A stretch of 64,000 nucleotides of DNA, taken from contig NC_135660.1 of the NCBI RefSeq assembly GCF_964188315.1, positions 99,200,001 to 99,264,000 of the forward strand, given 5' to 3'. The position numbers and the translations under genes are program-made. Numbering within the stretch: the stretch's first letter is position 1; each line of letters starts with the position of its first letter. The notes beneath the pieces are model-generated. The model saw nothing but the letters and a program-made list of their open reading frames with translations, did no database searches and was not told where the DNA came from. Below are positions 1 through 64,000 of this stretch, piece after piece. The stretch is from Podarcis muralis. Its lineage: Eukaryota.

Positions 1-1873
1 CCAAGTCAACCCCTGAAAGTTACACTTTGCTAAAATAACATACAGGGTTGTTGTTAGCCAATCAATAGCGTGCATTTTTTAAAAACAATCCTACAATATC
101 ATGACTTATTTGCTACCCTCTGGTGGTGACATTTAACACAGTAGCAAAATTATATACACATTACTTAGAGATATGTCCCTCTGTTTTCAAGAGGGCTCAC
201 CTCCCACTGTGTTTTGTTTTTTTTTTAGGATTGCACCTTTAGGATGCCTCCAGGTAGGTGTGTGCTGTGGGATCTGTGCTCTCAAACACAAGGTTTTTTG
301 CTGCATCCATATGACATCATGGTAATCAAAATGCCAGCCCACATTTTCCCCATTTAATTTAGTGTTCTCTTTTCTGGGGTAAGTGTAAAACCACCACCTG
401 TTGTCAATGACCCATTTGCAATTTCTCAGCAAAACCTTTATGGTATGAAACCCCTATGTGGTGCTTTACTACATCACTTAAATTCATTGCACCTATGCAA
501 TATTTATCTATGAAACGTCCTTAAAATGTAGCTTAATATCCAATAGCCAAGATGTTCAAGATAGACGGAGAGGAAGGTCATTCAAGCTATTGTCTGTTGA
601 TGTGTTTGGATAGGCTGTGTGTGCTAAAGAGAGATAAGACTGGTCATGCAATGGTTATTAAAATACAGCTCCAACACAAGCAGACTTCTGCAGTCCACAT
701 AATTTGCATGGCTTTGCTTCCCCTTTCTTGCATAATTCTGGTTTTGCCAGTTGTGGAGAAGAGCAAAGGCACTGAAGATCTGCCCCTCCCAAATCACTGG
801 GACTCTTCCTTTGCTTCACTTCCCAGCTTTCCAGCTTTCCGAAGCAATGTCTACAATTGCAGGTCAGTATTTGCAACTGAAAGAGGGTGACGTCTTCCTT
901 TTAACATAGCAAGCAAAATGAAGAATGGTGTACCCTGTATCCTGTTCTGTACTTTATGGGAGTTCCTGTGCAATTGCTGCTTCTACAGAGCCTTAGGAAT
1001 GGGCTTGGTCCTTTAAGTGTAGTTATTTCAATGCAGGCTTCCATAGTCATCGGCTGATAGATATGGACTGCTGAATTGTTGCTCTACCTGAACTACACTG
1101 AATGAGGCAGGATCTTGGTAGTTTTATTTCTTATGTTTTTAACCAGCCCTTCTCCAGCATACCTACTGGCTACTGGCTATGACAATGATTGACATAAAGG
1201 GGTAGCAAGTGAGCTGCCTTGCGTGTTCAATGTAACCAACACAATTTTCATTGTTGAGCTGGAGGATTTAACTACTGATAACACCCCCTGGCATAATTAT
1301 AAGATTTTAGCAGCAGGAAAAATTCTGAGGTACAGTTAAAATGTGGTGATGGCACAGAGAAGTTGGACTCATGCTGAAAGTCATGACGACCCTTCATTGC
1401 CCCCAGGTGGTACGTTTTTAATAAAATATGCAGATAGGTGATAGAACAGTCATAAATGCTCGTTAGTTATATGTATGGTAATCACAGTTCATTATTCTTC
1501 TAATCTAGTGATAAAACTTTCCTGTTTAATCAATCAACAAGTCTAAACAGGAAAACAGCTCTGTCTGACGCTGCTCAGGCTTGTTTCCTTACTTGCAGTG
1601 CAAACTTGTTCAGTGCATGCCTACTGTTTAGTCAGAAGTAAGCTGCACTTTGTTCATTGGGGCTTTCTGCCATGGCTGGGCTGCCTGGGGCTGATGGATG
1701 CTCTAGTCCAAACACCTGGTGGGCACCAGGCTGACACACTGCATTGCAGCCTCCGTGCGAAAATTAAATCCTCCATCTGAACTATCTTATAAAAACTGTT
1801 CTAGAAGAGATTCATCAGACACAGCTTTATATTTATTTGTTACAAAAAAAAACACACTTGGGCCAAAAGCAAC

Positions 1874-2032
1874 CTAGTTTTTCTTCAAAGTCCTGGAATC
1901 TCCCTTTTTTGAAGATTGGTGTTGAGAATGAGTTTTCTTTTCCAAATCTTGCCTTATTTCCACAGGAAACTCATTTAAATGTAACTTAAGACAGGGAAGG
2001 CAGAATCTTTTTGCGTAGAAAAGGCTACAGTC
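1874..2032 (-). CDS. CDPF1: CDPF1 last coding exon (DCSLFYAKRFCLPC...KKN*)
   Basis: Minus strand ttttcag|gac acceptor; translates DCSLFYAKRFCLPCLKLHLNEFPVEIRQDLEKK, matching the CDPF1 C-terminus; TAG at 1874-1876; AATAAA on the minus strand at 1832-1837. The three exons (113+112+159 nt) give an intact 127-aa ORF. Confidence 0.93.
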   Translation of the reverse strand, partial: DCSLFYAKRFCLPCLKLHLNEFPVEIRQDLEKKTHSQHQSSKKGDSRTLKKN

Positions 2033-4228
2033 CTGAAAAAGAACAGAGAAATTCCTAAGCTCACCAAACTTAACACATTACATCTACTCTTATGTATGGC
2101 CCCAATCCAGCCAAAAGGTTAGTCCAAGTGCTTTTGATGAGGCATAGTTGTGACTAACTCATTTCTTAGCTTTGAAACTCAAAGGACTCGACTGCTCCTC
2201 CTCCTGCTCTAGAACCTGCCCCCCCCCCCTTGTGCTCAGCAATTAAGATACATACAGATCCAGCCACTTCTTAAGATTTAACAGCCAGTCTTGCCATCTG
2301 GGGTGGCTTGCGCTCCACCTGCTTGCATGAACTCTTTTAAACGTTCCTCACAAGCAGCCTCTGTTTGTTTACTACATTTTACTACACCCATTTTCAGCAA
2401 GTGCAATACACTGCTGGGCCCACACCAATGGAGCAGTGGCTCGGTTGCAGCTGGATTGAGGGTGACTAATTAATGAAGCGAAATATAAGATCAAAGGTTT
2501 CTTTAATCCAGCAGGTGAATTAAGATGTCCACAATCCTCCTCCACTTAAGGAAATCGTGGTCAGAAGACGTGGTGATGGTCACTGGCAGAGCAGTCCAAC
2601 CCTGTTCATGTTTACTCAGAAGTCCCACTGTGTCCAGTAGAGCTTTCTCCCAGGTAAATGTGCACAGGATTGCTTTTTAATTTAAAAAAATCTGCAAATC
2701 CATGGTCTCTCAATGGCTAAATGGAAGCTCCAAGGTCAGAGGCAATGAAAAGCTGAATACCAAAAGCTGTGGGCAAACAACACAGCAACACTCTTCTTGC
2801 TTTCAAGCCCTGCTCACCATCTTCACTGCAGCCTTTATGGAAGCTTACCTCATGCTCTCCAGCCATTTGGAACTACCACTCCCATCACCCCTGACTCTTG
2901 AGCAGGTTGAATGGGGCGGGTGGGAGCTGGAGTTCAACATATGCAGGGAATCAGAGTGCAGAAGGTTGACCGATGGCCAACATTAAGGGACCCTTGGCCT
3001 GACTGCATAGGGCTCCCTGGTCAATTACAACTTGTGCAAGGTCTGTATAACGAGCCTAAATAAATATATTTTGCTATAGGCCAATGAAGGGTGTAAGATC
3101 TGTTCCAGGAGGAGGCCAAAGCTGATTCCTATCAGACTTGCTTTGAACAAATCTGGAATCCTTAGCTCAATATCATTTTAGAGAACTGGAAGCGGGGAAA
3201 GAAATGGGTTATGAATTACGTTTTTCGGAGAATCCTACAGTTGGAAGGGAAACATTTAGCATGTAGCACATGTGATGAAACAGTTCCTCAAGTTGCACAA
3301 CTTGGGAAAATCCGTTTTTCCTGCAACGCCTCATAATGGTTCCTTATATCCACAACTACTTCAAGTAAGGGCTGCCGGTCATGACACAACGTGTAGCATT
3401 GTGGCTATAGGAGATAACATCCAGAGAAGCTTGCAACACCAAGGCAACAGATCTTCATCACAAAAGAAGCCAAACAAAGCTCAAAAGCTAAGAAACAGTC
3501 TCCAAAAAGGACTGTGCCGTTTGCTATGTCCTGTGCAAATGAAAATAAATGGCAGAATTCTTCTTGCCCCCCAAAACTCTAGAAACACAGCCTAGGGGAG
3601 AAGTGCTGGGGGCTCCTCAAGGGACATTCTCAATGCTTCAGCAAAATCCAATTTTTAGGATTCTTTGGAGGAAGTCACAAAAATGAAAATGGCATAAAAC
3701 CAATATACATTTGTAGTATAAGTATTCCCTTCATAGTCAAATAATCCAGGCATTAGGTATGGTATGTTGCTATGGTGAGCAATGTAAATAACAGGCTCAC
3801 TCTGGGCAGTGTGACTGGCATCACAAATACACCCACCCAGTAGTTAAGTTCCTGTGGTTCCATGGCATATTTATGGACATTCAAGCAGCTGAAGAGCAAG
3901 TATGAGGTGGCCAATTGTTCACCTGCTGGTGAAGACTTTCTGTTGAGCCTGGCAGGAGATTCACAGAAGGGCTGGGAACAGAATGACCCTGAACTGTTGA
4001 TAAGAAAATGACCAGAGAAAAGGAGCACTTAGGGTGCTGATCCTTCAGAGAGCCATTAAAAAAAACTGAATTATGGAACTGTATTTTGAAGTAGTATATA
4101 AAAGGTAATGGCAAAGCAAGGGTGGAAAAAAGGTTATGTTCCACTTGGCTTGATTTTCAGTCTCTAGGTCACAGCCTATGAAACTAACATCAGAGATATA
4201 AACGCAACCGGCATCACGTGCTACTTAC

Positions 4229-4340
4229 TGTGCCAACACACACATGCTTGCAACACAAACTGCACTGAGACCCAAGTATGAGGAATTTGTCCTTGTCAGA
4301 GGTGAATGGATCCTTCATGACATAGCATTCCTCCAGAAGG
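4229..4340 (-). CDS. CDPF1: CDPF1 middle coding exon (LLEECYVMKDPFTSDKDKFLILGSQCSLCCKHVCVGT)
   Basis: cccag| acceptor and |gtaagt donor; 112 nt; near-identical to the recalled CDPF1 segment LLEESYVMKDPFTSDKDRFLVLG; phases fit the flanking exons. Confidence 0.95.
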
Positions 4341-5974
4341 CTGGGAAAGAATCATTCCACATTTTAAAGAGATAGCACTGGCAAGGAGCAACTCACATTC
4401 CCACATCCAATCTTAAGGACCAGGTCAGTGGCTAATATTCAGCAGGGACTGTATCTGTACTGAGCAAAGGGCTGAAGGGCTAATGGCACTGAGTCAGGGC
4501 AGAGCCAGAGGAGAGGCATGATAGCCTTCTCACAGGCATTCCATTCACCACTGTGGGAAACAGCATACCAGGCCTCCCTCAAAAGTGAAGCTTTAGCTGA
4601 ATCCTTCCCTAAGCTCCCCTCTTCAGCTGACTTTCTCAAGACAAAGGCGAAGGCTCTAGAGCGCCACACCCCCTCCCAGCAAGAATCACAACAGTGGGGA
4701 TGTCGGGAGTTGCCTTCTTTCCGGCCTTCAGCAACCAACTCCTGTGCATGAGCCAAGACGCAGGCAAGTAGGAGTGAGCAGCTGAGGGGCAAAACAAGAG
4801 AAGGGAAGTTGTTCTGTGCCCTCTCTGGAATTAACCTGCTGTTTCCAAAGGACAATTCTCACACTCCGAAAGGGCACAGAACAACTTGCTCCTGGCCCCA
4901 ACCCTGCCTGCCTTTGGCAGACACCAGATGCTGAATGCTCCAGGGACCAAAATAGATTTTCTCATCATGAAACTAGGGGACTCTTGAATGCAGCTGAAAA
5001 ACAGTGAAGGGTCACTGTGAGGTAAAGGAACAGTTTTGTTTATCACTAACAGGTAAATTGAAAATGATCCTTCTCCGCACTCCCTGCAAAAAGTAAGGGA
5101 TAGAAACATGGTCCCCATTTAAATATCAAGCTCTCAATAAAACTGTGTCCCATGTTAGAGGGCAGCAGTTTCCGCTGTCTTATTAGCAAGCCATTCTTGA
5201 ATCCATAATGCAGGATTCTGCAACCTGGTGCCCTCCAGATGTTTTGACGACAACTCCTTTCAGCACAGGCCAGCATGGCCACTGCTGAGTGTGGCCACTG
5301 GAAGCGGTAGCTGAAAACATCTGGAGGGCATCACTTTGCAGTAAGGCCAGAGCTATAGGTCACACTCTGGAACTTTCATTCTCAGTTCTCAGGAAACAGT
5401 GAGTAAAGCTCAAGATTTCTAGCAGGGAATTCTTAAGACCCTCACCAAGTATAATTTCTGGACCTCTTGAGAAGTGAACTTATAAGAACCAGTTGTTCTT
5501 GGGTGCCTGTTTCCACATTCCTACTTTATGTGGGAAGAGGCCCGACATCAGTTCAGCTTGAAGGTGCCACAAGGCTCTTTGTACTTTTTTGAAAGCAAGA
5601 CTCCTCAAATATTTCGGTCCTAGCTACACATTTGGCAAAAAACACGTGACTGGGACTCCCTTTCTCTGTGCAGGTGCAGACCTAGTTTTCAGAAGACACA
5701 GGTGTGGGGAGGTGCTTACACACATAAACTGTTACTTTTCCCAATTTCATAGGAAAATCTGCTTGGGGTGTAGCAAGGAGAAAGCAGCAGACAAAGGAAG
5801 GGCAGGGAAGCTGGGGACCACCCATCACGGCTGCTCTGCAAATCCCTGCAAAAAGAGACCAGGTGGCTGAAATTCCCATCTCTGGGCTAGCCACTGGCCC
5901 TCCGCTACATGGCATAGTGGAGATGCTATCATTGGTGGACAGCACAGGGAGTAAGTGGTAAGAGATGTACTTAC

Positions 5975-6087
5975 GTAACACAGGCAGCATTTGGAGGTTT
6001 CTGCCCGTAGTAGCTGTACGGGGCAGTTAATCCACACAACTCACACTCAAAAGTGCCACAGCACTGGGACTCCTTGCTGCACTTCAT
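5975..6087 (-). CDS. CDPF1: CDPF1 first coding exon (MKCSKESQCCGTFECELCGLTAPYSYYGQKPPNAACV)
   Basis: ATG at 6087-6085; FECELC.LTAPYSY.GQKPPN motif of CDPF1; |gtaagt donor at 5974-5969. Confidence 0.93.
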
Positions 6088-6879
6088 CTGGGAATGCTGC
6101 CGACCAAATGCCCAAACAGATGGATTTGTACGTGGAGCCACTCAGCTGGTCCAGGACTGTCCAGAGTGGTCCACATGTGCTGCACCTGAAACTGAAAGCT
6201 AGACTTGAATTAGCAGCACCCCATGTTCTTACACACCCAGGGAGGGGGAGGGGGGACCAATCACAGTCCTGGGTCTTAATTTCCTCCAGTGTCAGAGGCA
6301 GAATGCAAACAGTGAGGCCTGCATCTGGCTGGCCACCATACAGGGAACAGAAGGTGGGGTGAGGTGGGCTTTTGATTTAAATAGGGATCTTCTCATCTGC
6401 TCAAAACAGTCAGCCGTTTCATAACATCTCCAAGCAGCCAGTGTGGAATTCAGATGGGAGTTATTATTTGCTTACTCTGAAAATGTGTGGAACTCCTGTC
6501 ACCAAATATTCTGGGATTAGCAGCTGGGGATAAGACAAACCTAGAACTTTTGAGTGTTCGAAGCAGACACCACCTTTTACAAAGAGCGAGGAGGAAAGAT
6601 CTCTTCCCCCAACAGGTACAGAAGAGGCAGCAGAGGAAAGGAGGCAGGGAGGAAGAGGAAGAAGAATGACTGGCAGGCCTGGTTACAGGAGCGCAGGGGG
6701 GTCAGGTTACATGTTTTAGCTTATTCATTACTACAGTCTTGTAGATGAGAGTATCTCCATATTGCAGTTTGTAGGCATGTGCAGGATACATGAGTGCTAA
6801 GGCTAAGGAGTTATAATAGCTTGCCAAAGATCACCTGTAAATTTATGCCAGATATGAGATGTGAAGTGGGGACTAAATA

Positions 6880-7109
6880 CAGTGGTACCTCAGTTTAAGA
6901 ACAGCCCTGCTTATGAACTATTCGGTTTATGAACTCTGCAAAACCGGAAATTGTGTCCCAGTTTGCGAACTTTACCTCGGTCTAAGAACGGTGGAAGGGC
7001 ATCAGCAGCAGGAGGCCTCATTAGGGAAAGTGTGCCTCAGTTTAAGAACGGTTTCGGTTTAAGAACAGACTTCCAGAACAGATGAAGTTTGTAAACCGAG
7101 GTACCACTG
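6880..7109. mobile_element. Tc1/mariner-type MITE
   Basis: TIRs cagtggtacctc...gaggtaccactg flanked by TA on both sides; 230 bp, no coding capacity. Confidence 0.85.
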
Positions 7110-9199
7110 TATTAACTATGCACAAAAACTCTCAGCACTTACAAACTTAGTGTACCTGGGAAATAGGTCAGAAATCTCCTTCTGGTGTTCTAATTTTGAA
7201 TGTATAGCAGGGATTGGTGTTGTTGTTTAATTAAAGAGAAATGGAGGTGGAGCATTTAGTCGCAACAGGGCTGTGTTGTGCAACTGCTGTGACAGTCTAG
7301 GTGGCTCCACGTGAAATCCTTAAACGAGTTAACCATGATTGGTGTAGAGTATAATGAGATTTCACTGAGAAAATAGCATGATGTTGAACCAGTAGGAGAT
7401 TAGACTGTCATTATCATACAATTATTTGCACTAGAAGACATGCTATTTACCACCATGCGCCCAGTTTATATGCTCAACCAACTGAGGGCTGTGATTTCCA
7501 CAGGGTGGGAGCACTGGAATACGATGCTTGAACATGCTGGGCCAATGTCCTTCACCCTCAAAAGTAGTGTTGTGGGGGGAGGGGAGGATAGTCACACAAA
7601 TCAAGCCTAAAGGCATAGAGGCCAATGCATGTCGTGCCCACATAACACATGTGCACTGCTGGGAGGGAATCCTCAGGCATGTGAATGTGTGAGCTGGGCA
7701 CCAGTAAGGATGGAGGTTCCTTCCAGAAGCTCTCTTACAAATCCAAAGAGAACAGCAAAGTAAGGTGGGCAGGTATCGTGTTTTACTTGCTTCTCCTCTT
7801 CTTATGCAAGCCTTTAAGAGTGACTATTTTTATGTGGCTTTTAATTCTCCACAGCTGCTCTTTATCAGCTAATTGTTCTGCATATTAAGGAAGCACAAAC
7901 AGATGTACTTTGCACAGACAAGCCTGAACTGAATCTTGGGTTTATGTCAGGGAGGCCTTCCATACCCTTTATTTAATTTTACCAGATTAAATTCATACTG
8001 GCACTTGTGGCCTTCCTCCGCTGCAGGGAGTTCGCACACATGGTTATTTAAATGCCAAGGAGGACCAATTAGCATATTTACAGCTTTGGATAGCAGAGTG
8101 TTCTCAGGATCAAGCTGCCCCCATCTACCCCTGAAGGTGTAAACTGCCTCCTCACCTCCATTCAGACATGATTAAAGGGGTCTCCAAGATATTAGAAAGT
8201 AGGAAATGGGATGCAACAAAACCCTCAAATCATGTTGTTAGAGAGGAATAAAATAAGAAGTTAGAAGAGCGCAAACATTGTATTAGCTGCATATATGCTA
8301 ACCATAGCATGCACATCAACGGCAAAACATGGAAGTCAGCTATTTTATCAACTCTTAGTCAATGAGGAGGGGAAATATGTGGACTACTATGTGAATGAAT
8401 AAGATCGGGGCCTGTAAATATTTGGAGTTGGTGTGCTCATCATCATTTTTTCATTTATTGGTAATTATATTAAGTAACTCAATTCGCAAATGTAAAATGA
8501 AGGTATCAGATATTTATTTTTTAAAAGGGGTGTTGCATTACTAGCTGAGGGAGAAGCGACAGGGATAATCCCATATGCTCAGCTGGTTGTAACCCGCCAC
8601 CATTTGTGGAGCTGAGAGCAGGCACCTCCTTCTTTTCTGAATGTGTGCGGGGGGGGGGGGGGTTACTGAAGTGTGCTCTGCGTCAGAAACAGAGATGGAG
8701 AGGTGCAGGCAGGTGAGAAAGACCAAGAGCATGAATTTGTGACCTGTGAATGGGAGGGAGAGAGGAAGAGGCATGTGTGGTGATGAGACCTGTTCCAGCA
8801 GGACCTTGCAGACTTACCACCTGACGCTGTCTGGGTGTGAAGAGCAACAGCAAATGACCCTCTTCTAATTTTGTTATGCCACAAACCCCAAATAGCAGCC
8901 AGTTTGTGGCACCCGCAGCATTTTCTCAAACTTCACTATGTGCCTCTTGGTCCACAAAGTTTGGCAGCCCCTGCACTCAAGGTCAGGAGCTCATTCAAGA
9001 ATCCCACTCCGCCCCCTGAATGCCAGAGGATGCCCTGCGAAGGGGTGAGCACCGCTGCCCCCTAGAGGGCAGGAACAGAACTTCCCGGTGCACATCCCGC
9101 CCCCCCCCCCAAAGCCGGCCATTACATTCTAGGGGTAATTCCATTCTTGACAAGGACATGTCTATCTCCACATCTGTTTTTCGCAGACCTGGCAGCAAT

Positions 9200-9980
9200 A
9201 AAACTGCTAGCACATTGGCAAAGTGAAGCGGGGGCCGGTATGGGGGGGGGGCCGCATGTTGAAACTACTAGATGACCCTGGAAGGGACCTGCTAAGGGAC
9301 CCGACGAAGAAGCGGCGGGGAGGAAGAAGAAGCACTTCTGGGCTGCGCAGCTCCGAGGGCAAGAGGGAGACGCGCCTCCAAAGGCCAAGGGCGGAGGCTC
9401 CTCGCTCGCTCGCCCCACGTGGCGCTGTCCCTGCAGCAAGGCGGGCCCCGATTCTGCCCCGGAGCAGTCGAGCCCCAAGTGTCACTTACGCTCCCTGGCC
9501 GAAGGGGCCGCTTCCTAAGGTCCAGCGAGGAGGCCCCAAGTCTCTTTGCGCCCGGAGAGCGCAGCTCGGAGACGAGGGCTGCTGCGAACAAAAGACCTTT
9601 ACTTGCGAGGAAGCAGCGGACAGGACCGGGCAGCTGCCGGCAGAAAGAGAAGGCGGGGCTTTAGCTAATGCTCATTGCAACGCACCTTCCCTAGTGAAGT
9701 TAGCTTCGAGTCAGAAGCGCCTGTACAAAACAAGTCCAGAGGCCTGGCGCGGCTCTCCTCTTTTTCGGGCTCCCGGCTCTGCAGCCGCTTCCTGCTCCTC
9801 GGATCCGGCCCCTCCTTTTAAAGGAGCGGGAGAGAAAGGCTCCCGTCGGGGAAGCAGCTGCCTCTCCCGGCCCAATGACGTCTTCAAATGCTGAGCTAGT
9901 TCACTAACTCGGAGGCGAGTCCCACGTACATGACTTCATTTCCGAGCAAACCTATAAATAGGACCAGCGGAAGTGAAGTC
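9200..9980 (-). promoter_or_regulatory. CDPF1: CpG island, probable CDPF1 promoter and non-coding exon 1
   Basis: GC/CpG-rich block upstream of the CDPF1 ATG exon; minus-strand donor c|gtaagt at 9489; CCAAT plus CRE-like TGACGTCT (9872-9883), TATAAATA (9953-9960, + strand), ETS CGGAAGTG (9968-9975). Confidence 0.65.
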
Positions 9981-10206
9981 TGCAAGCAATGAAAAATACT
10001 TGGAATTAAATCCCGCTGAAAGGGACAGGTCTAGGCTCCATGCAAACCATAGAACTGTAGAGTTGGGAAGGACCCCAAGGGCCATGTGCAAGGCAAGAAT
10101 CTAAACTAAAGCATGCAGGTGATAAAAACCAGGGCAGTTCTAGTTCCTCCACAGGTATAAAATAAACCCAGCTACGCCGGGGGGGGGGGGGATTAAATAC
10201 ATTTTC

Positions 10207-10260
<54 letters not shown>

Positions 10261-10405
10261 TTATTATTTATACCCCGCCCACTCTGGGCGGCTTCTAATG
10301 GAATATTAAAATACAATAACCTATTAAACATTAAAAGCTTCCCTATACAGGGCTGCCTTCAAATGTCTTCTAAGTGTCTGGTAGTTGTTTTTCTCTTTGA
10401 CATGG
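10207..10405 (-). mobile_element. L2/CR1-clade LINE 3' end with (AAT)18 tail
   Basis: (AAT)18 at 10207-10260 followed by tttataccccgccc...gggctgccttcaaatgtcttc, the same terminal sequence as at 57415-57600. Confidence 0.6.
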
Positions 10406-10410
10406 GGATG

Positions 10411-10411
<1 letters not shown>

Positions 10412-10452
<41 letters not shown>
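10412..10452. repeat. (TTA)n microsatellite
   Basis: About 13-14 perfect TTA units, seen directly. Confidence 0.95.
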
Positions 10453-11432
10453 TTGCATTAAGTGATTTTCATTGACACTAAATGCAAAGAGATTTTCACC
10501 TTTTTCCTGATGTAGATCTTCACTCAGCCCCTGGCGGCGGGGTGTGTGTGTGCCATTTTCTGGTTCGCCTCTGGTGCCAAAATGTCTTGGGCTGGCCCTG
10601 AATGAGAATGCCTGACCAGGTCTTCCCTGCAGGCTCATTGGCAGCGTCTCTCTAGAGAGGAAGAGCGGTTGCTGCTTCTTTTCCTCGCTCCTCTCAGAGC
10701 TCGCTTGCTTGGAGAGGGTGGGGGGGCGTGCGCAGGCAGCGGCAGCAGGAGGGCCGGGAGTTGGCAGTGGGCCCTCAGCTGAGGTGTGGCTCTTGGCAAG
10801 TGGTTAGTGATGCTGACTCTGATTACAAACACACCCCTGTAGCAGCTGCCCTTGGAAATGCCCACACTACTTGGAGAATTGGGGAGCTGCAGGTGTGAAA
10901 CAGTAAGCTCAATGCAAACTTGAAAGAGGTATCATTTTGTAAAGGTTCAGCTCCAATTCTTCAGTAAAGATAAACAATAGTTCTTCAGTAAAATCTGCAG
11001 ATAGGAAAACTTGGCTCGACTGACTAATTTTAGCCAGGATTCTGTATTCTGTTGCTTTGGCTCTTAGTCTGATTGTTAAGACATGTGATGATGTAACTTA
11101 ATAGTTTCCCCTCCTTTTCTCATTTCCAGAAACATTTCTGGTGGCCACTGCAAAGCCTCTGAGGTGGAGGGCACTATTTTGGGGGTGGCATCCACACAAC
11201 ATTGTGCTGGAGTCAACAGCATCCCATTTCTCCCCACCCTTCCTCGGGGGAGGGGATCTAGTTAGTGCAGTTAAGGGTGGCGTAGGGGCAAAAGCCTCAA
11301 AGCTGCAGCTGTTTCAAAGTGGAACCATTTGATTTGGGGAGGCGGTTGATGTCTGACGTGTTTTGTGGCATTTCTTGGGAGAGCTGCTCTACTGCCATGC
11401 TTCCTCAGCTCTGGTTTGGCACAGCTATCCAG

Positions 11433-11480
<48 letters not shown>
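11433..11480. repeat. (CTAT)12 tetranucleotide microsatellite
   Basis: 12 perfect CTAT units, seen directly. Confidence 0.95.
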
Positions 11481-11481
<1 letters not shown>

Positions 11482-13613
11482 ATCTTTGTAGCAGTGAAGC
11501 AGGACTTGTGCGCCATTAAAAAGTCTAACCTGGAATTTTGCTGCTCAACTCTGTTGGTGTGTGTAAAGTTTGCAAAACAGGTGAGGCATCAAAGGTGCTT
11601 GTGGTGAAATGGGCTGCCTCCTCAGTAGTTCCTCCTTCCCTTCCTGCAGAAACCAAGTCTGACTGGTTGTGATTCTCTTGTGGCTCTGGTGGGATGTCTT
11701 AAGTTTGTAAAAGGAAAGGGGCAGTAGGAAGGGGGACAGCAAGGAAGGGTCAAGCAAGCCCTTTGCCCTTTGCCATGTAGCCTCAAGCTGCCCACTCAGT
11801 CCACTACACTGGGCAAGGGAATGATGACAAGCACTGTAAAACATTCCAGGCTGGGCTTGTTGCTGGTGGCCAAGTTCTGCTCAGCTCCTATTTAAGCACA
11901 CACACGTGCAAGGGCAGCAAGAATTGTGCACAACAATTGCACAATCCATGGTACACTCAGATGCTTTCCATGGCCAATTACAAAAAAAAATACTCCTAGC
12001 TTGGTCATTTTTGTACATGCTCTGTGAAGTGTAGCATATGGGAAGCATGGAGAAAGGGCAGGGAGGGAGGGGAAAATAGGCACTTTCAGTTATGCGCCAT
12101 GCATTGGTGGTGCCTGAATACCATAGATGTAAAAATGTATAAATCTGTAAGGAATGGTGCTGTACTAAATGATATTCTGATAAAAGTGGAATGAGAAGGT
12201 AAAGAAATCAGCAGATTTCCATCCAAAAGCACCTTTACATCTGTAAAAGTTATGGACAGCCCCCCACACACTCTGTCTATACCAAATGCCAGAATTTCAG
12301 CTAGTGTGGAAGTAACATAGGCAGAGCATTTTATGTCCCGTCTCATACTAGACTTTTAGTGTTCAATATTTATTGGACCACATATGTACCACATTTCAGT
12401 TTGCTAAGTATCCCTAACCAGGTTCAAAGGAGTTGCAGGGTTGCATGGGCTAACCCCATTGCTCCCATTGCTGACACACCGATTGGCCCCCCACTCACCC
12501 AGGGGCACATGCACACTGATGTCCATATGCAGAGCTGCTCCATGGCAAAGGCTGGCTGGCGGTGATGGTCCTGGCCCAATCAGGAACACCTCTTCAGAGG
12601 AAGCCCTCGAGATGTGCAGTTTTACTTCTTATGTATGCTGAAGACACAGTTGCTAGCGGTGCCATGAGCAGGGGTTGGGGTAGCCTTACACATTAGGGTT
12701 CACCTGAAATATCTTTAATAACCCATGAATTAGTGGGCTGGTGTCTAGATTCAGTAGCGTATATGCTGCATTTGTCAGCATGAGTTCTGTACAGTCTGTG
12801 CACACCATAGCTATTTGCATGCTCAGCTGCATCTGCATAAGCACATGCACATGCATGGCACAGTAGTCCTACAAACATATGGGGTACAAAAGATGAAATC
12901 AAGGGCAATGTGTTTCATTCCTGAATGTTATTACCCCTCATGGCTCTGCAATTGATCCAGCCTGATATTAATAATGCCACAAAGTAATTGTAAAATAATA
13001 GTAGTAATGACACACAAATAAAATAGTGAAGCAAACAAAACGCCTCATGCAAATGACAGTTTTACTATTAAGGTTACAGTCTTCCTCTTTGGCAAAAAGG
13101 CACTCATTACACTTCACACACACCCTCTCAGCTCAAACATTCTATATTGCTGTATTTTCAGAGATTAAGAGATAATAAATTAGATCACCCAAATGAAATC
13201 TCTATTTGAAACAACAACAATAATAACAGGGGTTTTTTTAGTGCAGGATACATACACCAAAGACCTGTTCCCCAACCCTTTCCTACAGTTTTATAACACC
13301 CTCCCTCCTTGTTTTCTCACCTGACAAGAGAGGTTGAGGGAGGCACGGGTGGAGGTGTAAGAAACTGAGGTTACACCGATACTGGTTCTTCATCCAGACT
13401 AGTGGTATGGGAGTGCTTGCAGTTAATTAAGTGTAATCATTCCATAATAGCTTCTGTGAATAAATGGGATGATGTGGAGGGCGGCACTGAAAAGCAGTTT
13501 CATAGGAATTAGCACTGATTAATATTCGGAGCAATTCATTTTTCCTTACTTCTTCCTTTCTGTCTTTTTAAATGTGCAGTTTTCATTCAGTTTTGAAAAA
13601 GCCAGCTTAAGAA

Positions 13614-16600
13614 TCAAATGACAAGATAAACCATTTTTTTGCCGTTTATTTTTCTGGCTTTGAGCCCCAGGTGGTGTGTGCTTTTCCTCTCAGGATGCCC
13701 AAACAGAACTCTGTTGAAAAGCTCTGCATCAGCTGTGGATGCTGACCTGCAGGTTACAAAAAACCAGACCCTGCGAATCTTATGAAACAGAAAATTTACT
13801 ACCTCTGCTTCGTCAGAAGGCTCTTCATAGACGGGTTGCTTCATGTCCTCATAGGCAGACATAATCACAGCTTGAAATAAATTGATCAAAACGCAGATCA
13901 TCACCATCATGAACGAAGCCAGGAAGAGACCCCCCAGAATCCTATTGGATGTAAAGGCAGTGTCTTTAAAAGCCGAAACACAGTAAGAGAAGACTGTCTG
14001 AGCAGAATGAGTCATTGTGTTGTAATTCCATTCGTGTTGTCCAAATACCAGGTAACCAAATGCCATGTATACAAAGAAGTACACCGCCACCACTAAAGCC
14101 ATAGAACAGATGCCAGGAAGGGCTGCTAAAATAGATCGCTGAGCCAGGCGCACATCGTAAAAGAATCGGGAATACCGGAGAGTTTTCAAGACTATGAGGA
14201 AGACCAAGAAACCCAGAGTTATCCGCAATGTTTGATCAACATGGGAAACTTTATGGAACGGAACAAATTCATCTGGGTGAAGTAAAAACAATTCTGTTAT
14301 TGCAGAAGCCAATTTAAATTTGAAGGCAAGCTGCAAAAGGAAGAAGACACACACACCCTTTATCCCAAAATTAATTAAATTTGAAACAGTTTTTATGTAT
14401 TTTAGCCTTTGTTGCTCCACCACAGAAAACTCATCGATGATGTAAAAGACAAGAATATAGCCAACAGCTATATAGACAAACTTTTTCATACCACTTAGCT
14501 GCTTGAAAATGGGGAGTGTGTATGAATGGATTATCAAGCTTGTGTTAACAGGGCCTAAATTAGAAATCTCAAATACAACTGAGATACTGCAAAATAAATC
14601 GACATCTGGATTAAAAGTTGTCATCTCAACTATCAGTGCCCAGGTATTTTCATCAAGCCAGCTGCTCCCTTTCAAAGCATCGATTCTTTTTGTTGAGTTA
14701 TGCAGTTGCTCTTCAGGATAAAAATCAAAAGTGTATCCTGCTGCTCCATAAGTGTTTAGTTCTCCATATGAATTATATTGCCAAGGATCCGGGAGGGAGT
14801 GGTAAGTGAAGCCTGGAAAATTGGCAAAATTATTTGAAACAGACCTATTGGCTGTGTTTGCCCAAGACCCAAAGTGGTTTCTTTGCTCTTCCCTGTCATG
14901 GCCATACTTGTGAAGGCAATGGCTTGTACTAATCACAAATTTATGTACAAAACTATGTGGATAGAAACATTCTTTTATTGTATTCTTTGCTCTAACTTGC
15001 CGCATTCTGGGTAACCCAAGGATTTTGGACCAGGTATCTGAAAGATAGGATGGTTTGTTATTGTTGTGGATCAAAGGCAGAAAGACATTGCTAAGCCAAC
15101 TGTAAATGTGCTCTATTTTAGTGATACTTGAAAGCTCCGGAGAGAACTTGTTTTGAATATCCTGGTTGTAGTAAAAACTAGCAGTGTTTTCCATTGAGTA
15201 AGCAATGTTTAAAACAAGAATTAAAAAGACAAAGTGACATATTATGTCCTTTATGAAAATGAAAGCTTGTTGTTCAATCTTCTGTTTTTTCTTAAAAATT
15301 GTGATTTCATCCTCTTCCAGGGGTTGGTAGTGCTTGGTACCTCTCGCTCTAACGAGGTCATAATGCAATTCTCGCATATCATCAGCATCCATAGTTGCAT
15401 CTTCCAGATTAATCTCTAAGAAGGTGTTTTTGCTTGACCATGGAACATTTTCACAGTATTTGGGATAAAGTGTCTCCAAGGCTGAAAAAATCCCTATGGT
15501 CAGAGTTTGAAGCAAAAATACACATGCAGAAAAAGAGATGGTGGATGCTGTTAGCCACTCGAATGATGTTTCATAGTCATAGTGCAGACCATAAAATATG
15601 ATAAAAAATGATGACACAGCAGATATGACCAAGGCCACCATCCACAAAATAGATTGATTCCACCATGAAAACACTATTTGTGGCTTTCTATAAAAGAGCA
15701 TGTGGGGAATATTTGGTGGTTTTATCTGAGGATATATATCATTCTTTACATAATTATTACTAGAATTGATATTGGGCTTAGAATCTTGGGTTATGTCCTC
15801 TTCTGTTGCAATTACATTTGCATCACCCTCAGAAATTGTGCAGTTGGTCCAACTTTTTCCTGCCTGTCGCCATTTTATCTTTTTTGATTGTTCCAGTTCG
15901 GATGATTCTGAGACACTGGAAGGCCTCCTTGGGAAATTAGGTCCTGGGATGTTTGAACCAGTTTCTACAAGGTACCACTTCTGCAGACGTTCCTGCCAAT
16001 TTCTAAAGTCCCCAGACATGAAAGCAGAGTATTCTGGAGGGTAGGTCTCCATTGCATTCAGTGGTGAAGGTTCCTTCTGAGAATATTTCAGGGAAGCTGT
16101 TACAATCATTTGCAAAGGAAAAGCAATGAAAGCACTTTGGATTCCGATTATTATGGATCTCAAATATTGTAACTCTTCAGAAAACATGTTTCGATCCTCA
16201 TCTGCGTTGAAGAACATAACGTTGATAAGCAGGATGCACAATAGTATTGCTAAACAACAAGAAAGCCGTTGAAGCCTGTTCAAAGAAGTTGAACAGACAT
16301 GAGCAAAGATCGAGAACCATAAGTGACAATCCACCAGGTCATTGGCAATGTTTATCATTAAGAAATCAATTTTGTTTAAAGGTGCTGCTGGCTGAGTAAC
16401 AACTAATGTCCTCTCTATTAGGCCGTCTGCCTTGTCAAGAGCAAACCATTTCCGGCACATGAACACCCAAGACTGTTTGGAGTATATGTTTTCCACTTTG
16501 ACTCTACTCAAGAACCAATCAGGGGAAGAACCTGCATTATTGTGCCAGACTTGAAGGCAATAAATTTCTCCGAGGTCATTCTTACTCGTCAAGAGAAAAG

Positions 16601-19600
16601 TATCAATGGCCCCTCGAAGAAAAGTCGGGTGTTTGGGGTGTCTTAAGCAATGTACGTCACTGACAGCACTTTGGCCGATTAGCTGAATAAAAACATTGGC
16701 TGTGGTTGCTGCTCCAAAACGGCTGCCTGTGTATATTGTGACCAGGTAGCACACTTGATCAAAAGGATCATTGTCTGGCAAGACTATGGCATGGTCTCTG
16801 CTCTTCATATCGGCCCTATCTTTTCTTATTGTCCAAATAGCCAAGAAGATGTATACTACCAAAATGAAAAGTACCGTCAACATTGTCACAGGATTTTTGT
16901 CGTTTTGGGTTAACTGGACCTCTTTCATTTCTACTGGACTGGGATATGCAGTTACTTCCCCAGCCAAAAAGTTGATGTTATCTCTGTAGGTTCTTCTTGG
17001 CTGAGAATTTGCAGTCCTTGGAATACGCTTTTTGCCTGTGCAAATGCAATGTAATTTTTGCCAACTGGTCTGAGGGCCAAGGCTGCAGAGGTCTTCTTTC
17101 CAATGACTTTGGACTCCATCCATGTGTAAGCAGTTGGCAGTAAAAATCACAATGCCAACTAGCTGACTTACAGAAAGGTCGGATTGTAAAACAATGGATA
17201 TGTTCAATTGTTTTGCACTGTTGCCTTGGAATATTGTTCTGAGCAATGTCTGGGAAAGACAAAATATGTACGGAGTCTGAAGTGCACAGCCATTATTACT
17301 GGAGCTATTTCTCCTTGGTATTGCAGGTTTGTTATGGAAAATACTAAAAGCCGCTACAGCAAGATTGCTGTTCCTTAAACCTAGGTATACAAATGCCTGG
17401 AAAGTGACCTTTAGTTTTGGCATAATCTGAATGAAAATATCTTTGGAATTCTTACAGACTTCAAAACTAAATTCTCCAGTTGTTTTAGGGAGTTTGCTGC
17501 CATGTCCCATCATCAACTCAAAGATGACAGTTTCTTCATTTTTTCTGGTCATTATAATTTCTGCTGTATCAGGCATGATTCCAAGCATGTCACCATTAGA
17601 TTTGGTCCCTATCATCTTGAATCCAGTCACCATTGTGCCAATGTTATCTGTATTTGGCAACCAAGGAAAAGGATTCTTGTCAAACTCATAAACAACAGTG
17701 GAGATCACAGCATCCACTGGTAATTCATTGTTCTCCTGTCTCATTTTGGGATAAAAGCAGTTCCTGCAGTCTTTTCTCTTTGAGAAAGCACTGATAACAT
17801 CCCACTTTTCATCTTTTCTTAATGTGATGCTCCAACCATTGGCTTCCATAATAGTTTCACTCTCTCCAGGAACTTTACCTTGTAAAATTAGGTCCGCTAA
17901 AATCTCACTGACAGAGATGGTTTCCTTAACCCCATTTTTGTGAACAGTTCTATGTTCTAACAGAGCAGCTTTCAGGACATTGGACAACCCTGCAAAAATA
18001 CTAGTGCAAAGAACCTCTGTTTCTTTAGAACCTAGGTTGTCATTGCTCTGCCTTTGCACTTCTTCACTTAAATCTTTGAGTTTTCTGATGGCAAGTAGTT
18101 GCGATTTCCTATTTATTTCAGTGGTTTCCTGTGTTATCTGAGAAATACTTGAGATCATTTGGTTTGTCCCTGTTACGTCTATTGTAGGGATAGCTGCAGA
18201 CCTATTTAGAAGGATTTCCCGCAGTTCAGTTTTAGAGGAATGAAATTTTTGCAAGCTTTCAATATCATTTAAAGTAGAAGCCACCATGTAGACAAAATAA
18301 CCTGCCCTAAAATAGTCTCCACTTTTGAGAAAAGATGCTATTGGAGCTGTGGGTCCATGGGTTAAATCATGTAATTCATTTATTATGGCATCATTTTGCT
18401 TACCTTTCAATGGACTATTCACCATTGTCTGTAAAGTTATTTGGGAGTATGCTCCAAGTGCATCATAAATTTCAACATATACTTTTAAAGCACCAGTGGG
18501 TAAAAAAGTTGGTGGAGTTTTAGGCTGATGCCCACAATACACAATTGTCCCCAATATACCGTTGTCTGGAGAATGTAGTCTAGTAGAGGTCCATTTATCT
18601 GATACTGCTTTGACTTTATATGTAAGAGGCAAATTTTTATCTTTAAACCCACTACAGTGAACAATGAATTTTGTTAAGAATGACATTCCCATGGCAGGGC
18701 TAAGGACACACTTTCCCGGTACTGGTGGAAAGTTTACAAAAAATAAGTAACTATAGACTGATGACTCTCCTTTCCACATGCTCACTTTTAAAACAAGCAT
18801 ATATGATTGTTCTCTCATATTCACAAAACTCAAAGAACGTATACATAAGTATGGACTTGATCTTCCAGTTGTAGTCTTAGAGTCCCAGTCAAAATGTATT
18901 TCGGTGGAATTTGGTGAGAAAAGTGACCAGTGGTAGAGTGGTCTGCTAGATTTTCTGCAATTTAGACATTTACCAGAAAGACAAAATCTTTCTGTTGGTA
19001 TTATTGACCTACCACAATTTTCAATACATGTGATATTCAGCATCAGTGCAGAGTCAGACCGCACATGTATCATTTGCTGAGCTTGAGCCGTTCGGCTTCC
19101 TTTTTGAACTACCAGGAGAAAATAATAAACAACATTTTCCTGAAGCGTTTTGGGTAGAACTGTTTGAACTGGGTCAGAGGAAGCTGTCCATTTCAAATCC
19201 ACTTGTTCTGGATAACATTTTCCATTTCCACTTAAGATCATGGATGCAAAGTCTGTTTTTTGTTTAGTGCAGTACCAAGTAAATGTGAGTCCTTCAAAGG
19301 GTTGGGCTGCATCAGGATCAGAAGAAGCGGATCCATCCAGAGTCCACTGGCTAGAAAAACCAACTGTCTGCACAGCACCTCCAGCAATGACAGCCACAAG
19401 ACTGCCTGGTCCAATCGCTACAAACACTGAATCAGAGTCTTCCACACTCTCCAAAGTATCCATTGCAATTAATTTCACTGTAAAATTAAAGAGGTACAAA
19501 CCATAATCTAAGCTAGATGCAGGAACTTCTAACATGAGAAGATTTCTGCTTCCAATGCCAGGTGCATTAAATGGTTTTGACCAGTCTGGAGTACTGTTCA

Positions 19601-21653
19601 CATCTGGGATTTTAAAGATTTTCCAGGTTAGGTCTCGTAGTTTAGAACCTGGACAATTCACCTCTGTGTCAGCAGACAAAGTAAATGGTACCCTTTTAAT
19701 ATGGTTTAAGATACGGTTTTTAGGATGAGGTTTCTGGATCTTCACTTTCTTAATTAAACAACTCATTTGAAGGCAAGTCACTGTGGATTCCACAGTCTTT
19801 GAAGCATAAGTGTGGACTGTAGCTTTCAAAGCAGCTTGAGTATTCCCAGTTCTTGTGCAGTTTACTTGGGCTACATACCCTGCATACAGGGCAGGGTTGA
19901 AAGGTAAAACTGCATGAGGAATGAATTGGGCAGCATTTCTGACATGATCCCTGTAAGCATAGGTATTGTTCCAAAAGAGGTATTCTTTCCTTGAATCAAA
20001 ATATTCTAAGTTGAAGGCCCACTTGAATTGCAAGAGAGGGTGTTGCACTGGAATAAACCACACAATATAGACCACACTTTGTAAAAAAGAAGGACCACTG
20101 TTGAAAATGTGAATCTCTATATCTTTCCTTGAAAAATAACTCAGAAGGGCTCCTTTCCTGTTAAGGTATAGATGTACACTGAACTTGAACCACCGTAGTT
20201 GAATAAACTCTATTGCGATCAAATAAGACAGAGACTGATGCTGATAGAAAAAGTAGTGCGTGCTTGAGAGGTTGCCAGAGGAACTGGCAGCATTTCCGCC
20301 TTGGGCGAAATAGTAAAGCCCCTGCGTGCGGCTAAAAATGTAAGTGCCCATCTTGATTTTCTGTGTGTTGAGAGTGAGGTGCGCCTGGGGCTCACTCTTT
20401 GATGTTAGATTTAAGGTGGTATTAGAGTAACCAAGTTCTCCACCTAGCTCCCCAGAGGCCGCCTCATCTACACAGAAGTAGATACTGGCCACTGTTTTCT
20501 TCCTGGAATGCTGTGGGATATGCACAAGAGTGTAATTGTTCTGTAGAGCATACGGATTGTAGAAAGTAGACCAGACCCTTCTACCCTTAACATCCCATAG
20601 TCTGTAGGCCATTTTTTGGGAGTTGACAGGCAGGAAGCTCCAAGAGAGGCTGATGGTCTTATGAGAGATGCTGAGCAATTTGGAATGGGTACTGCAAATG
20701 TGTAGCAGAATGGGTTCCACCTGCAAATCGAGGCTCAGGCTAATCTGGGGCCGCTGCTTAATGTGGAGGGACGAAATATATATCCCTTGGTGCGTGTAAT
20801 GCACAGTCAGGCGATAGCTGAAGAAGGATTTGCACTTGTGGTGCAGTTCACCACTATGGTAGTGGGCAAAGTGTGCAGAATCTGGATGATAGCTGGTGGG
20901 GAGGAGACGACCCTGCCGACTGCTGTAGTGATAACGCCAACTTGAAGTCTTGAGGTGTGCACACCAGCCCAGCTGCACCAGCTGCCACTCGTGGATGGGA
21001 CGTGTGAGCGGCCAAAGCAGGAAGAGTTGGACATCCTGCCCAAACACTTCAATGCTCAGGTTGCAGTGAAGGCATGCAGTTGTTGTGCAGGAAGGTGACA
21101 CACACTGTATGAGGATGCAGCAGGATGGATGGATGTCTCCTCTTGCTAACTTAGGGCCCAGCACTATCCGGCCTGACCAAAGAATCATATTACACATGAA
21201 AGCAACCTTCCAGCGCCAGCAGCAGTGAGCAGATGGTAATACTGTCTGCTGTTTCCCAGTCCTTGAAACAAATCTTACAGCTGTTAAATGATTATGCCCA
21301 GGATGCCCATCCTGCAGACATGAAGTCTGGAGTTTGTCCTCTTGTAGCTGATGGATGTAGTTTTGTTGGTCAGAGCATGGGACCAGCAATGGAGGTAGCT
21401 GTAAATAAGGGGTCATGGCTGCTGCATATTGAAAACGACCCCAGCCTAAGAAGAGGAGAGTGAAGAATAATAGAAGGTGCATCTTGAGGATGAGAAAAAA
21501 AACTTGAACCAGAAGCAGCCACTGTCTCCTGATAGCCCCAACTGCCATAGAGTGAATGACTGGGAATTCTAGAATTCTACTCATCACTGGGCAACCAGTA
21601 TCCATGCTTCCCAGCTCATCAAAATAAAAATAAAAATCTCCTCCCTTGATCAT
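13614..21653 (-). CDS. PKDREJ: PKDREJ copy 1, intronless polycystin family receptor for egg jelly; most mammal-like copy
   Basis: 2679-aa uninterrupted ORF. Probable start is Met58 at 21482 (MHLLLFFTLLFLGWGRFQYAAA signal peptide). Contains REJ region (LDGSASSDPD), degenerate GPS (WKEDLCSLGPQTSWQKLHCIC), PLAT (YLVTIYTGSRFGAATTANVF), polycystin channel TMs and the PKDREJ-type C-terminus KINGKKMVYLVI. Lies between CDPF1 and TTC38 as in mammals. Confidence 0.96.
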   Translation of the reverse strand: MIKGGDFYFYFDELGSMDTGCPVMSRILEFPVIHSMAVGAIRRQWLLLVQVFFLILKMHLLLFFTLLFLGWGRFQYAAAMTPYLQLPPLLVPCSDQQNYIHQLQEDKLQTSCLQDGHPGHNHLTAVRFVSRTGKQQTVLPSAHCCWRWKVAFMCNMILWSGRIVLGPKLARGDIHPSCCILIQCVSPSCTTTACLHCNLSIEVFGQDVQLFLLWPLTRPIHEWQLVQLGWCAHLKTSSWRYHYSSRQGRLLPTSYHPDSAHFAHYHSGELHHKCKSFFSYRLTVHYTHQGIYISSLHIKQRPQISLSLDLQVEPILLHICSTHSKLLSISHKTISLSWSFLPVNSQKMAYRLWDVKGRRVWSTFYNPYALQNNYTLVHIPQHSRKKTVASIYFCVDEAASGELGGELGYSNTTLNLTSKSEPQAHLTLNTQKIKMGTYIFSRTQGLYYFAQGGNAASSSGNLSSTHYFFYQHQSLSYLIAIEFIQLRWFKFSVHLYLNRKGALLSYFSRKDIEIHIFNSGPSFLQSVVYIVWFIPVQHPLLQFKWAFNLEYFDSRKEYLFWNNTYAYRDHVRNAAQFIPHAVLPFNPALYAGYVAQVNCTRTGNTQAALKATVHTYASKTVESTVTCLQMSCLIKKVKIQKPHPKNRILNHIKRVPFTLSADTEVNCPGSKLRDLTWKIFKIPDVNSTPDWSKPFNAPGIGSRNLLMLEVPASSLDYGLYLFNFTVKLIAMDTLESVEDSDSVFVAIGPGSLVAVIAGGAVQTVGFSSQWTLDGSASSDPDAAQPFEGLTFTWYCTKQKTDFASMILSGNGKCYPEQVDLKWTASSDPVQTVLPKTLQENVVYYFLLVVQKGSRTAQAQQMIHVRSDSALMLNITCIENCGRSIIPTERFCLSGKCLNCRKSSRPLYHWSLFSPNSTEIHFDWDSKTTTGRSSPYLCIRSLSFVNMREQSYMLVLKVSMWKGESSVYSYLFFVNFPPVPGKCVLSPAMGMSFLTKFIVHCSGFKDKNLPLTYKVKAVSDKWTSTRLHSPDNGILGTIVYCGHQPKTPPTFLPTGALKVYVEIYDALGAYSQITLQTMVNSPLKGKQNDAIINELHDLTHGPTAPIASFLKSGDYFRAGYFVYMVASTLNDIESLQKFHSSKTELREILLNRSAAIPTIDVTGTNQMISSISQITQETTEINRKSQLLAIRKLKDLSEEVQRQSNDNLGSKETEVLCTSIFAGLSNVLKAALLEHRTVHKNGVKETISVSEILADLILQGKVPGESETIMEANGWSITLRKDEKWDVISAFSKRKDCRNCFYPKMRQENNELPVDAVISTVVYEFDKNPFPWLPNTDNIGTMVTGFKMIGTKSNGDMLGIMPDTAEIIMTRKNEETVIFELMMGHGSKLPKTTGEFSFEVCKNSKDIFIQIMPKLKVTFQAFVYLGLRNSNLAVAAFSIFHNKPAIPRRNSSSNNGCALQTPYIFCLSQTLLRTIFQGNSAKQLNISIVLQSDLSVSQLVGIVIFTANCLHMDGVQSHWKEDLCSLGPQTSWQKLHCICTGKKRIPRTANSQPRRTYRDNINFLAGEVTAYPSPVEMKEVQLTQNDKNPVTMLTVLFILVVYIFLAIWTIRKDRADMKSRDHAIVLPDNDPFDQVCYLVTIYTGSRFGAATTANVFIQLIGQSAVSDVHCLRHPKHPTFLRGAIDTFLLTSKNDLGEIYCLQVWHNNAGSSPDWFLSRVKVENIYSKQSWVFMCRKWFALDKADGLIERTLVVTQPAAPLNKIDFLMINIANDLVDCHLWFSIFAHVCSTSLNRLQRLSCCLAILLCILLINVMFFNADEDRNMFSEELQYLRSIIIGIQSAFIAFPLQMIVTASLKYSQKEPSPLNAMETYPPEYSAFMSGDFRNWQERLQKWYLVETGSNIPGPNFPRRPSSVSESSELEQSKKIKWRQAGKSWTNCTISEGDANVIATEEDITQDSKPNINSSNNYVKNDIYPQIKPPNIPHMLFYRKPQIVFSWWNQSILWMVALVISAVSSFFIIFYGLHYDYETSFEWLTASTISFSACVFLLQTLTIGIFSALETLYPKYCENVPWSSKNTFLEINLEDATMDADDMRELHYDLVRARGTKHYQPLEEDEITIFKKKQKIEQQAFIFIKDIICHFVFLILVLNIAYSMENTASFYYNQDIQNKFSPELSSITKIEHIYSWLSNVFLPLIHNNNKPSYLSDTWSKILGLPRMRQVRAKNTIKECFYPHSFVHKFVISTSHCLHKYGHDREEQRNHFGSWANTANRSVSNNFANFPGFTYHSLPDPWQYNSYGELNTYGAAGYTFDFYPEEQLHNSTKRIDALKGSSWLDENTWALIVEMTTFNPDVDLFCSISVVFEISNLGPVNTSLIIHSYTLPIFKQLSGMKKFVYIAVGYILVFYIIDEFSVVEQQRLKYIKTVSNLINFGIKGVCVFFLLQLAFKFKLASAITELFLLHPDEFVPFHKVSHVDQTLRITLGFLVFLIVLKTLRYSRFFYDVRLAQRSILAALPGICSMALVVAVYFFVYMAFGYLVFGQHEWNYNTMTHSAQTVFSYCVSAFKDTAFTSNRILGGLFLASFMMVMICVLINLFQAVIMSAYEDMKQPVYEEPSDEAEVVNFLFHKIRRVWFFVTCRSASTADAELFNRVLFGHPERKSTHHLGLKARKINGKKMVYLVI
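21566..21595. promoter_or_regulatory. HSE-like TTCTAGAA plus RFX X-box half-site upstream of PKDREJ copy 1
   Basis: attctagaa at 21566-21574 and catcactgggcaac at 21582-21595, 84-113 bp upstream of ATG 21482; homologous to the modules upstream of copies 2 and 3. Confidence 0.55.
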
Positions 21654-22879
21654 AGTACCTGAACAGCAGCAGTTCCCTAAGGTCTCAGGAAGATGGTTTT
21701 AAGAAGCTGTTTCTTAAAACCCCATAAATTCATCCTCCTCAGAGGAGGAAGAGTGAAAAACACTACATAATTCCTCTGATGGCTGAAGTAATCCCCCACT
21801 CCAGTTTTTGGAATTGTGCCCTAGGCACTTCAGAGGACGCTGCAGCCTTTTGCTGAGGGAGAGTAGATTTTATCAGGTCGCCCTCTTCTTGACTCAGCAC
21901 AGCCTGCCTTTTTCTGCAAGCACAATGTCTCTGCAGCACAGTCTATATGCTTAGACTGCTGCACTGCTTTCCTTGGACCCACAAGAGGGTTCAGGTATTG
22001 TTGATGCCACCATCTCCTGCTCTGATGTCCTTCCTGGGTACAGAAGAGGAATAACTCAATAAAATAGGCCTTCAGCAGGGCTAAGGCTAGATATGCACCT
22101 GTGCCAGGAGCGAGGGCGCAAGGCCGCCAACCACACAGCAAGCATTTTGGGTGGGAAACTGCAGGCAAGCAGTAGGACTACTCTGAGGCTCTCCCCCCCG
22201 TCATGTCCTCTGATCACTCCCACCCGACAGCAGCAGCAAGGAAAGGGAGAACATGAAGAAAGGTTCTTTGTAATTTCATAAAGTTTTAGTGGAAAAAATA
22301 GCTGCAGAAGGAAACTAAATGTGTGTGGGGGAAGGCGCACAGCCACTCTGGAGGGTGAGGAGAAGGGCTGTGAGGGAGCTCAGGCAGAATAATCAGTAAG
22401 GCAGATAAGGCTAAAGTCAATTAGAAGAAAGATAAGATCAGGAAATAAAAAGGCTCAAGGATTGCAGAGCAAATAAAAGGCTGGCTACTGTCAACAAGGC
22501 AGAGAAGAAAGCTGGAGATGTGCTGGCCCACTTCTCAGAAATCTCTGCTCCTTCCTTGTCATGTGACCAGGGATATCATCCGACCCAGGGCCTGAATGGC
22601 ACCAGAAATAAATATGCCATTAAAAAAAATTTTTTTTAAAAGACCCAACGCGCAGCATTGATAGAACAAGTTAATTGTAAGTAGTCAACTGCTGCCTCTG
22701 CTGGGGTTGGGTGGGATTTCTGAATGTTGATTGTTGCTTCGTGTTTCTCATATAAATAAGTAAAAATAATAAAGTATTTGTGGGGGGACCCATTTGAGAA
22801 TACTGAGGGATGGGGCTTGCTTTATCTAATGTGGAACTGAATCCCATAACTCTGGGGCCACTGCCAAAATGGCCCTGTT

Positions 22880-23080
22880 CCATGTGCCCAACAACCTTTT
22901 AATCTTTACTTGCAGACATCTCAACGGGGCCTCCAAGATCATAGAGTACACATAGGTTGACACAGCTGCAGGCAAAAAGTAAGGTAACCCAGGCCCAAAC
23001 CATTCAGGCATTTAAAGGTAATCACCAGGACTTTGAATTGGGTCTGGAAATACACTGGTACAATATGTATTCTGACCATC
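22880..23080 (-). mobile_element. Decayed L2-clade LINE ORF2 C-terminal fragment
   Basis: Translates HIVPVYFQTQFKVLVITFKCLNGLGLGYL, resembling L2 LHWLPV..R.QFKVLVLTFKALNGLGP.YL; similar decayed sequence appears to continue on both sides of the provirus. Confidence 0.6.
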
Positions 23081-23081
23081 T

Positions 23082-23454
23082 GGGGGTGGCTGGCACTATG
23101 GTCTAAACCACTGAGTCTCTTGGGCTTGCCAATTGGAAGGTCAGCAGTTCGAGTCCATGCAATGGGGTGAGCTCTCATTGCTTTGTTCCAGCTCCTGACA
23201 ACCTCGCAGTTTGAAAGCATACCAGTGCGAGTAAATAGGTACCATTGCAGCAGGAAGGTAAACAATGTTTCCATGCACTCTGGCCCTTGTCTCGGTGTTC
23301 TATTGCGCCAGAAGTGGTTTAGTCCTGCTGGCCACATGACCTGGAAAGCTGTCTGCGGACAAACGCCGGATCCCTCGGCCTGAAGTGAGATGAGGCCTGC
23401 ACCCCATTGTCAAATTTGACTGGACTCAACCATCTAAGGGTCCTTTACCTTTAC
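23082..23454 (+). mobile_element. Sauria SINE
   Basis: tRNA-like head (ggtctaaaccactgag...gttcgagtcc), body aggaaggtaaac...ggccacatgacc, tail cctttacctttac; about 370 bp. Confidence 0.85.
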
Positions 23455-23563
23455 TTCTGACAATCTGGCTCCAACATCTGGCTACAATTGCGTCAACTGA
23501 AATTTCTGGATGATCTTCAAAGGCAGCTGCCTGCAGAGTGCCTTACAGTAGTCTAGCCCCCAT

Positions 23564-23897
23564 TGTGGGAAAATGATTGCTTGTACATGAGAGCATGAGC
23601 AAGGTTCTTATTGTTACAGGGTGATTTCATAGCTAGAAGCATCCTTGGAGCATGAACAGCGCGTGAACAGCTCGTGCTGTCCTATGATTGGCTAATGTGG
23701 CATGGCCTGATGCTCGCATAAGTCTAGTGCGAAGGTCCTTATCTGCTTGCTAGAACAAATTGCTTGGCTTGTACTTTGTATCTTTCTGATTTCACACAAT
23801 AAAAGCTGCGCTGCATCAGCCCTAGGAGCAGCCATATTTCGGAACTTATTATGATGTGAGACTGACTTTTCTTTGGATGCCGAGCTGCAACTCGACA
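23564..23897 (+). repeat. 5' LTR of the provirus
   Basis: tgtggga...ctcgaca, contains AATAAA, followed by the PBS; matches 27392-27725. Confidence 0.97.
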
Positions 23898-23899
23898 AT

Positions 23900-23914
23900 T
23901 GGTGCCCCGTGTGA
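23900..23914 (+). promoter_or_regulatory. Primer-binding site complementary to elongator tRNA-Met
   Basis: tggtgccccgtgtga 2 nt after the LTR; matches 15 nt of the recalled vertebrate tRNA-Met(CAT) 3' end ...CUCACACGGGGCACCA. Confidence 0.75.
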
Positions 23915-24246
23915 CTGACTTCGGACTTCACGTTGTTTTTCATTATTCAGCACTCACCAACACGTCGTTCATCCACGTAGTGGATCCCTGGTGAGTGCTC
24001 CCGTGTGATTTCTTTCGGACTTCATGCTGTTTTACAACGTTCAGCCTCACCTCGCCCGGCAGGGCTGCAGACGCGTCGTTCATCCACGTAGTGGATCCCC
24101 GGTGAGAGCTCCCGTGTGAATGTGATTCTGGACTACGTTACGGACTTATCAGCACTTACCTCGCCCGGCAAGGGCTTCAGGCGCCATTCATCCTTCCGAG
24201 GATCCCTGGTAAGTTGCTCCCTGCTCTTTTTGCAACTCTTGCAATC

Positions 24247-25482
24247 ATGGGAAAGTCTCTCTCTGCACCACAGAAAAATTTTTTTAAAGACCTTAAATTC
24301 CTTTTGGCCAGTAACAACCTTGCTGTTCGGAAAGCTGACCTTAAGTCCCTTATAAAAGCCCTGGACACTCACTGTCCCTGGTTCCCCCAGGACGGAAATT
24401 GGGAGTTAGACGATTGGAAAAAAATTGGACACTTCTTTCAAAATCATCCTCAGATTGATGTCAAGGTTTTGCATGCCTGGGGTAACGTCTACAAAGCTAT
24501 GTCGTGCTTAACTCCTTCAAACATTCTTCTGGCTGCTGCAACAGCTTCTTCGCCCGCCCTCCAAGCTCCCGCTCTGCCTGCCTCAAACCTACCTCCTAAA
24601 CCGCCGGACATTCTCCCTTCGCCTCCTCCTGTCTCTCCCCTGCATTCTTCAAATTCTGCAGCACCCCCCGCTCTTCCACCTCCTCTGCCCAAGGCATCTG
24701 GCACCGCTTCCACCCCACTTCAAGAATCTCTCCGTGCCGCCGCTCCGTTGTTGGCTTTTGATTCTACAACTCCTAATCTTTTTCCTGTGATTGCTCCTGC
24801 CGCCCCAGGGGGAGGCCCAGCCCGGCACGAACAGTTTGATTTGAGATTCATAAAGGAACTGTATTCTTCTGTCAAGGACAATGGCCCTGCACCCCCAGCC
24901 CCCATTATGCTGAACCAAACTGATGTTCTTGATGGCTTAACTGGCGAAGGCAATTTTCTTACTATTGCCCAACAGTTGGCCCTTGATTCCATGTATTGGA
25001 CAGCTACTACTGCTGCCGCCCAAGAAGCCTTGTCCTCTGTTCCTGATGACAAGAATGAGCGAGATGGCCGTTGGGGCAGCATCAGACAGGGCCCTACAAA
25101 GCCCTATGGACAATTTGTCGATCGCTTGGATAACACTCTTAAGCGGCAAGTTCAGGACGTAGCAGCCCAAGAACTGATTGTCCGCCAGCTTGCGTTTGAG
25201 GACTGTAAGCAAGCACTACGCCCTTTGATGACAACTCCTAATATAGCCATTGCAGATGTGCTTAAAGCCTGCCAGTCAGTGGACACTGAGACACATAAAG
25301 CTTGCCTGCTAGCCACAGCTTTGTCTTCCACCGTGTCCCAGAATCCTGCAAAGGATAAAACCTGCTTTGGATGTGGCAAAGTGGACTATTTTCGTGCGCA
25401 GTGCAGATCTACCGCACAGCAATGTCACTCCAGCACAAAGTGCCCCATCTTTGATACAGGCCAGGACTTGTCAATTTTCTGA
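24247..25482 (+). CDS. gag: Betaretrovirus-like Gag, open but internally deleted (411 aa)
   Basis: MGKSLS myristoylation motif; MA CPWFPQDGNWELDDWKKIG (class II type); Pro-rich region; CA major homology region IRQGPTKPYGQFVDRL; degenerate zinc knuckle CFGCGKVDYFRAQC. Confidence 0.9.
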   Translation: MGKSLSAPQKNFFKDLKFLLASNNLAVRKADLKSLIKALDTHCPWFPQDGNWELDDWKKIGHFFQNHPQIDVKVLHAWGNVYKAMSCLTPSNILLAAATASSPALQAPALPASNLPPKPPDILPSPPPVSPLHSSNSAAPPALPPPLPKASGTASTPLQESLRAAAPLLAFDSTTPNLFPVIAPAAPGGGPARHEQFDLRFIKELYSSVKDNGPAPPAPIMLNQTDVLDGLTGEGNFLTIAQQLALDSMYWTATTAAAQEALSSVPDDKNERDGRWGSIRQGPTKPYGQFVDRLDNTLKRQVQDVAAQELIVRQLAFEDCKQALRPLMTTPNIAIADVLKACQSVDTETHKACLLATALSSTVSQNPAKDKTCFGCGKVDYFRAQCRSTAQQCHSSTKCPIFDTGQDLSIF

Positions 25483-25720
25483 AGCACATCTTAGATCACA
25501 TATTGGTCACCCTGGTTATTTGGCAAAAAGAATTTTACGCCTGCTGAACTTCATTTCTGGAAGGAAGAAATATTGCAGCGTCCTTTGGTGTCTTACAGGT
25601 TGCTTCCAGATCCACAGTGGAAGGGTCCAACTCCCTTGATTTCCTGAGGACCTCCCACTTAATCTCAACCTGCACTGCAGTTGGAGACATCGCCATATTG
25701 ATGTGCCCTGGATAAAGTCA
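25483..25720 (+). pseudogene. Integrase C-terminal remnant (pro/RT/RNaseH absent)
   Basis: Translates ...LVSYRLLPDPQWKGPTPLIS*G..., the W(K)GP motif of class II IN C-termini, with an in-frame stop; only about 800 bp separate the gag stop from the env ORF. Confidence 0.65.
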
Positions 25721-26294
25721 CCTTCCACAGCTGTTGTAGTGTTTCCTGGCACGTTGAAAGACCATCTTCGTTCCTACCCCTTTTTCTCTGGGAAGCCACT
25801 TCAACCATCAAATATCATTACAGTTTTGCTGCCTCTTGTTTGGGAAATGAGCCTGGCTTTGAAGGATGCCCTCGCCGGACCAGCATCGCTTGGACTTTAC
25901 CCCCCAGATCTCTTCTTCTTTTCTCCTCCCTCAGGAGTCCTGCCCTATGATGTATTCCCCTGAGCATGTACAGAAAACTGTCTTTGAACAATTGTGGACT
26001 CTTGGCAGGGGAGGGGGTGAGGGGATTTCAGTGTGTTCCAGTTGTTTCATTCTTGTGCTTTGGCATGGTTCCCGGACAGAGGGCAGGTTGTGTGTGTTTC
26101 TTTATCAAGGCCTGAGAAGACAATGGGCTCTGTTCTCTACCTTGTTGCAATTTTTTTAAGTTACAGCAAGCAGCATATGCTTGGCTAGTGCCTTTTAGCT
26201 GCTGAGAAGCATGATTTTGAAAAGCTCTGAGAAGCCTTGAGCTTGTTTTGGTGGTGGTATTCCAGTAAATGCTTCATATAAGATTAGCAATAAT

Positions 26295-27347
26295 ATGAAG
26301 GACAATCGCATAAGTTTACCTCCTGTATTTCTATCGCTTGTAGAATTAGCTCCTTATTGTTTTCATTTTAATCACAGTAGCAAAAAAATTTTAGGTCATT
26401 ATCCATATTGTAATTGGACACATGAATACATTAATGAATCTTCTTGTTTTCTTAATGTTACAACCATGAGTGGCAGACCAAAGGTTTTAATTAATAATGT
26501 CCCAACTTACATGACCTATGAACAACAAGCTGCGTGTAGAGACTTTTATGTTTGGTTCGACTGGATGAGAAAGAGCAGCAGAACTACATGTTTGCTTCAA
26601 TCTGATTTATGGTTATTTTGTGGCACACGTGCCTACAAAGAAATCCCCTCTGCCTTTTCTGGTACCTGCACGTTAGGTATAGTAGTACCCTTGGTATATA
26701 AAATAGATAAGCTCCCAGCGGTCCGTTTGCGTAACAGAAGGGAAGTACAATCACCTATTTCTCAATATACAGGGACAGCCATCTCTAGGTCCCTTCTGCC
26801 TTCTTTAGGTGCAGCCATGAATTACCGTGATTTGCATAAATTGGCAAACTGGACAGAAAATTTGTTTAATTCCACCATTTTGGCTTTAAAAATGATTAAC
26901 AAAGAAATATCAGAAATAAGAAATGTAGTTCTTCAACATCATTATGCTTTAGATGTGATCCTTGCTTCTAAAGGTGGAATTTGTGCCTTAATTCATTCTC
27001 ATTGCTGCATGTATATAACTGATCAATCGGCCAATATCTCTGCTACTATTGATCATATGGAACAAATGATAGCCCATAATCCTTTGAATCCACCTGAAGG
27101 TTTTGATCCATGGGAGTGGTTGTCTTCTTGGCTACCTAATGGATTATGGTTAAGAAAAATATTATTGATTGTAATTGCATGTATTGCTGGCTTCATTATG
27201 GTGTGTTGTTGCATTCAATGCATACCCTCTTTGATTTCCCAATGCACTGCATGGTGGTACCGACCACGGCCCACCACAGGGGTTACAAGAGGAATTTATG
27301 TTGCAAAGTGTAGACGCTTAGGCAATGAAGTGTACGATTTGGACTAA
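26295..27347 (+). CDS. env: Gamma-type Env, N-terminally truncated SU plus intact TM (350 aa)
   Basis: LFCGTRAYKEIPSAFSGTCTLG SU motif; furin site RNRR; ISD LQHHYALDVILASKGGIC; CX6CC (CALIHSHCC); hydrophobic anchor. A signal-peptide-like MGSVLYLVAIFL at 26123 is in another frame with intervening stops. Confidence 0.88.
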   Translation: MKDNRISLPPVFLSLVELAPYCFHFNHSSKKILGHYPYCNWTHEYINESSCFLNVTTMSGRPKVLINNVPTYMTYEQQAACRDFYVWFDWMRKSSRTTCLLQSDLWLFCGTRAYKEIPSAFSGTCTLGIVVPLVYKIDKLPAVRLRNRREVQSPISQYTGTAISRSLLPSLGAAMNYRDLHKLANWTENLFNSTILALKMINKEISEIRNVVLQHHYALDVILASKGGICALIHSHCCMYITDQSANISATIDHMEQMIAHNPLNPPEGFDPWEWLSSWLPNGLWLRKILLIVIACIAGFIMVCCCIQCIPSLISQCTAWWYRPRPTTGVTRGIYVAKCRRLGNEVYDLD

Positions 27348-27391
27348 TGGTCCCTCTTTTCCTCTAATAATATAAACAAGAAAAGGGGATA

Positions 27392-27725
27392 TGTGGGAAA
27401 ATGATTGCTTGTACATGAGAGCATGAGCAAGGTTCTTATTGTTACAGGGTGATTTCATAGCTAGAAGCATCCTTGGAGCATGAACAGCGCGTGAACAGCT
27501 CGTGCTGTCCTATGATTGGCTAATGTGGCATGGCCTGATGCTCGCATAAGTCTAGTGCGAAGGTCCTTATCTGCTTGCTAGAACAAATTGCTTGGCTTGT
27601 ACTTTGTATCTTTCTGATTTCACACAATAAAAGCTGCGCTGCATCAGCCCTAGGAGCAGCCATATTTCGGAACTTATTATGATGTGAGACTGACTTTTCT
27701 TTGGATGCCGAGCTGCAACTCGACA
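27392..27725 (+). repeat. 3' LTR of the provirus
   Basis: Preceded by the PPT, followed by the TSD ccccat; matches the 5' LTR. Confidence 0.97.
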
Positions 27726-27929
27726 CCCCATGGATAACTGGGGCAAAGTCCACTCTCTCCAGATAGGCTGGATAAGGACCTAATTGGACCCTAAGCTGGT
27801 AAAAGCTGCCCCTGGCCTCTACCACCACCAGCATTCCCAATTAGCGCTGAGTCCACTGAGTTCTACAAAGGACAAACAGGCCAGTCTCTATACAAAAGAA
27901 AGAATGAATACAAATTTAAAATCAGGAAA

Positions 27930-28068
27930 GGCCTGGGTAGCTCAGCTGGTTAGAGTACGGTGCTGATAACACCAGATTCGCAGGTTTGAGCACCATACGG
28001 GGCAGCTGCACATTCCTGCATTGCAGAATCCTCAAAGTCCCTTCCAACTCTGCAATTCTATGATTCTA
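27930..28068 (+). mobile_element. tRNA-Ile-derived SINE with CR1-type 3' tail
   Basis: Head ggcctgggtagctcagctggttagagtacggtgctgataacacc resembles tRNA-Ile; tail gtcccttccaactctgcaattctatgattct is a CR1 3' end. Confidence 0.75.
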
Positions 28069-28199
28069 AGGCAATACTGAGCAGCCCTATTTAGGATCCA
28101 CTCTGCTCACCCCCAAAAGGGAAAGGGCTAGAAAAGGTGCTCTAAACATAGTCTGCCTCCCTTTTTCCCTGACTGGATTACCGAGCCCTGAAGGGTCAC

Positions 28200-28350
28200 C
28201 ACCCAGCAGTCATAAAAGACAATTGAACTTTGGAACTGGAATATACAGAATTTGTTGGATAACACAGATAATGAGAATCCCGAGCACAGGACTGCCATCA
28301 CTGCAAGAGAGTTGCAACCTTTTAACATTGATATTGCAGTGCTTCAGGGT
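28200..28350 (+). mobile_element. RTE-clade LINE endonuclease N-terminal fragment
   Basis: Frameshifted translation NFGT(W)NIQNLLDN...RTAITARELQPFNIDIAVLQ matches the APE start motif of RTE elements. Confidence 0.65.
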
Positions 28351-28593
28351 TAGCAAAATACTCTTTTTTTTTTTTTTTTTTGGCATTTTCCTGCATCATC
28401 AGGACTATGAAACATTTCAATTAAAGCAAGGCTTTTCTAAGGTTTGTGCTTGTCTATTTTGCTTTGCATGACCTGCAATATGTATTTGTATCTTGCTCTT
28501 CCACCAGGAACTCCAGGTTATATGCATGATTCCCTCCACCTGTTATCTTTGCAACAGCCTTATGAGGTAAGGTAGGCTAAGTTCCTGCCAATA

Positions 28594-28947
28594 CAGTGGT
28601 ACCTTGCAAGACGAATGCCTCGCAAGACAAAAAACTCGCTAGACGAAAGGGTTTTTTGTTTTTTGAGCTGCTTCGCAAGACGATTTTCCCTATGGGCTTG
28701 CTTTGCAAGACGGAAGCGTCTTGCAAGTTTGTTTCCTTTTTCTTAACACCGTTAATACAGTTGCGACTTGACTTCGAGGAGCAACTCATAGAACGCGGTG
28801 TGGTAGCCTTTTTTGAGGTTTTAAAAGACTTTGGTATTTTTGAAGCTTTTCCAAAACTTTCCCGACACCGTGCTTCACAAGACGAAAAAAATCGCAAGAC
28901 GACAAAACTCGCGGAACGAATTAATTTCGTCTTGCGAGGCACCACTG
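28594..28947. mobile_element. Tc1/mariner-type MITE (354 bp)
   Basis: TIRs cagtggtacctt...gaggcaccactg, TA flanks. Confidence 0.85.
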
Positions 28948-29639
28948 TAGATCAGAGCTTTCCAAACTGTGTGTTGCAACATGCTAGTGTGTTGGCTGCA
29001 GTGTGTGGGTGTGTCATGCAAATGCTCCCCGCGCTCTTATGGATTAGTTTAACCTCCAGTTTGCTAGTAAAACTGAATTGCTGTGTCATGAAATGATGCA
29101 TGTCTAAAAAGTGTATCCCCAACATGAGAAGTTGGGAAAACTCTGCAATAGATTGTGGGGTCTGCTGTGTGTGAGCAGAGGAAGGCAATCTACAAAGAGT
29201 TTATTGGGCCCCCAAAATCCTGTCGGCATCCCTGCTCTGGAGGAACATTTGGTTGTCATAACCAACAACCTCCCTGCCCCCAAAAAACTTCAGCTACACA
29301 ACCTTAAATTGCTGTGGCCCAAGAACGATCCCTTCAGCTTCATTCACTCCACTCCCCATTGCCATCAAATGTGTTGTGCTTTTCTTTTTTCTTTTTAACA
29401 TTCGAGTTTTATGCGTGATCCAGCAGTTAAAGTAATGCGTAAGGTGTTACAGGAGAGGCAGTACCTCTGGTGGGGGGCATGTTGTGCTCCTTCTGGTGTC
29501 GCCACCCTGCACTTAGCTCTCACCTGTGGCTCCTAGAAGCTGCCAGCGTGTGACAGAGGACACACCCCAACTGGCTGGCTAAAACAGGTGAGGGTAGGCA
29601 ATGGGTCTCAAACCCTTGGTGAGTTAGGAACTTTCTCTG

Positions 29640-29800
29640 AATGCAAAGACAGCTTGTAACTCCTTCAAAAAAGGAAATGTGATCTGTCTGACAGGACTTA
29701 TTTTTGAGAAACCCATGCTGGGTCATAGTAGTCACAGCATCTTTTTCTAAATGTTCACGGAAAGACCATTTGATTATCTTTTCTAGGACCATTCCTGGTA
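29640..29800 (-). mobile_element. CR1 LINE RT fragment
   Basis: Translates MVLEKIIKWSFREHLEKDAVTTMTQHGFLKNKSCQTDHISFFEGVTS, matching CR1 ORF2 QHGF.KNKSCQTNLISFF. Confidence 0.8.
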
Positions 29801-29999
29801 CAGTGGTACCTCGGGTTCCATACGCTTCAAGTTACATACGCTTCAGGTTACAGACTCCGCTAACCCAGAAATAGTATCTCGGGTTAAGAACTTTGCTTCA
29901 GGATGAGAACAGAAATTGTGCAGCAGCAGCAGGAGGCCCCACTAGCTAAAGTGGTGCTTCAGGTTAAGAACAGTTTCAGGTTAAGAACGGACCTCCGGA
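29801..29999. mobile_element. Truncated Tc1/mariner-type MITE
   Basis: Left TIR ta|cagtggtacctcggg; body matches 41045-41275; right TIR missing. Confidence 0.75.
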
Positions 30000-30066
30000 C
30001 TCAACATGAGTGATTTGCTGTTGTCTTTTGAACCTATGTTTTCTTAGTGTTAAGTAGATTTATACT

Positions 30067-30561
30067 CAGGGGCGCCGACTTATAAAAAATATTGGGGGGG
30101 CCCATACCGGGGTCCTGCCCCGGGAAGTTTTCTAAGTTCCAATGTCAGCGGCGCCCGGCAGAGCAGCCCTCTCGGCCACGGCAGCCCGGCTCTCCCAGCC
30201 CCCGGGGGCCGTCCTCCTCCCTCGCGCACCCGCAGCGTTCCCGCCCAGGGAGGCGGCGCCCCCAGGAGAGGCGGCGGCGGCAGCAGCAGCCGCGCGCGGC
30301 CCGGGCTCCCCTCGCCGGCCGCGGGAGCCAAGGCGCGCGACGAGGGCAGCCGAGGAAAGGAGCGCGCAGCCCCGTCCCGCCCTCGCCACTCACCTTTCTG
30401 CAGCGGCCCCGCCGCCGCGGCGGCGACTCCCGCAGCGCCTTTTCCGCAAGGCCCGGGTGACGTCACCGGCGGAGGACGTTTCCGCTGCGCGCGCCCAATA
30501 ATTTTCTTAAATTTTTGAGGGGGCTCGGGCCCCCTCAGGCCCCATGGAGTCGGCGCCTATG
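30067..30561. mobile_element. Non-autonomous hAT element with GC-rich captured interior
   Basis: TIRs caggggcgccgact / agtcggcgcctatg (12/14 match); perfect 8-bp TSD tttatact (30059-30066 and 30562-30569). Confidence 0.9.
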
Positions 30562-31966
30562 TTTATACTTTAGCAGAGCAACTTGTAAAATTTGGGAGGG
30601 TGAATTCAAGTCTCATAGTCAGGTATCAAATCTTCTCATCACTGCACAGTACAGCTGCTTCACATGGCTCCTACCACTGTGCCACTGGGTATGAAAACAT
30701 CTGCCATTGCAGGAAAAGGAAGGAGGAGCACACAGCCAAGCCCTCGGGGACAGAATGAAAGGGAGGGGGCACAGCCACAACAGCAGGGGCAGACTTAGGG
30801 GAGCGCAATCCGTTTGCTCGCACTGGGTGCTGAGCCAAGAGGGGGTGCAGGGGGGGCTGCAACAATGATAAATAACAGAAGGCAAAGTGGGGGCACCAAC
30901 ATTTGGCACCACACAAGGCGCCACTGACATTTTAAAGCCCAAAGTCCACCTGTTCCTCTCCAGAGCAATACTGTGTGTCAGTCAGATGGGTAGAAGCAAC
31001 CTTATTTTAATTATGTTTTATTATTTTATGTAAATTAAAGAAATAAACACAATTCAAGGAGCAATTGTCAAAGACCAAAACTTTGTGAAACCTATAGAAT
31101 TTATTCAAATGAGCAGGAAAAGTTAACACTGAAGGGATGTTTACTATGGTTTCATTAAAAAAGAAAACCCCACCCCACTTTAACTTCTTAAACATCAAAC
31201 ATATATTGTGCAATAAGAGTGGAATTCTTAAGAAAAGGTGTAGACTAATTGTATGAACAAACACTTCTAACTACATAGAGTAACTATCTTGTGTTAACAA
31301 CTAGGTAATGTTAAACTAAGACACCTGGATGCAGCCACAGAAAACTGGCTTCCTGGAAAATGATGAAATTTGAGTTTAAAACTAAGAGAGGAAGGCATGC
31401 TGTGTAAAGCATTTCTATTCCATTACCATCAAAAGTTTCTATATATGCAGTGAATCCTGCCTGCTGGTTATCTCTGGTTATCACTCATCTTTATTTGGAA
31501 AACTTTGGAGCTGTTGAGATAAATTTGTGGTAGGGATACAAGCTGGATAATAATCACAGTTCAGCAGCTGTGTGCCAAACCCATACCCAAGGCATAGCAA
31601 CATCTATTTCACATGTAACTGGTCTGTTCCCCATCTTTTTAGAGGTTCTCACTCCTGTGCAGAAACATGTGCATGCTGAGAAGTTCCTGAAATTAGTGAA
31701 TCAGTGTATATTTCGAATGTATATGTTCACTTCACTGATAAGTCTTCTGCCAGTAATTATGGAAATCACTAGAGATATCAGAGATGGGGATCACTGAAAG
31801 GTGACTGATAAGTTACCTTAACGCAAGTTTGGGTATTTGGATGATATAGCAAGAAAATGTATAGGATGTATAAGAAATGTATAGGAAAACATTGCAGAAA
31901 TTAATCAATTTCTTATCAATCTCTTTTTCAAACTGGAAGGTAAGCTATTTATCAATTATTCTATTA

Positions 31967-34900
31967 TTATTCTTCCTTTTTAAACTGTTGCACATAGTTT
32001 TTTCTTTGTTTTCCATACAGCATCCTGTTAAACATGACTGTCTGTGTTGTGGTCCGTGTACCAGTGGTCACAAAAACCCATGCACTATAGATCTTTTGGA
32101 TCACAAAATCCATCATTTCAGCTTCGTGTGCATGTTCTGGATAGATAGATCTCTTTGCCTCCGTATAAGCAGAGATCATAATAGCTTGCAATAAATTGAG
32201 GAAAACACAAATCATCACAAACAAAAAGGAAGTTAAAAAGAGCCCTGCCAGAAACCTATCAGCTGCAAATTCAGTTCCCCTAAATGCTAAGGCGCAGTAA
32301 GATAACACAGTAGTAAAGGAATAAAGCAAAGTACGGTAACTTTCTTCGTGTTGGCCAAATCCTAAATACCCAACTGACATATATGCAAAAAAAAAAATGG
32401 CCCCTCCTACAGACAAGTTAGTAATTGTAGGAAGAGCTTCAAACAATGACTTTTGGGCCAAGCGGACATCAAACATAAACCTGAGATACCGGTATGTTTT
32501 CATAACGAGGAAAAAAGCCAATAATGCCTTAACTGTTCTGACAACTCGATCGAAATGAGCAGCTGCATGGAAGGGAATGAATTGTTCTTGATTATACAAA
32601 TAAAACTGTATTAACTCAAAAGCAAGCTTAAGTCTGAATAGAATCAGCAGCAAAAAAATTAGACAGACTGTCTTAATTCCAAAATTAATTAAATTGGCAG
32701 CTGTTTTTATATAATTCAGCCTTTCTTGACGCAGCATGCGATATTCATCCACAATATAAAATATAAGTATAGCTACAATACATAAAAAAAAGAAAACTTG
32801 ACTACTGGTTCGGTCAGCTAAAAGTGGGAGCTTATAAGAATGAACTGACACACTGCTGACAAGAGGGCCAACATATGAACATTCAAATATGACAGAAATA
32901 CTGCAAAACAGATCTGCATCTGGATTAAAAGTGGTCAGCTCAATAATAGTTACCCAGGTCCTGTGATCAAGCCAGGTGTTGCTTTCCAAAGTCTTCAATC
33001 TTTCTGTTGAATTTATTTGTGGTTCTCCTGTGAAAAAATAAAAGCTGTATCCTCTGGATGGGTAGCTGTTTAATTCTCCATATGACACATATTCCCACTC
33101 AGCAATGCTTTGTTCATAAGTGTAGCCTGAAAAGCTGGTGGGGTTGGCAGCTGGACGATTGACTGGAGCTGACCACGACCCATTGTAGTCAGCTTGATCT
33201 TCTGGGTCACCTCCATATCGGTGTACACAGTGAATATCCGTCAGAAATGCTTTTTGAAAGCTATGTAGATAGGTACATGCCCTGTCAGAATGTATACCTC
33301 TTATTTGTCTCATTCTGGGCGACCCAAGGACTTTGGACCAGGTCTCTGAAAGATAGGTTGGTTGATAGTCATTGTGTATCAACGGCAGAAGGATTTTTTC
33401 CACCCATTTGTAAATATCTTCTACTTTATTTACTTCAGATAAACCAAGAGAAAATTTCTTACGCATAAATCGATTGTAGTGAAAGCTACTGGTGGTTTCT
33501 GTAGGATGAGTATACTTTAAAATTAAAGCTAAAAAGACAAAGTGACAGACCATATTTTTTGCTAAAATATAACCTAGACTCTTAACAGTTGCTTTTTTCC
33601 TCAATATTATAAGCTCTTCGCCTTTAATTGGTTGGTATTTCTTTGAAGCTCTAAGTTTGACAAGGTTATCACGTAACTGTCTCATCTCATTTGCAGGGAT
33701 AGTTCTGTCATTAAACTTAAGATCTTGGTATCTTGTCCATGGGATATTTCTGCAGTATTTTGGATAAATGGTATTCCAGGCTGTAAAAAAAACTACCTTA
33801 AAGGTCTCAAGGAAAAGCACAGTTAGGCAAAATGAGGTAATGGAAGCTATTAACCACTCAAAAGAGGTTTTAGTGGAATAGGGTTGGCCAAGTAGTACAA
33901 TGAAGAATGAGAGCACACCAGATACAGAAAGCACAATGATCCAGGCGATGTATAGAACCCACCAAGTAGACTGTGGTTTGTGTATTTTCTCAGAAAATGT
34001 TTCATTTTCTGCTGCAACATTATTGCTGGAATTGGTGTCTCTGTGGGGGAATTGCTGGGACTTCATCTCTGAGGGTGGAGCAGCTTTTAAATTGCCTTCT
34101 TCACAAAGGTTTTCAGATGAAAAGGAGGAACTTCCTTTTGGGTGAGCTTGAGCTACATTGTGGGCTGAAGGTTTCTTTGATAAATGCTTAAACAAGGTTA
34201 CTAGAATCAATTGCACAGGAACTGAAATCAAAGAACTTTCTATTCCAATTGTTATAGATCTCAAATACTGCAGTTCTACTGAATAAATATGTTGGTCAAT
34301 ATCGTTGAAGAATATAGTGTTAAACATCAGGGAGCTTAACAGTATTGCTAAGCAACAAGTCAGCCTGAGGAATCTGCTGAAAGAGTCATCGTCTAAATGG
34401 ACAAAGACAGACAGCCAAAGATGGTTCTTGAACAGGTCATTGCTAATCATAATACAAAAATAATCAGTCTTGCTTAAGGGTACACTGGGATTTGTAACAG
34501 TAAATGACCTTTCTATTTGGCAATCATCCCTGCCAGGATCAAACCATTTCCTACATATAAATAGCCATGACTGTTTGGTATCCATGTTTTGTACTTGGAT
34601 TCGGCTTAAGAACCAGTTAGGACCAAAGCCATGATTATTGCGCCAGATATGAAGAGAACAAATGTTTCCTAAGTCTCTCTCAGTAGTTAAGAGAAAGGTG
34701 TCAATGGATCCTTCCTGGAAGATCCCTGGGAACTGTGGATGTTTTAAATGATGTACATCACTGGCCCCATTTTGGCCAATCAGTTCAATGAAGACATCAG
34801 CATTGGTGCCTGATCTTAAACGACTTCCTGTGTATATTGTGACTAGATACCTCACCTCGTGAAAGGGATCATTGTCTGGCAAATCTATGACCTGATCCCT

Positions 34901-46500: not shown

Positions 46501-49500
46501 AACGTCTGCTGTGGTTCCTGATCCCAAGCGACTTCCTGTGTATACAGTGACCACATAGCGCACTTTATGGTAGGGGTCATTGTCAGGTAATACTAGTATT
46601 TTGTTTTTCCTTTTCAAATCAGCTTTATCTTTGATCATGGCCCAGGTAGTACACAAGATGTAGGCTGAAAAAATGAAAAACACAGCCAGCATTGTCACTG
46701 GGTTTGTGTCAAAGTCTGCTGAGAGGACCTTGTTTATATCCAAAGGATTAGGGTACAAAATGAAGCTGCCAGCTACAAATCTGACAGCATGAGAAGCCTC
46801 CTGTGATTGGCGTCTACTTCTTGTTGTGCTGTGGGCTTTTGCTTCACAGATGCAGTGTATCTTGGACCAGGTGGTCTGAGAGCCCAGGCGGCACAATCCT
46901 TCTTTCCACTGTTTCTGAATGCCATCCATACCTAGACAATTGGGTGTATAAACAGCAATGCGGACAATCTTTCTGGTTTGTCCTCTCACAATTGGGTGTG
47001 ATTGTAGTACAACTGAAATGTTCCACTTGCTTGCTTTATTGCCTTGGAGTGGAGACTGAAGCAATGACTGAGGAAGACAAAGTATGCGCACAGCCTTAAA
47101 TGCACAGTTAGTGATGCCAGGATTCATTTCACGTGGTGCTGGAGGTTTGTCATGGAAAACAATATAAGAAGCTATTGGAGAATGGCTGACATTGAGTCCC
47201 AGATAGATAGATATGTTGAAAGTAACTTTCATATTGCACAAAATCTGGATAAATACATACTTGAAGTTTCCTTTGACTTCAATACTAAATCCACCAGTTG
47301 TTTTGGAAAGCTTTTTATCTGGCCCAATTGTCAGATTAAATGTTGCAAAGTCCTTATTTTTCCTTGCCATGATAACTTCCACCACCTCGGGGGTAACCCC
47401 CAAGATATCACCATTAGCTTTGACTCCTACCATTTTGAATCCAGTCACTACTGTATGAATATCTGCTGCATCTGCCATCCAAGGGAAGGGATTCTCTTCA
47501 AACACATAATGCACTGTGGAAACCACAGCATCTGCTGGTAACTTAATGTGGTTCTCCTGCTTCAGCTGAGGATAAAAGTAGTTCTTGCATTGTCTTCCCT
47601 TAGAGAAAGTCCTAGAAACCTCCCACTTTTCACCTTTCCATAAGTGAATTGACCAGTTTTTAGCTTCCATATTAGTTTCATGTTCCCCAGGGACTTTACC
47701 TTGTAAGATAAGGTCAGCTAATATTCCTGTCACAGAAATTATTTCTTTAATTGCATTGACATTGACATTTCTATGGTTTAAGAGAGAAGCACTCAACACA
47801 TTGGACAAGCCAGTAAATATACCATTGCCAAGGACTTCTGCTTCCTGAGACCCTAGATCTTTGTCCCTGAGCCTTTTAAGAGTTTCAGTGGCCTCTTTTA
47901 GTGTTCTGACCGCAAACAGTTGTGCTTTCCTATTAACTTCATTAGCATCCTGTGTCACTTGACAAATACTTGAGACCGTTTGGGCTATCATCTGTATTTC
48001 AGTCAAAGGAATCACTGCAGACACATTAAGGAGGATTTCCCGCAAATCAGTTTTAGAGCCTTGACTGGTTGGCAAAGTCTCAATATTATTTAATACAGAG
48101 GCCACCATATAGGTAAGAAAGCCTATATTAAAGTAATCTTTAGTTTCAAGGAAAAAGGACATAGGGCCACTTTCCCCACTGATTAAACCATACAGTTCAC
48201 GGAGAAGAACAGTTGGTTTACTTCTTGGATTATAAACATTTGCTTCCAAAGTTACTTCAGAAAATACTCCATGGGCATCAGATACTTGAACATATATGTT
48301 TAAGGCATACTTTTTAGAGGGAATACCAGCAGGGAGAAATGATGGAGGGGTTTTTTGCTGATGACCCATATACACTATTATTCCAAATGTATTATTTTGT
48401 GCAGAAGATATTGCAGTCATTTTTGTTAGATCTGAATGTGCTATCACTTTGTATGTCAGAGGTCCATTTTTTTCTTCAAATCCAGTACACTGGACAATGA
48501 ATTTTGTACGGAATGCTATGCCTTCCCTTGGATAAATGATACATTTTCCAGTCTGAGGTGGAGAGCTAACATAAAATGAATGCCTATAAACAGCTGATTG
48601 TTTTCCCTTTGTGCTTACTTTCAGGCTAAGAGTATAGAATTTGTCTTCCATGTATCTGAATGCCAATGAATTTATATGCATGTATGGCTTTGATCTCCCA
48701 GTTGTAGTTTTGGAAGCCCAATCAAAATGTATTTCCTTAGAGTTTGCTGAAAGAAGTGACCAAAGGTAGACTGTTTGACTAGTTTTTGCACAATTTAGAC
48801 ATCTTGCGGACAGAATGAATCGCTCTGTTACTTTGATGGTTTTCCCACAATTTTCTAAACAAGTGGCATCCAGTATTGGTACAGAACCAGGCAGCACATG
48901 AACTGTTTGGAATGCATGGGCTGATTTGTGCTGCTTCAGAATTACTAGAATAAAATAATATTTTGAGTTTGCCTGAAATGTATTAGGTTCTACTTTTTGA
49001 ACTGGAGCACTTGAATGTGTCCAGCGTATATCTACTTGATTTGGACAGCATTTTCCCTCTGGGCTCAACCTCATTGTCGAATAGTCCAATTCCCGTTTGG
49101 TGCAATACCAATTAAAGGTGATACCTTCAAGGGGGTTGGCTGAATAAGGATCAGAAGAAGCAGATGCATCCAAAGTCCAATGATCAGAAACACCAACTGT
49201 CCGGAACAAACCACCAGCTATGGTTGCTACCAGGTCATTTTCTAGAATTTGGAGAAATACTGAATCAGACTCCATGATTTTTATATTATATGCAGGAAGG
49301 TACACTGTCATGGTCATATTTACATGATGAAAGCCATAAAATAACACATTTCTAGGTATATGAAATATGATTCCACTTGTATTTATCTCATCAGGTAGCT
49401 TAAGAGGATTTGGCCAGTCTGGAATAGAATATGCAGCTTCAAGGCTATAGATTTTCCACAGTATATCTATATCTGCACTTGTCCTGCACTGTGCCTTTGC

Positions 49501-51327
49501 AGTTGCTTGCAAGGTAATTGCTGACTCTCTCTTATAATGTATGATTGGATCAGAGAAATCGGGTTTATGGATTATAGCTGTCAGTTCATGACAGTAACTT
49601 TGCTGACAGGCCACTGTTGGGTGTAGGACCTTTGACGCGAAAGTATTGATACTGGCTTTTAAAACAGCGCGTGCAAGTCCACTTTTGCTGCAATTCACTT
49701 TGGCTACAAAGCCCATGTATTGTGAAGGACGGATAGATAAAACAGAGGGAGGGAGAAAATGGGCAGCATCTTTGACACCGTTACTGTAAGAATAAGTGTT
49801 GTTCCAAAGGAGGTACTCTTTCCTGGAATTAAAAAGTTGAAGGTTAAAGACCCACTCACACTGTAGCAGTGGATGTTGCACGGGAATAAACCACACAATA
49901 TAGACTAAACTTTTGTCAGGAGAATGTCCATTGAAAACGTGAACTTCAATATCTTTTTCTCCTAGAGACCTGAACAAAGTCCCTTTCCGATTCAGATACA
50001 CATGGATGCTGAACTTGGACAATTGCAGCTGCATGAATTCAACAATGATCAGGTAACAGAGGCTCTGCTCCTCGTAAAAGATATAGTGGGAGCTGTAGCC
50101 CTTCCTAGTGGTGGTAGTAGTGCTGTCTTCCTGTGTAGAATAGTACAATCCCAGTGTATGGCTAAAAATGTAGATGCCTCTTCTAGTTTTCTGTGGATTG
50201 AGTGTGAGATAAGTTGCGGCTCCGGTGCTTGCTCTGAAAATCAAAGTCTCATTAAAGAAATCAAGTTTTCCCGCCAGTTGTTCAGGCATCTTCTCATTAG
50301 TACGAAAATAGACACTGGCCACCACTTTCTCCCTGGAATTTTGTGGTTTGCGAACAGCACAGAAATCACTTTGCAGAGCAAAAGGATTATATCTGTAGGA
50401 GTCAGACCATTCCTCCACACCTTGCAAATCCACCAGTGTGTAAGCTGTTATTTTGGAGCTGAGGGGTTGGAGAGTCCATGAAAGATTGAGGGTCCTATGA
50501 GGAAGGCTGAGCAGTGTGGAGGAGGTGCTGAACACATGGAGCAGAGTAGGCTGCACATAGAAGCTCAGGCTACGTCCAAGTGGAGGCCCATTCTCAATAT
50601 GGAGTGAAGCGGTGTAGAATCCATGGAGGTGGTAGCGTACAGTTATGTAGTAGCTGTAATATGATGTACACGCTTGGTGCATTTCTGCATGAGGATAAAC
50701 AGTAGGTGCAAGTGGCTCGCTATAGAGGTTGCTGGGGATGAGGAGGTCTTCAGGAATACCCCCTTGACTCTTGAAGCGGTAACTCCAGGTGGAACTCTTG
50801 AGGCGTGCACACCAACCCAGCTGCACTGGTTGCCACTCATGAATAGGTAAAGTACGTGGCGAGAGAAGGAAAAGACGGACATCCTGCCTGGAAATTTCAA
50901 TTGTCAGGTTCTTATGAGCACATGTGGCTACATGGCACGAAACAGATACACACTGCACTGTGATACGAATAGAAGCCCATGGTGGATGGAGGCCTCCCCG
51001 AGTCAGAGCTGCACCTAACACCAGCTCACCTGACCAGCGATTTGTATTCTTTACCAAGATGGAGTCTTGGTACCACTGACAGTGAGGAGGGGGTAGGGTG
51101 TCCAGCTTTCCCTCCTTGATCTCTGAAGGCAGACTTTGGGCTCTTGAATACTTCAGGGCAATTCTCTCATCCCAGAAGCATGAAACACGAAGTTCATTGT
51201 CATGCTTCTGATAGACACGGTGTTGTGGGTTTGAGCAGGTGACCAACAGTGGGGGTGGTAGAAAACGAAAGGGTGCAGCAGCTGTTGCATACTGAGAACA
51301 GTAACAGAAGAGGAAGACAAGAAGCAT
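43594..51327 (-). CDS. PKDREJ: PKDREJ-like copy 3, intronless (2577 aa)
   Basis: Uninterrupted ORF, signal peptide MLLVFLFCYCSQYATAAAP, LDASASSDP REJ motif, PLAT, channel, C-terminus RQVNGKKIVYLSV. Paralogue, so the symbol is family-level. Confidence 0.94.
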   Translation of the reverse strand: MLLVFLFCYCSQYATAAAPFRFLPPPLLVTCSNPQHRVYQKHDNELRVSCFWDERIALKYSRAQSLPSEIKEGKLDTLPPPHCQWYQDSILVKNTNRWSGELVLGAALTRGGLHPPWASIRITVQCVSVSCHVATCAHKNLTIEISRQDVRLFLLSPRTLPIHEWQPVQLGWCARLKSSTWSYRFKSQGGIPEDLLIPSNLYSEPLAPTVYPHAEMHQACTSYYSYYITVRYHLHGFYTASLHIENGPPLGRSLSFYVQPTLLHVFSTSSTLLSLPHRTLNLSWTLQPLSSKITAYTLVDLQGVEEWSDSYRYNPFALQSDFCAVRKPQNSREKVVASVYFRTNEKMPEQLAGKLDFFNETLIFRASTGAATYLTLNPQKTRRGIYIFSHTLGLYYSTQEDSTTTTTRKGYSSHYIFYEEQSLCYLIIVEFMQLQLSKFSIHVYLNRKGTLFRSLGEKDIEVHVFNGHSPDKSLVYIVWFIPVQHPLLQCEWVFNLQLFNSRKEYLLWNNTYSYSNGVKDAAHFLPPSVLSIRPSQYMGFVAKVNCSKSGLARAVLKASINTFASKVLHPTVACQQSYCHELTAIIHKPDFSDPIIHYKRESAITLQATAKAQCRTSADIDILWKIYSLEAAYSIPDWPNPLKLPDEINTSGIIFHIPRNVLFYGFHHVNMTMTVYLPAYNIKIMESDSVFLQILENDLVATIAGGLFRTVGVSDHWTLDASASSDPYSANPLEGITFNWYCTKRELDYSTMRLSPEGKCCPNQVDIRWTHSSAPVQKVEPNTFQANSKYYFILVILKQHKSAHAFQTVHVLPGSVPILDATCLENCGKTIKVTERFILSARCLNCAKTSQTVYLWSLLSANSKEIHFDWASKTTTGRSKPYMHINSLAFRYMEDKFYTLSLKVSTKGKQSAVYRHSFYVSSPPQTGKCIIYPREGIAFRTKFIVQCTGFEEKNGPLTYKVIAHSDLTKMTAISSAQNNTFGIIVYMGHQQKTPPSFLPAGIPSKKYALNIYVQVSDAHGVFSEVTLEANVYNPRSKPTVLLRELYGLISGESGPMSFFLETKDYFNIGFLTYMVASVLNNIETLPTSQGSKTDLREILLNVSAVIPLTEIQMIAQTVSSICQVTQDANEVNRKAQLFAVRTLKEATETLKRLRDKDLGSQEAEVLGNGIFTGLSNVLSASLLNHRNVNVNAIKEIISVTGILADLILQGKVPGEHETNMEAKNWSIHLWKGEKWEVSRTFSKGRQCKNYFYPQLKQENHIKLPADAVVSTVHYVFEENPFPWMADAADIHTVVTGFKMVGVKANGDILGVTPEVVEVIMARKNKDFATFNLTIGPDKKLSKTTGGFSIEVKGNFKYVFIQILCNMKVTFNISIYLGLNVSHSPIASYIVFHDKPPAPREMNPGITNCAFKAVRILCLPQSLLQSPLQGNKASKWNISVVLQSHPIVRGQTRKIVRIAVYTPNCLGMDGIQKQWKEGLCRLGSQTTWSKIHCICEAKAHSTTRSRRQSQEASHAVRFVAGSFILYPNPLDINKVLSADFDTNPVTMLAVFFIFSAYILCTTWAMIKDKADLKRKNKILVLPDNDPYHKVRYVVTVYTGSRLGSGTTADVFLELIGKNGVSDVHHLKHPQFPTLFRAAVDTFLLTTKYDLGDLLSLHVWHNTGGSSPNWFLSRIKVQNMHTKKSWLFICRNWLGLGKADGKIERSIVAKNLKSSLDKMDYFWISFAKDLEDNHIWLSIFSQVVTGSFTRVQRVSCCLVIMLCNLLFNIMFFSGADDREILSVQLRYLKSMYIGFVSALFSIPLQLTIQILFTYSEEKPLLHNTRNGSKRSPSLMPETLEKEGKSAYSNGKDQHLPLSESNASNNNATDQDTSTTFEKEEPLHPEFMFFNKKPRFSWWCRYVSWTLVFLISGVSSSFIILYGLTYGFTTSMEWFIASMTSFFESVFLLQTMKLSLISAMSTISLKYCKNIPWISTEQYQNMKLIQSSVDEKDLRKLHHDLSKLRHSKEYEPLTEDEVIVLRKRVRAQHLAFVFVKDIVIHLVYSSCVFIAAFSAEPTTTFYYNKAIYNQFSFGLSDVNKLEHIYMWTSNVFLPLIHNDYHPTYVSESWSKILGLPRMRQVRAKNTEKECFPARNFAQGHMISESHCRYKYNSDPEDQSNYLGSWTIPTNQPTSKHSSSFQGFTYQSDIDQWEYKSYGVVDSYGPGGYSFYFFPGEQRPNTTMRMDDLQRNNWLDNRTWAVIFELTTFNPDVDLFCSISIVFETTDVGVVNSSLVVHSYKLSIFEYEPTSKRVVYGVIVYILAFYLADEFNMLRQERIGYLQTATNVNNFAIKTTSMFFLLLIALKFKLAFTLLEFHLLNPEQFVPFHVVSQIDQLYMMISGFLVFLLILKPYRYFRFLYDVRLAEKTMSVAFPEFVNLTLFAAVYFSVFTSFGYLTFGQSEWSFHTWILSLQTVVSYCFGAVKLASFSSNLWLGIFFQASCMFTMMFIFINLWRALIISTYNSMKQPTYEQHSDEAEAINFVVLKIQSIWFSITRQTPPTSDSDHVSTVIFGRSVVKDDYVCGLRSRQVNGKKIVYLSV

Positions 51328-51400
51328 CTTTGGTCTGATGGTTCAGGGGCAGCAGCTGACGACCAGCACCAACAGTTCCACACACACAATAATTGTGTTA

Positions 51401-51434
51401 ATTCTAGAATCTTTTACCTGTTGCCCCAAGCAAC
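51401..51434. promoter_or_regulatory. HSE-like plus RFX X-box module upstream of PKDREJ copy 3
   Basis: attctagaatctttt (from 51401) and gttgccccaagcaac (51420-51434), at essentially the same distance from the ATG as in copy 2. Confidence 0.65.
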
Positions 51435-51739
51435 TAAGGTTCACGTGCAATACAGAAGTAACATTTCTTTCTTTATATTCCTGATTCCTCTTCAATATAT
51501 ATATAAAACAAGTTGATCTTGATCTTTTTAAATATAAAGCAATGTTTGTGCTGAACAAATGAATAAAAGGTTATGTATATTTGCTTGAATAAATTGCTGG
51601 CTGTTTGCATTTTAGAAATTCCATAGGCTATTATTTTGCCTTCACTGATTTGAAAGTAGCATGCAGTAATATCGATAGACTCCCACTGGGTCAGAAATTA
51701 TAAACAGTAATATAGTCGCCTATTTCCTATACATCAGTA

Positions 51740-51945
51740 CAGTGGTACCTCGGGTTAAGTACTTAATTCGTTCCAGAGGTCTGTTCTTAACCTGAAACTG
51801 TTCTTAACCTGAAGCGCCACTTTACCTAATGGGGCCTCATGCTGCTGCCGCGCCGCCAGAGCACGATTTCTGTTCTCATCCTGAAGCAAAGTTCTTAACC
51901 TGAAGTGTATGTAACCTGAAGCATATGTAACCTGAGGTACCACTG
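51740..51945. mobile_element. Tc1/mariner-type MITE
   Basis: TIRs cagtggtacctc...gaggtaccactg, TA flanks; inverted relative to 41045-41275. Confidence 0.88.
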
Positions 51946-52845
51946 TATAGGTTAAAATTACCTAGAAAATATAGACACTTGTTAGCATCAGCAAGAATAT
52001 ATATTGACATTTCTAAATTTAATTTTTATATGAATGATATGGCTAAAGTTTTAGATGAGTTGAAATTCGCTCCTGTTGCTATTTTGTATCAAAAGTTGTT
52101 ATTACTGATGTATTTCTTTTATCCATGATTTGATTATGGATGAGGAAGCCGAGTTGGTTTGCATTATCAAGACCTGTCTGGATGAGCACGGTGGAGATGG
52201 TCTCACCCTGCTTCGCCCACCTGGGTATTCAGTGGAGCACTGGGCACACTCTGGCGTCAGATAGAATTTACTGTAGTCCATAGGAATTGTTTCTCTCTCC
52301 AGGCTTTGCCCTGCTTGAATGGAGACCTAGAGGGCTTGTGCCTGGCACTGGACAGTTGGTACAGATTAAGGATTCTGCCTCACTGCCCAGCAGTCTCCCT
52401 GCCTGAGCTGACAGAGATAGTCTTGGAGGTGGAGTTGAGGACTCCAAGACTGTTGGTTCCATTAATTCTGGGGCGGCTCAGAACCTTATGGCTGCTATGC
52501 TGAAGTCCTGGCTGACTTGTGGAATACACAAATGCCCTTGGGCCATGATCACTCCTCTGTGCCCTCTCCTGCTTTACCTTCTTCTTTTTCTTCTTTGATC
52601 ACTTGTAGCAGAGTAAGATTGTCTTCCATGAAGACAGTATTAACAGTGAGTCCGTTATGGGGTTTTGGAAGATGCCTGTGCATGAATCAGATCAGTGCAT
52701 GCTGACCACCACACAGTCTTTGCAGTAAGGCTCTGTTACGATAGCATGCTGCAGCCTTCATTTGCCTTCACAGCCATTGTAACATGTCACTTATCTTCTG
52801 CCTATTTTGCCATTGAGGACTTCCTGGATCATTCTTTGTCTAGTG

Positions 52846-53095
52846 CAGGGATAGGCAACCTAAGGCCCTAGGGCCAGATGCGGCCCAATCACCTTCTAAA
52901 TCTGGCCCGCAGATGGTCCGGGAATCACTGTGTTTTTAAATGAGTAGAATGTGTCCTTTTATTTAAAATGCATCTCTGGGTTATTTGTGGAGCATAGGAA
53001 TTCGTTCAGTCCCGCCCCCCCCCCCAAATAGTCCCCCCCCCAAGGTCTGAGGGACAGTGGATTAACCCACGGCTGAAATAGGTTGCTGACCCCTG
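52846..53095. mobile_element. hAT (Charlie-like) MITE
   Basis: Ends cagggataggcaacc...ggttgctgacccctg; degenerate 8-bp flanks gtctagtg / gtctaact. Confidence 0.75.
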
Positions 53096-53272
53096 GTCTA
53101 ACTCTTTCCCCTTGACCTTACCGCCTTGGGTGACTCCGGACGGCTTCGCTCACAAGGGTCATAGGAACATTCAAGCCCCCTCCCCATGACAAGGTGATGC
53201 TCCTGCTTTGTAGAGCCCATCTGGCTTCTTGCTATACATCAGAGCTAGGGAAATTAAACAAGTTGAGGGACA

Positions 53273-53640
53273 TGAAATATACTCAGAGGCGAGAGTGGAT
53301 TTCATGCTCTTTATTCAGCTCATAGTGGTGAGGAGGAATGAAAGCCCCCCCCCCCCAAATCTGCTTTATATACATTATTTACACAGTGGACCGCACGTGA
53401 TTGGCTAATTCCGGGATTCTCCTGTAGGCCAATCAGGTTGTGGATTCACTTCCACCTGGAGCTGGATTGGGTGGCTCCTGCAGACCAATCATACTGCTGC
53501 ATTGTTCTAGGACCAATCAGACTGCTGCATTCTGAATCCTATTGTTCTAGGACTGATCAGACTGCTGCATTTTGGATCCTATTGTTCTAGGACCAATCAG
53601 ACTGCTGCATTTTGGATCCTATTCAACTCAGTACATAACA
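53273..53640 (-). mobile_element. Solo LTR (368 bp), same orientation as PKDREJ copy 3
   Basis: Minus strand starts tgttatg and ends tatttca; 5-bp TSD ggaca on both sides; minus-strand TATATAAAG and AATAAA; three 40-bp tandem repeats at 53501-53620 carrying CCAAT boxes. Confidence 0.88.
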
Positions 53641-54779
53641 GGACAGATGTAAACAGGGCTTTTTTCAGCCGGAATATGCCAGAACTCAGTTCCAGCAAAT
53701 CTCAGGCAGCGTTCAAAATTAGCTGGGTGCCAGCCTTTTGTGAGGAAATGGAGGTGTCCAGGCGCCAGGTCAGTGCCTAATGTCTCCACCTGGCCAGGCT
53801 GGTGTGGCTGCAATGTCGTGCCAGCCAGCTGGTGTGCACAGCACCAAAAGACTCACTCCCGCTCCCCAGCTGAAAGAGCCCCCATCCCGCTCCTGCTTGC
53901 AGGCCAGCAGCCTCAGGCAGCCCCACTCTGCAAGCCACAGATGGGGTGGCTTTGCACCCTGGGCCTTGCAGACTTCGCCCCCCCAGTCACACATCAGGTT
54001 CTGTGCACTTGCCGCCTGTTCTATCTTGGGGGGGGGAGGCGAGCGGGAAGAAAGAGGTAGCTCATCTGCCCCCATGCCAGCAAAGGAAGCCAAGGAGCCC
54101 CACGGAAAGAGAGATGGGCTGGCTCATCTGGGGAGCTGAGCGCTAGGCCTGCAAAGCGCTGGGCTGAAAGCGCCTCAGCTCCTGTGGGGAGAGCTGAGGT
54201 GGTTTATAGCCAAACCATGATGTTTGGCTGATGATACATTGTGATGTTGAAAACCTGACATTGCCTAACCCCACCCCCACCCCCCAGTTATGCATTTGCA
54301 GCAAGTCACACTGGCATCACACAATGCTCACAACTTTCTAGTTTCACCCTGAAAAGGCCACCGAGTGATGGGCCACTGTATTCCTTCCCCTACTCCGATG
54401 GGGGTCTGACCTTGAAATCCAGACGGGTCAGGGAGAGGATGAAGGCCTCTGCGACTCTGTGACAGAATAGCAGGCCATTGCTACAAAAAGGGAACAAAAG
54501 AAGCTTCCCTAACACCATTGATGAGGTCGTTATTTCCACCAGAGCAAAGCCTGAGCGGAAGCCATGAGCTCGTTCCCCCCCCCAAGAATCCCGAGAGGTA
54601 CACGTGTATGCACCACACATTTGAAACAAGTAGGCGCGCACCTACATTCTCGGCACACTTAAGAAATTAAAGTGGCCCAAATCTAAATGCTTTCCGTTTA
54701 AGACACGTGCCCCAAACTGGGCAATAAAATATGCACTTCCTCTAAAAATAAAAAGGGAGCATCCTCGCAAGCCAGGCAA

Positions 54780-55230
54780 AGCCAGTCAGCTGGCAGCCCA
54801 GGCGCGGCTGGGGCTCTCACGGCCCCTCGGGCAGCCGGGCGCCTCCCCGCGCCCCCCGCGCCCGGCCAGCCCCCCGAGGACGCGGGCAGCCAGGCTCGCT
54901 CCTCCGGCAAAGCCCCTCTTTCGAGAGGGAGTCGCCAGGGGGCGCCGCAACCTCGCCTTTCGCTCCTCCGTGTTCTTTTCCGACGCCCGTTTCCGGATTC
55001 GGGGCGGCGGCTCCCGGGGCGGAGAGCGAAGCCCGTCTTCTCGGAGGGAACATGGCGCGTCTCCGCGACTGCAAGGTGAGTGGCGCGGCTCCTCCCGGCA
55101 TTACAGTTCCGGGGTGAGAAATGGGGGGCGAAGGCGCGGAGAGAGAGCGGGGGAAAGGGAGAAGGTTGGCTTTGCCTGCAGCGCGGCTTGGTGGCCAGGG
55201 TCCCGCTGCGCTTCCTCGAGAGAAAGAGCA
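54780..55230. promoter_or_regulatory. TTC38: CpG island, TTC38 promoter (head-to-head with PKDREJ copy 3)
   Basis: Very GC/CpG-rich, GC boxes, spans the TTC38 ATG. Confidence 0.75.
55052..55075 (+). CDS. TTC38: TTC38 coding exon 1 (MARLRDCK)
   Basis: ATG at 55052; LRDC matches the TTC38 N-terminus (LRDCQ); aag|gtgagt donor. Confidence 0.85.
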
Positions 55231-56273
55231 GGTGTTCTTTACGCCGTGGAAATGGGAAACTTTCAACAGGAGCCCTTTGGAAATGCTTTATTTGATGCGA
55301 CTCAGAAGCAAGTCCTGTTGAATTCAACGGCGCTTACTCCCAGGAAATGGGGCTAGGATCGCAGCCTCAATCTGCTCAATGCAGTAATGATTTTGAATCT
55401 TTGTAAGTTGTATAATCTACGTTCAGAAACATAAAGGTTTCACAATGCAGCTGTTAACTAAAAAGGCAGAGATAAAACACAGCATACTGGAAAATTAAAC
55501 AGTGGTAAAAGTCCGTGGACATAAAATGTGTTTGTGTTTGGTCATAATTTCTTCCTCAAACCTGCAGAGACAATAGGATAATTGCATGAACTATGTCAGG
55601 GCATTTTCACTTGAGGCTCAAAGGTTCTCTTGTCATCTGGTTATACATTGACCAAAATGCTCACTGACACATTTCCTTCTCATGATGACACTGTAATAGC
55701 AGAAGAGAGATTTTAGAGGCTCTGTGGGAAAATGCATTGTTGAACCTTAATACGGTTAATGTTCTTAAACTCCTCAGTTTTAGGTATGATGGGAAAGTCA
55801 GATGGATTGCTTTGGTGGGCGTGATGGTGGGCAGGGCTTCTTCCAGACCAGCCCCATCTTCTGCCTCTTGCCCCTGGGCCCTCTCTCTGCCCGCTGGTGC
55901 CTGAGTTTGCTTCTTTCCTCCTCCCTCCCTTTCCCCTTGGCTGCAGCGCTTGTGGGATTGTAAACCTGCAGACTGAAGCTGTCTTGTTTTAATTGATTGT
56001 ATTCAAGTTTCTATGGGAGCCTTTTTTGGCTGAAGAGCAAGGGTACAAATGCTCTAAATTATTTTTTTTATTTATTAAATTTCAATACCACCCTTCATCT
56101 GAGGATCACAGGACAGTTAACAATTCATGTATTTATTAAACTGCTTCGAGATTTTACTACACTCAAGCAGTATATAAAATTTAAGTGTGTGTGTGTAAAA
56201 TTTTTTAAGTGTTTTTCTGTTATGACTTCAGAGTTTCCAGAATGTTAATATTTCTACATCAGAGATAAAGTAA

Positions 56274-56435
<162 letters not shown>

Positions 56436-57414
56436 TAAATATTAGATACGTTTTCCCATATATTTTGGAGGGGTGAAATAAGAAAATTGCAATTACAAAG
56501 GGGCTGTGTTAGTCTTTCAGGTGTGAAGGGAAAATTCATATCAATAAAGGGAAAATAAAGATCCCCTTTAGTGATAAAATTCCCTTTAGTTTGCTTTTGC
56601 TATGCTCTCAAAAAGTATGAAGAAAGGTGAAGGCAATGGCTGTTTGATAGATGAATATTTTTATTACATTAACATACCACCTTAATCTTCTGAGGAACTC
56701 AAGGTGGTGCACCTGGTTCCCCTCCTCCCCATTTCATCCTCCTCACAACCACCCTGGGAGATGGCAGCTGGGCCTGGTCACCCAGTGAGCTTCATGACTA
56801 GCTGGGGATTTCAACCCTGGTCTCCCAGGGTCTGGATGAGTGGAGTGAGCAGGAGCATTGCAGTCCTCAGCTGTTTAAGGCTCTATATTTCAAAACCAAC
56901 ACTTTGAATTCAGCACAGAAACTAATTGGCAGCCAGTGCAGTCAAGCCCAAGCCAGGATTGGCATTCTATGCTCAAACTCGTCTTGCTCTGGTGAGCAAC
57001 GTAACCCCCAAATTCTGCACCACCTGAAGTTTCTGAACCATCTTCAGAGACAGTCCCAGTTTTCCTCCACTTGCATTCAGGCCTCGCTGTAGCTTGTCTC
57101 ATTGTCCTAAGTTCTGGACTATACCAAGGAGCCAAGCAGGCTCTGTGAAATAAGAGAAGTTGCTCATGAACTATAATGTCAGCAGCCTGACCCATTCAGA
57201 TGTTCCAGAGGTTGGTCAGGACTTTGACAAGAGAACCAGTCATAGTAACTGGAAAACCCCCCAGAATCACCTTGAAACCCACTGGATCCATCAGTCTCCA
57301 AGGGCAGACCATCCTAATAAGTCCCCTGGCTCTGCAGAGGAGAAAAGGTGCTGAAAAGGCAGTGATCTGACCTTGACAAGGAACTGATGTCCATATCCTC
57401 CACTTTCAGATCAA

Positions 57415-57740
57415 ATTATTATTATTAATAATTTATACCCCTCCCATCTGGCTGGGTTTCCCCAGCCACTCTGGGTGGCTCCCAATAGAATATTAAAAAC
57501 ACAATAAAACATCAAACATTAAAAACTTATCTGAACTGGGCTGCCTTCAGATATTATCTAAAAGTCAGGCAGTTGTTTATTTCCTTGACATCTCATGGGA
57601 GGGTGCCACTACCGAGAAGGCCCTCTACCTGGTTCCCTGTAACCTCACTTCTCGCAGTGAGGGAACCGCCAGAAGGCCCTCAGCGCTGGACTTCAGTGTA
57701 CAGAATGGACGATGGGGGTGGAGACGCTCCTTCGGGTATA
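57415..57740 (-). mobile_element. L2-clade LINE 3' fragment
   Basis: (att)n tail and terminal sequence shared with 10207-10405; gagaaggccct motifs typical of squamate L2 3' ends. Confidence 0.6.
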
Positions 57741-58149
57741 AAAACGTTCCTGACCGGTTGAGAAATCAAGGTTCAGTGTGTGGCCTGCCACATGCAATGC
57801 ACCAATGACATGTTGAACCAGCCCCATGATGGTCGTGGCAGCCATGAAGTCCTAAGCCACCCCAGAGACAGTTGCTTCAGTATGGCTGTTGGAAGTCCCT
57901 CAAAACCAGCAGTCTGGGAGCGCTCAACACTGCCTTTAAAACCATCTCTGTCAGCTCAGGCAGGGAGACTGCTTGGCAGCGAGGCAGGTGGTAAACCAGC
58001 AGAATCCCCTTTTCTGTCCTGGTTGTCCAGTGCCAGGAACACACGCTCTAGATTTCCCACCAAGTGTACAAACAGCCTGGAGAGAGAGGGAGAGAAAAAT
58101 CTCTGGACCACAGTATCTCCTCCTCCCCAGCACTCAAATCTGTCCTGAT

Positions 58150-58580
58150 GCTGCTGCCCTAAGTACCTTTAAAGCCCTATACAGCCTAGGACCCTCGTAC
58201 CTACGGGACCGCCTCTCCTGGTATGTCCCACAGAGAAATTTACGGTCTGCAAATAAAAACATCTTGAAGGTCCCAGGCCACAGAGAGGTTAGGCTGGCCT
58301 CAACCAGAGCCAGGGCTTTCTCGGCTGCGGCTCCAATCTGGTGGAACGCTCTGTCACAAGAGACTAGGGCCCTGCAGGACCTGACAAGACAGAGCTGTTC
58401 CACCAGGCCTTTGATCAGGGCACAGCCTGACCCCCTCCTCTGGCAATCTGCACAGAATGTGGCTTAATGGTTGCCATTAATTTGATTTTAATTAATTTTA
58501 TAATGAATGTTTTTAGAATGTTGGATTATTTTGATTGTTGTTAGCCGCCCTGAGCCCAGCTTCAGCTGGGGAGGGCGGGA
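58150..58580 (+). mobile_element. L2-clade LINE ORF2 C-terminus and 3' end
   Basis: Translates FKALYSLGPSYLRDRLSWYVPQRNLRS...RAFSAAAPIWWNAL, the L2 ORF2 terminal motif. Confidence 0.8.
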
Positions 58581-58923
58581 CATGCTGCAGTCAAGTCAGG
58601 AACAATATTTTTTGCCCTTCTTGCCTTTGCAGGGAAATGCAGTGCTCTGCCCCCAGTAGTATCTTAGTTCCCGGAATCATGAACTCAACTCAGGAATAAT
58701 TGGACTTATCTGTCCCAGAGACTGGAATAACAGAATTAAAGTTGGTTAGTAGTTCTGAATTCTGTATACTGTATTAATGGAACTAAGAAAATCACCTTAA
58801 GAATATTCCCATGGATTGCCACATGAGCCAGAAGCGGAAATATATTAAATTTGTTTTCTGCTTAATGTAAGATTTGCTTGCATGAGATGATGAAAAGAAA
58901 CTTATCTCTTCTTGAATTCTTAA

Positions 58924-59037
<114 letters not shown>

Positions 59038-60114
59038 TAACAAAACGACTTCAGTGCATCTTTGTGTGCCCTAACGTTGTTTCCTTGTAGAAAAGTATTG
59101 GCCAAAAAAGTGTGTGTGAGAGAGAGAGAGGGTGGTGGGGAGAGGAAGGGAGGGAGGTGCAATGCTTATTTTCTTTGGGACCACCAATGCCCATAATGGT
59201 TGAACTCAGTCTCCTGCTGGCCCCTGGGCTCACCTGCCTGCCCATCCTCTCTCCTTCAGAAACTTATGCATTCAACTTTTAGTCACCTGAGATTTGTCAT
59301 TTCATCTGAACAGAAAAACTTCTCTTAACACTATATATGGTTACTTTAAAATAAACTTGCATTGTAAGCCATGATTTGAATCTAGATTGGCCAGTTTCTC
59401 ACCATAGTCGGATCTTAAGTTTTGTTTTTCTTTAAAAAATAAGAAGAAAAGCTAATGTTTCTAGTCTTCATGGGTTCAAATATATGGTGAAAAATACTTT
59501 GGATGTGTTTCTTGGAGGTAAATGGATAGAACTTTTTTTTTTTTACCTGGCCACCTTCTCTGTATTGAAACCAGGCAGGTTCCCTTACGTTACTCTTTTT
59601 GGAACCTGTCGAAAACATTTCTGTTTATGCAAGCCTATCCACATATGTAAACATTGAGGTTAAAACACATCTTTTTAACCTATTGTTGATTTGAACTATC
59701 TTTTTTATTTAAATACCTGTTTTTAACAGTCTTTTATTGATATTTTTAATGTTTTGTTTTTATTCTTTGTAAACCACATAGAGGTTCATTACAATCAGGC
59801 TGTCTGTATAGTTGAGAAAATAAAGAAATATGTTTGAGGAACAACCTATTATATAACTAAAAGATGACTATAGCTTTTATTTGTTGAGGGCCCCCTTTTC
59901 TTGGGCAATCTTTGAGGGCTGCATGCCCGAGCCCAAAGCAACTGGGAGCGCTCCCTTCTCGCTTTCTTCCTCTCTCCCTCTTTCTGCCCCCCCTTTCTCT
60001 CCCTGCCCACCAAGGAGATGCCAGTGGACACACAGATCACTCCTGTAATAAGTCTGAATTAATAATTTCCAGAGGGCTTGCCACCCTTTCACTCCATCAC
60101 TCCATCAGTTTTGA

Positions 60115-60411
<297 letters not shown>

Positions 60412-60561
60412 TAAGTCCTTGGTTTTTAGGCAGTGAAGTTGGAAAGCTTTTTTTTTGCCTTTTCTGTAAAAACTAGCTCTCAAAATCTGCAGAACAAGCA
60501 GCTTATTTTCATTTTCTCAGGGGCAATTTCTGTTGTAAAAAACTTGATTTGGTGTACCTGC

Positions 60562-60697
60562 CAGTGCTATTTTTCTAGAAAAGGAAGTGCTAGAACTCAC
60601 CACGAACACCTCCCTCATTCTCTTGCAGTGACATTGGCGCCCACCTGAGAGGTGCCAGAACTGAGTTCTGGTGAGTTCTGGCTGAAAAAAAGCCCTG
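60562..60697. mobile_element. hAT MITE (136 bp)
   Basis: Ends cagtgctattttt...aaaaaagccctg; perfect 8-bp TSD gtacctgc; a related left end occurs at 53654. Confidence 0.88.
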
Positions 60698-60807
60698 GTA
60701 CCTGCCCTCCCTACTTTCCTTTAAAACATTTCTGATTTTGCTTTTTTTCCTTTGACAAACAATAGCTTTTGCAACATCTACCCTTGGACCTAAGGCATAA
60801 TGTTATA

Positions 60808-63293
60808 TATATATTTCAAAAATTTTATTAATTTTCCACATTTTTAAACACAAATCAAAACTGAACTTAGTCCAATATTAATATCATAGTTAAATGACTT
60901 CCTCAAATTTCCTAGACTGAATTTCATTATATATCATTGTAACGCTTTTCCAATAGTTTCTCATAAAATTTGTTGTTGTTGTTTAGTCGTGTCCGACTCT
61001 TCGTGACCCCATGGACCAGAGCACGCCAGGCACTTCTGTCCTCCACTACCTCCCGCAGTTTGGTCAAACTCATTGTGGTAACCTCGAAAACACTATCCAA
61101 CCATCTCGTCCTCTGTCGCCCCCTTCTCCTTGTGCCCTCCATCTTTCCCAGCATCAGTGTCTTCTCCAGTGAGTCTTCTCTTCTCATGAGGTGGCCAAAG
61201 TACTGGAGCCTCAGCTTCACGATCTGTCCTTCCAGTGAGCACTCAGGGCTGATTTCCTTGAGAATGGATGTGTTTGATCTTCTTGCAGTCCATGGGACTC
61301 TCAAGAGTCTTCTCCAGCACCATAATTCAAAAGCATCAATTCTTCGGCGATCAGCCTTCTTTATGGTCCAGCTCTCACTTCCATACATCACTACTGGGAA
61401 AACCATGGCTTTAACTATACGGACCTTTGTTGGCAAGGTGACGTCTCTACTTCTCAAGATGCTGCTTAGGCCTGTCATTGCCCTTCTCCCAAGAAGCAGG
61501 CGTCTTTTAATTTCGTGGCTGCTGTCACCATCTGCAGTGATCATGGAGCCCAAGAAAGTAAAATCTCTCACTGCCTCCATTTCTTCCCCTTCTATTTGCC
61601 AGGAGGTGATGGGACCAGTGGCCATGATCTTCGTTTTTTTGATGTTGAGCTTCAGACCATATTTTGCGCTCATAAAATTTACTTACTCCTTAACATCTTT
61701 GTCTCTTTTCATCTTAACTTTAAACGTATTGTTTTATAATTTCACATATTTAAGTCCTTAGCCTATCTGTTATTTTGCAAGTATTTCTATTTAATTTATC
61801 TTAGCATATTTCGATAAATGGTCTTTAAATTTCTTCTATTCTTCCTGATGTTCCTCCTCCTTCTGGTCACTGATTCTTCCAGTCAGGTCGGCTAGCTCCG
61901 AAAAGTCCATCATCTTCATCTGCCATTCCTCCACTGTTGAAATTTCTTGTGTTTTCCAATTTTTGGCTAATAAAATTCGAGTTGCAGTTGTGGCATACAA
62001 AAACAGTCTAGCATCTTTTTGGGGCAATTCCAAGCCTATTATTCCAAGAAGAAAGGCCTCTGGTTTCTTAACAAATGTATATTTCAACATTGTTTTCAAC
62101 TCATTATAAATCTTCTCCCGGAAGTCTTTCACCTTGGGACAGGTCCACCACATATGGTAAAAGGTACCCTCCTTTTCATTTCCAGCATAGATTATCACTA
62201 TTGTGATAAATCTTTGCTAACTTTACAGGAGTCAAGTACCATCTATACATCATTTTCATTATATTTTCCTTTAACATTGTACATGCAGTGAACTTGACCC
62301 CTTTCCTCCACAACCTTTCCCAATCTTCAAACATTATGTTATGTCCCACATCTCTTGCCTAATCTATCATCACGGATTTAACTTGTTCATCCTTTGTATG
62401 CCACTCCAACAATGAATTATACATGTTAGACAAATTTTAACTTTAGAATCTAACAACTTCGTTTCCAATTTAGTTTTTTCCAAAGCAAAACCATTTTTCT
62501 TATCTATTTTGTACAATTCATTAATCTGGTTATAATGTAACCAATTTATTTTATCTTTGATTTGGTCAAATGGTTTTCATTTAAATCCTTCATTATCTTC
62601 CAATAACAAATCTGAATATCTCAACCACTTGGATTCCATATTTGTCTTTTTCTGGTCCTTTGCCTCCATTGGCGAAAGCCATCTGGGTGTTTTCCTTTCT
62701 AGAAGATCTTTGTATTTAATCCAAACATTATATAGAGATTTTCTAATCACATGATTTTTAAAGCCATTATGGGCCTTTACCTTGTCATACCATAGATATG
62801 CATGCCATCCAAACACATTGTCAAATCCCTCCAAATCTAAAACATCAGTGTCCTCTAGTTGTATCCATTCCTTAATCCAGCAAAAAGCTGCTGCTTCAAA
62901 ATAGATCTTCAAATCTATTTTCTCTTTCTCTTTCTTTCGAGTCCGTTAGTAATTTATATTCGATTCTGGGTTTTTCCCCCTGCCAGATAAATCTAGATAG
63001 TGCTTTTTGCCATTCTTTGAAACACTTCACATTATCAATAATTGGGAGGGCTTGAAACAGAAACAACATCTTTGGCAATACATTCATCTTAACTACAGAT
63101 TTCCTGCCCATTAATGACAATTTCAAACTCGACCAAATCTCCAAATCTCTCTTAATTTCATTCCATAATTTCTCATAGTTATCTTTATATAGATTCAAGT
63201 TTTTCACTGACAAATTGACCCACAGATATTTAACTTTTTTCACAAAGACTAGGCCCGTCTTTTCTTGTAATAACTTCCTTTCCTCATTGTCCA
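60808..63293 (-). mobile_element. 5'-truncated L1/Tx1-clade LINE
   Basis: ORF2 pieces KYLWVNL...KMNVLPKMLFLFQALP and GTFYHMWWTCPKV; 17-bp TSD taaggcataatgttata (60791-60807 and 63294-63310). Confidence 0.88.
60972..61668 (-). mobile_element. 5'-truncated RTE-BovB LINE nested in the L1
   Basis: Open RT C-terminus GLKLNIKKTKIMATGPITSWQI...DAFELWCWRRLLRVPWTARRSN; (aac)n tail; 12-bp TSD ctcataaaattt. Confidence 0.93.
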
Positions 63294-64000
63294 TAAGGCA
63301 TAATGTTATAATGCTATTTGGTAGCCCTATATATTGAGTGAAATAACGGATGATGTTTCAAATTGAGTTCTTAAACGAAAAATATATTTTCAAGGGTCTA
63401 ACCTGCTTCTAGCTTATTGTTGTTAATTGTATGGAATCTCTTCCACAAACGGTAGCTCTCAACACTTAGTGCCAATAGTTTTAGTTGCTCCCTTCAGACA
63501 CAGAAGGATTAGAAACAGTTCCTTTGGGCTACTTCTTTTAACATGTAGCTCTTAAAATTAAGTCATACCTGTGCTACTTGTGTCCCACAAGGACATACAC
63601 AGCCCTCCAGCCACCCATAGGAGCCTGCTGGCAACTCCCCACCCCCACCCCCTGGCAGGCAGCCCTAGGTGGTTGGTGGCCTGGGTCATAGGCTGTGCAG
63701 ACTTGAGTAAGCAAATAGTACTTCAAAAAAGAAAGTCACAAGTAACCAGTAATTAAATATGGGAGATCTTGTTCACATTATTTTAGCAGCATTGTACACC
63801 TTTAAATATAAGAATACGGGTCTATATTATGAAAAAGTCTTGCACGCAAACCCACAAAAGTTACCAGTTGGTGCAAACAACTTTTACTAACCCTCTTGTC
63901 CAAACAAGGTTATAATCTGTTGGCTAAAAGGGCGGGGGGGGGGGATACATTATTTATTGCAGCATTTCTTCCTGATTATCTGTGCGAAATAGGCACCGAC

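Follow-up and report, generated by a model that had tools for sequence, protein, structure and literature searches.

Mammalian PKDREJ is an intronless, single-copy, male-germ-cell member of the polycystin-1 family. In squamates, the gene has been described by Karin et al. 2020 (PMC7038749) as PKDREJ_A, PKDREJ_B, and PKDREJ_C, “three tandem duplicates within squamates,” in an account where gekkotans lack B and neither PKDREJ_B nor PKDREJ_C occurs in human, chicken, turtle, crocodile, or Xenopus. RefSeq also annotates PKDREJ and PKDREJ-like genes in many squamates, so the squamate triplication is already known and is not a new result here. Karin et al. used the loci as phylogenomic markers whose paralogy was “clear and easy to trace,” and their paper (PMC7038749) is without per-paralog selection, domain-wise divergence, or the B/C tract presented below. 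Karin, Gamble & Jackman (PMC7038749) also reported that every RELEC locus had transcripts in a pooled transcriptome of gecko, testis included, a result resolved neither by paralog nor by tissue. No expression, protein, or functional data on squamate PKDREJ paralogs were found in the literature searched.

Two more distant systems are relevant. The PKD1L3-PKD2L1 heteromer (PDB 7D7E/7D7F) is the best solved-structure match of the C termini of all three lizard copies, a relation of sequence only. PKD1L3 undergoes cleavage at the GPS, and PKDREJ is without the motif (PMC9672506). In sea urchin, ten SpREJ genes are reported in PMC1934368 and mentioned in PMC9672506; the analogy is that several REJ-domain polycystin-1-like paralogs occur in one genome. 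However, the suREJ expansion is independent and far older, with architectures that vary from 1 to 11 transmembrane helices (TM), whereas the squamate copies are all full-length, of the 11-TM type, and in one tandem array.

The window analyzed here, a stretch of 64,000 nucleotides from Podarcis muralis, holds the same three tandem single-exon paralogs, of similar lengths (~7.8-8.1 kb), as the loci of Karin et al., and our clades reproduce the published pattern (PMC7038749). We infer how our letters map onto theirs from two points: geckos have lost B, and A is the copy that they equate with the single-copy gene. The locus resembles that of mammalian PKDREJ in domain order, single coding exon, lack of the GPS HL-T/S tripeptide, CDPF1 neighbor, and moderately high dN/dS, but the lizard has three paralogs, of which B and C have a remodeled pore and S6 and B has a truncated tail. 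The B/C conversion tract, the complementary conservation of the copies, and the 4.2-kb endogenous retrovirus (ERV) without pol receive no mention in the papers searched and are apparently new.

Gene content of the window

Three very long ORFs, and no more, appear in the ORF listing; all of them are on the minus strand, and each encodes a complete polycystin-1-family protein. The window has an N count of 0. The copies and their neighbors are as follows.

4217-6141, minus strand: CDPF1, with coding exons 5974-6141 and 4217-4351, on the same strand as copy A and downstream of it
13614-21653, minus strand: PKDREJ copy A (PKDREJ_A type), 2679-aa ORF
31967-39664, minus strand: PKDREJ copy B (PKDREJ_B type), ORF of 2565 aa
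43594-51327, minus strand: PKDREJ copy C (PKDREJ_C type), ORF of 2577 aa, head to head with the TTC38-like gene
56277-60414, plus strand: TTC38-like gene, first coding exons 56277-56438 and 60157-60414, divergent from copy C

The computed chance probability of an open frame this long is ~1e-54 per ORF. The likely start of copy A is Met58 (window position 21482), which gives ~2622 aa and is the start in the P. lilfordi annotation. Full-length PKDREJ proteins can be aligned with the uninterrupted ORFs of A, B, and C from one end to the other, indicating a single coding exon in each. The initial annotation had described three large collinear ORFs without stops on one strand, which the ORF listing and the Pfam domains bear out. 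It had also called the genes intronless; that holds for the coding region, and the UTRs may contain introns.

Each ORF matches Pfam REJ, PLAT, Polycystin_dom, and PKD_channel (E of 1e-20 to 1e-93). In copy A, these domains occupy residues 662-1122, 1636-1741, 2174-2380, and 2392-2604, respectively, and there is an additional Ion_trans match, which is gone in B and C. The REJ domain (PF02010) lies in the N-terminal ectodomain and is matched over nearly the full profile length (E of 2e-93 in A, 9e-88 in B, and 4e-87 in C). PLAT (PF01477) has E values of 1e-19 to 2e-22 across the three copies, and in each of them the hydropathy scan places a strong hydrophobic segment just upstream of it. The channel module (PF20519 and PF08016) is matched in A, B, and C, and a simple hydropathy scan recovers most, but not cleanly all, of the 11 helices. 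The best PDB sequence match of the C-terminal 570 to 580 residues is PKD1L3 chain 7d7e_A (E of 4.5e-35 in A, 3.5e-37 in B, and 2.5e-36 in C), and it spans the polycystin (TOP) domain through S6. No partner subunit was identified in the window.

The alignment of the GPS region before TM1 reads “HCIC ... F(L/V)A” in the three copies and the outgroups, and it contains no canonical HL-T/S tripeptide in A, B, or C or in turtle, bird, platypus, or caecilian PKDREJ. The missing tripeptide is a PKDREJ trait that is shared with PKD1L1, unlike PKD1, PKD1L2, and PKD1L3 (PMC9672506). The cleavage motif was rejected as a difference between the copies, since all three, like all outgroups, are without it. 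Copy A is 98% identical to P. lilfordi PKDREJ, copy B shares 99% identity with a P. muralis model and 92% with the Zootoca protein, and copy C is 98% identical to P. raffonei PKDREJ-like. By their place in the tree described below, the three ORFs count as true PKDREJ co-orthologs.

The two CDPF1 exons match the Pfam C6_DPF profile at positions 1-23 (E of 0.0015) and 27-65 (E of 6e-14), and in P. lilfordi a 186-aa C6_DPF gene lies downstream of A. The exon translations of the TTC38-like gene gave zero matches in Pfam, NCBIfam, and PDB sequences; the exons of both flanking genes were searched singly. At the orthologous loci of P. raffonei, Eublepharis, and Hemicordylus, the same position is occupied by a divergent gene of 466 aa that gives faint TPR matches, a finding consistent with the neighbor being TTC38. 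The name is taken from synteny and the layout of the mammalian locus. The location between CDPF1 and TTC38 given in the initial annotation is thereby confirmed on one side by Pfam C6_DPF and is putative, by synteny, on the other. A GC-rich stretch is found at ~54-56 kb, between copy C and the TTC38-like gene.

Comparison within the window showed nothing shared among the copies outside the CDS, and hence no shared promoters, except one short inverted repeat of ~170 nt (41120-41277 at B versus 51738-51906 at C) that is probably a dispersed repeat. Rfam at gathering thresholds and a tRNA scan found no RNA genes in the whole window. The A-B spacer contains the remnant of an ERV.

23564-27725, plus strand: ERV remnant, 4.2 kb, antisense to the PKDREJ genes
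23564-23897 and 27392-27725, plus strand: LTRs of 334 bp each, 0 mismatches, TG..CA
24214-25482, plus strand: gag ORF (Pfam Gag_p10 and Gag_p24)
26295-27347, plus strand: env ORF, TM side (Pfam TLV_coat)
23558-23563 and 27726-27731: target-site duplication CCCCAT, 6 bp

A polypurine tract is present; pro and pol are absent and the internal region is only 3.5 kb, so the element is a deleted provirus. The orthologous insertion site is empty in P. lilfordi and Zootoca. The ERV is young and landed recently in the spacer, and no gene was touched.

Age of the copies and selection on them

In a tree of 67 sequences (quick LG+G4 search), the squamate A, B, and C sequences form one clade (support 100) that is sister to turtle and bird PKDREJ, with platypus and amphibians outside. 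Within it are three separate pan-squamate paralog clades, also with support 100, each of which repeats the squamate phylogeny. The C clade includes geckos, and B is sister to all C sequences, including gecko C; a later origin of B, a hypothesis framed after the tree was seen, was rejected by the AU test (delta lnL 436, p-AU 1.4e-12). The gecko split thus postdates both duplications, in agreement with the proposal that these are old duplicates. The gecko locus reads TTC38-like gene, C, A, with no B, and tblastn of the gecko C-A spacer found no remnant of B, the only matches being to the unannotated 5' end of gecko A. These sequence data indicate that both duplications predate crown Squamata and that geckos lost B. 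The older bound is loose because the tree has no tuatara or dibamid sequence; a word search with the C-terminal module of B, aimed at short tuatara, crocodilian, or gecko-B fragments, gave only six fragmentary matches of A or outgroup type and no informative species.

Pairwise protein identity among the copies is 0.505 for A/B, 0.483 for A/C, and 0.548 for B/C. This range of ~48-55%, together with a CDS nucleotide identity of ~70-76%, implies that the copies are not an assembly echo, as had been stated, and the identical tandem order is repeated in the independent assemblies of Zootoca, P. raffonei, P. lilfordi, and Hemicordylus. The copies had also been described as visibly divergent along most of their length, which is accurate overall but fails for a B/C tract of 390 nt. 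Assembly errors are a classic problem where long, similar genes stand in tandem, and this nearly identical B/C stretch could likewise be taken as a sign of assembly duplication or of a recent, lacertid-specific expansion. Such a reading has a negligible probability: paralogs that are only ~50% identical in protein have a dS of 0.8-1.2, and each copy is closer to its orthologs in amphisbaenians, skinks, iguanians, snakes, and (for A and C) geckos than to its neighbors in the window. The same gene order in five other assemblies, together with the tree, refutes it.

Orthologous dN/dS is 0.265 for A, 0.377 for B (versus Zootoca), and 0.243 for C, and it is below 1 in every copy (Fisher p of 4e-12 to 2e-19). 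These values point to moderate purifying selection on A, B, and C, and they support the proposal that the frames were held open by selection. For comparison, an omega of 0.25 has been reported for sauropsid PKDREJ (PMC10776941).

Conservation is distributed unevenly along the three proteins. Copy A keeps 97 of 106 ancestrally conserved channel sites, versus 58 in B and 46 in C, whereas at ancestrally conserved N-terminal sites A keeps 81 of 146, versus 106 in B and 102 in C; these are counts per clade, and the species sets are not identical between clades. The contrasts in channel and N-terminal site retention have p values of 1e-9, 2e-14, 0.003, and 0.015. Divergence in the TM2-5 region, channel, and tail is greatest in copy B, which is also without the conserved C-terminal GLK..NGKKMVYL motif. 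A thus appears to keep the ancestral channel and tail, and B and C appear to keep more of the ancestral N-terminal ectodomain. Such complementary domain conservation lends indirect support to the proposal that the paralogs may have distinct ligand or channel partners.

The loss of many ancestrally invariant channel sites and of the Ion_trans match in B and C, along with the highest dN/dS in B and its outright loss in geckos, could also be explained if B, C, or both were dead or dying, with frames open by chance or through recent origin, and A were the only working PKDREJ. We consider this very improbable. In the B and C clades, dozens of species have kept frames of ~2570 codons open, against the chance of ~1e-54 for each frame, and dN/dS is far below 1 in both (p of 2e-19 for B and 7e-13 for C), falling to 0.20 in B and 0.18 in C over the last 200 to 280 codons. 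Furthermore, the B and C channel modules still match PKD1L3 at E ~1e-36, and at 10 changed channel sites in B and 15 in C the clade is fixed to a new residue. Maintenance of all three copies by selection remains our preferred reading.

An ectodomain tract shared by B and C

The exception to the general divergence of the copies lies in the N-terminal ectodomain, upstream of the Pfam REJ domain.

38225-38614, minus strand: conversion tract, B side (B CDS nt 1051-1440, residues ~351-480)
49939-50328, minus strand: conversion tract, C side (C CDS nt ~1000-1389)

In the window, B and C have 3 differences in the 390 nt of the tract, versus ~7-16 differences per 30 nt in both flanks. In Hemicordylus and Rhineura, the two copies differ by 0 to 5 per 60 nt inside the tract versus 15 to 38 outside, with runs of 300 nt that have no more than 1 difference; in Tiliqua, the homogenized tract is seen at the protein level. 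B and C of Toxicofera are 40 to 70% identical in this region and show no homogenization. A tree of the tract alone pairs B and C by lineage (support 99-100), whereas the whole-gene tree and the tree without the tract separate them by paralog. Together, these data indicate that gene conversion between B and C has repeatedly homogenized an ectodomain tract of 0.4 to 0.6 kb. The lineages affected are lacertids, Rhineura, Hemicordylus, and Tiliqua; Toxicofera is not among them. In a systematic scan for other exchange tracts involving A, only isolated windows of 40 to 80 residues appeared, in Hemicordylus (A/B) and Tiliqua (A/C), and these are not regarded as established.

The same tract position in four lineages could suggest functional constraint, and polishing with paralogous reads can homogenize sequences, so that very strong purifying selection, convergent selection, or cross-mapping of reads while the assemblies were polished might be proposed in place of gene conversion. 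Both are highly unlikely. The near-identity holds for synonymous sites as well as for every other class of nucleotide position, and the tract is only 74 to 85% identical in nucleotides between species (window, Hemicordylus, and Rhineura), a difference of 15 to 25% which indicates that it is not intrinsically invariant. Its boundaries differ between lineages, and the divergence of the toxicoferan tracts is also at odds with constraint. Flanks that are ~30-40% different are too divergent for reads to cross-map only at the tract, and the four assemblies are independent. Gene conversion is thus the favored explanation.

A more speculative possibility, which we think unlikely but worth stating, is that selection, rather than a mere recombination hotspot, keeps an ectodomain module of ~130-180 residues identical in B and C. 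It would have done so in at least four lineages of Lacertoidea and Scincoidea for >100 million years, with release in Toxicofera, in a modular sperm receptor-channel system in which B and C share a ligand-binding piece and A supplies the conducting or signaling piece. If so, breakdown of the tract might track changes in fertilization biology in snakes, iguanians, and anguimorphs. Whatever its cause, the conversion tract violates the assumption of clean paralogy for marker use over ~0.4-0.6 kb and should therefore be masked in Lacertoidea and Scincoidea.

Proposed history and its meaning

We give a probability of about 90% to the account as a whole, that of an ancient squamate PKDREJ triplet under selection, with modular divergence of A from B and C, B/C conversion, and a recent ERV. 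Two tandem duplications probably took place on the lepidosaur or squamate stem, after the turtle/bird split and before crown squamate diversification, and would have produced the order TTC38-like gene, C, B, A, CDPF1, with three single-coding-exon paralogs. All three appear to have stayed functional under moderate purifying selection for ~200 million years. Each copy is predicted to be a complete polycystin-1-type receptor/channel subunit, with a REJ ectodomain, a noncleavable GPS region, TM1, PLAT, and a six-TM channel module. In A, the pore, S6, and C-terminal tail would have changed very little; B and C would have remodeled that module but kept more of the ancestral N-terminal ectodomain, and recurrent conversion of one ectodomain tract would tie B and C together in Lacertoidea and Scincoidea.

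By homology with mouse PKDREJ and the solved PKD1L3-PKD2L1 complex, the copies are most likely subunits in the sperm membrane that would partner PKD2-like channel subunits and may tune the response of sperm to the egg coat or oviduct. Homology and the patterns of conservation thus suggest sperm expression, PKD2-like partnering, and subfunctionalization.

PKDREJ is among the few candidate sperm-side receptor/channel genes common to vertebrates, and its function is poorly defined even in mouse. Three full-length paralogs kept for ~200 million years would amount to a natural dissection of the gene, separating the pore and tail (A) from the ectodomain (B and C), and in a tractable lizard that dissection could be exploited by paralog-specific expression studies and knockouts.

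Three tandem PKDREJ genes and their surroundings

The window contains no N, and an ORF scan found exactly three very long ORFs in it, all on the minus strand:

13614-21653, minus strand, copy A, 2679-aa ORF
31967-39664, minus strand, copy B, 2565-aa ORF
43594-51327, minus strand, copy C, 2577-aa ORF

The chance probability of a stop-free frame that long is ~1e-54. In A, B, and C alike, Pfam finds the complete set of polycystin-1-family domains in one order (REJ, PLAT, Polycystin_dom, PKD_channel), which confirms the initial annotation of three intact tandem genes on one strand. Protein identity is 50.5% for A/B, 48.3% for A/C, and 54.8% for B/C, CDS nucleotide identity is ~70 to 76%, and paralogue dS is 0.8 to 1.2. 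These protein identities and dS values exclude an assembly echo as the source of the three copies, as the initial annotation had argued.

Word searches with A and C returned only PKDREJ and “PKDREJ-like” proteins, the best matches being from Podarcis (98% identity of A with P. lilfordi and of C with P. raffonei), and B aligned at 99% identity to a P. muralis model. These matches mark the window as DNA of a Podarcis-like lacertid. Protein word searches also showed that two or three annotated copies are already present for many squamates. An “uncharacterized protein” of Vipera latastei (P0002; 4393 aa, ~1.7 times PKDREJ length, 62% identical to A and 43% to C) is probably a gene model fusing two adjacent tandem paralogues. 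In Hemicordylus (L006/L008) and Rhineura (L007), the annotated products of B (2088 aa) and C (2135 aa), respectively, lack Polycystin_dom and PKD_channel; either the models are truncated or the two genes may have suffered 3′ damage.

The copies lie among the following features:

5974-6141 and 4217-4351, minus strand, CDPF1 exons, downstream of A
23564-27725, plus strand, LTR element of 4162 bp in the A-B spacer
56277-56438 and 60157-60414, plus strand, TTC38-like exon-like ORFs, upstream of C

Of the proposed CDPF1-TTC38 setting, the CDPF1 side holds: when flanking exons were searched one by one, these matched Pfam C6_DPF (CDPF1 family), and the gene after A in P. lilfordi is a 186-aa C6_DPF gene. 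The TTC38 side is assigned by position, the exon translations having no match in Pfam, NCBIfam, or PDB. At this same position, a divergent gene of 466 aa that gives faint TPR matches is present in P. raffonei, Eublepharis, and Hemicordylus. This fits TTC38, the neighbour of PKDREJ in mammals, for the gene that lies upstream of C and is transcribed from the other strand. The intron of the TTC38-like gene contains repeat-derived ORFs (60927-63294, minus strand; 57973-58467, plus strand) with no match in Pfam; a 248-aa ORF and two others look like C-terminal fragments of LINE ORF2, and a 164-aa ORF has a motif known from dispersed squamate repeats.

The element in the A-B spacer has two LTRs of 334 bp each with 0 mismatches and TG..CA ends, a polypurine tract preceding the 3′ LTR, and a perfect 6-bp target-site duplication (CCCCAT). 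It encodes a betaretrovirus-like gag ORF (Gag_p10 and Gag_p24) and a partial, gamma-type env ORF that matches the C-terminal part of TLV_coat only; no pro/pol was found within it. P. lilfordi and Zootoca lack the element at the orthologous sites, where the flanks abut, and the insertion is therefore recent. It is an internally deleted endogenous retrovirus that interrupts no gene.

Between C and B, the spacer measures 3.9 kb in the window (39665-43593), 9.8 kb in P. raffonei (L004:17732-27515), and 8.3 kb in Zootoca (L002:1749-10000). The window lacks about 6.2 kb of the P. raffonei spacer (L004:20685-26922), which implies an insertion in P. raffonei or a deletion in the window. Between the GC-rich 5′ region of CDPF1 and A are simple-sequence runs (~10140-10640 and 11319-11607) comprising a long trinucleotide microsatellite (in translation, poly-Leu or poly-Asn by strand) and a tetranucleotide-type repeat (in translation, “SIYLSIYL”). 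An inverted repeat of ~170 nt with 87% identity (41120-41277, upstream of B; 51738-51906, upstream of C) probably represents dispersed repeat sequence, not a promoter common to both genes.

Age and selective maintenance

In a maximum-likelihood tree of 67 near-full-length proteins (2583 columns, amphibian root), all squamate sequences group in a single clade with support of 100, and turtles plus birds are its sister group. The squamate clade divides into A versus (B+C), with the squamate species tree repeated in each paralogue clade. Four gecko species appear in clades A and C and none in clade B. B is sister to the whole of C, gecko sequences included, which places both duplications before geckos split off. 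With the conversion tract removed, constraining B to join non-gecko C, a hypothesis framed after the tree was seen, cost 436 log-likelihood units (p-AU, 1.4e-12). The Eublepharis locus has the order TTC38-like, C, A, and no B remnant was found in its 5.7-kb C-A spacer, indicating that B was lost in geckos. The description of the copies as old duplicates is thus borne out by three pan-squamate clades. The squamate radiation spans >200 million years according to PMC10379679, which gives the approximate age of the triplet. Full-length and domain-only protein searches returned no tuatara or crocodilian sequence, so the older bound stays at the lepidosaur-archelosaur split.

The copies had also been described as held open by selection. 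Nei-Gojobori dN/dS against close orthologues, at which synonymous sites are unsaturated, is far below 1 for each, including B and C:

Copy A versus P. lilfordi: dN/dS 0.265, dS 0.037, Fisher p (below 1) 4e-12
Copy B versus Zootoca: dN/dS 0.377, dS 0.10, Fisher p (below 1) 2e-19
Copy C versus P. raffonei: dN/dS 0.243, dS 0.035, Fisher p (below 1) 7e-13

These values are similar to the omega of 0.25 for sauropsid PKDREJ (PMC10776941). Over the last 200 to 280 codons, dN/dS is 0.20 (B), 0.18 (C), and 0.03 (A). The window therefore holds three intact, ancient, selectively maintained tandem PKDREJ co-orthologues; the initial observation is confirmed and its interpretation supported.

A B/C tract of near identity in the ectodomain

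The copies are divergent along most of their length, as first noted, with the exception of one B/C stretch upstream of the Pfam REJ domain (C residues ~300 to 540):

38225-38614, minus strand, B side of the tract, 3/390 nt different from C
49939-50328, minus strand, C side of the tract, 3/390 nt different from B

Both flanks have ~7 to 16 B/C differences per 30 nt, and directly C-terminal of the tract (C residues ~550 to 700) the B/C difference is at its maximum (20 to 40% identical). Within Rhineura, Tiliqua, and Hemicordylus, B and C are 90 to 100% identical in this region; within Pogona, Sceloporus, Erythrolamprus, and Candoia, they are only 40 to 70% identical. At the DNA level, Hemicordylus (L008 versus L006) and Rhineura (L001 versus L007) have 0 to 5 differences per 60 nt in the tract and 15 to 38 outside it.

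Constraint could in principle keep the two copies alike, but the tract is only 74 to 85% identical between species (Podarcis-Rhineura, 84 to 85%; Podarcis-Hemicordylus, 74 to 75%), which rules it out as the cause of the within-genome identity. When the tree is built from the tract only, B groups with the C of its own lineage (Hemicordylus, 100/100; Tiliqua, 100/99; Rhineura, 99/93; lacertids, 100/99), and the tract boundaries vary by lineage. The pattern is explained most simply by interlocus gene conversion that has recurred independently at a single site in Lacertoidea and Scincoidea and that, in Toxicofera, is lacking or stopped long ago. Conversion may be sustained by a recombination hotspot or by selection for an ectodomain module common to both copies. 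No earlier report of this tract was found in the literature searched.

Asymmetric domain conservation and possible roles

The canonical GPS HL-T/S tripeptide is absent from A, B, and C, as it is from turtle, bird, platypus, and caecilian PKDREJ, a known trait of PKDREJ and PKD1L1 (PMC9672506). For the C-terminal 570 to 580 residues of each copy, the top match is PKD1L3 as solved in the PKD1L3-PKD2L1 complex (chain 7d7e_A; E values of 4.5e-35 for A, 3.5e-37 for B, and 2.5e-36 for C), followed by PKD2L1, PKD2, and PKD1; all three therefore keep a recognisable polycystin channel module. In A, the S5-pore-S6 block and C-terminal tail are near-invariant relative to amphibian, mammal, bird, and turtle PKDREJ. 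Both parts are heavily substituted in B and C, and the terminal GLK..NGKKMVYL motif conserved elsewhere is missing from B.

Among sites at least 90% conserved in 12 non-squamate sequences, clade A keeps 97/106 in PKD_channel, compared with 58/106 for B (p 1e-9) and 46/106 for C (p 2e-14). For the N-terminal ectodomain, the counts are 81/146 in A, 106/146 in B (A versus B, p 0.003), and 102/146 in C (A versus C, p 0.015). Ten channel sites in B and 15 in C are fixed to a new residue conserved within the clade. This complementary retention, judged from conservation, fits modular subfunctionalisation rather than decay. No earlier account of such domain-wise divergence among squamate copies turned up in the literature searched.

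The squamate expansion itself was described previously as PKDREJ_A, PKDREJ_B, and PKDREJ_C, with B absent in gekkotans (PMC7038749), the supplement listing B and C as “not present” in human, chicken, painted turtle, crocodile, and Xenopus. Our tree and the gecko locus independently reproduce it. As the triplication is known and annotated, the novelty of the core claim is low; the conversion tract, complementary domain retention, and ERV insertion polymorphism add to it modestly but usefully. A literature search found no paper on the function, expression, or molecular evolution of individual squamate paralogues.

By analogy with the family, A, B, and C would be polycystin-1-type subunits of the sperm membrane that may form complexes with PKD2-like partners in the way PKD1L3 does with PKD2L1. 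They may tune how sperm respond ahead of fertilisation, as mouse PKDREJ reportedly does (cited in PMC9672506). More speculatively, A would supply a conserved channel or signalling core, and B and C diversified or shared ligand-facing parts. The B/C tract is at odds with an assumption of clean paralogy and calls for caution when PKDREJ_B and PKDREJ_C are used in phylogenomics.

Follow-up and report, generated by a model that had tools for sequence, protein, structure and literature searches.

A polymorphic pol-less class II provirus in Podarcis muralis, likely copied in trans by helper retroviruses

How can a provirus that has lost protease and reverse transcriptase (RT), and whose remaining genes are broken in several places, carry the marks of a recent integration? 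The question is raised by an element at positions 23564..27725 of the window, a 64,000-nucleotide stretch of Podarcis muralis contig NC_135660.1. A first-pass annotation had read it as a very recent, recombinant endogenous retrovirus (ERV) that paired beta-type gag with gamma-type env by an env swap and was copied in trans. Our analysis supports, with good confidence, a joint reading: a polymorphic pol-less class II provirus with shared deletions, likely packaged and copied by proteins of a helper. It also likely exchanges its ends with helper RNA by template switching, and likely needs translation of its own shortened gag in cis.

The provirus and its insertion site

The provirus is 4,162 bp long, has TG...CA ends and lies between two copies of the duplication CCCCAT (23558..23563 and 27726..27731; this and all features below are on the + strand unless stated), which is present once at the empty site in other DNA runs. 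Its 5' LTR (23564..23897, type A, AATAAA at 23798-23803) is 98% identical to that of L002, the full-length copy that served as reference for lesion calls, and matches the 3' LTR (27392..27725) at 334/334 positions, so the identity over 334 bp and the perfect 6-bp duplication claimed at first pass hold exactly. The primer binding site (23900..23914) is complementary at 15 of 18 bases to the 3' end of host tRNA-Met(CAT), a match that reaches 18/18 in the sibling copy L032. It opens a leader (23900..24246) built from three repeats in tandem. Every unit contains a GGATCC palindrome and a splice-donor motif and has an end resembling the PBS; relatives have 1-5 such units, and their number did not separate pol-less from full-length copies. 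Folding of the whole leader was not better than that of shuffled sequences (z -0.6).

An open but truncated gag of 411 aa (24247..25482; Gag_p10, Gag_p24 and Gag_p24_C matches) follows. Compared with L002, 77 codons are missing in frame from the capsid (CA) N-terminal domain at 24885/24890 and a further 4 codons elsewhere in CA, knuckle 1 (25363-25404) is without its His, most of knuckle 2 is gone, and the env start, signal region and surface subunit (SU) CXXC are absent; the CA deletions, broken zinc knuckle and disrupted env N-terminus noted earlier are thus all seen. Pro and RT are wholly absent as well, with the correction that a 73-bp RNase H piece is retained (25451..25523, out of frame with gag, 79% identical to L002 4658-4730). 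The gag frame stops 10 codons past the pol-deletion junction. A C-terminal integrase (IN) remnant (25524..25644) precedes the stop that the first-pass annotation had listed as a lesion of IN: the TGA (25645-25647) is present, and common to 8 copies, but it arose where the deletion joins env sequence and not through a point mutation. An old-core env 5' remnant without start codon (25645..25904) evolves neutrally among copies (pN/pS 1.50). It is followed by a captured piece, on the - strand, of an unrelated 612-bp LTR-like repeat (25907..26254), which replaces 348 bp of env, and by the env 3' part (26255..27347, 99-100% identical to L002) and the polypurine tract (27376..27391). The donor repeat has TG...CA ends and 4-bp duplications, with TATA and AATAAA motifs on its other strand, both outside the captured piece; its class rests on the ends and duplications, since no internal region was found in the 5 of 17 pattern matches examined.

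In other lizards the provirus is not always there. The insertion site was empty in three of four other DNA runs, drawn from 4 studies, with the flanks joined exactly at CCCCAT; two of these three satisfied our 31-letter bridging rule, and in the fourth run (X8) the 3' junction was filled, with just 27 letters reaching into the LTR. The insertion is therefore polymorphic, as the first-pass annotation had proposed to check, and the recent integration that it claimed is borne out. Collapse of the two LTRs during assembly, which would make them spuriously identical, deserves practically no credence: no other copy scored has exactly the window's LTR sequence (identity reaches 99% at most), and the empty site joins precisely at the duplication. 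Taken alone, the identical LTRs limit the age to no better than about 2.2-4.5 My if 1-2e-9 substitutions per site and year are assumed, and the empty site is the stronger sign of youth.

Sibling copies, helpers and mosaic structure

If the integration is young, are the lesions young too? The genome holds at least 41 pol-less copies. The NC-RNaseH-IN deletion of the window copy recurs in 31 of the 41 examined and its capsid deletion in 35 of 41; because the same breakpoints lie in dispersed copies, the lesions were inherited and predate this integration, in agreement with the earlier claim. Matching duplications at different sites flank 31 LTR pairs, and each copy is its own integration. No substitution separates the LTRs in 21/31 pairs, and the pooled differences amount to 14 in 10,783 bp (31 pairs; L004, L011, L012, L013, L019, L030, L033 and single-LTR loci were left out for unmatched duplications, unlike LTRs or unparsed structure). 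The search for helper-type relatives likewise succeeded: among 33 pol candidates we found two full-length relatives, L002 and L044, with open gag, pro, pol and env and identical LTRs. The window copy thus lacks RT and IN yet bears the hallmarks of new integration, as does a non-autonomous ERV mobilised in trans, and its lesions stand in independent insertions alongside coding-complete relatives that share its cis sequences.

From these sequences a helper is likely. The element would be transcribed from its 5' LTR in the germ line or embryo, and its RNA co-packaged with helper RNA via the retained leader. Priming by tRNA-Met and the action of helper RT and IN would then yield identical LTRs and the 6-bp duplication. 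Crossovers in gag and env would renew LTR, leader, matrix and transmembrane subunit (TM), passing on the deleted core, and translation of the short Gag may benefit its own RNA in cis through RNA stability, targeting or co-assembly.

The structure of the copies bears on the exchange of ends. The ends of the window copy are 98-100% identical to the L002 lineage and its deleted core only about 84%; by segment, matrix stands at 98%, TM at 100% and the CA C-terminal domain with nucleocapsid (NC) at 84%. Within gag, the matrix and proline-rich region are of helper type (98%), and the C-terminal part of CA and NC come from the old core. Against the pol-less copy L016, which has another LTR type, the pattern is reversed, with 93-100% identity across 24764-25813 and 72-91% outside, and the TM of L016 is 100% identical to that of L044. 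Other LTR types also flank the deleted core, copies combine the deletion markers in various ways, and AU tests reject congruence of segment trees (p 1.6e-64, 3.5e-9 and 1.1e-4; 15-17 rows). Among pol-containing copies there was no close match to the core, the best being L042 (89%), itself broken. On this sequence evidence the element appears as an old deleted core between helper-derived ends, and the mosaics together with the AU results point to co-packaging and template switching with helpers. The element is therefore recombinant, as first proposed, but not by an env swap.

Spread of mosaics and shared deletions at the DNA level, by gene conversion or segmental duplication, is largely refuted and very improbable as a general account. 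In L012 the 5' LTR is of type A and the 3' LTR of type C, with both lying within a single duplication, and L004 has unmatched duplications; unlike LTRs within one duplication indicate that DNA-level exchange also happens. Against such spread, copies on many chromosomes have flanks and duplications of their own, old cores sit between identical LTR pairs, and the empty site is clean.

It is also conceivable, if unlikely, that the helper is a circulating exogenous virus and that the proteins do not come from the full-length copies, which would be by-products. Such a virus would fit the rarity of full-length copies, their open env and the divergence of pol-less ends from L002 by up to 3%, but in several pol-less copies the TM segment matches that of L002 or L044 without a difference, and no exogenous sequence is in hand.

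Some pol-less siblings have sense transcripts: RNA reads cross the deletion junctions of three of them, for the most part in provirus sense. When reads were mapped to L002 at 93% identity, a threshold that the window's own core does not reach against L002, pro and 5' RT (bins 4991-6070) stayed uncovered in 4 runs from 2 studies, with 6-12% of each read, and this shows neither activity nor silence. Among indexed runs, no RNA run is listed as containing the element.

Class assignment and the Env

Several features place the family in class II. Class II domain sets occur in all 120 homologues among the matches listed; matrix and capsid are beta-type (Gag_p10, Gag_p24, zf-CCHC_5), with two knuckles in L002, L020 and L044; gag, pro and pol form three overlapping ORFs, with GGGAAAC and AAATTTA heptamers in the overlaps as predicted frameshift sites; and the target-site duplication is of 6 bp, as for class II ERVs. 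The RT, present in the full-length relatives and not in the window copy, has a YMDD motif and matches PDB entry 7sr6 best (E 1e-78, versus 1e-42 for HIV); we take 7sr6 to be the HERV-K RT. A dUTPase in the pro frame gave a weak Pfam match (E 0.003; 17.7 bits, where the cut-off is 22), which we read as a degenerate remnant. A tRNA-Lys primer is a feature of the genus Betaretrovirus, and here the primer binding site matches host tRNA-Met(CAT) instead. In a midpoint-rooted pol tree of 23 rows, built without an alpharetrovirus row, the family clusters with sequences from monitor lizards, turtles and snakes (100/100), and SRV-1, SRV-4 and prosimian retrovirus 1 fall elsewhere. By sequence, pol belongs to a reptile-only class II clade and lies outside the SRV/MPMV clade of type-D viruses.

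The Env is of gamma type, by motif definitions from the accessible part of PMC9967133. SU CXXC, furin site, immunosuppressive domain (ISD) and CX6CC are all found in L002 and L044; the window copy has lost CXXC and keeps the other three. Its env 3' part, whose ORF matches TLV_coat, runs from the SU C-terminus through an RNRR furin site (26730-26741), an ISD-like stretch from 26931 and CX6CC (26982-27008) to membrane anchor and tail, and the best PDB matches of the TM are syncytin-2 and syncytin-1. The Env search of representatives returned 1,366 matches. The same beta-gag/gamma-env pairing is present in L002 and L044 and in a second, sister family about 67-72% identical in pol, so we rejected the env swap as a novelty of this element. 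In the part of PMC3758190 available to us, beta-type TM/Env is reported from mammals only, and gamma-type Env is ordinary for a reptile class II ERV. The Podarcis Env of bioRxiv 2024.03.17.585361, in the portion accessible, has CX9CC and hence belongs to another family.

The open gag frame and known systems

Why should an element copied by others keep gag open? The frame is intact (371-484 aa) in 36/41 pol-less copies and in 34 of the 35 with the capsid deletion. Counted from chained ungapped blocks (a global-alignment count was dropped as too noisy), indels are in frame in 22/28 cases in gag versus 19/62 in env (P 3e-5); a part of the in-frame indels in gag separates viral lineages, and not all env events are independent. 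Among capsid/NC events of the defective lineage, 8/9 are in frame (P 0.001). pN/pS is 0.40 in the gag core and 1.50 in the env piece next to it (P 0.005), and the same contrast in type-B copies gives 0.59 versus 0.92 (P 0.02). Open gag, in-frame indels and pN/pS of 0.4-0.6 suggest that the short frame is kept for a cis role like that in mouse IAP 1Δ1. The short Gag itself is without much of the capsid and knuckles.

A role for the protein does not follow in every account. It is a real possibility, if short of an even chance, that mobilisation in trans is correct and gag stays open with no protein role, by RNA stability through translation, few master copies or renewal from helper RNA. Segments without an expected function have low pN/pS too (IN tail 0.19, type-A TM remnant 0.38), and this shows that helper-derived diversity lowers these ratios; the type-B env remnant has no stop alleles (6.0 expected); losses of capsid helices and knuckle residues have been tolerated repeatedly; and L009 has a frameshifted gag with LTRs identical to one change. 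Against this, in-frame events also prevail among deletions found only in the defective lineage (8/9), and the gag core between two deletions is constrained where the neighbouring env piece is not. Host protection is another conceivable reason: sheep enJS56A1 protects its host by poisoning the assembly of intact virus, and here matrix and frame are kept as capsid and NC decay. We regard this as very unlikely, since the trait occurs in 34 dispersed young copies and the window copy is polymorphic, while host selection would favour a fixed locus. Tentatively, and at slightly under even chances, we propose that the deleted core has long persisted as a satellite of one family of lizard retroviruses and outlives its helpers. 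It would draw new LTRs, leader, matrix and TM from any lineage that happens to be active (LTR types A, B and C at least) and would be selected for a short Gag that favours its own RNA in cis. If true, no system of this sort would have been described from a reptile before, and this one would still be segregating among lizards in the wild.

The element is a new reptile example of a known pattern, that of cattle ERVK D-type elements, recKoRV, ETn and IAP 1Δ1, with which we compare it on the accessible portions of the sources. Like the lizard family, bovine ERVK[2-1-LTR] D-type elements and their C-type helper comprise a non-autonomous majority, rare competent copies and polymorphic insertions, with an old central segment whose flanks recombine with the helper (PMC10924933). 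They differ in that the D-type has no intact ORF whereas the lizard gag stays open, activity was measured in sperm where ours is inferred, and the cattle Env clusters with betaretroviruses (PMC10924933); unlike the D-type, the lizard core is found with at least two helper LTR lineages and consists for the most part of deleted sequence from its own family. In cattle the rate of new insertions tracks how many full-length copies are inherited. Mouse IAP 1Δ1 is also class II with an internal deletion that keeps the frame open, needs Gag and Pol in trans and outnumbers full-length copies among new insertions (PMC6466679, PMC7411935). It makes a Gag-Pol fusion with a demonstrated cis role, whereas the lizard Gag stops just past the deletion, its cis role is inferred, and env remnants and an env-bearing helper are present. 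Helper-type ends around an older middle, copied in trans, are shared with recKoRV/KoRV and ETn/MusD (PMC10924933, PMC6466679). Unlike here, the recKoRV helper is a gammaretrovirus and ETn has no coding capacity. The recKoRV middle comes from an unrelated element.

Among sauropsids, the Python molurus ERV and avian class II/gamma-env ERVs also join class II gag-pol to a gamma-type TM; by description, the PyERV env is murine-gammaretrovirus-like (PMC3758190), while the lizard Env is a divergent lineage with lacertids as its named close relatives. Invading squamate ERVs resemble ours in identical LTRs, polymorphism and YMDD-type RT (Hcur, Ctig; Wang and Han 2023, PMC10435555). That survey required intact genes, so pol-less families fall outside it and are missed by surveys of this kind; in the 14 supplement files searched, Podarcis muralis appears only in the genome list. 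The literature searched, which excluded subscription journals and repeat libraries, held no earlier description of this family. Defective ERVs that outnumber helpers have been proposed to end germ-line retroviral invasions, the cited cases being all mammals in the text available (PMC10924933). The family described here is polymorphic, lives in a reptile and has about 20 pol-less copies for each that is full-length, and it carries the pattern outside mammals. Its dozens of natural variants bear on why defective ERVs retain parts of gag and env, a question raised in the same source.

Upstream of the provirus, and head to head with it, lies a PKDREJ-like single ORF on the - strand (13614..21653) with REJ, PLAT and polycystin domains. 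Its first Met is 1,911 bp from the 5' LTR, consistent with the antisense neighbour placed about 2 kb away at first pass.

A recent insertion carrying old lesions

The provirus at 23564–27725 (+ strand; 4,162 bp) has LTRs identical over 334 bp and is bordered on both flanks by CCCCAT, just as the first-pass annotation had described. Its 411-aa gag frame matched beta-type matrix and capsid in Pfam, its 368-codon env frame matched TLV_coat, and Env has its closest named relatives in Podarcis muralis (99%), P. lilfordi, and Zootoca, which assigns the window to a wall lizard. A tRNA-Lys primer is a betaretrovirus feature that this family lacks; the PBS complements host tRNA-Met(CAT) at 15/18 bases. 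The PBS-palindrome-splice-donor unit (23900–24246, and in relatives) occurs as 1 to 5 tandem repeats, and most of these leader units or copies match tRNA-Met at just 15/18 bases.

For an empty-site check, we aligned contigs from four DNA runs, representing four studies, to the locus. In three runs, 23557 is joined to 27726 through one CCCCAT (shorter sides of 24, 222, and 164 letters), while in the fourth that joint is absent and a contig connects the LTR end to 3′ flanking sequence. The insertion is thus polymorphic, as had been proposed for checking, and together with the difference-free LTR pair this bears out the claimed recent integration. LTR identity alone bounds the age at up to 2.2–4.5 My under an assumed rate. 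Pooling 31 LTR pairs with matching duplications gave 14 differences in 10,783 bp, with none in 21 of the pairs.

Lesions were defined against L002, a full-length relative. The capsid has lost 77 codons in frame, in agreement with the deletions claimed there; a two-step deletion of pol spares 73 bp of RNase H plus 121 bp of integrase; and mid-SU is replaced by 348 bp antisense of an unrelated LTR-like repeat. The stop reported in the IN remnant is present, but it originates from a deletion across the env start. Own-genome searches returned 131 LTR, 46 gag, and 57 env candidates, and because only 40 of each were scored, copy counts are lower bounds. Among the 41 pol-less copies examined (at least 41 in the genome), 31 share the pol deletion, 35 the capsid deletion, and 8 the IN/env junction, while 31 of 40 scored matches to the captured LTR-like piece fall within family members. 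The lesions thus predate this integration, as had been argued. Markers are mixed in various combinations across copies, indicating that defective genomes recombine with one another.

A second pol deletion type, retaining a 276-bp RT/connection piece, occurs in ten copies (L019, L024, L025, L029, L038, L039, L043, L060–L062), 7 of which also carry the capsid deletion. In L005, L007, L008, L009, and L014 the captured piece is partial and env is rejoined earlier, as if the core boundary had been worn back by crossovers. The captured repeat itself (L051–L059) is a 612-bp LTR-like unit with 4-bp duplications, 96–97% alike, with 254 first-look candidates; no internal region turned up in the 5 of 17 pattern matches inspected for one. 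L020, L026, L032, L042, and L050 are abruptly truncated by other sequence; in L020, gag is still open and the beginning of pol is retained.

Mosaic structure and full-length relatives

Among all 33 pol candidates, each scored, only L002 and L044 are full-length; the gag, pro, pol, and env frames are open in both, their LTR pairs are identical, and their LTR types differ. Both the same-deletion siblings (dozens) and the helper-type relative envisaged earlier therefore exist. Identity between the window copy and L002 is 97–100% in two parts, LTR to matrix inclusive and 26255 onward, versus 77–89% over CA-CTD, NC, and the pol/env remnants. Over this core the window copy is 93–100% identical to L016, a pol-less copy of the other LTR type; in SU/TM, L016 and L044 are 100% identical. 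Matrix and TM trees group the window copy with L002 (support 100/99 and 98/95), whereas in the core tree its neighbors are pol-less copies from the two LTR types, and AU tests rejected one shared history for all segments.

Template switching between co-packaged RNAs is established retroviral biology. The simplest cause of the mosaic would be such switching in particles that package one defective and one helper RNA, leaving the old core between helper-derived ends; the segment histories are indirect evidence for this putative co-packaging. The core may be a persistent, cis-Gag-dependent satellite that moves between helpers. L012 (G000:C12:23938200-23943800) pairs a type-A 5′ LTR with a type-C 3′ LTR, about 80% alike, within one perfect 6-bp duplication, likely through gene conversion or unusual strand transfer. 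L004 (G000:C6:5674443-5679662) shows 4 differing sites plus an indel between LTRs and unmatched duplications, possibly reflecting ectopic recombination between two copies.

An old Env pairing and a probable mode of spread known elsewhere

Env of the full-length relatives carries an SU CXXC, a furin site, an ISD, and CX6CC, and is therefore gamma-type. Gamma-type Env is also present in a sister family with pol 67–72% identical, and PMC3758190 reports no beta-type TM outside mammals. Class II gag-pol with gamma-type Env is an old pairing, expected in reptile class II ERV, and the env swap pointed out in the first-pass annotation is not specific to this element. Nor is the element one of the type-D retroviruses named there as a parallel: the Pol of its full-length relatives belongs to a class II clade of reptile sequences only, adjoining monitor-lizard sequences and apart from type-D viruses.

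The sister family (L063–L068) is concentrated on G000:C20, with at least 15 matches, many equal-scoring; L064 resembles a tandem array, its env being followed directly by a further gag. L002 Env has a second basic furin-like site, KRRFRR, in mid-SU before CXXC (residues about 231–237 of P0001); L044 and L064 also have such a site, which reads RTRR in the sister family.

The pol-less/full-length system probably works like cattle ERVK D/C (PMC10924933), recKoRV/KoRV, ETn/MusD, and mouse IAP 1Δ1, as relevant passages describe them. Corresponding passages of a squamate survey (PMC10435555) report recent class II invasions in other squamates, use intact genes as criterion, and name Podarcis muralis only among screened genomes. 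The probable mode of spread is already known from other systems; our literature search found no earlier published account of the family itself.

The short gag frame, expression, and neighborhood

Of the 41 pol-less copies, 36 have an open short gag; the frame is broken in L009, L022, and L060–L062. Indels keep frame in 22/28 cases in gag versus 19/62 in env, and in 8/9 capsid/NC cases of the defective lineage. In the gag core pN/pS comes to 0.40, versus 1.50 in the adjoining env piece (type-B copies, 0.59 versus 0.92). Values for type-A TM (0.38) and the IN tail (0.19) are low too, and stop alleles are likewise missing from the type-B env remnant; pN/pS is therefore confounded by helper-derived variation. 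From these patterns, a protein-level cis role for short Gag appears about evenly balanced, and a cis role through translation of either kind, protein- or translation-level, would be more probable; the mouse IAP 1Δ1 offers a precedent for such a role of a deleted element's frame in the relevant parts of two reviews (PMC6466679, PMC7411935). Provirus sense dominates the low-depth reads of two stranded RNA runs. Reads cross sibling deletion junctions (skips of 1,812, 1,493, and 61 bases; 3–8 reads each), among which the window copy is indistinguishable; junctions of the second pol deletion type are represented in RNA reads.

The window holds three tandem intronless PKDREJ-like ORFs (13614–21698, 31967–39667, and 43594–51342; − strand), all open at 2,566–2,694 codons. 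One starts 1,911 bp from the provirus on the opposite strand, matching the annotated antisense position about 2 kb from PKDREJ copy 1; we saw no link to the provirus. A probable MITE occupies 28592–28949: it is short, has inverted ends of 24 bp, and shows very high read depth.
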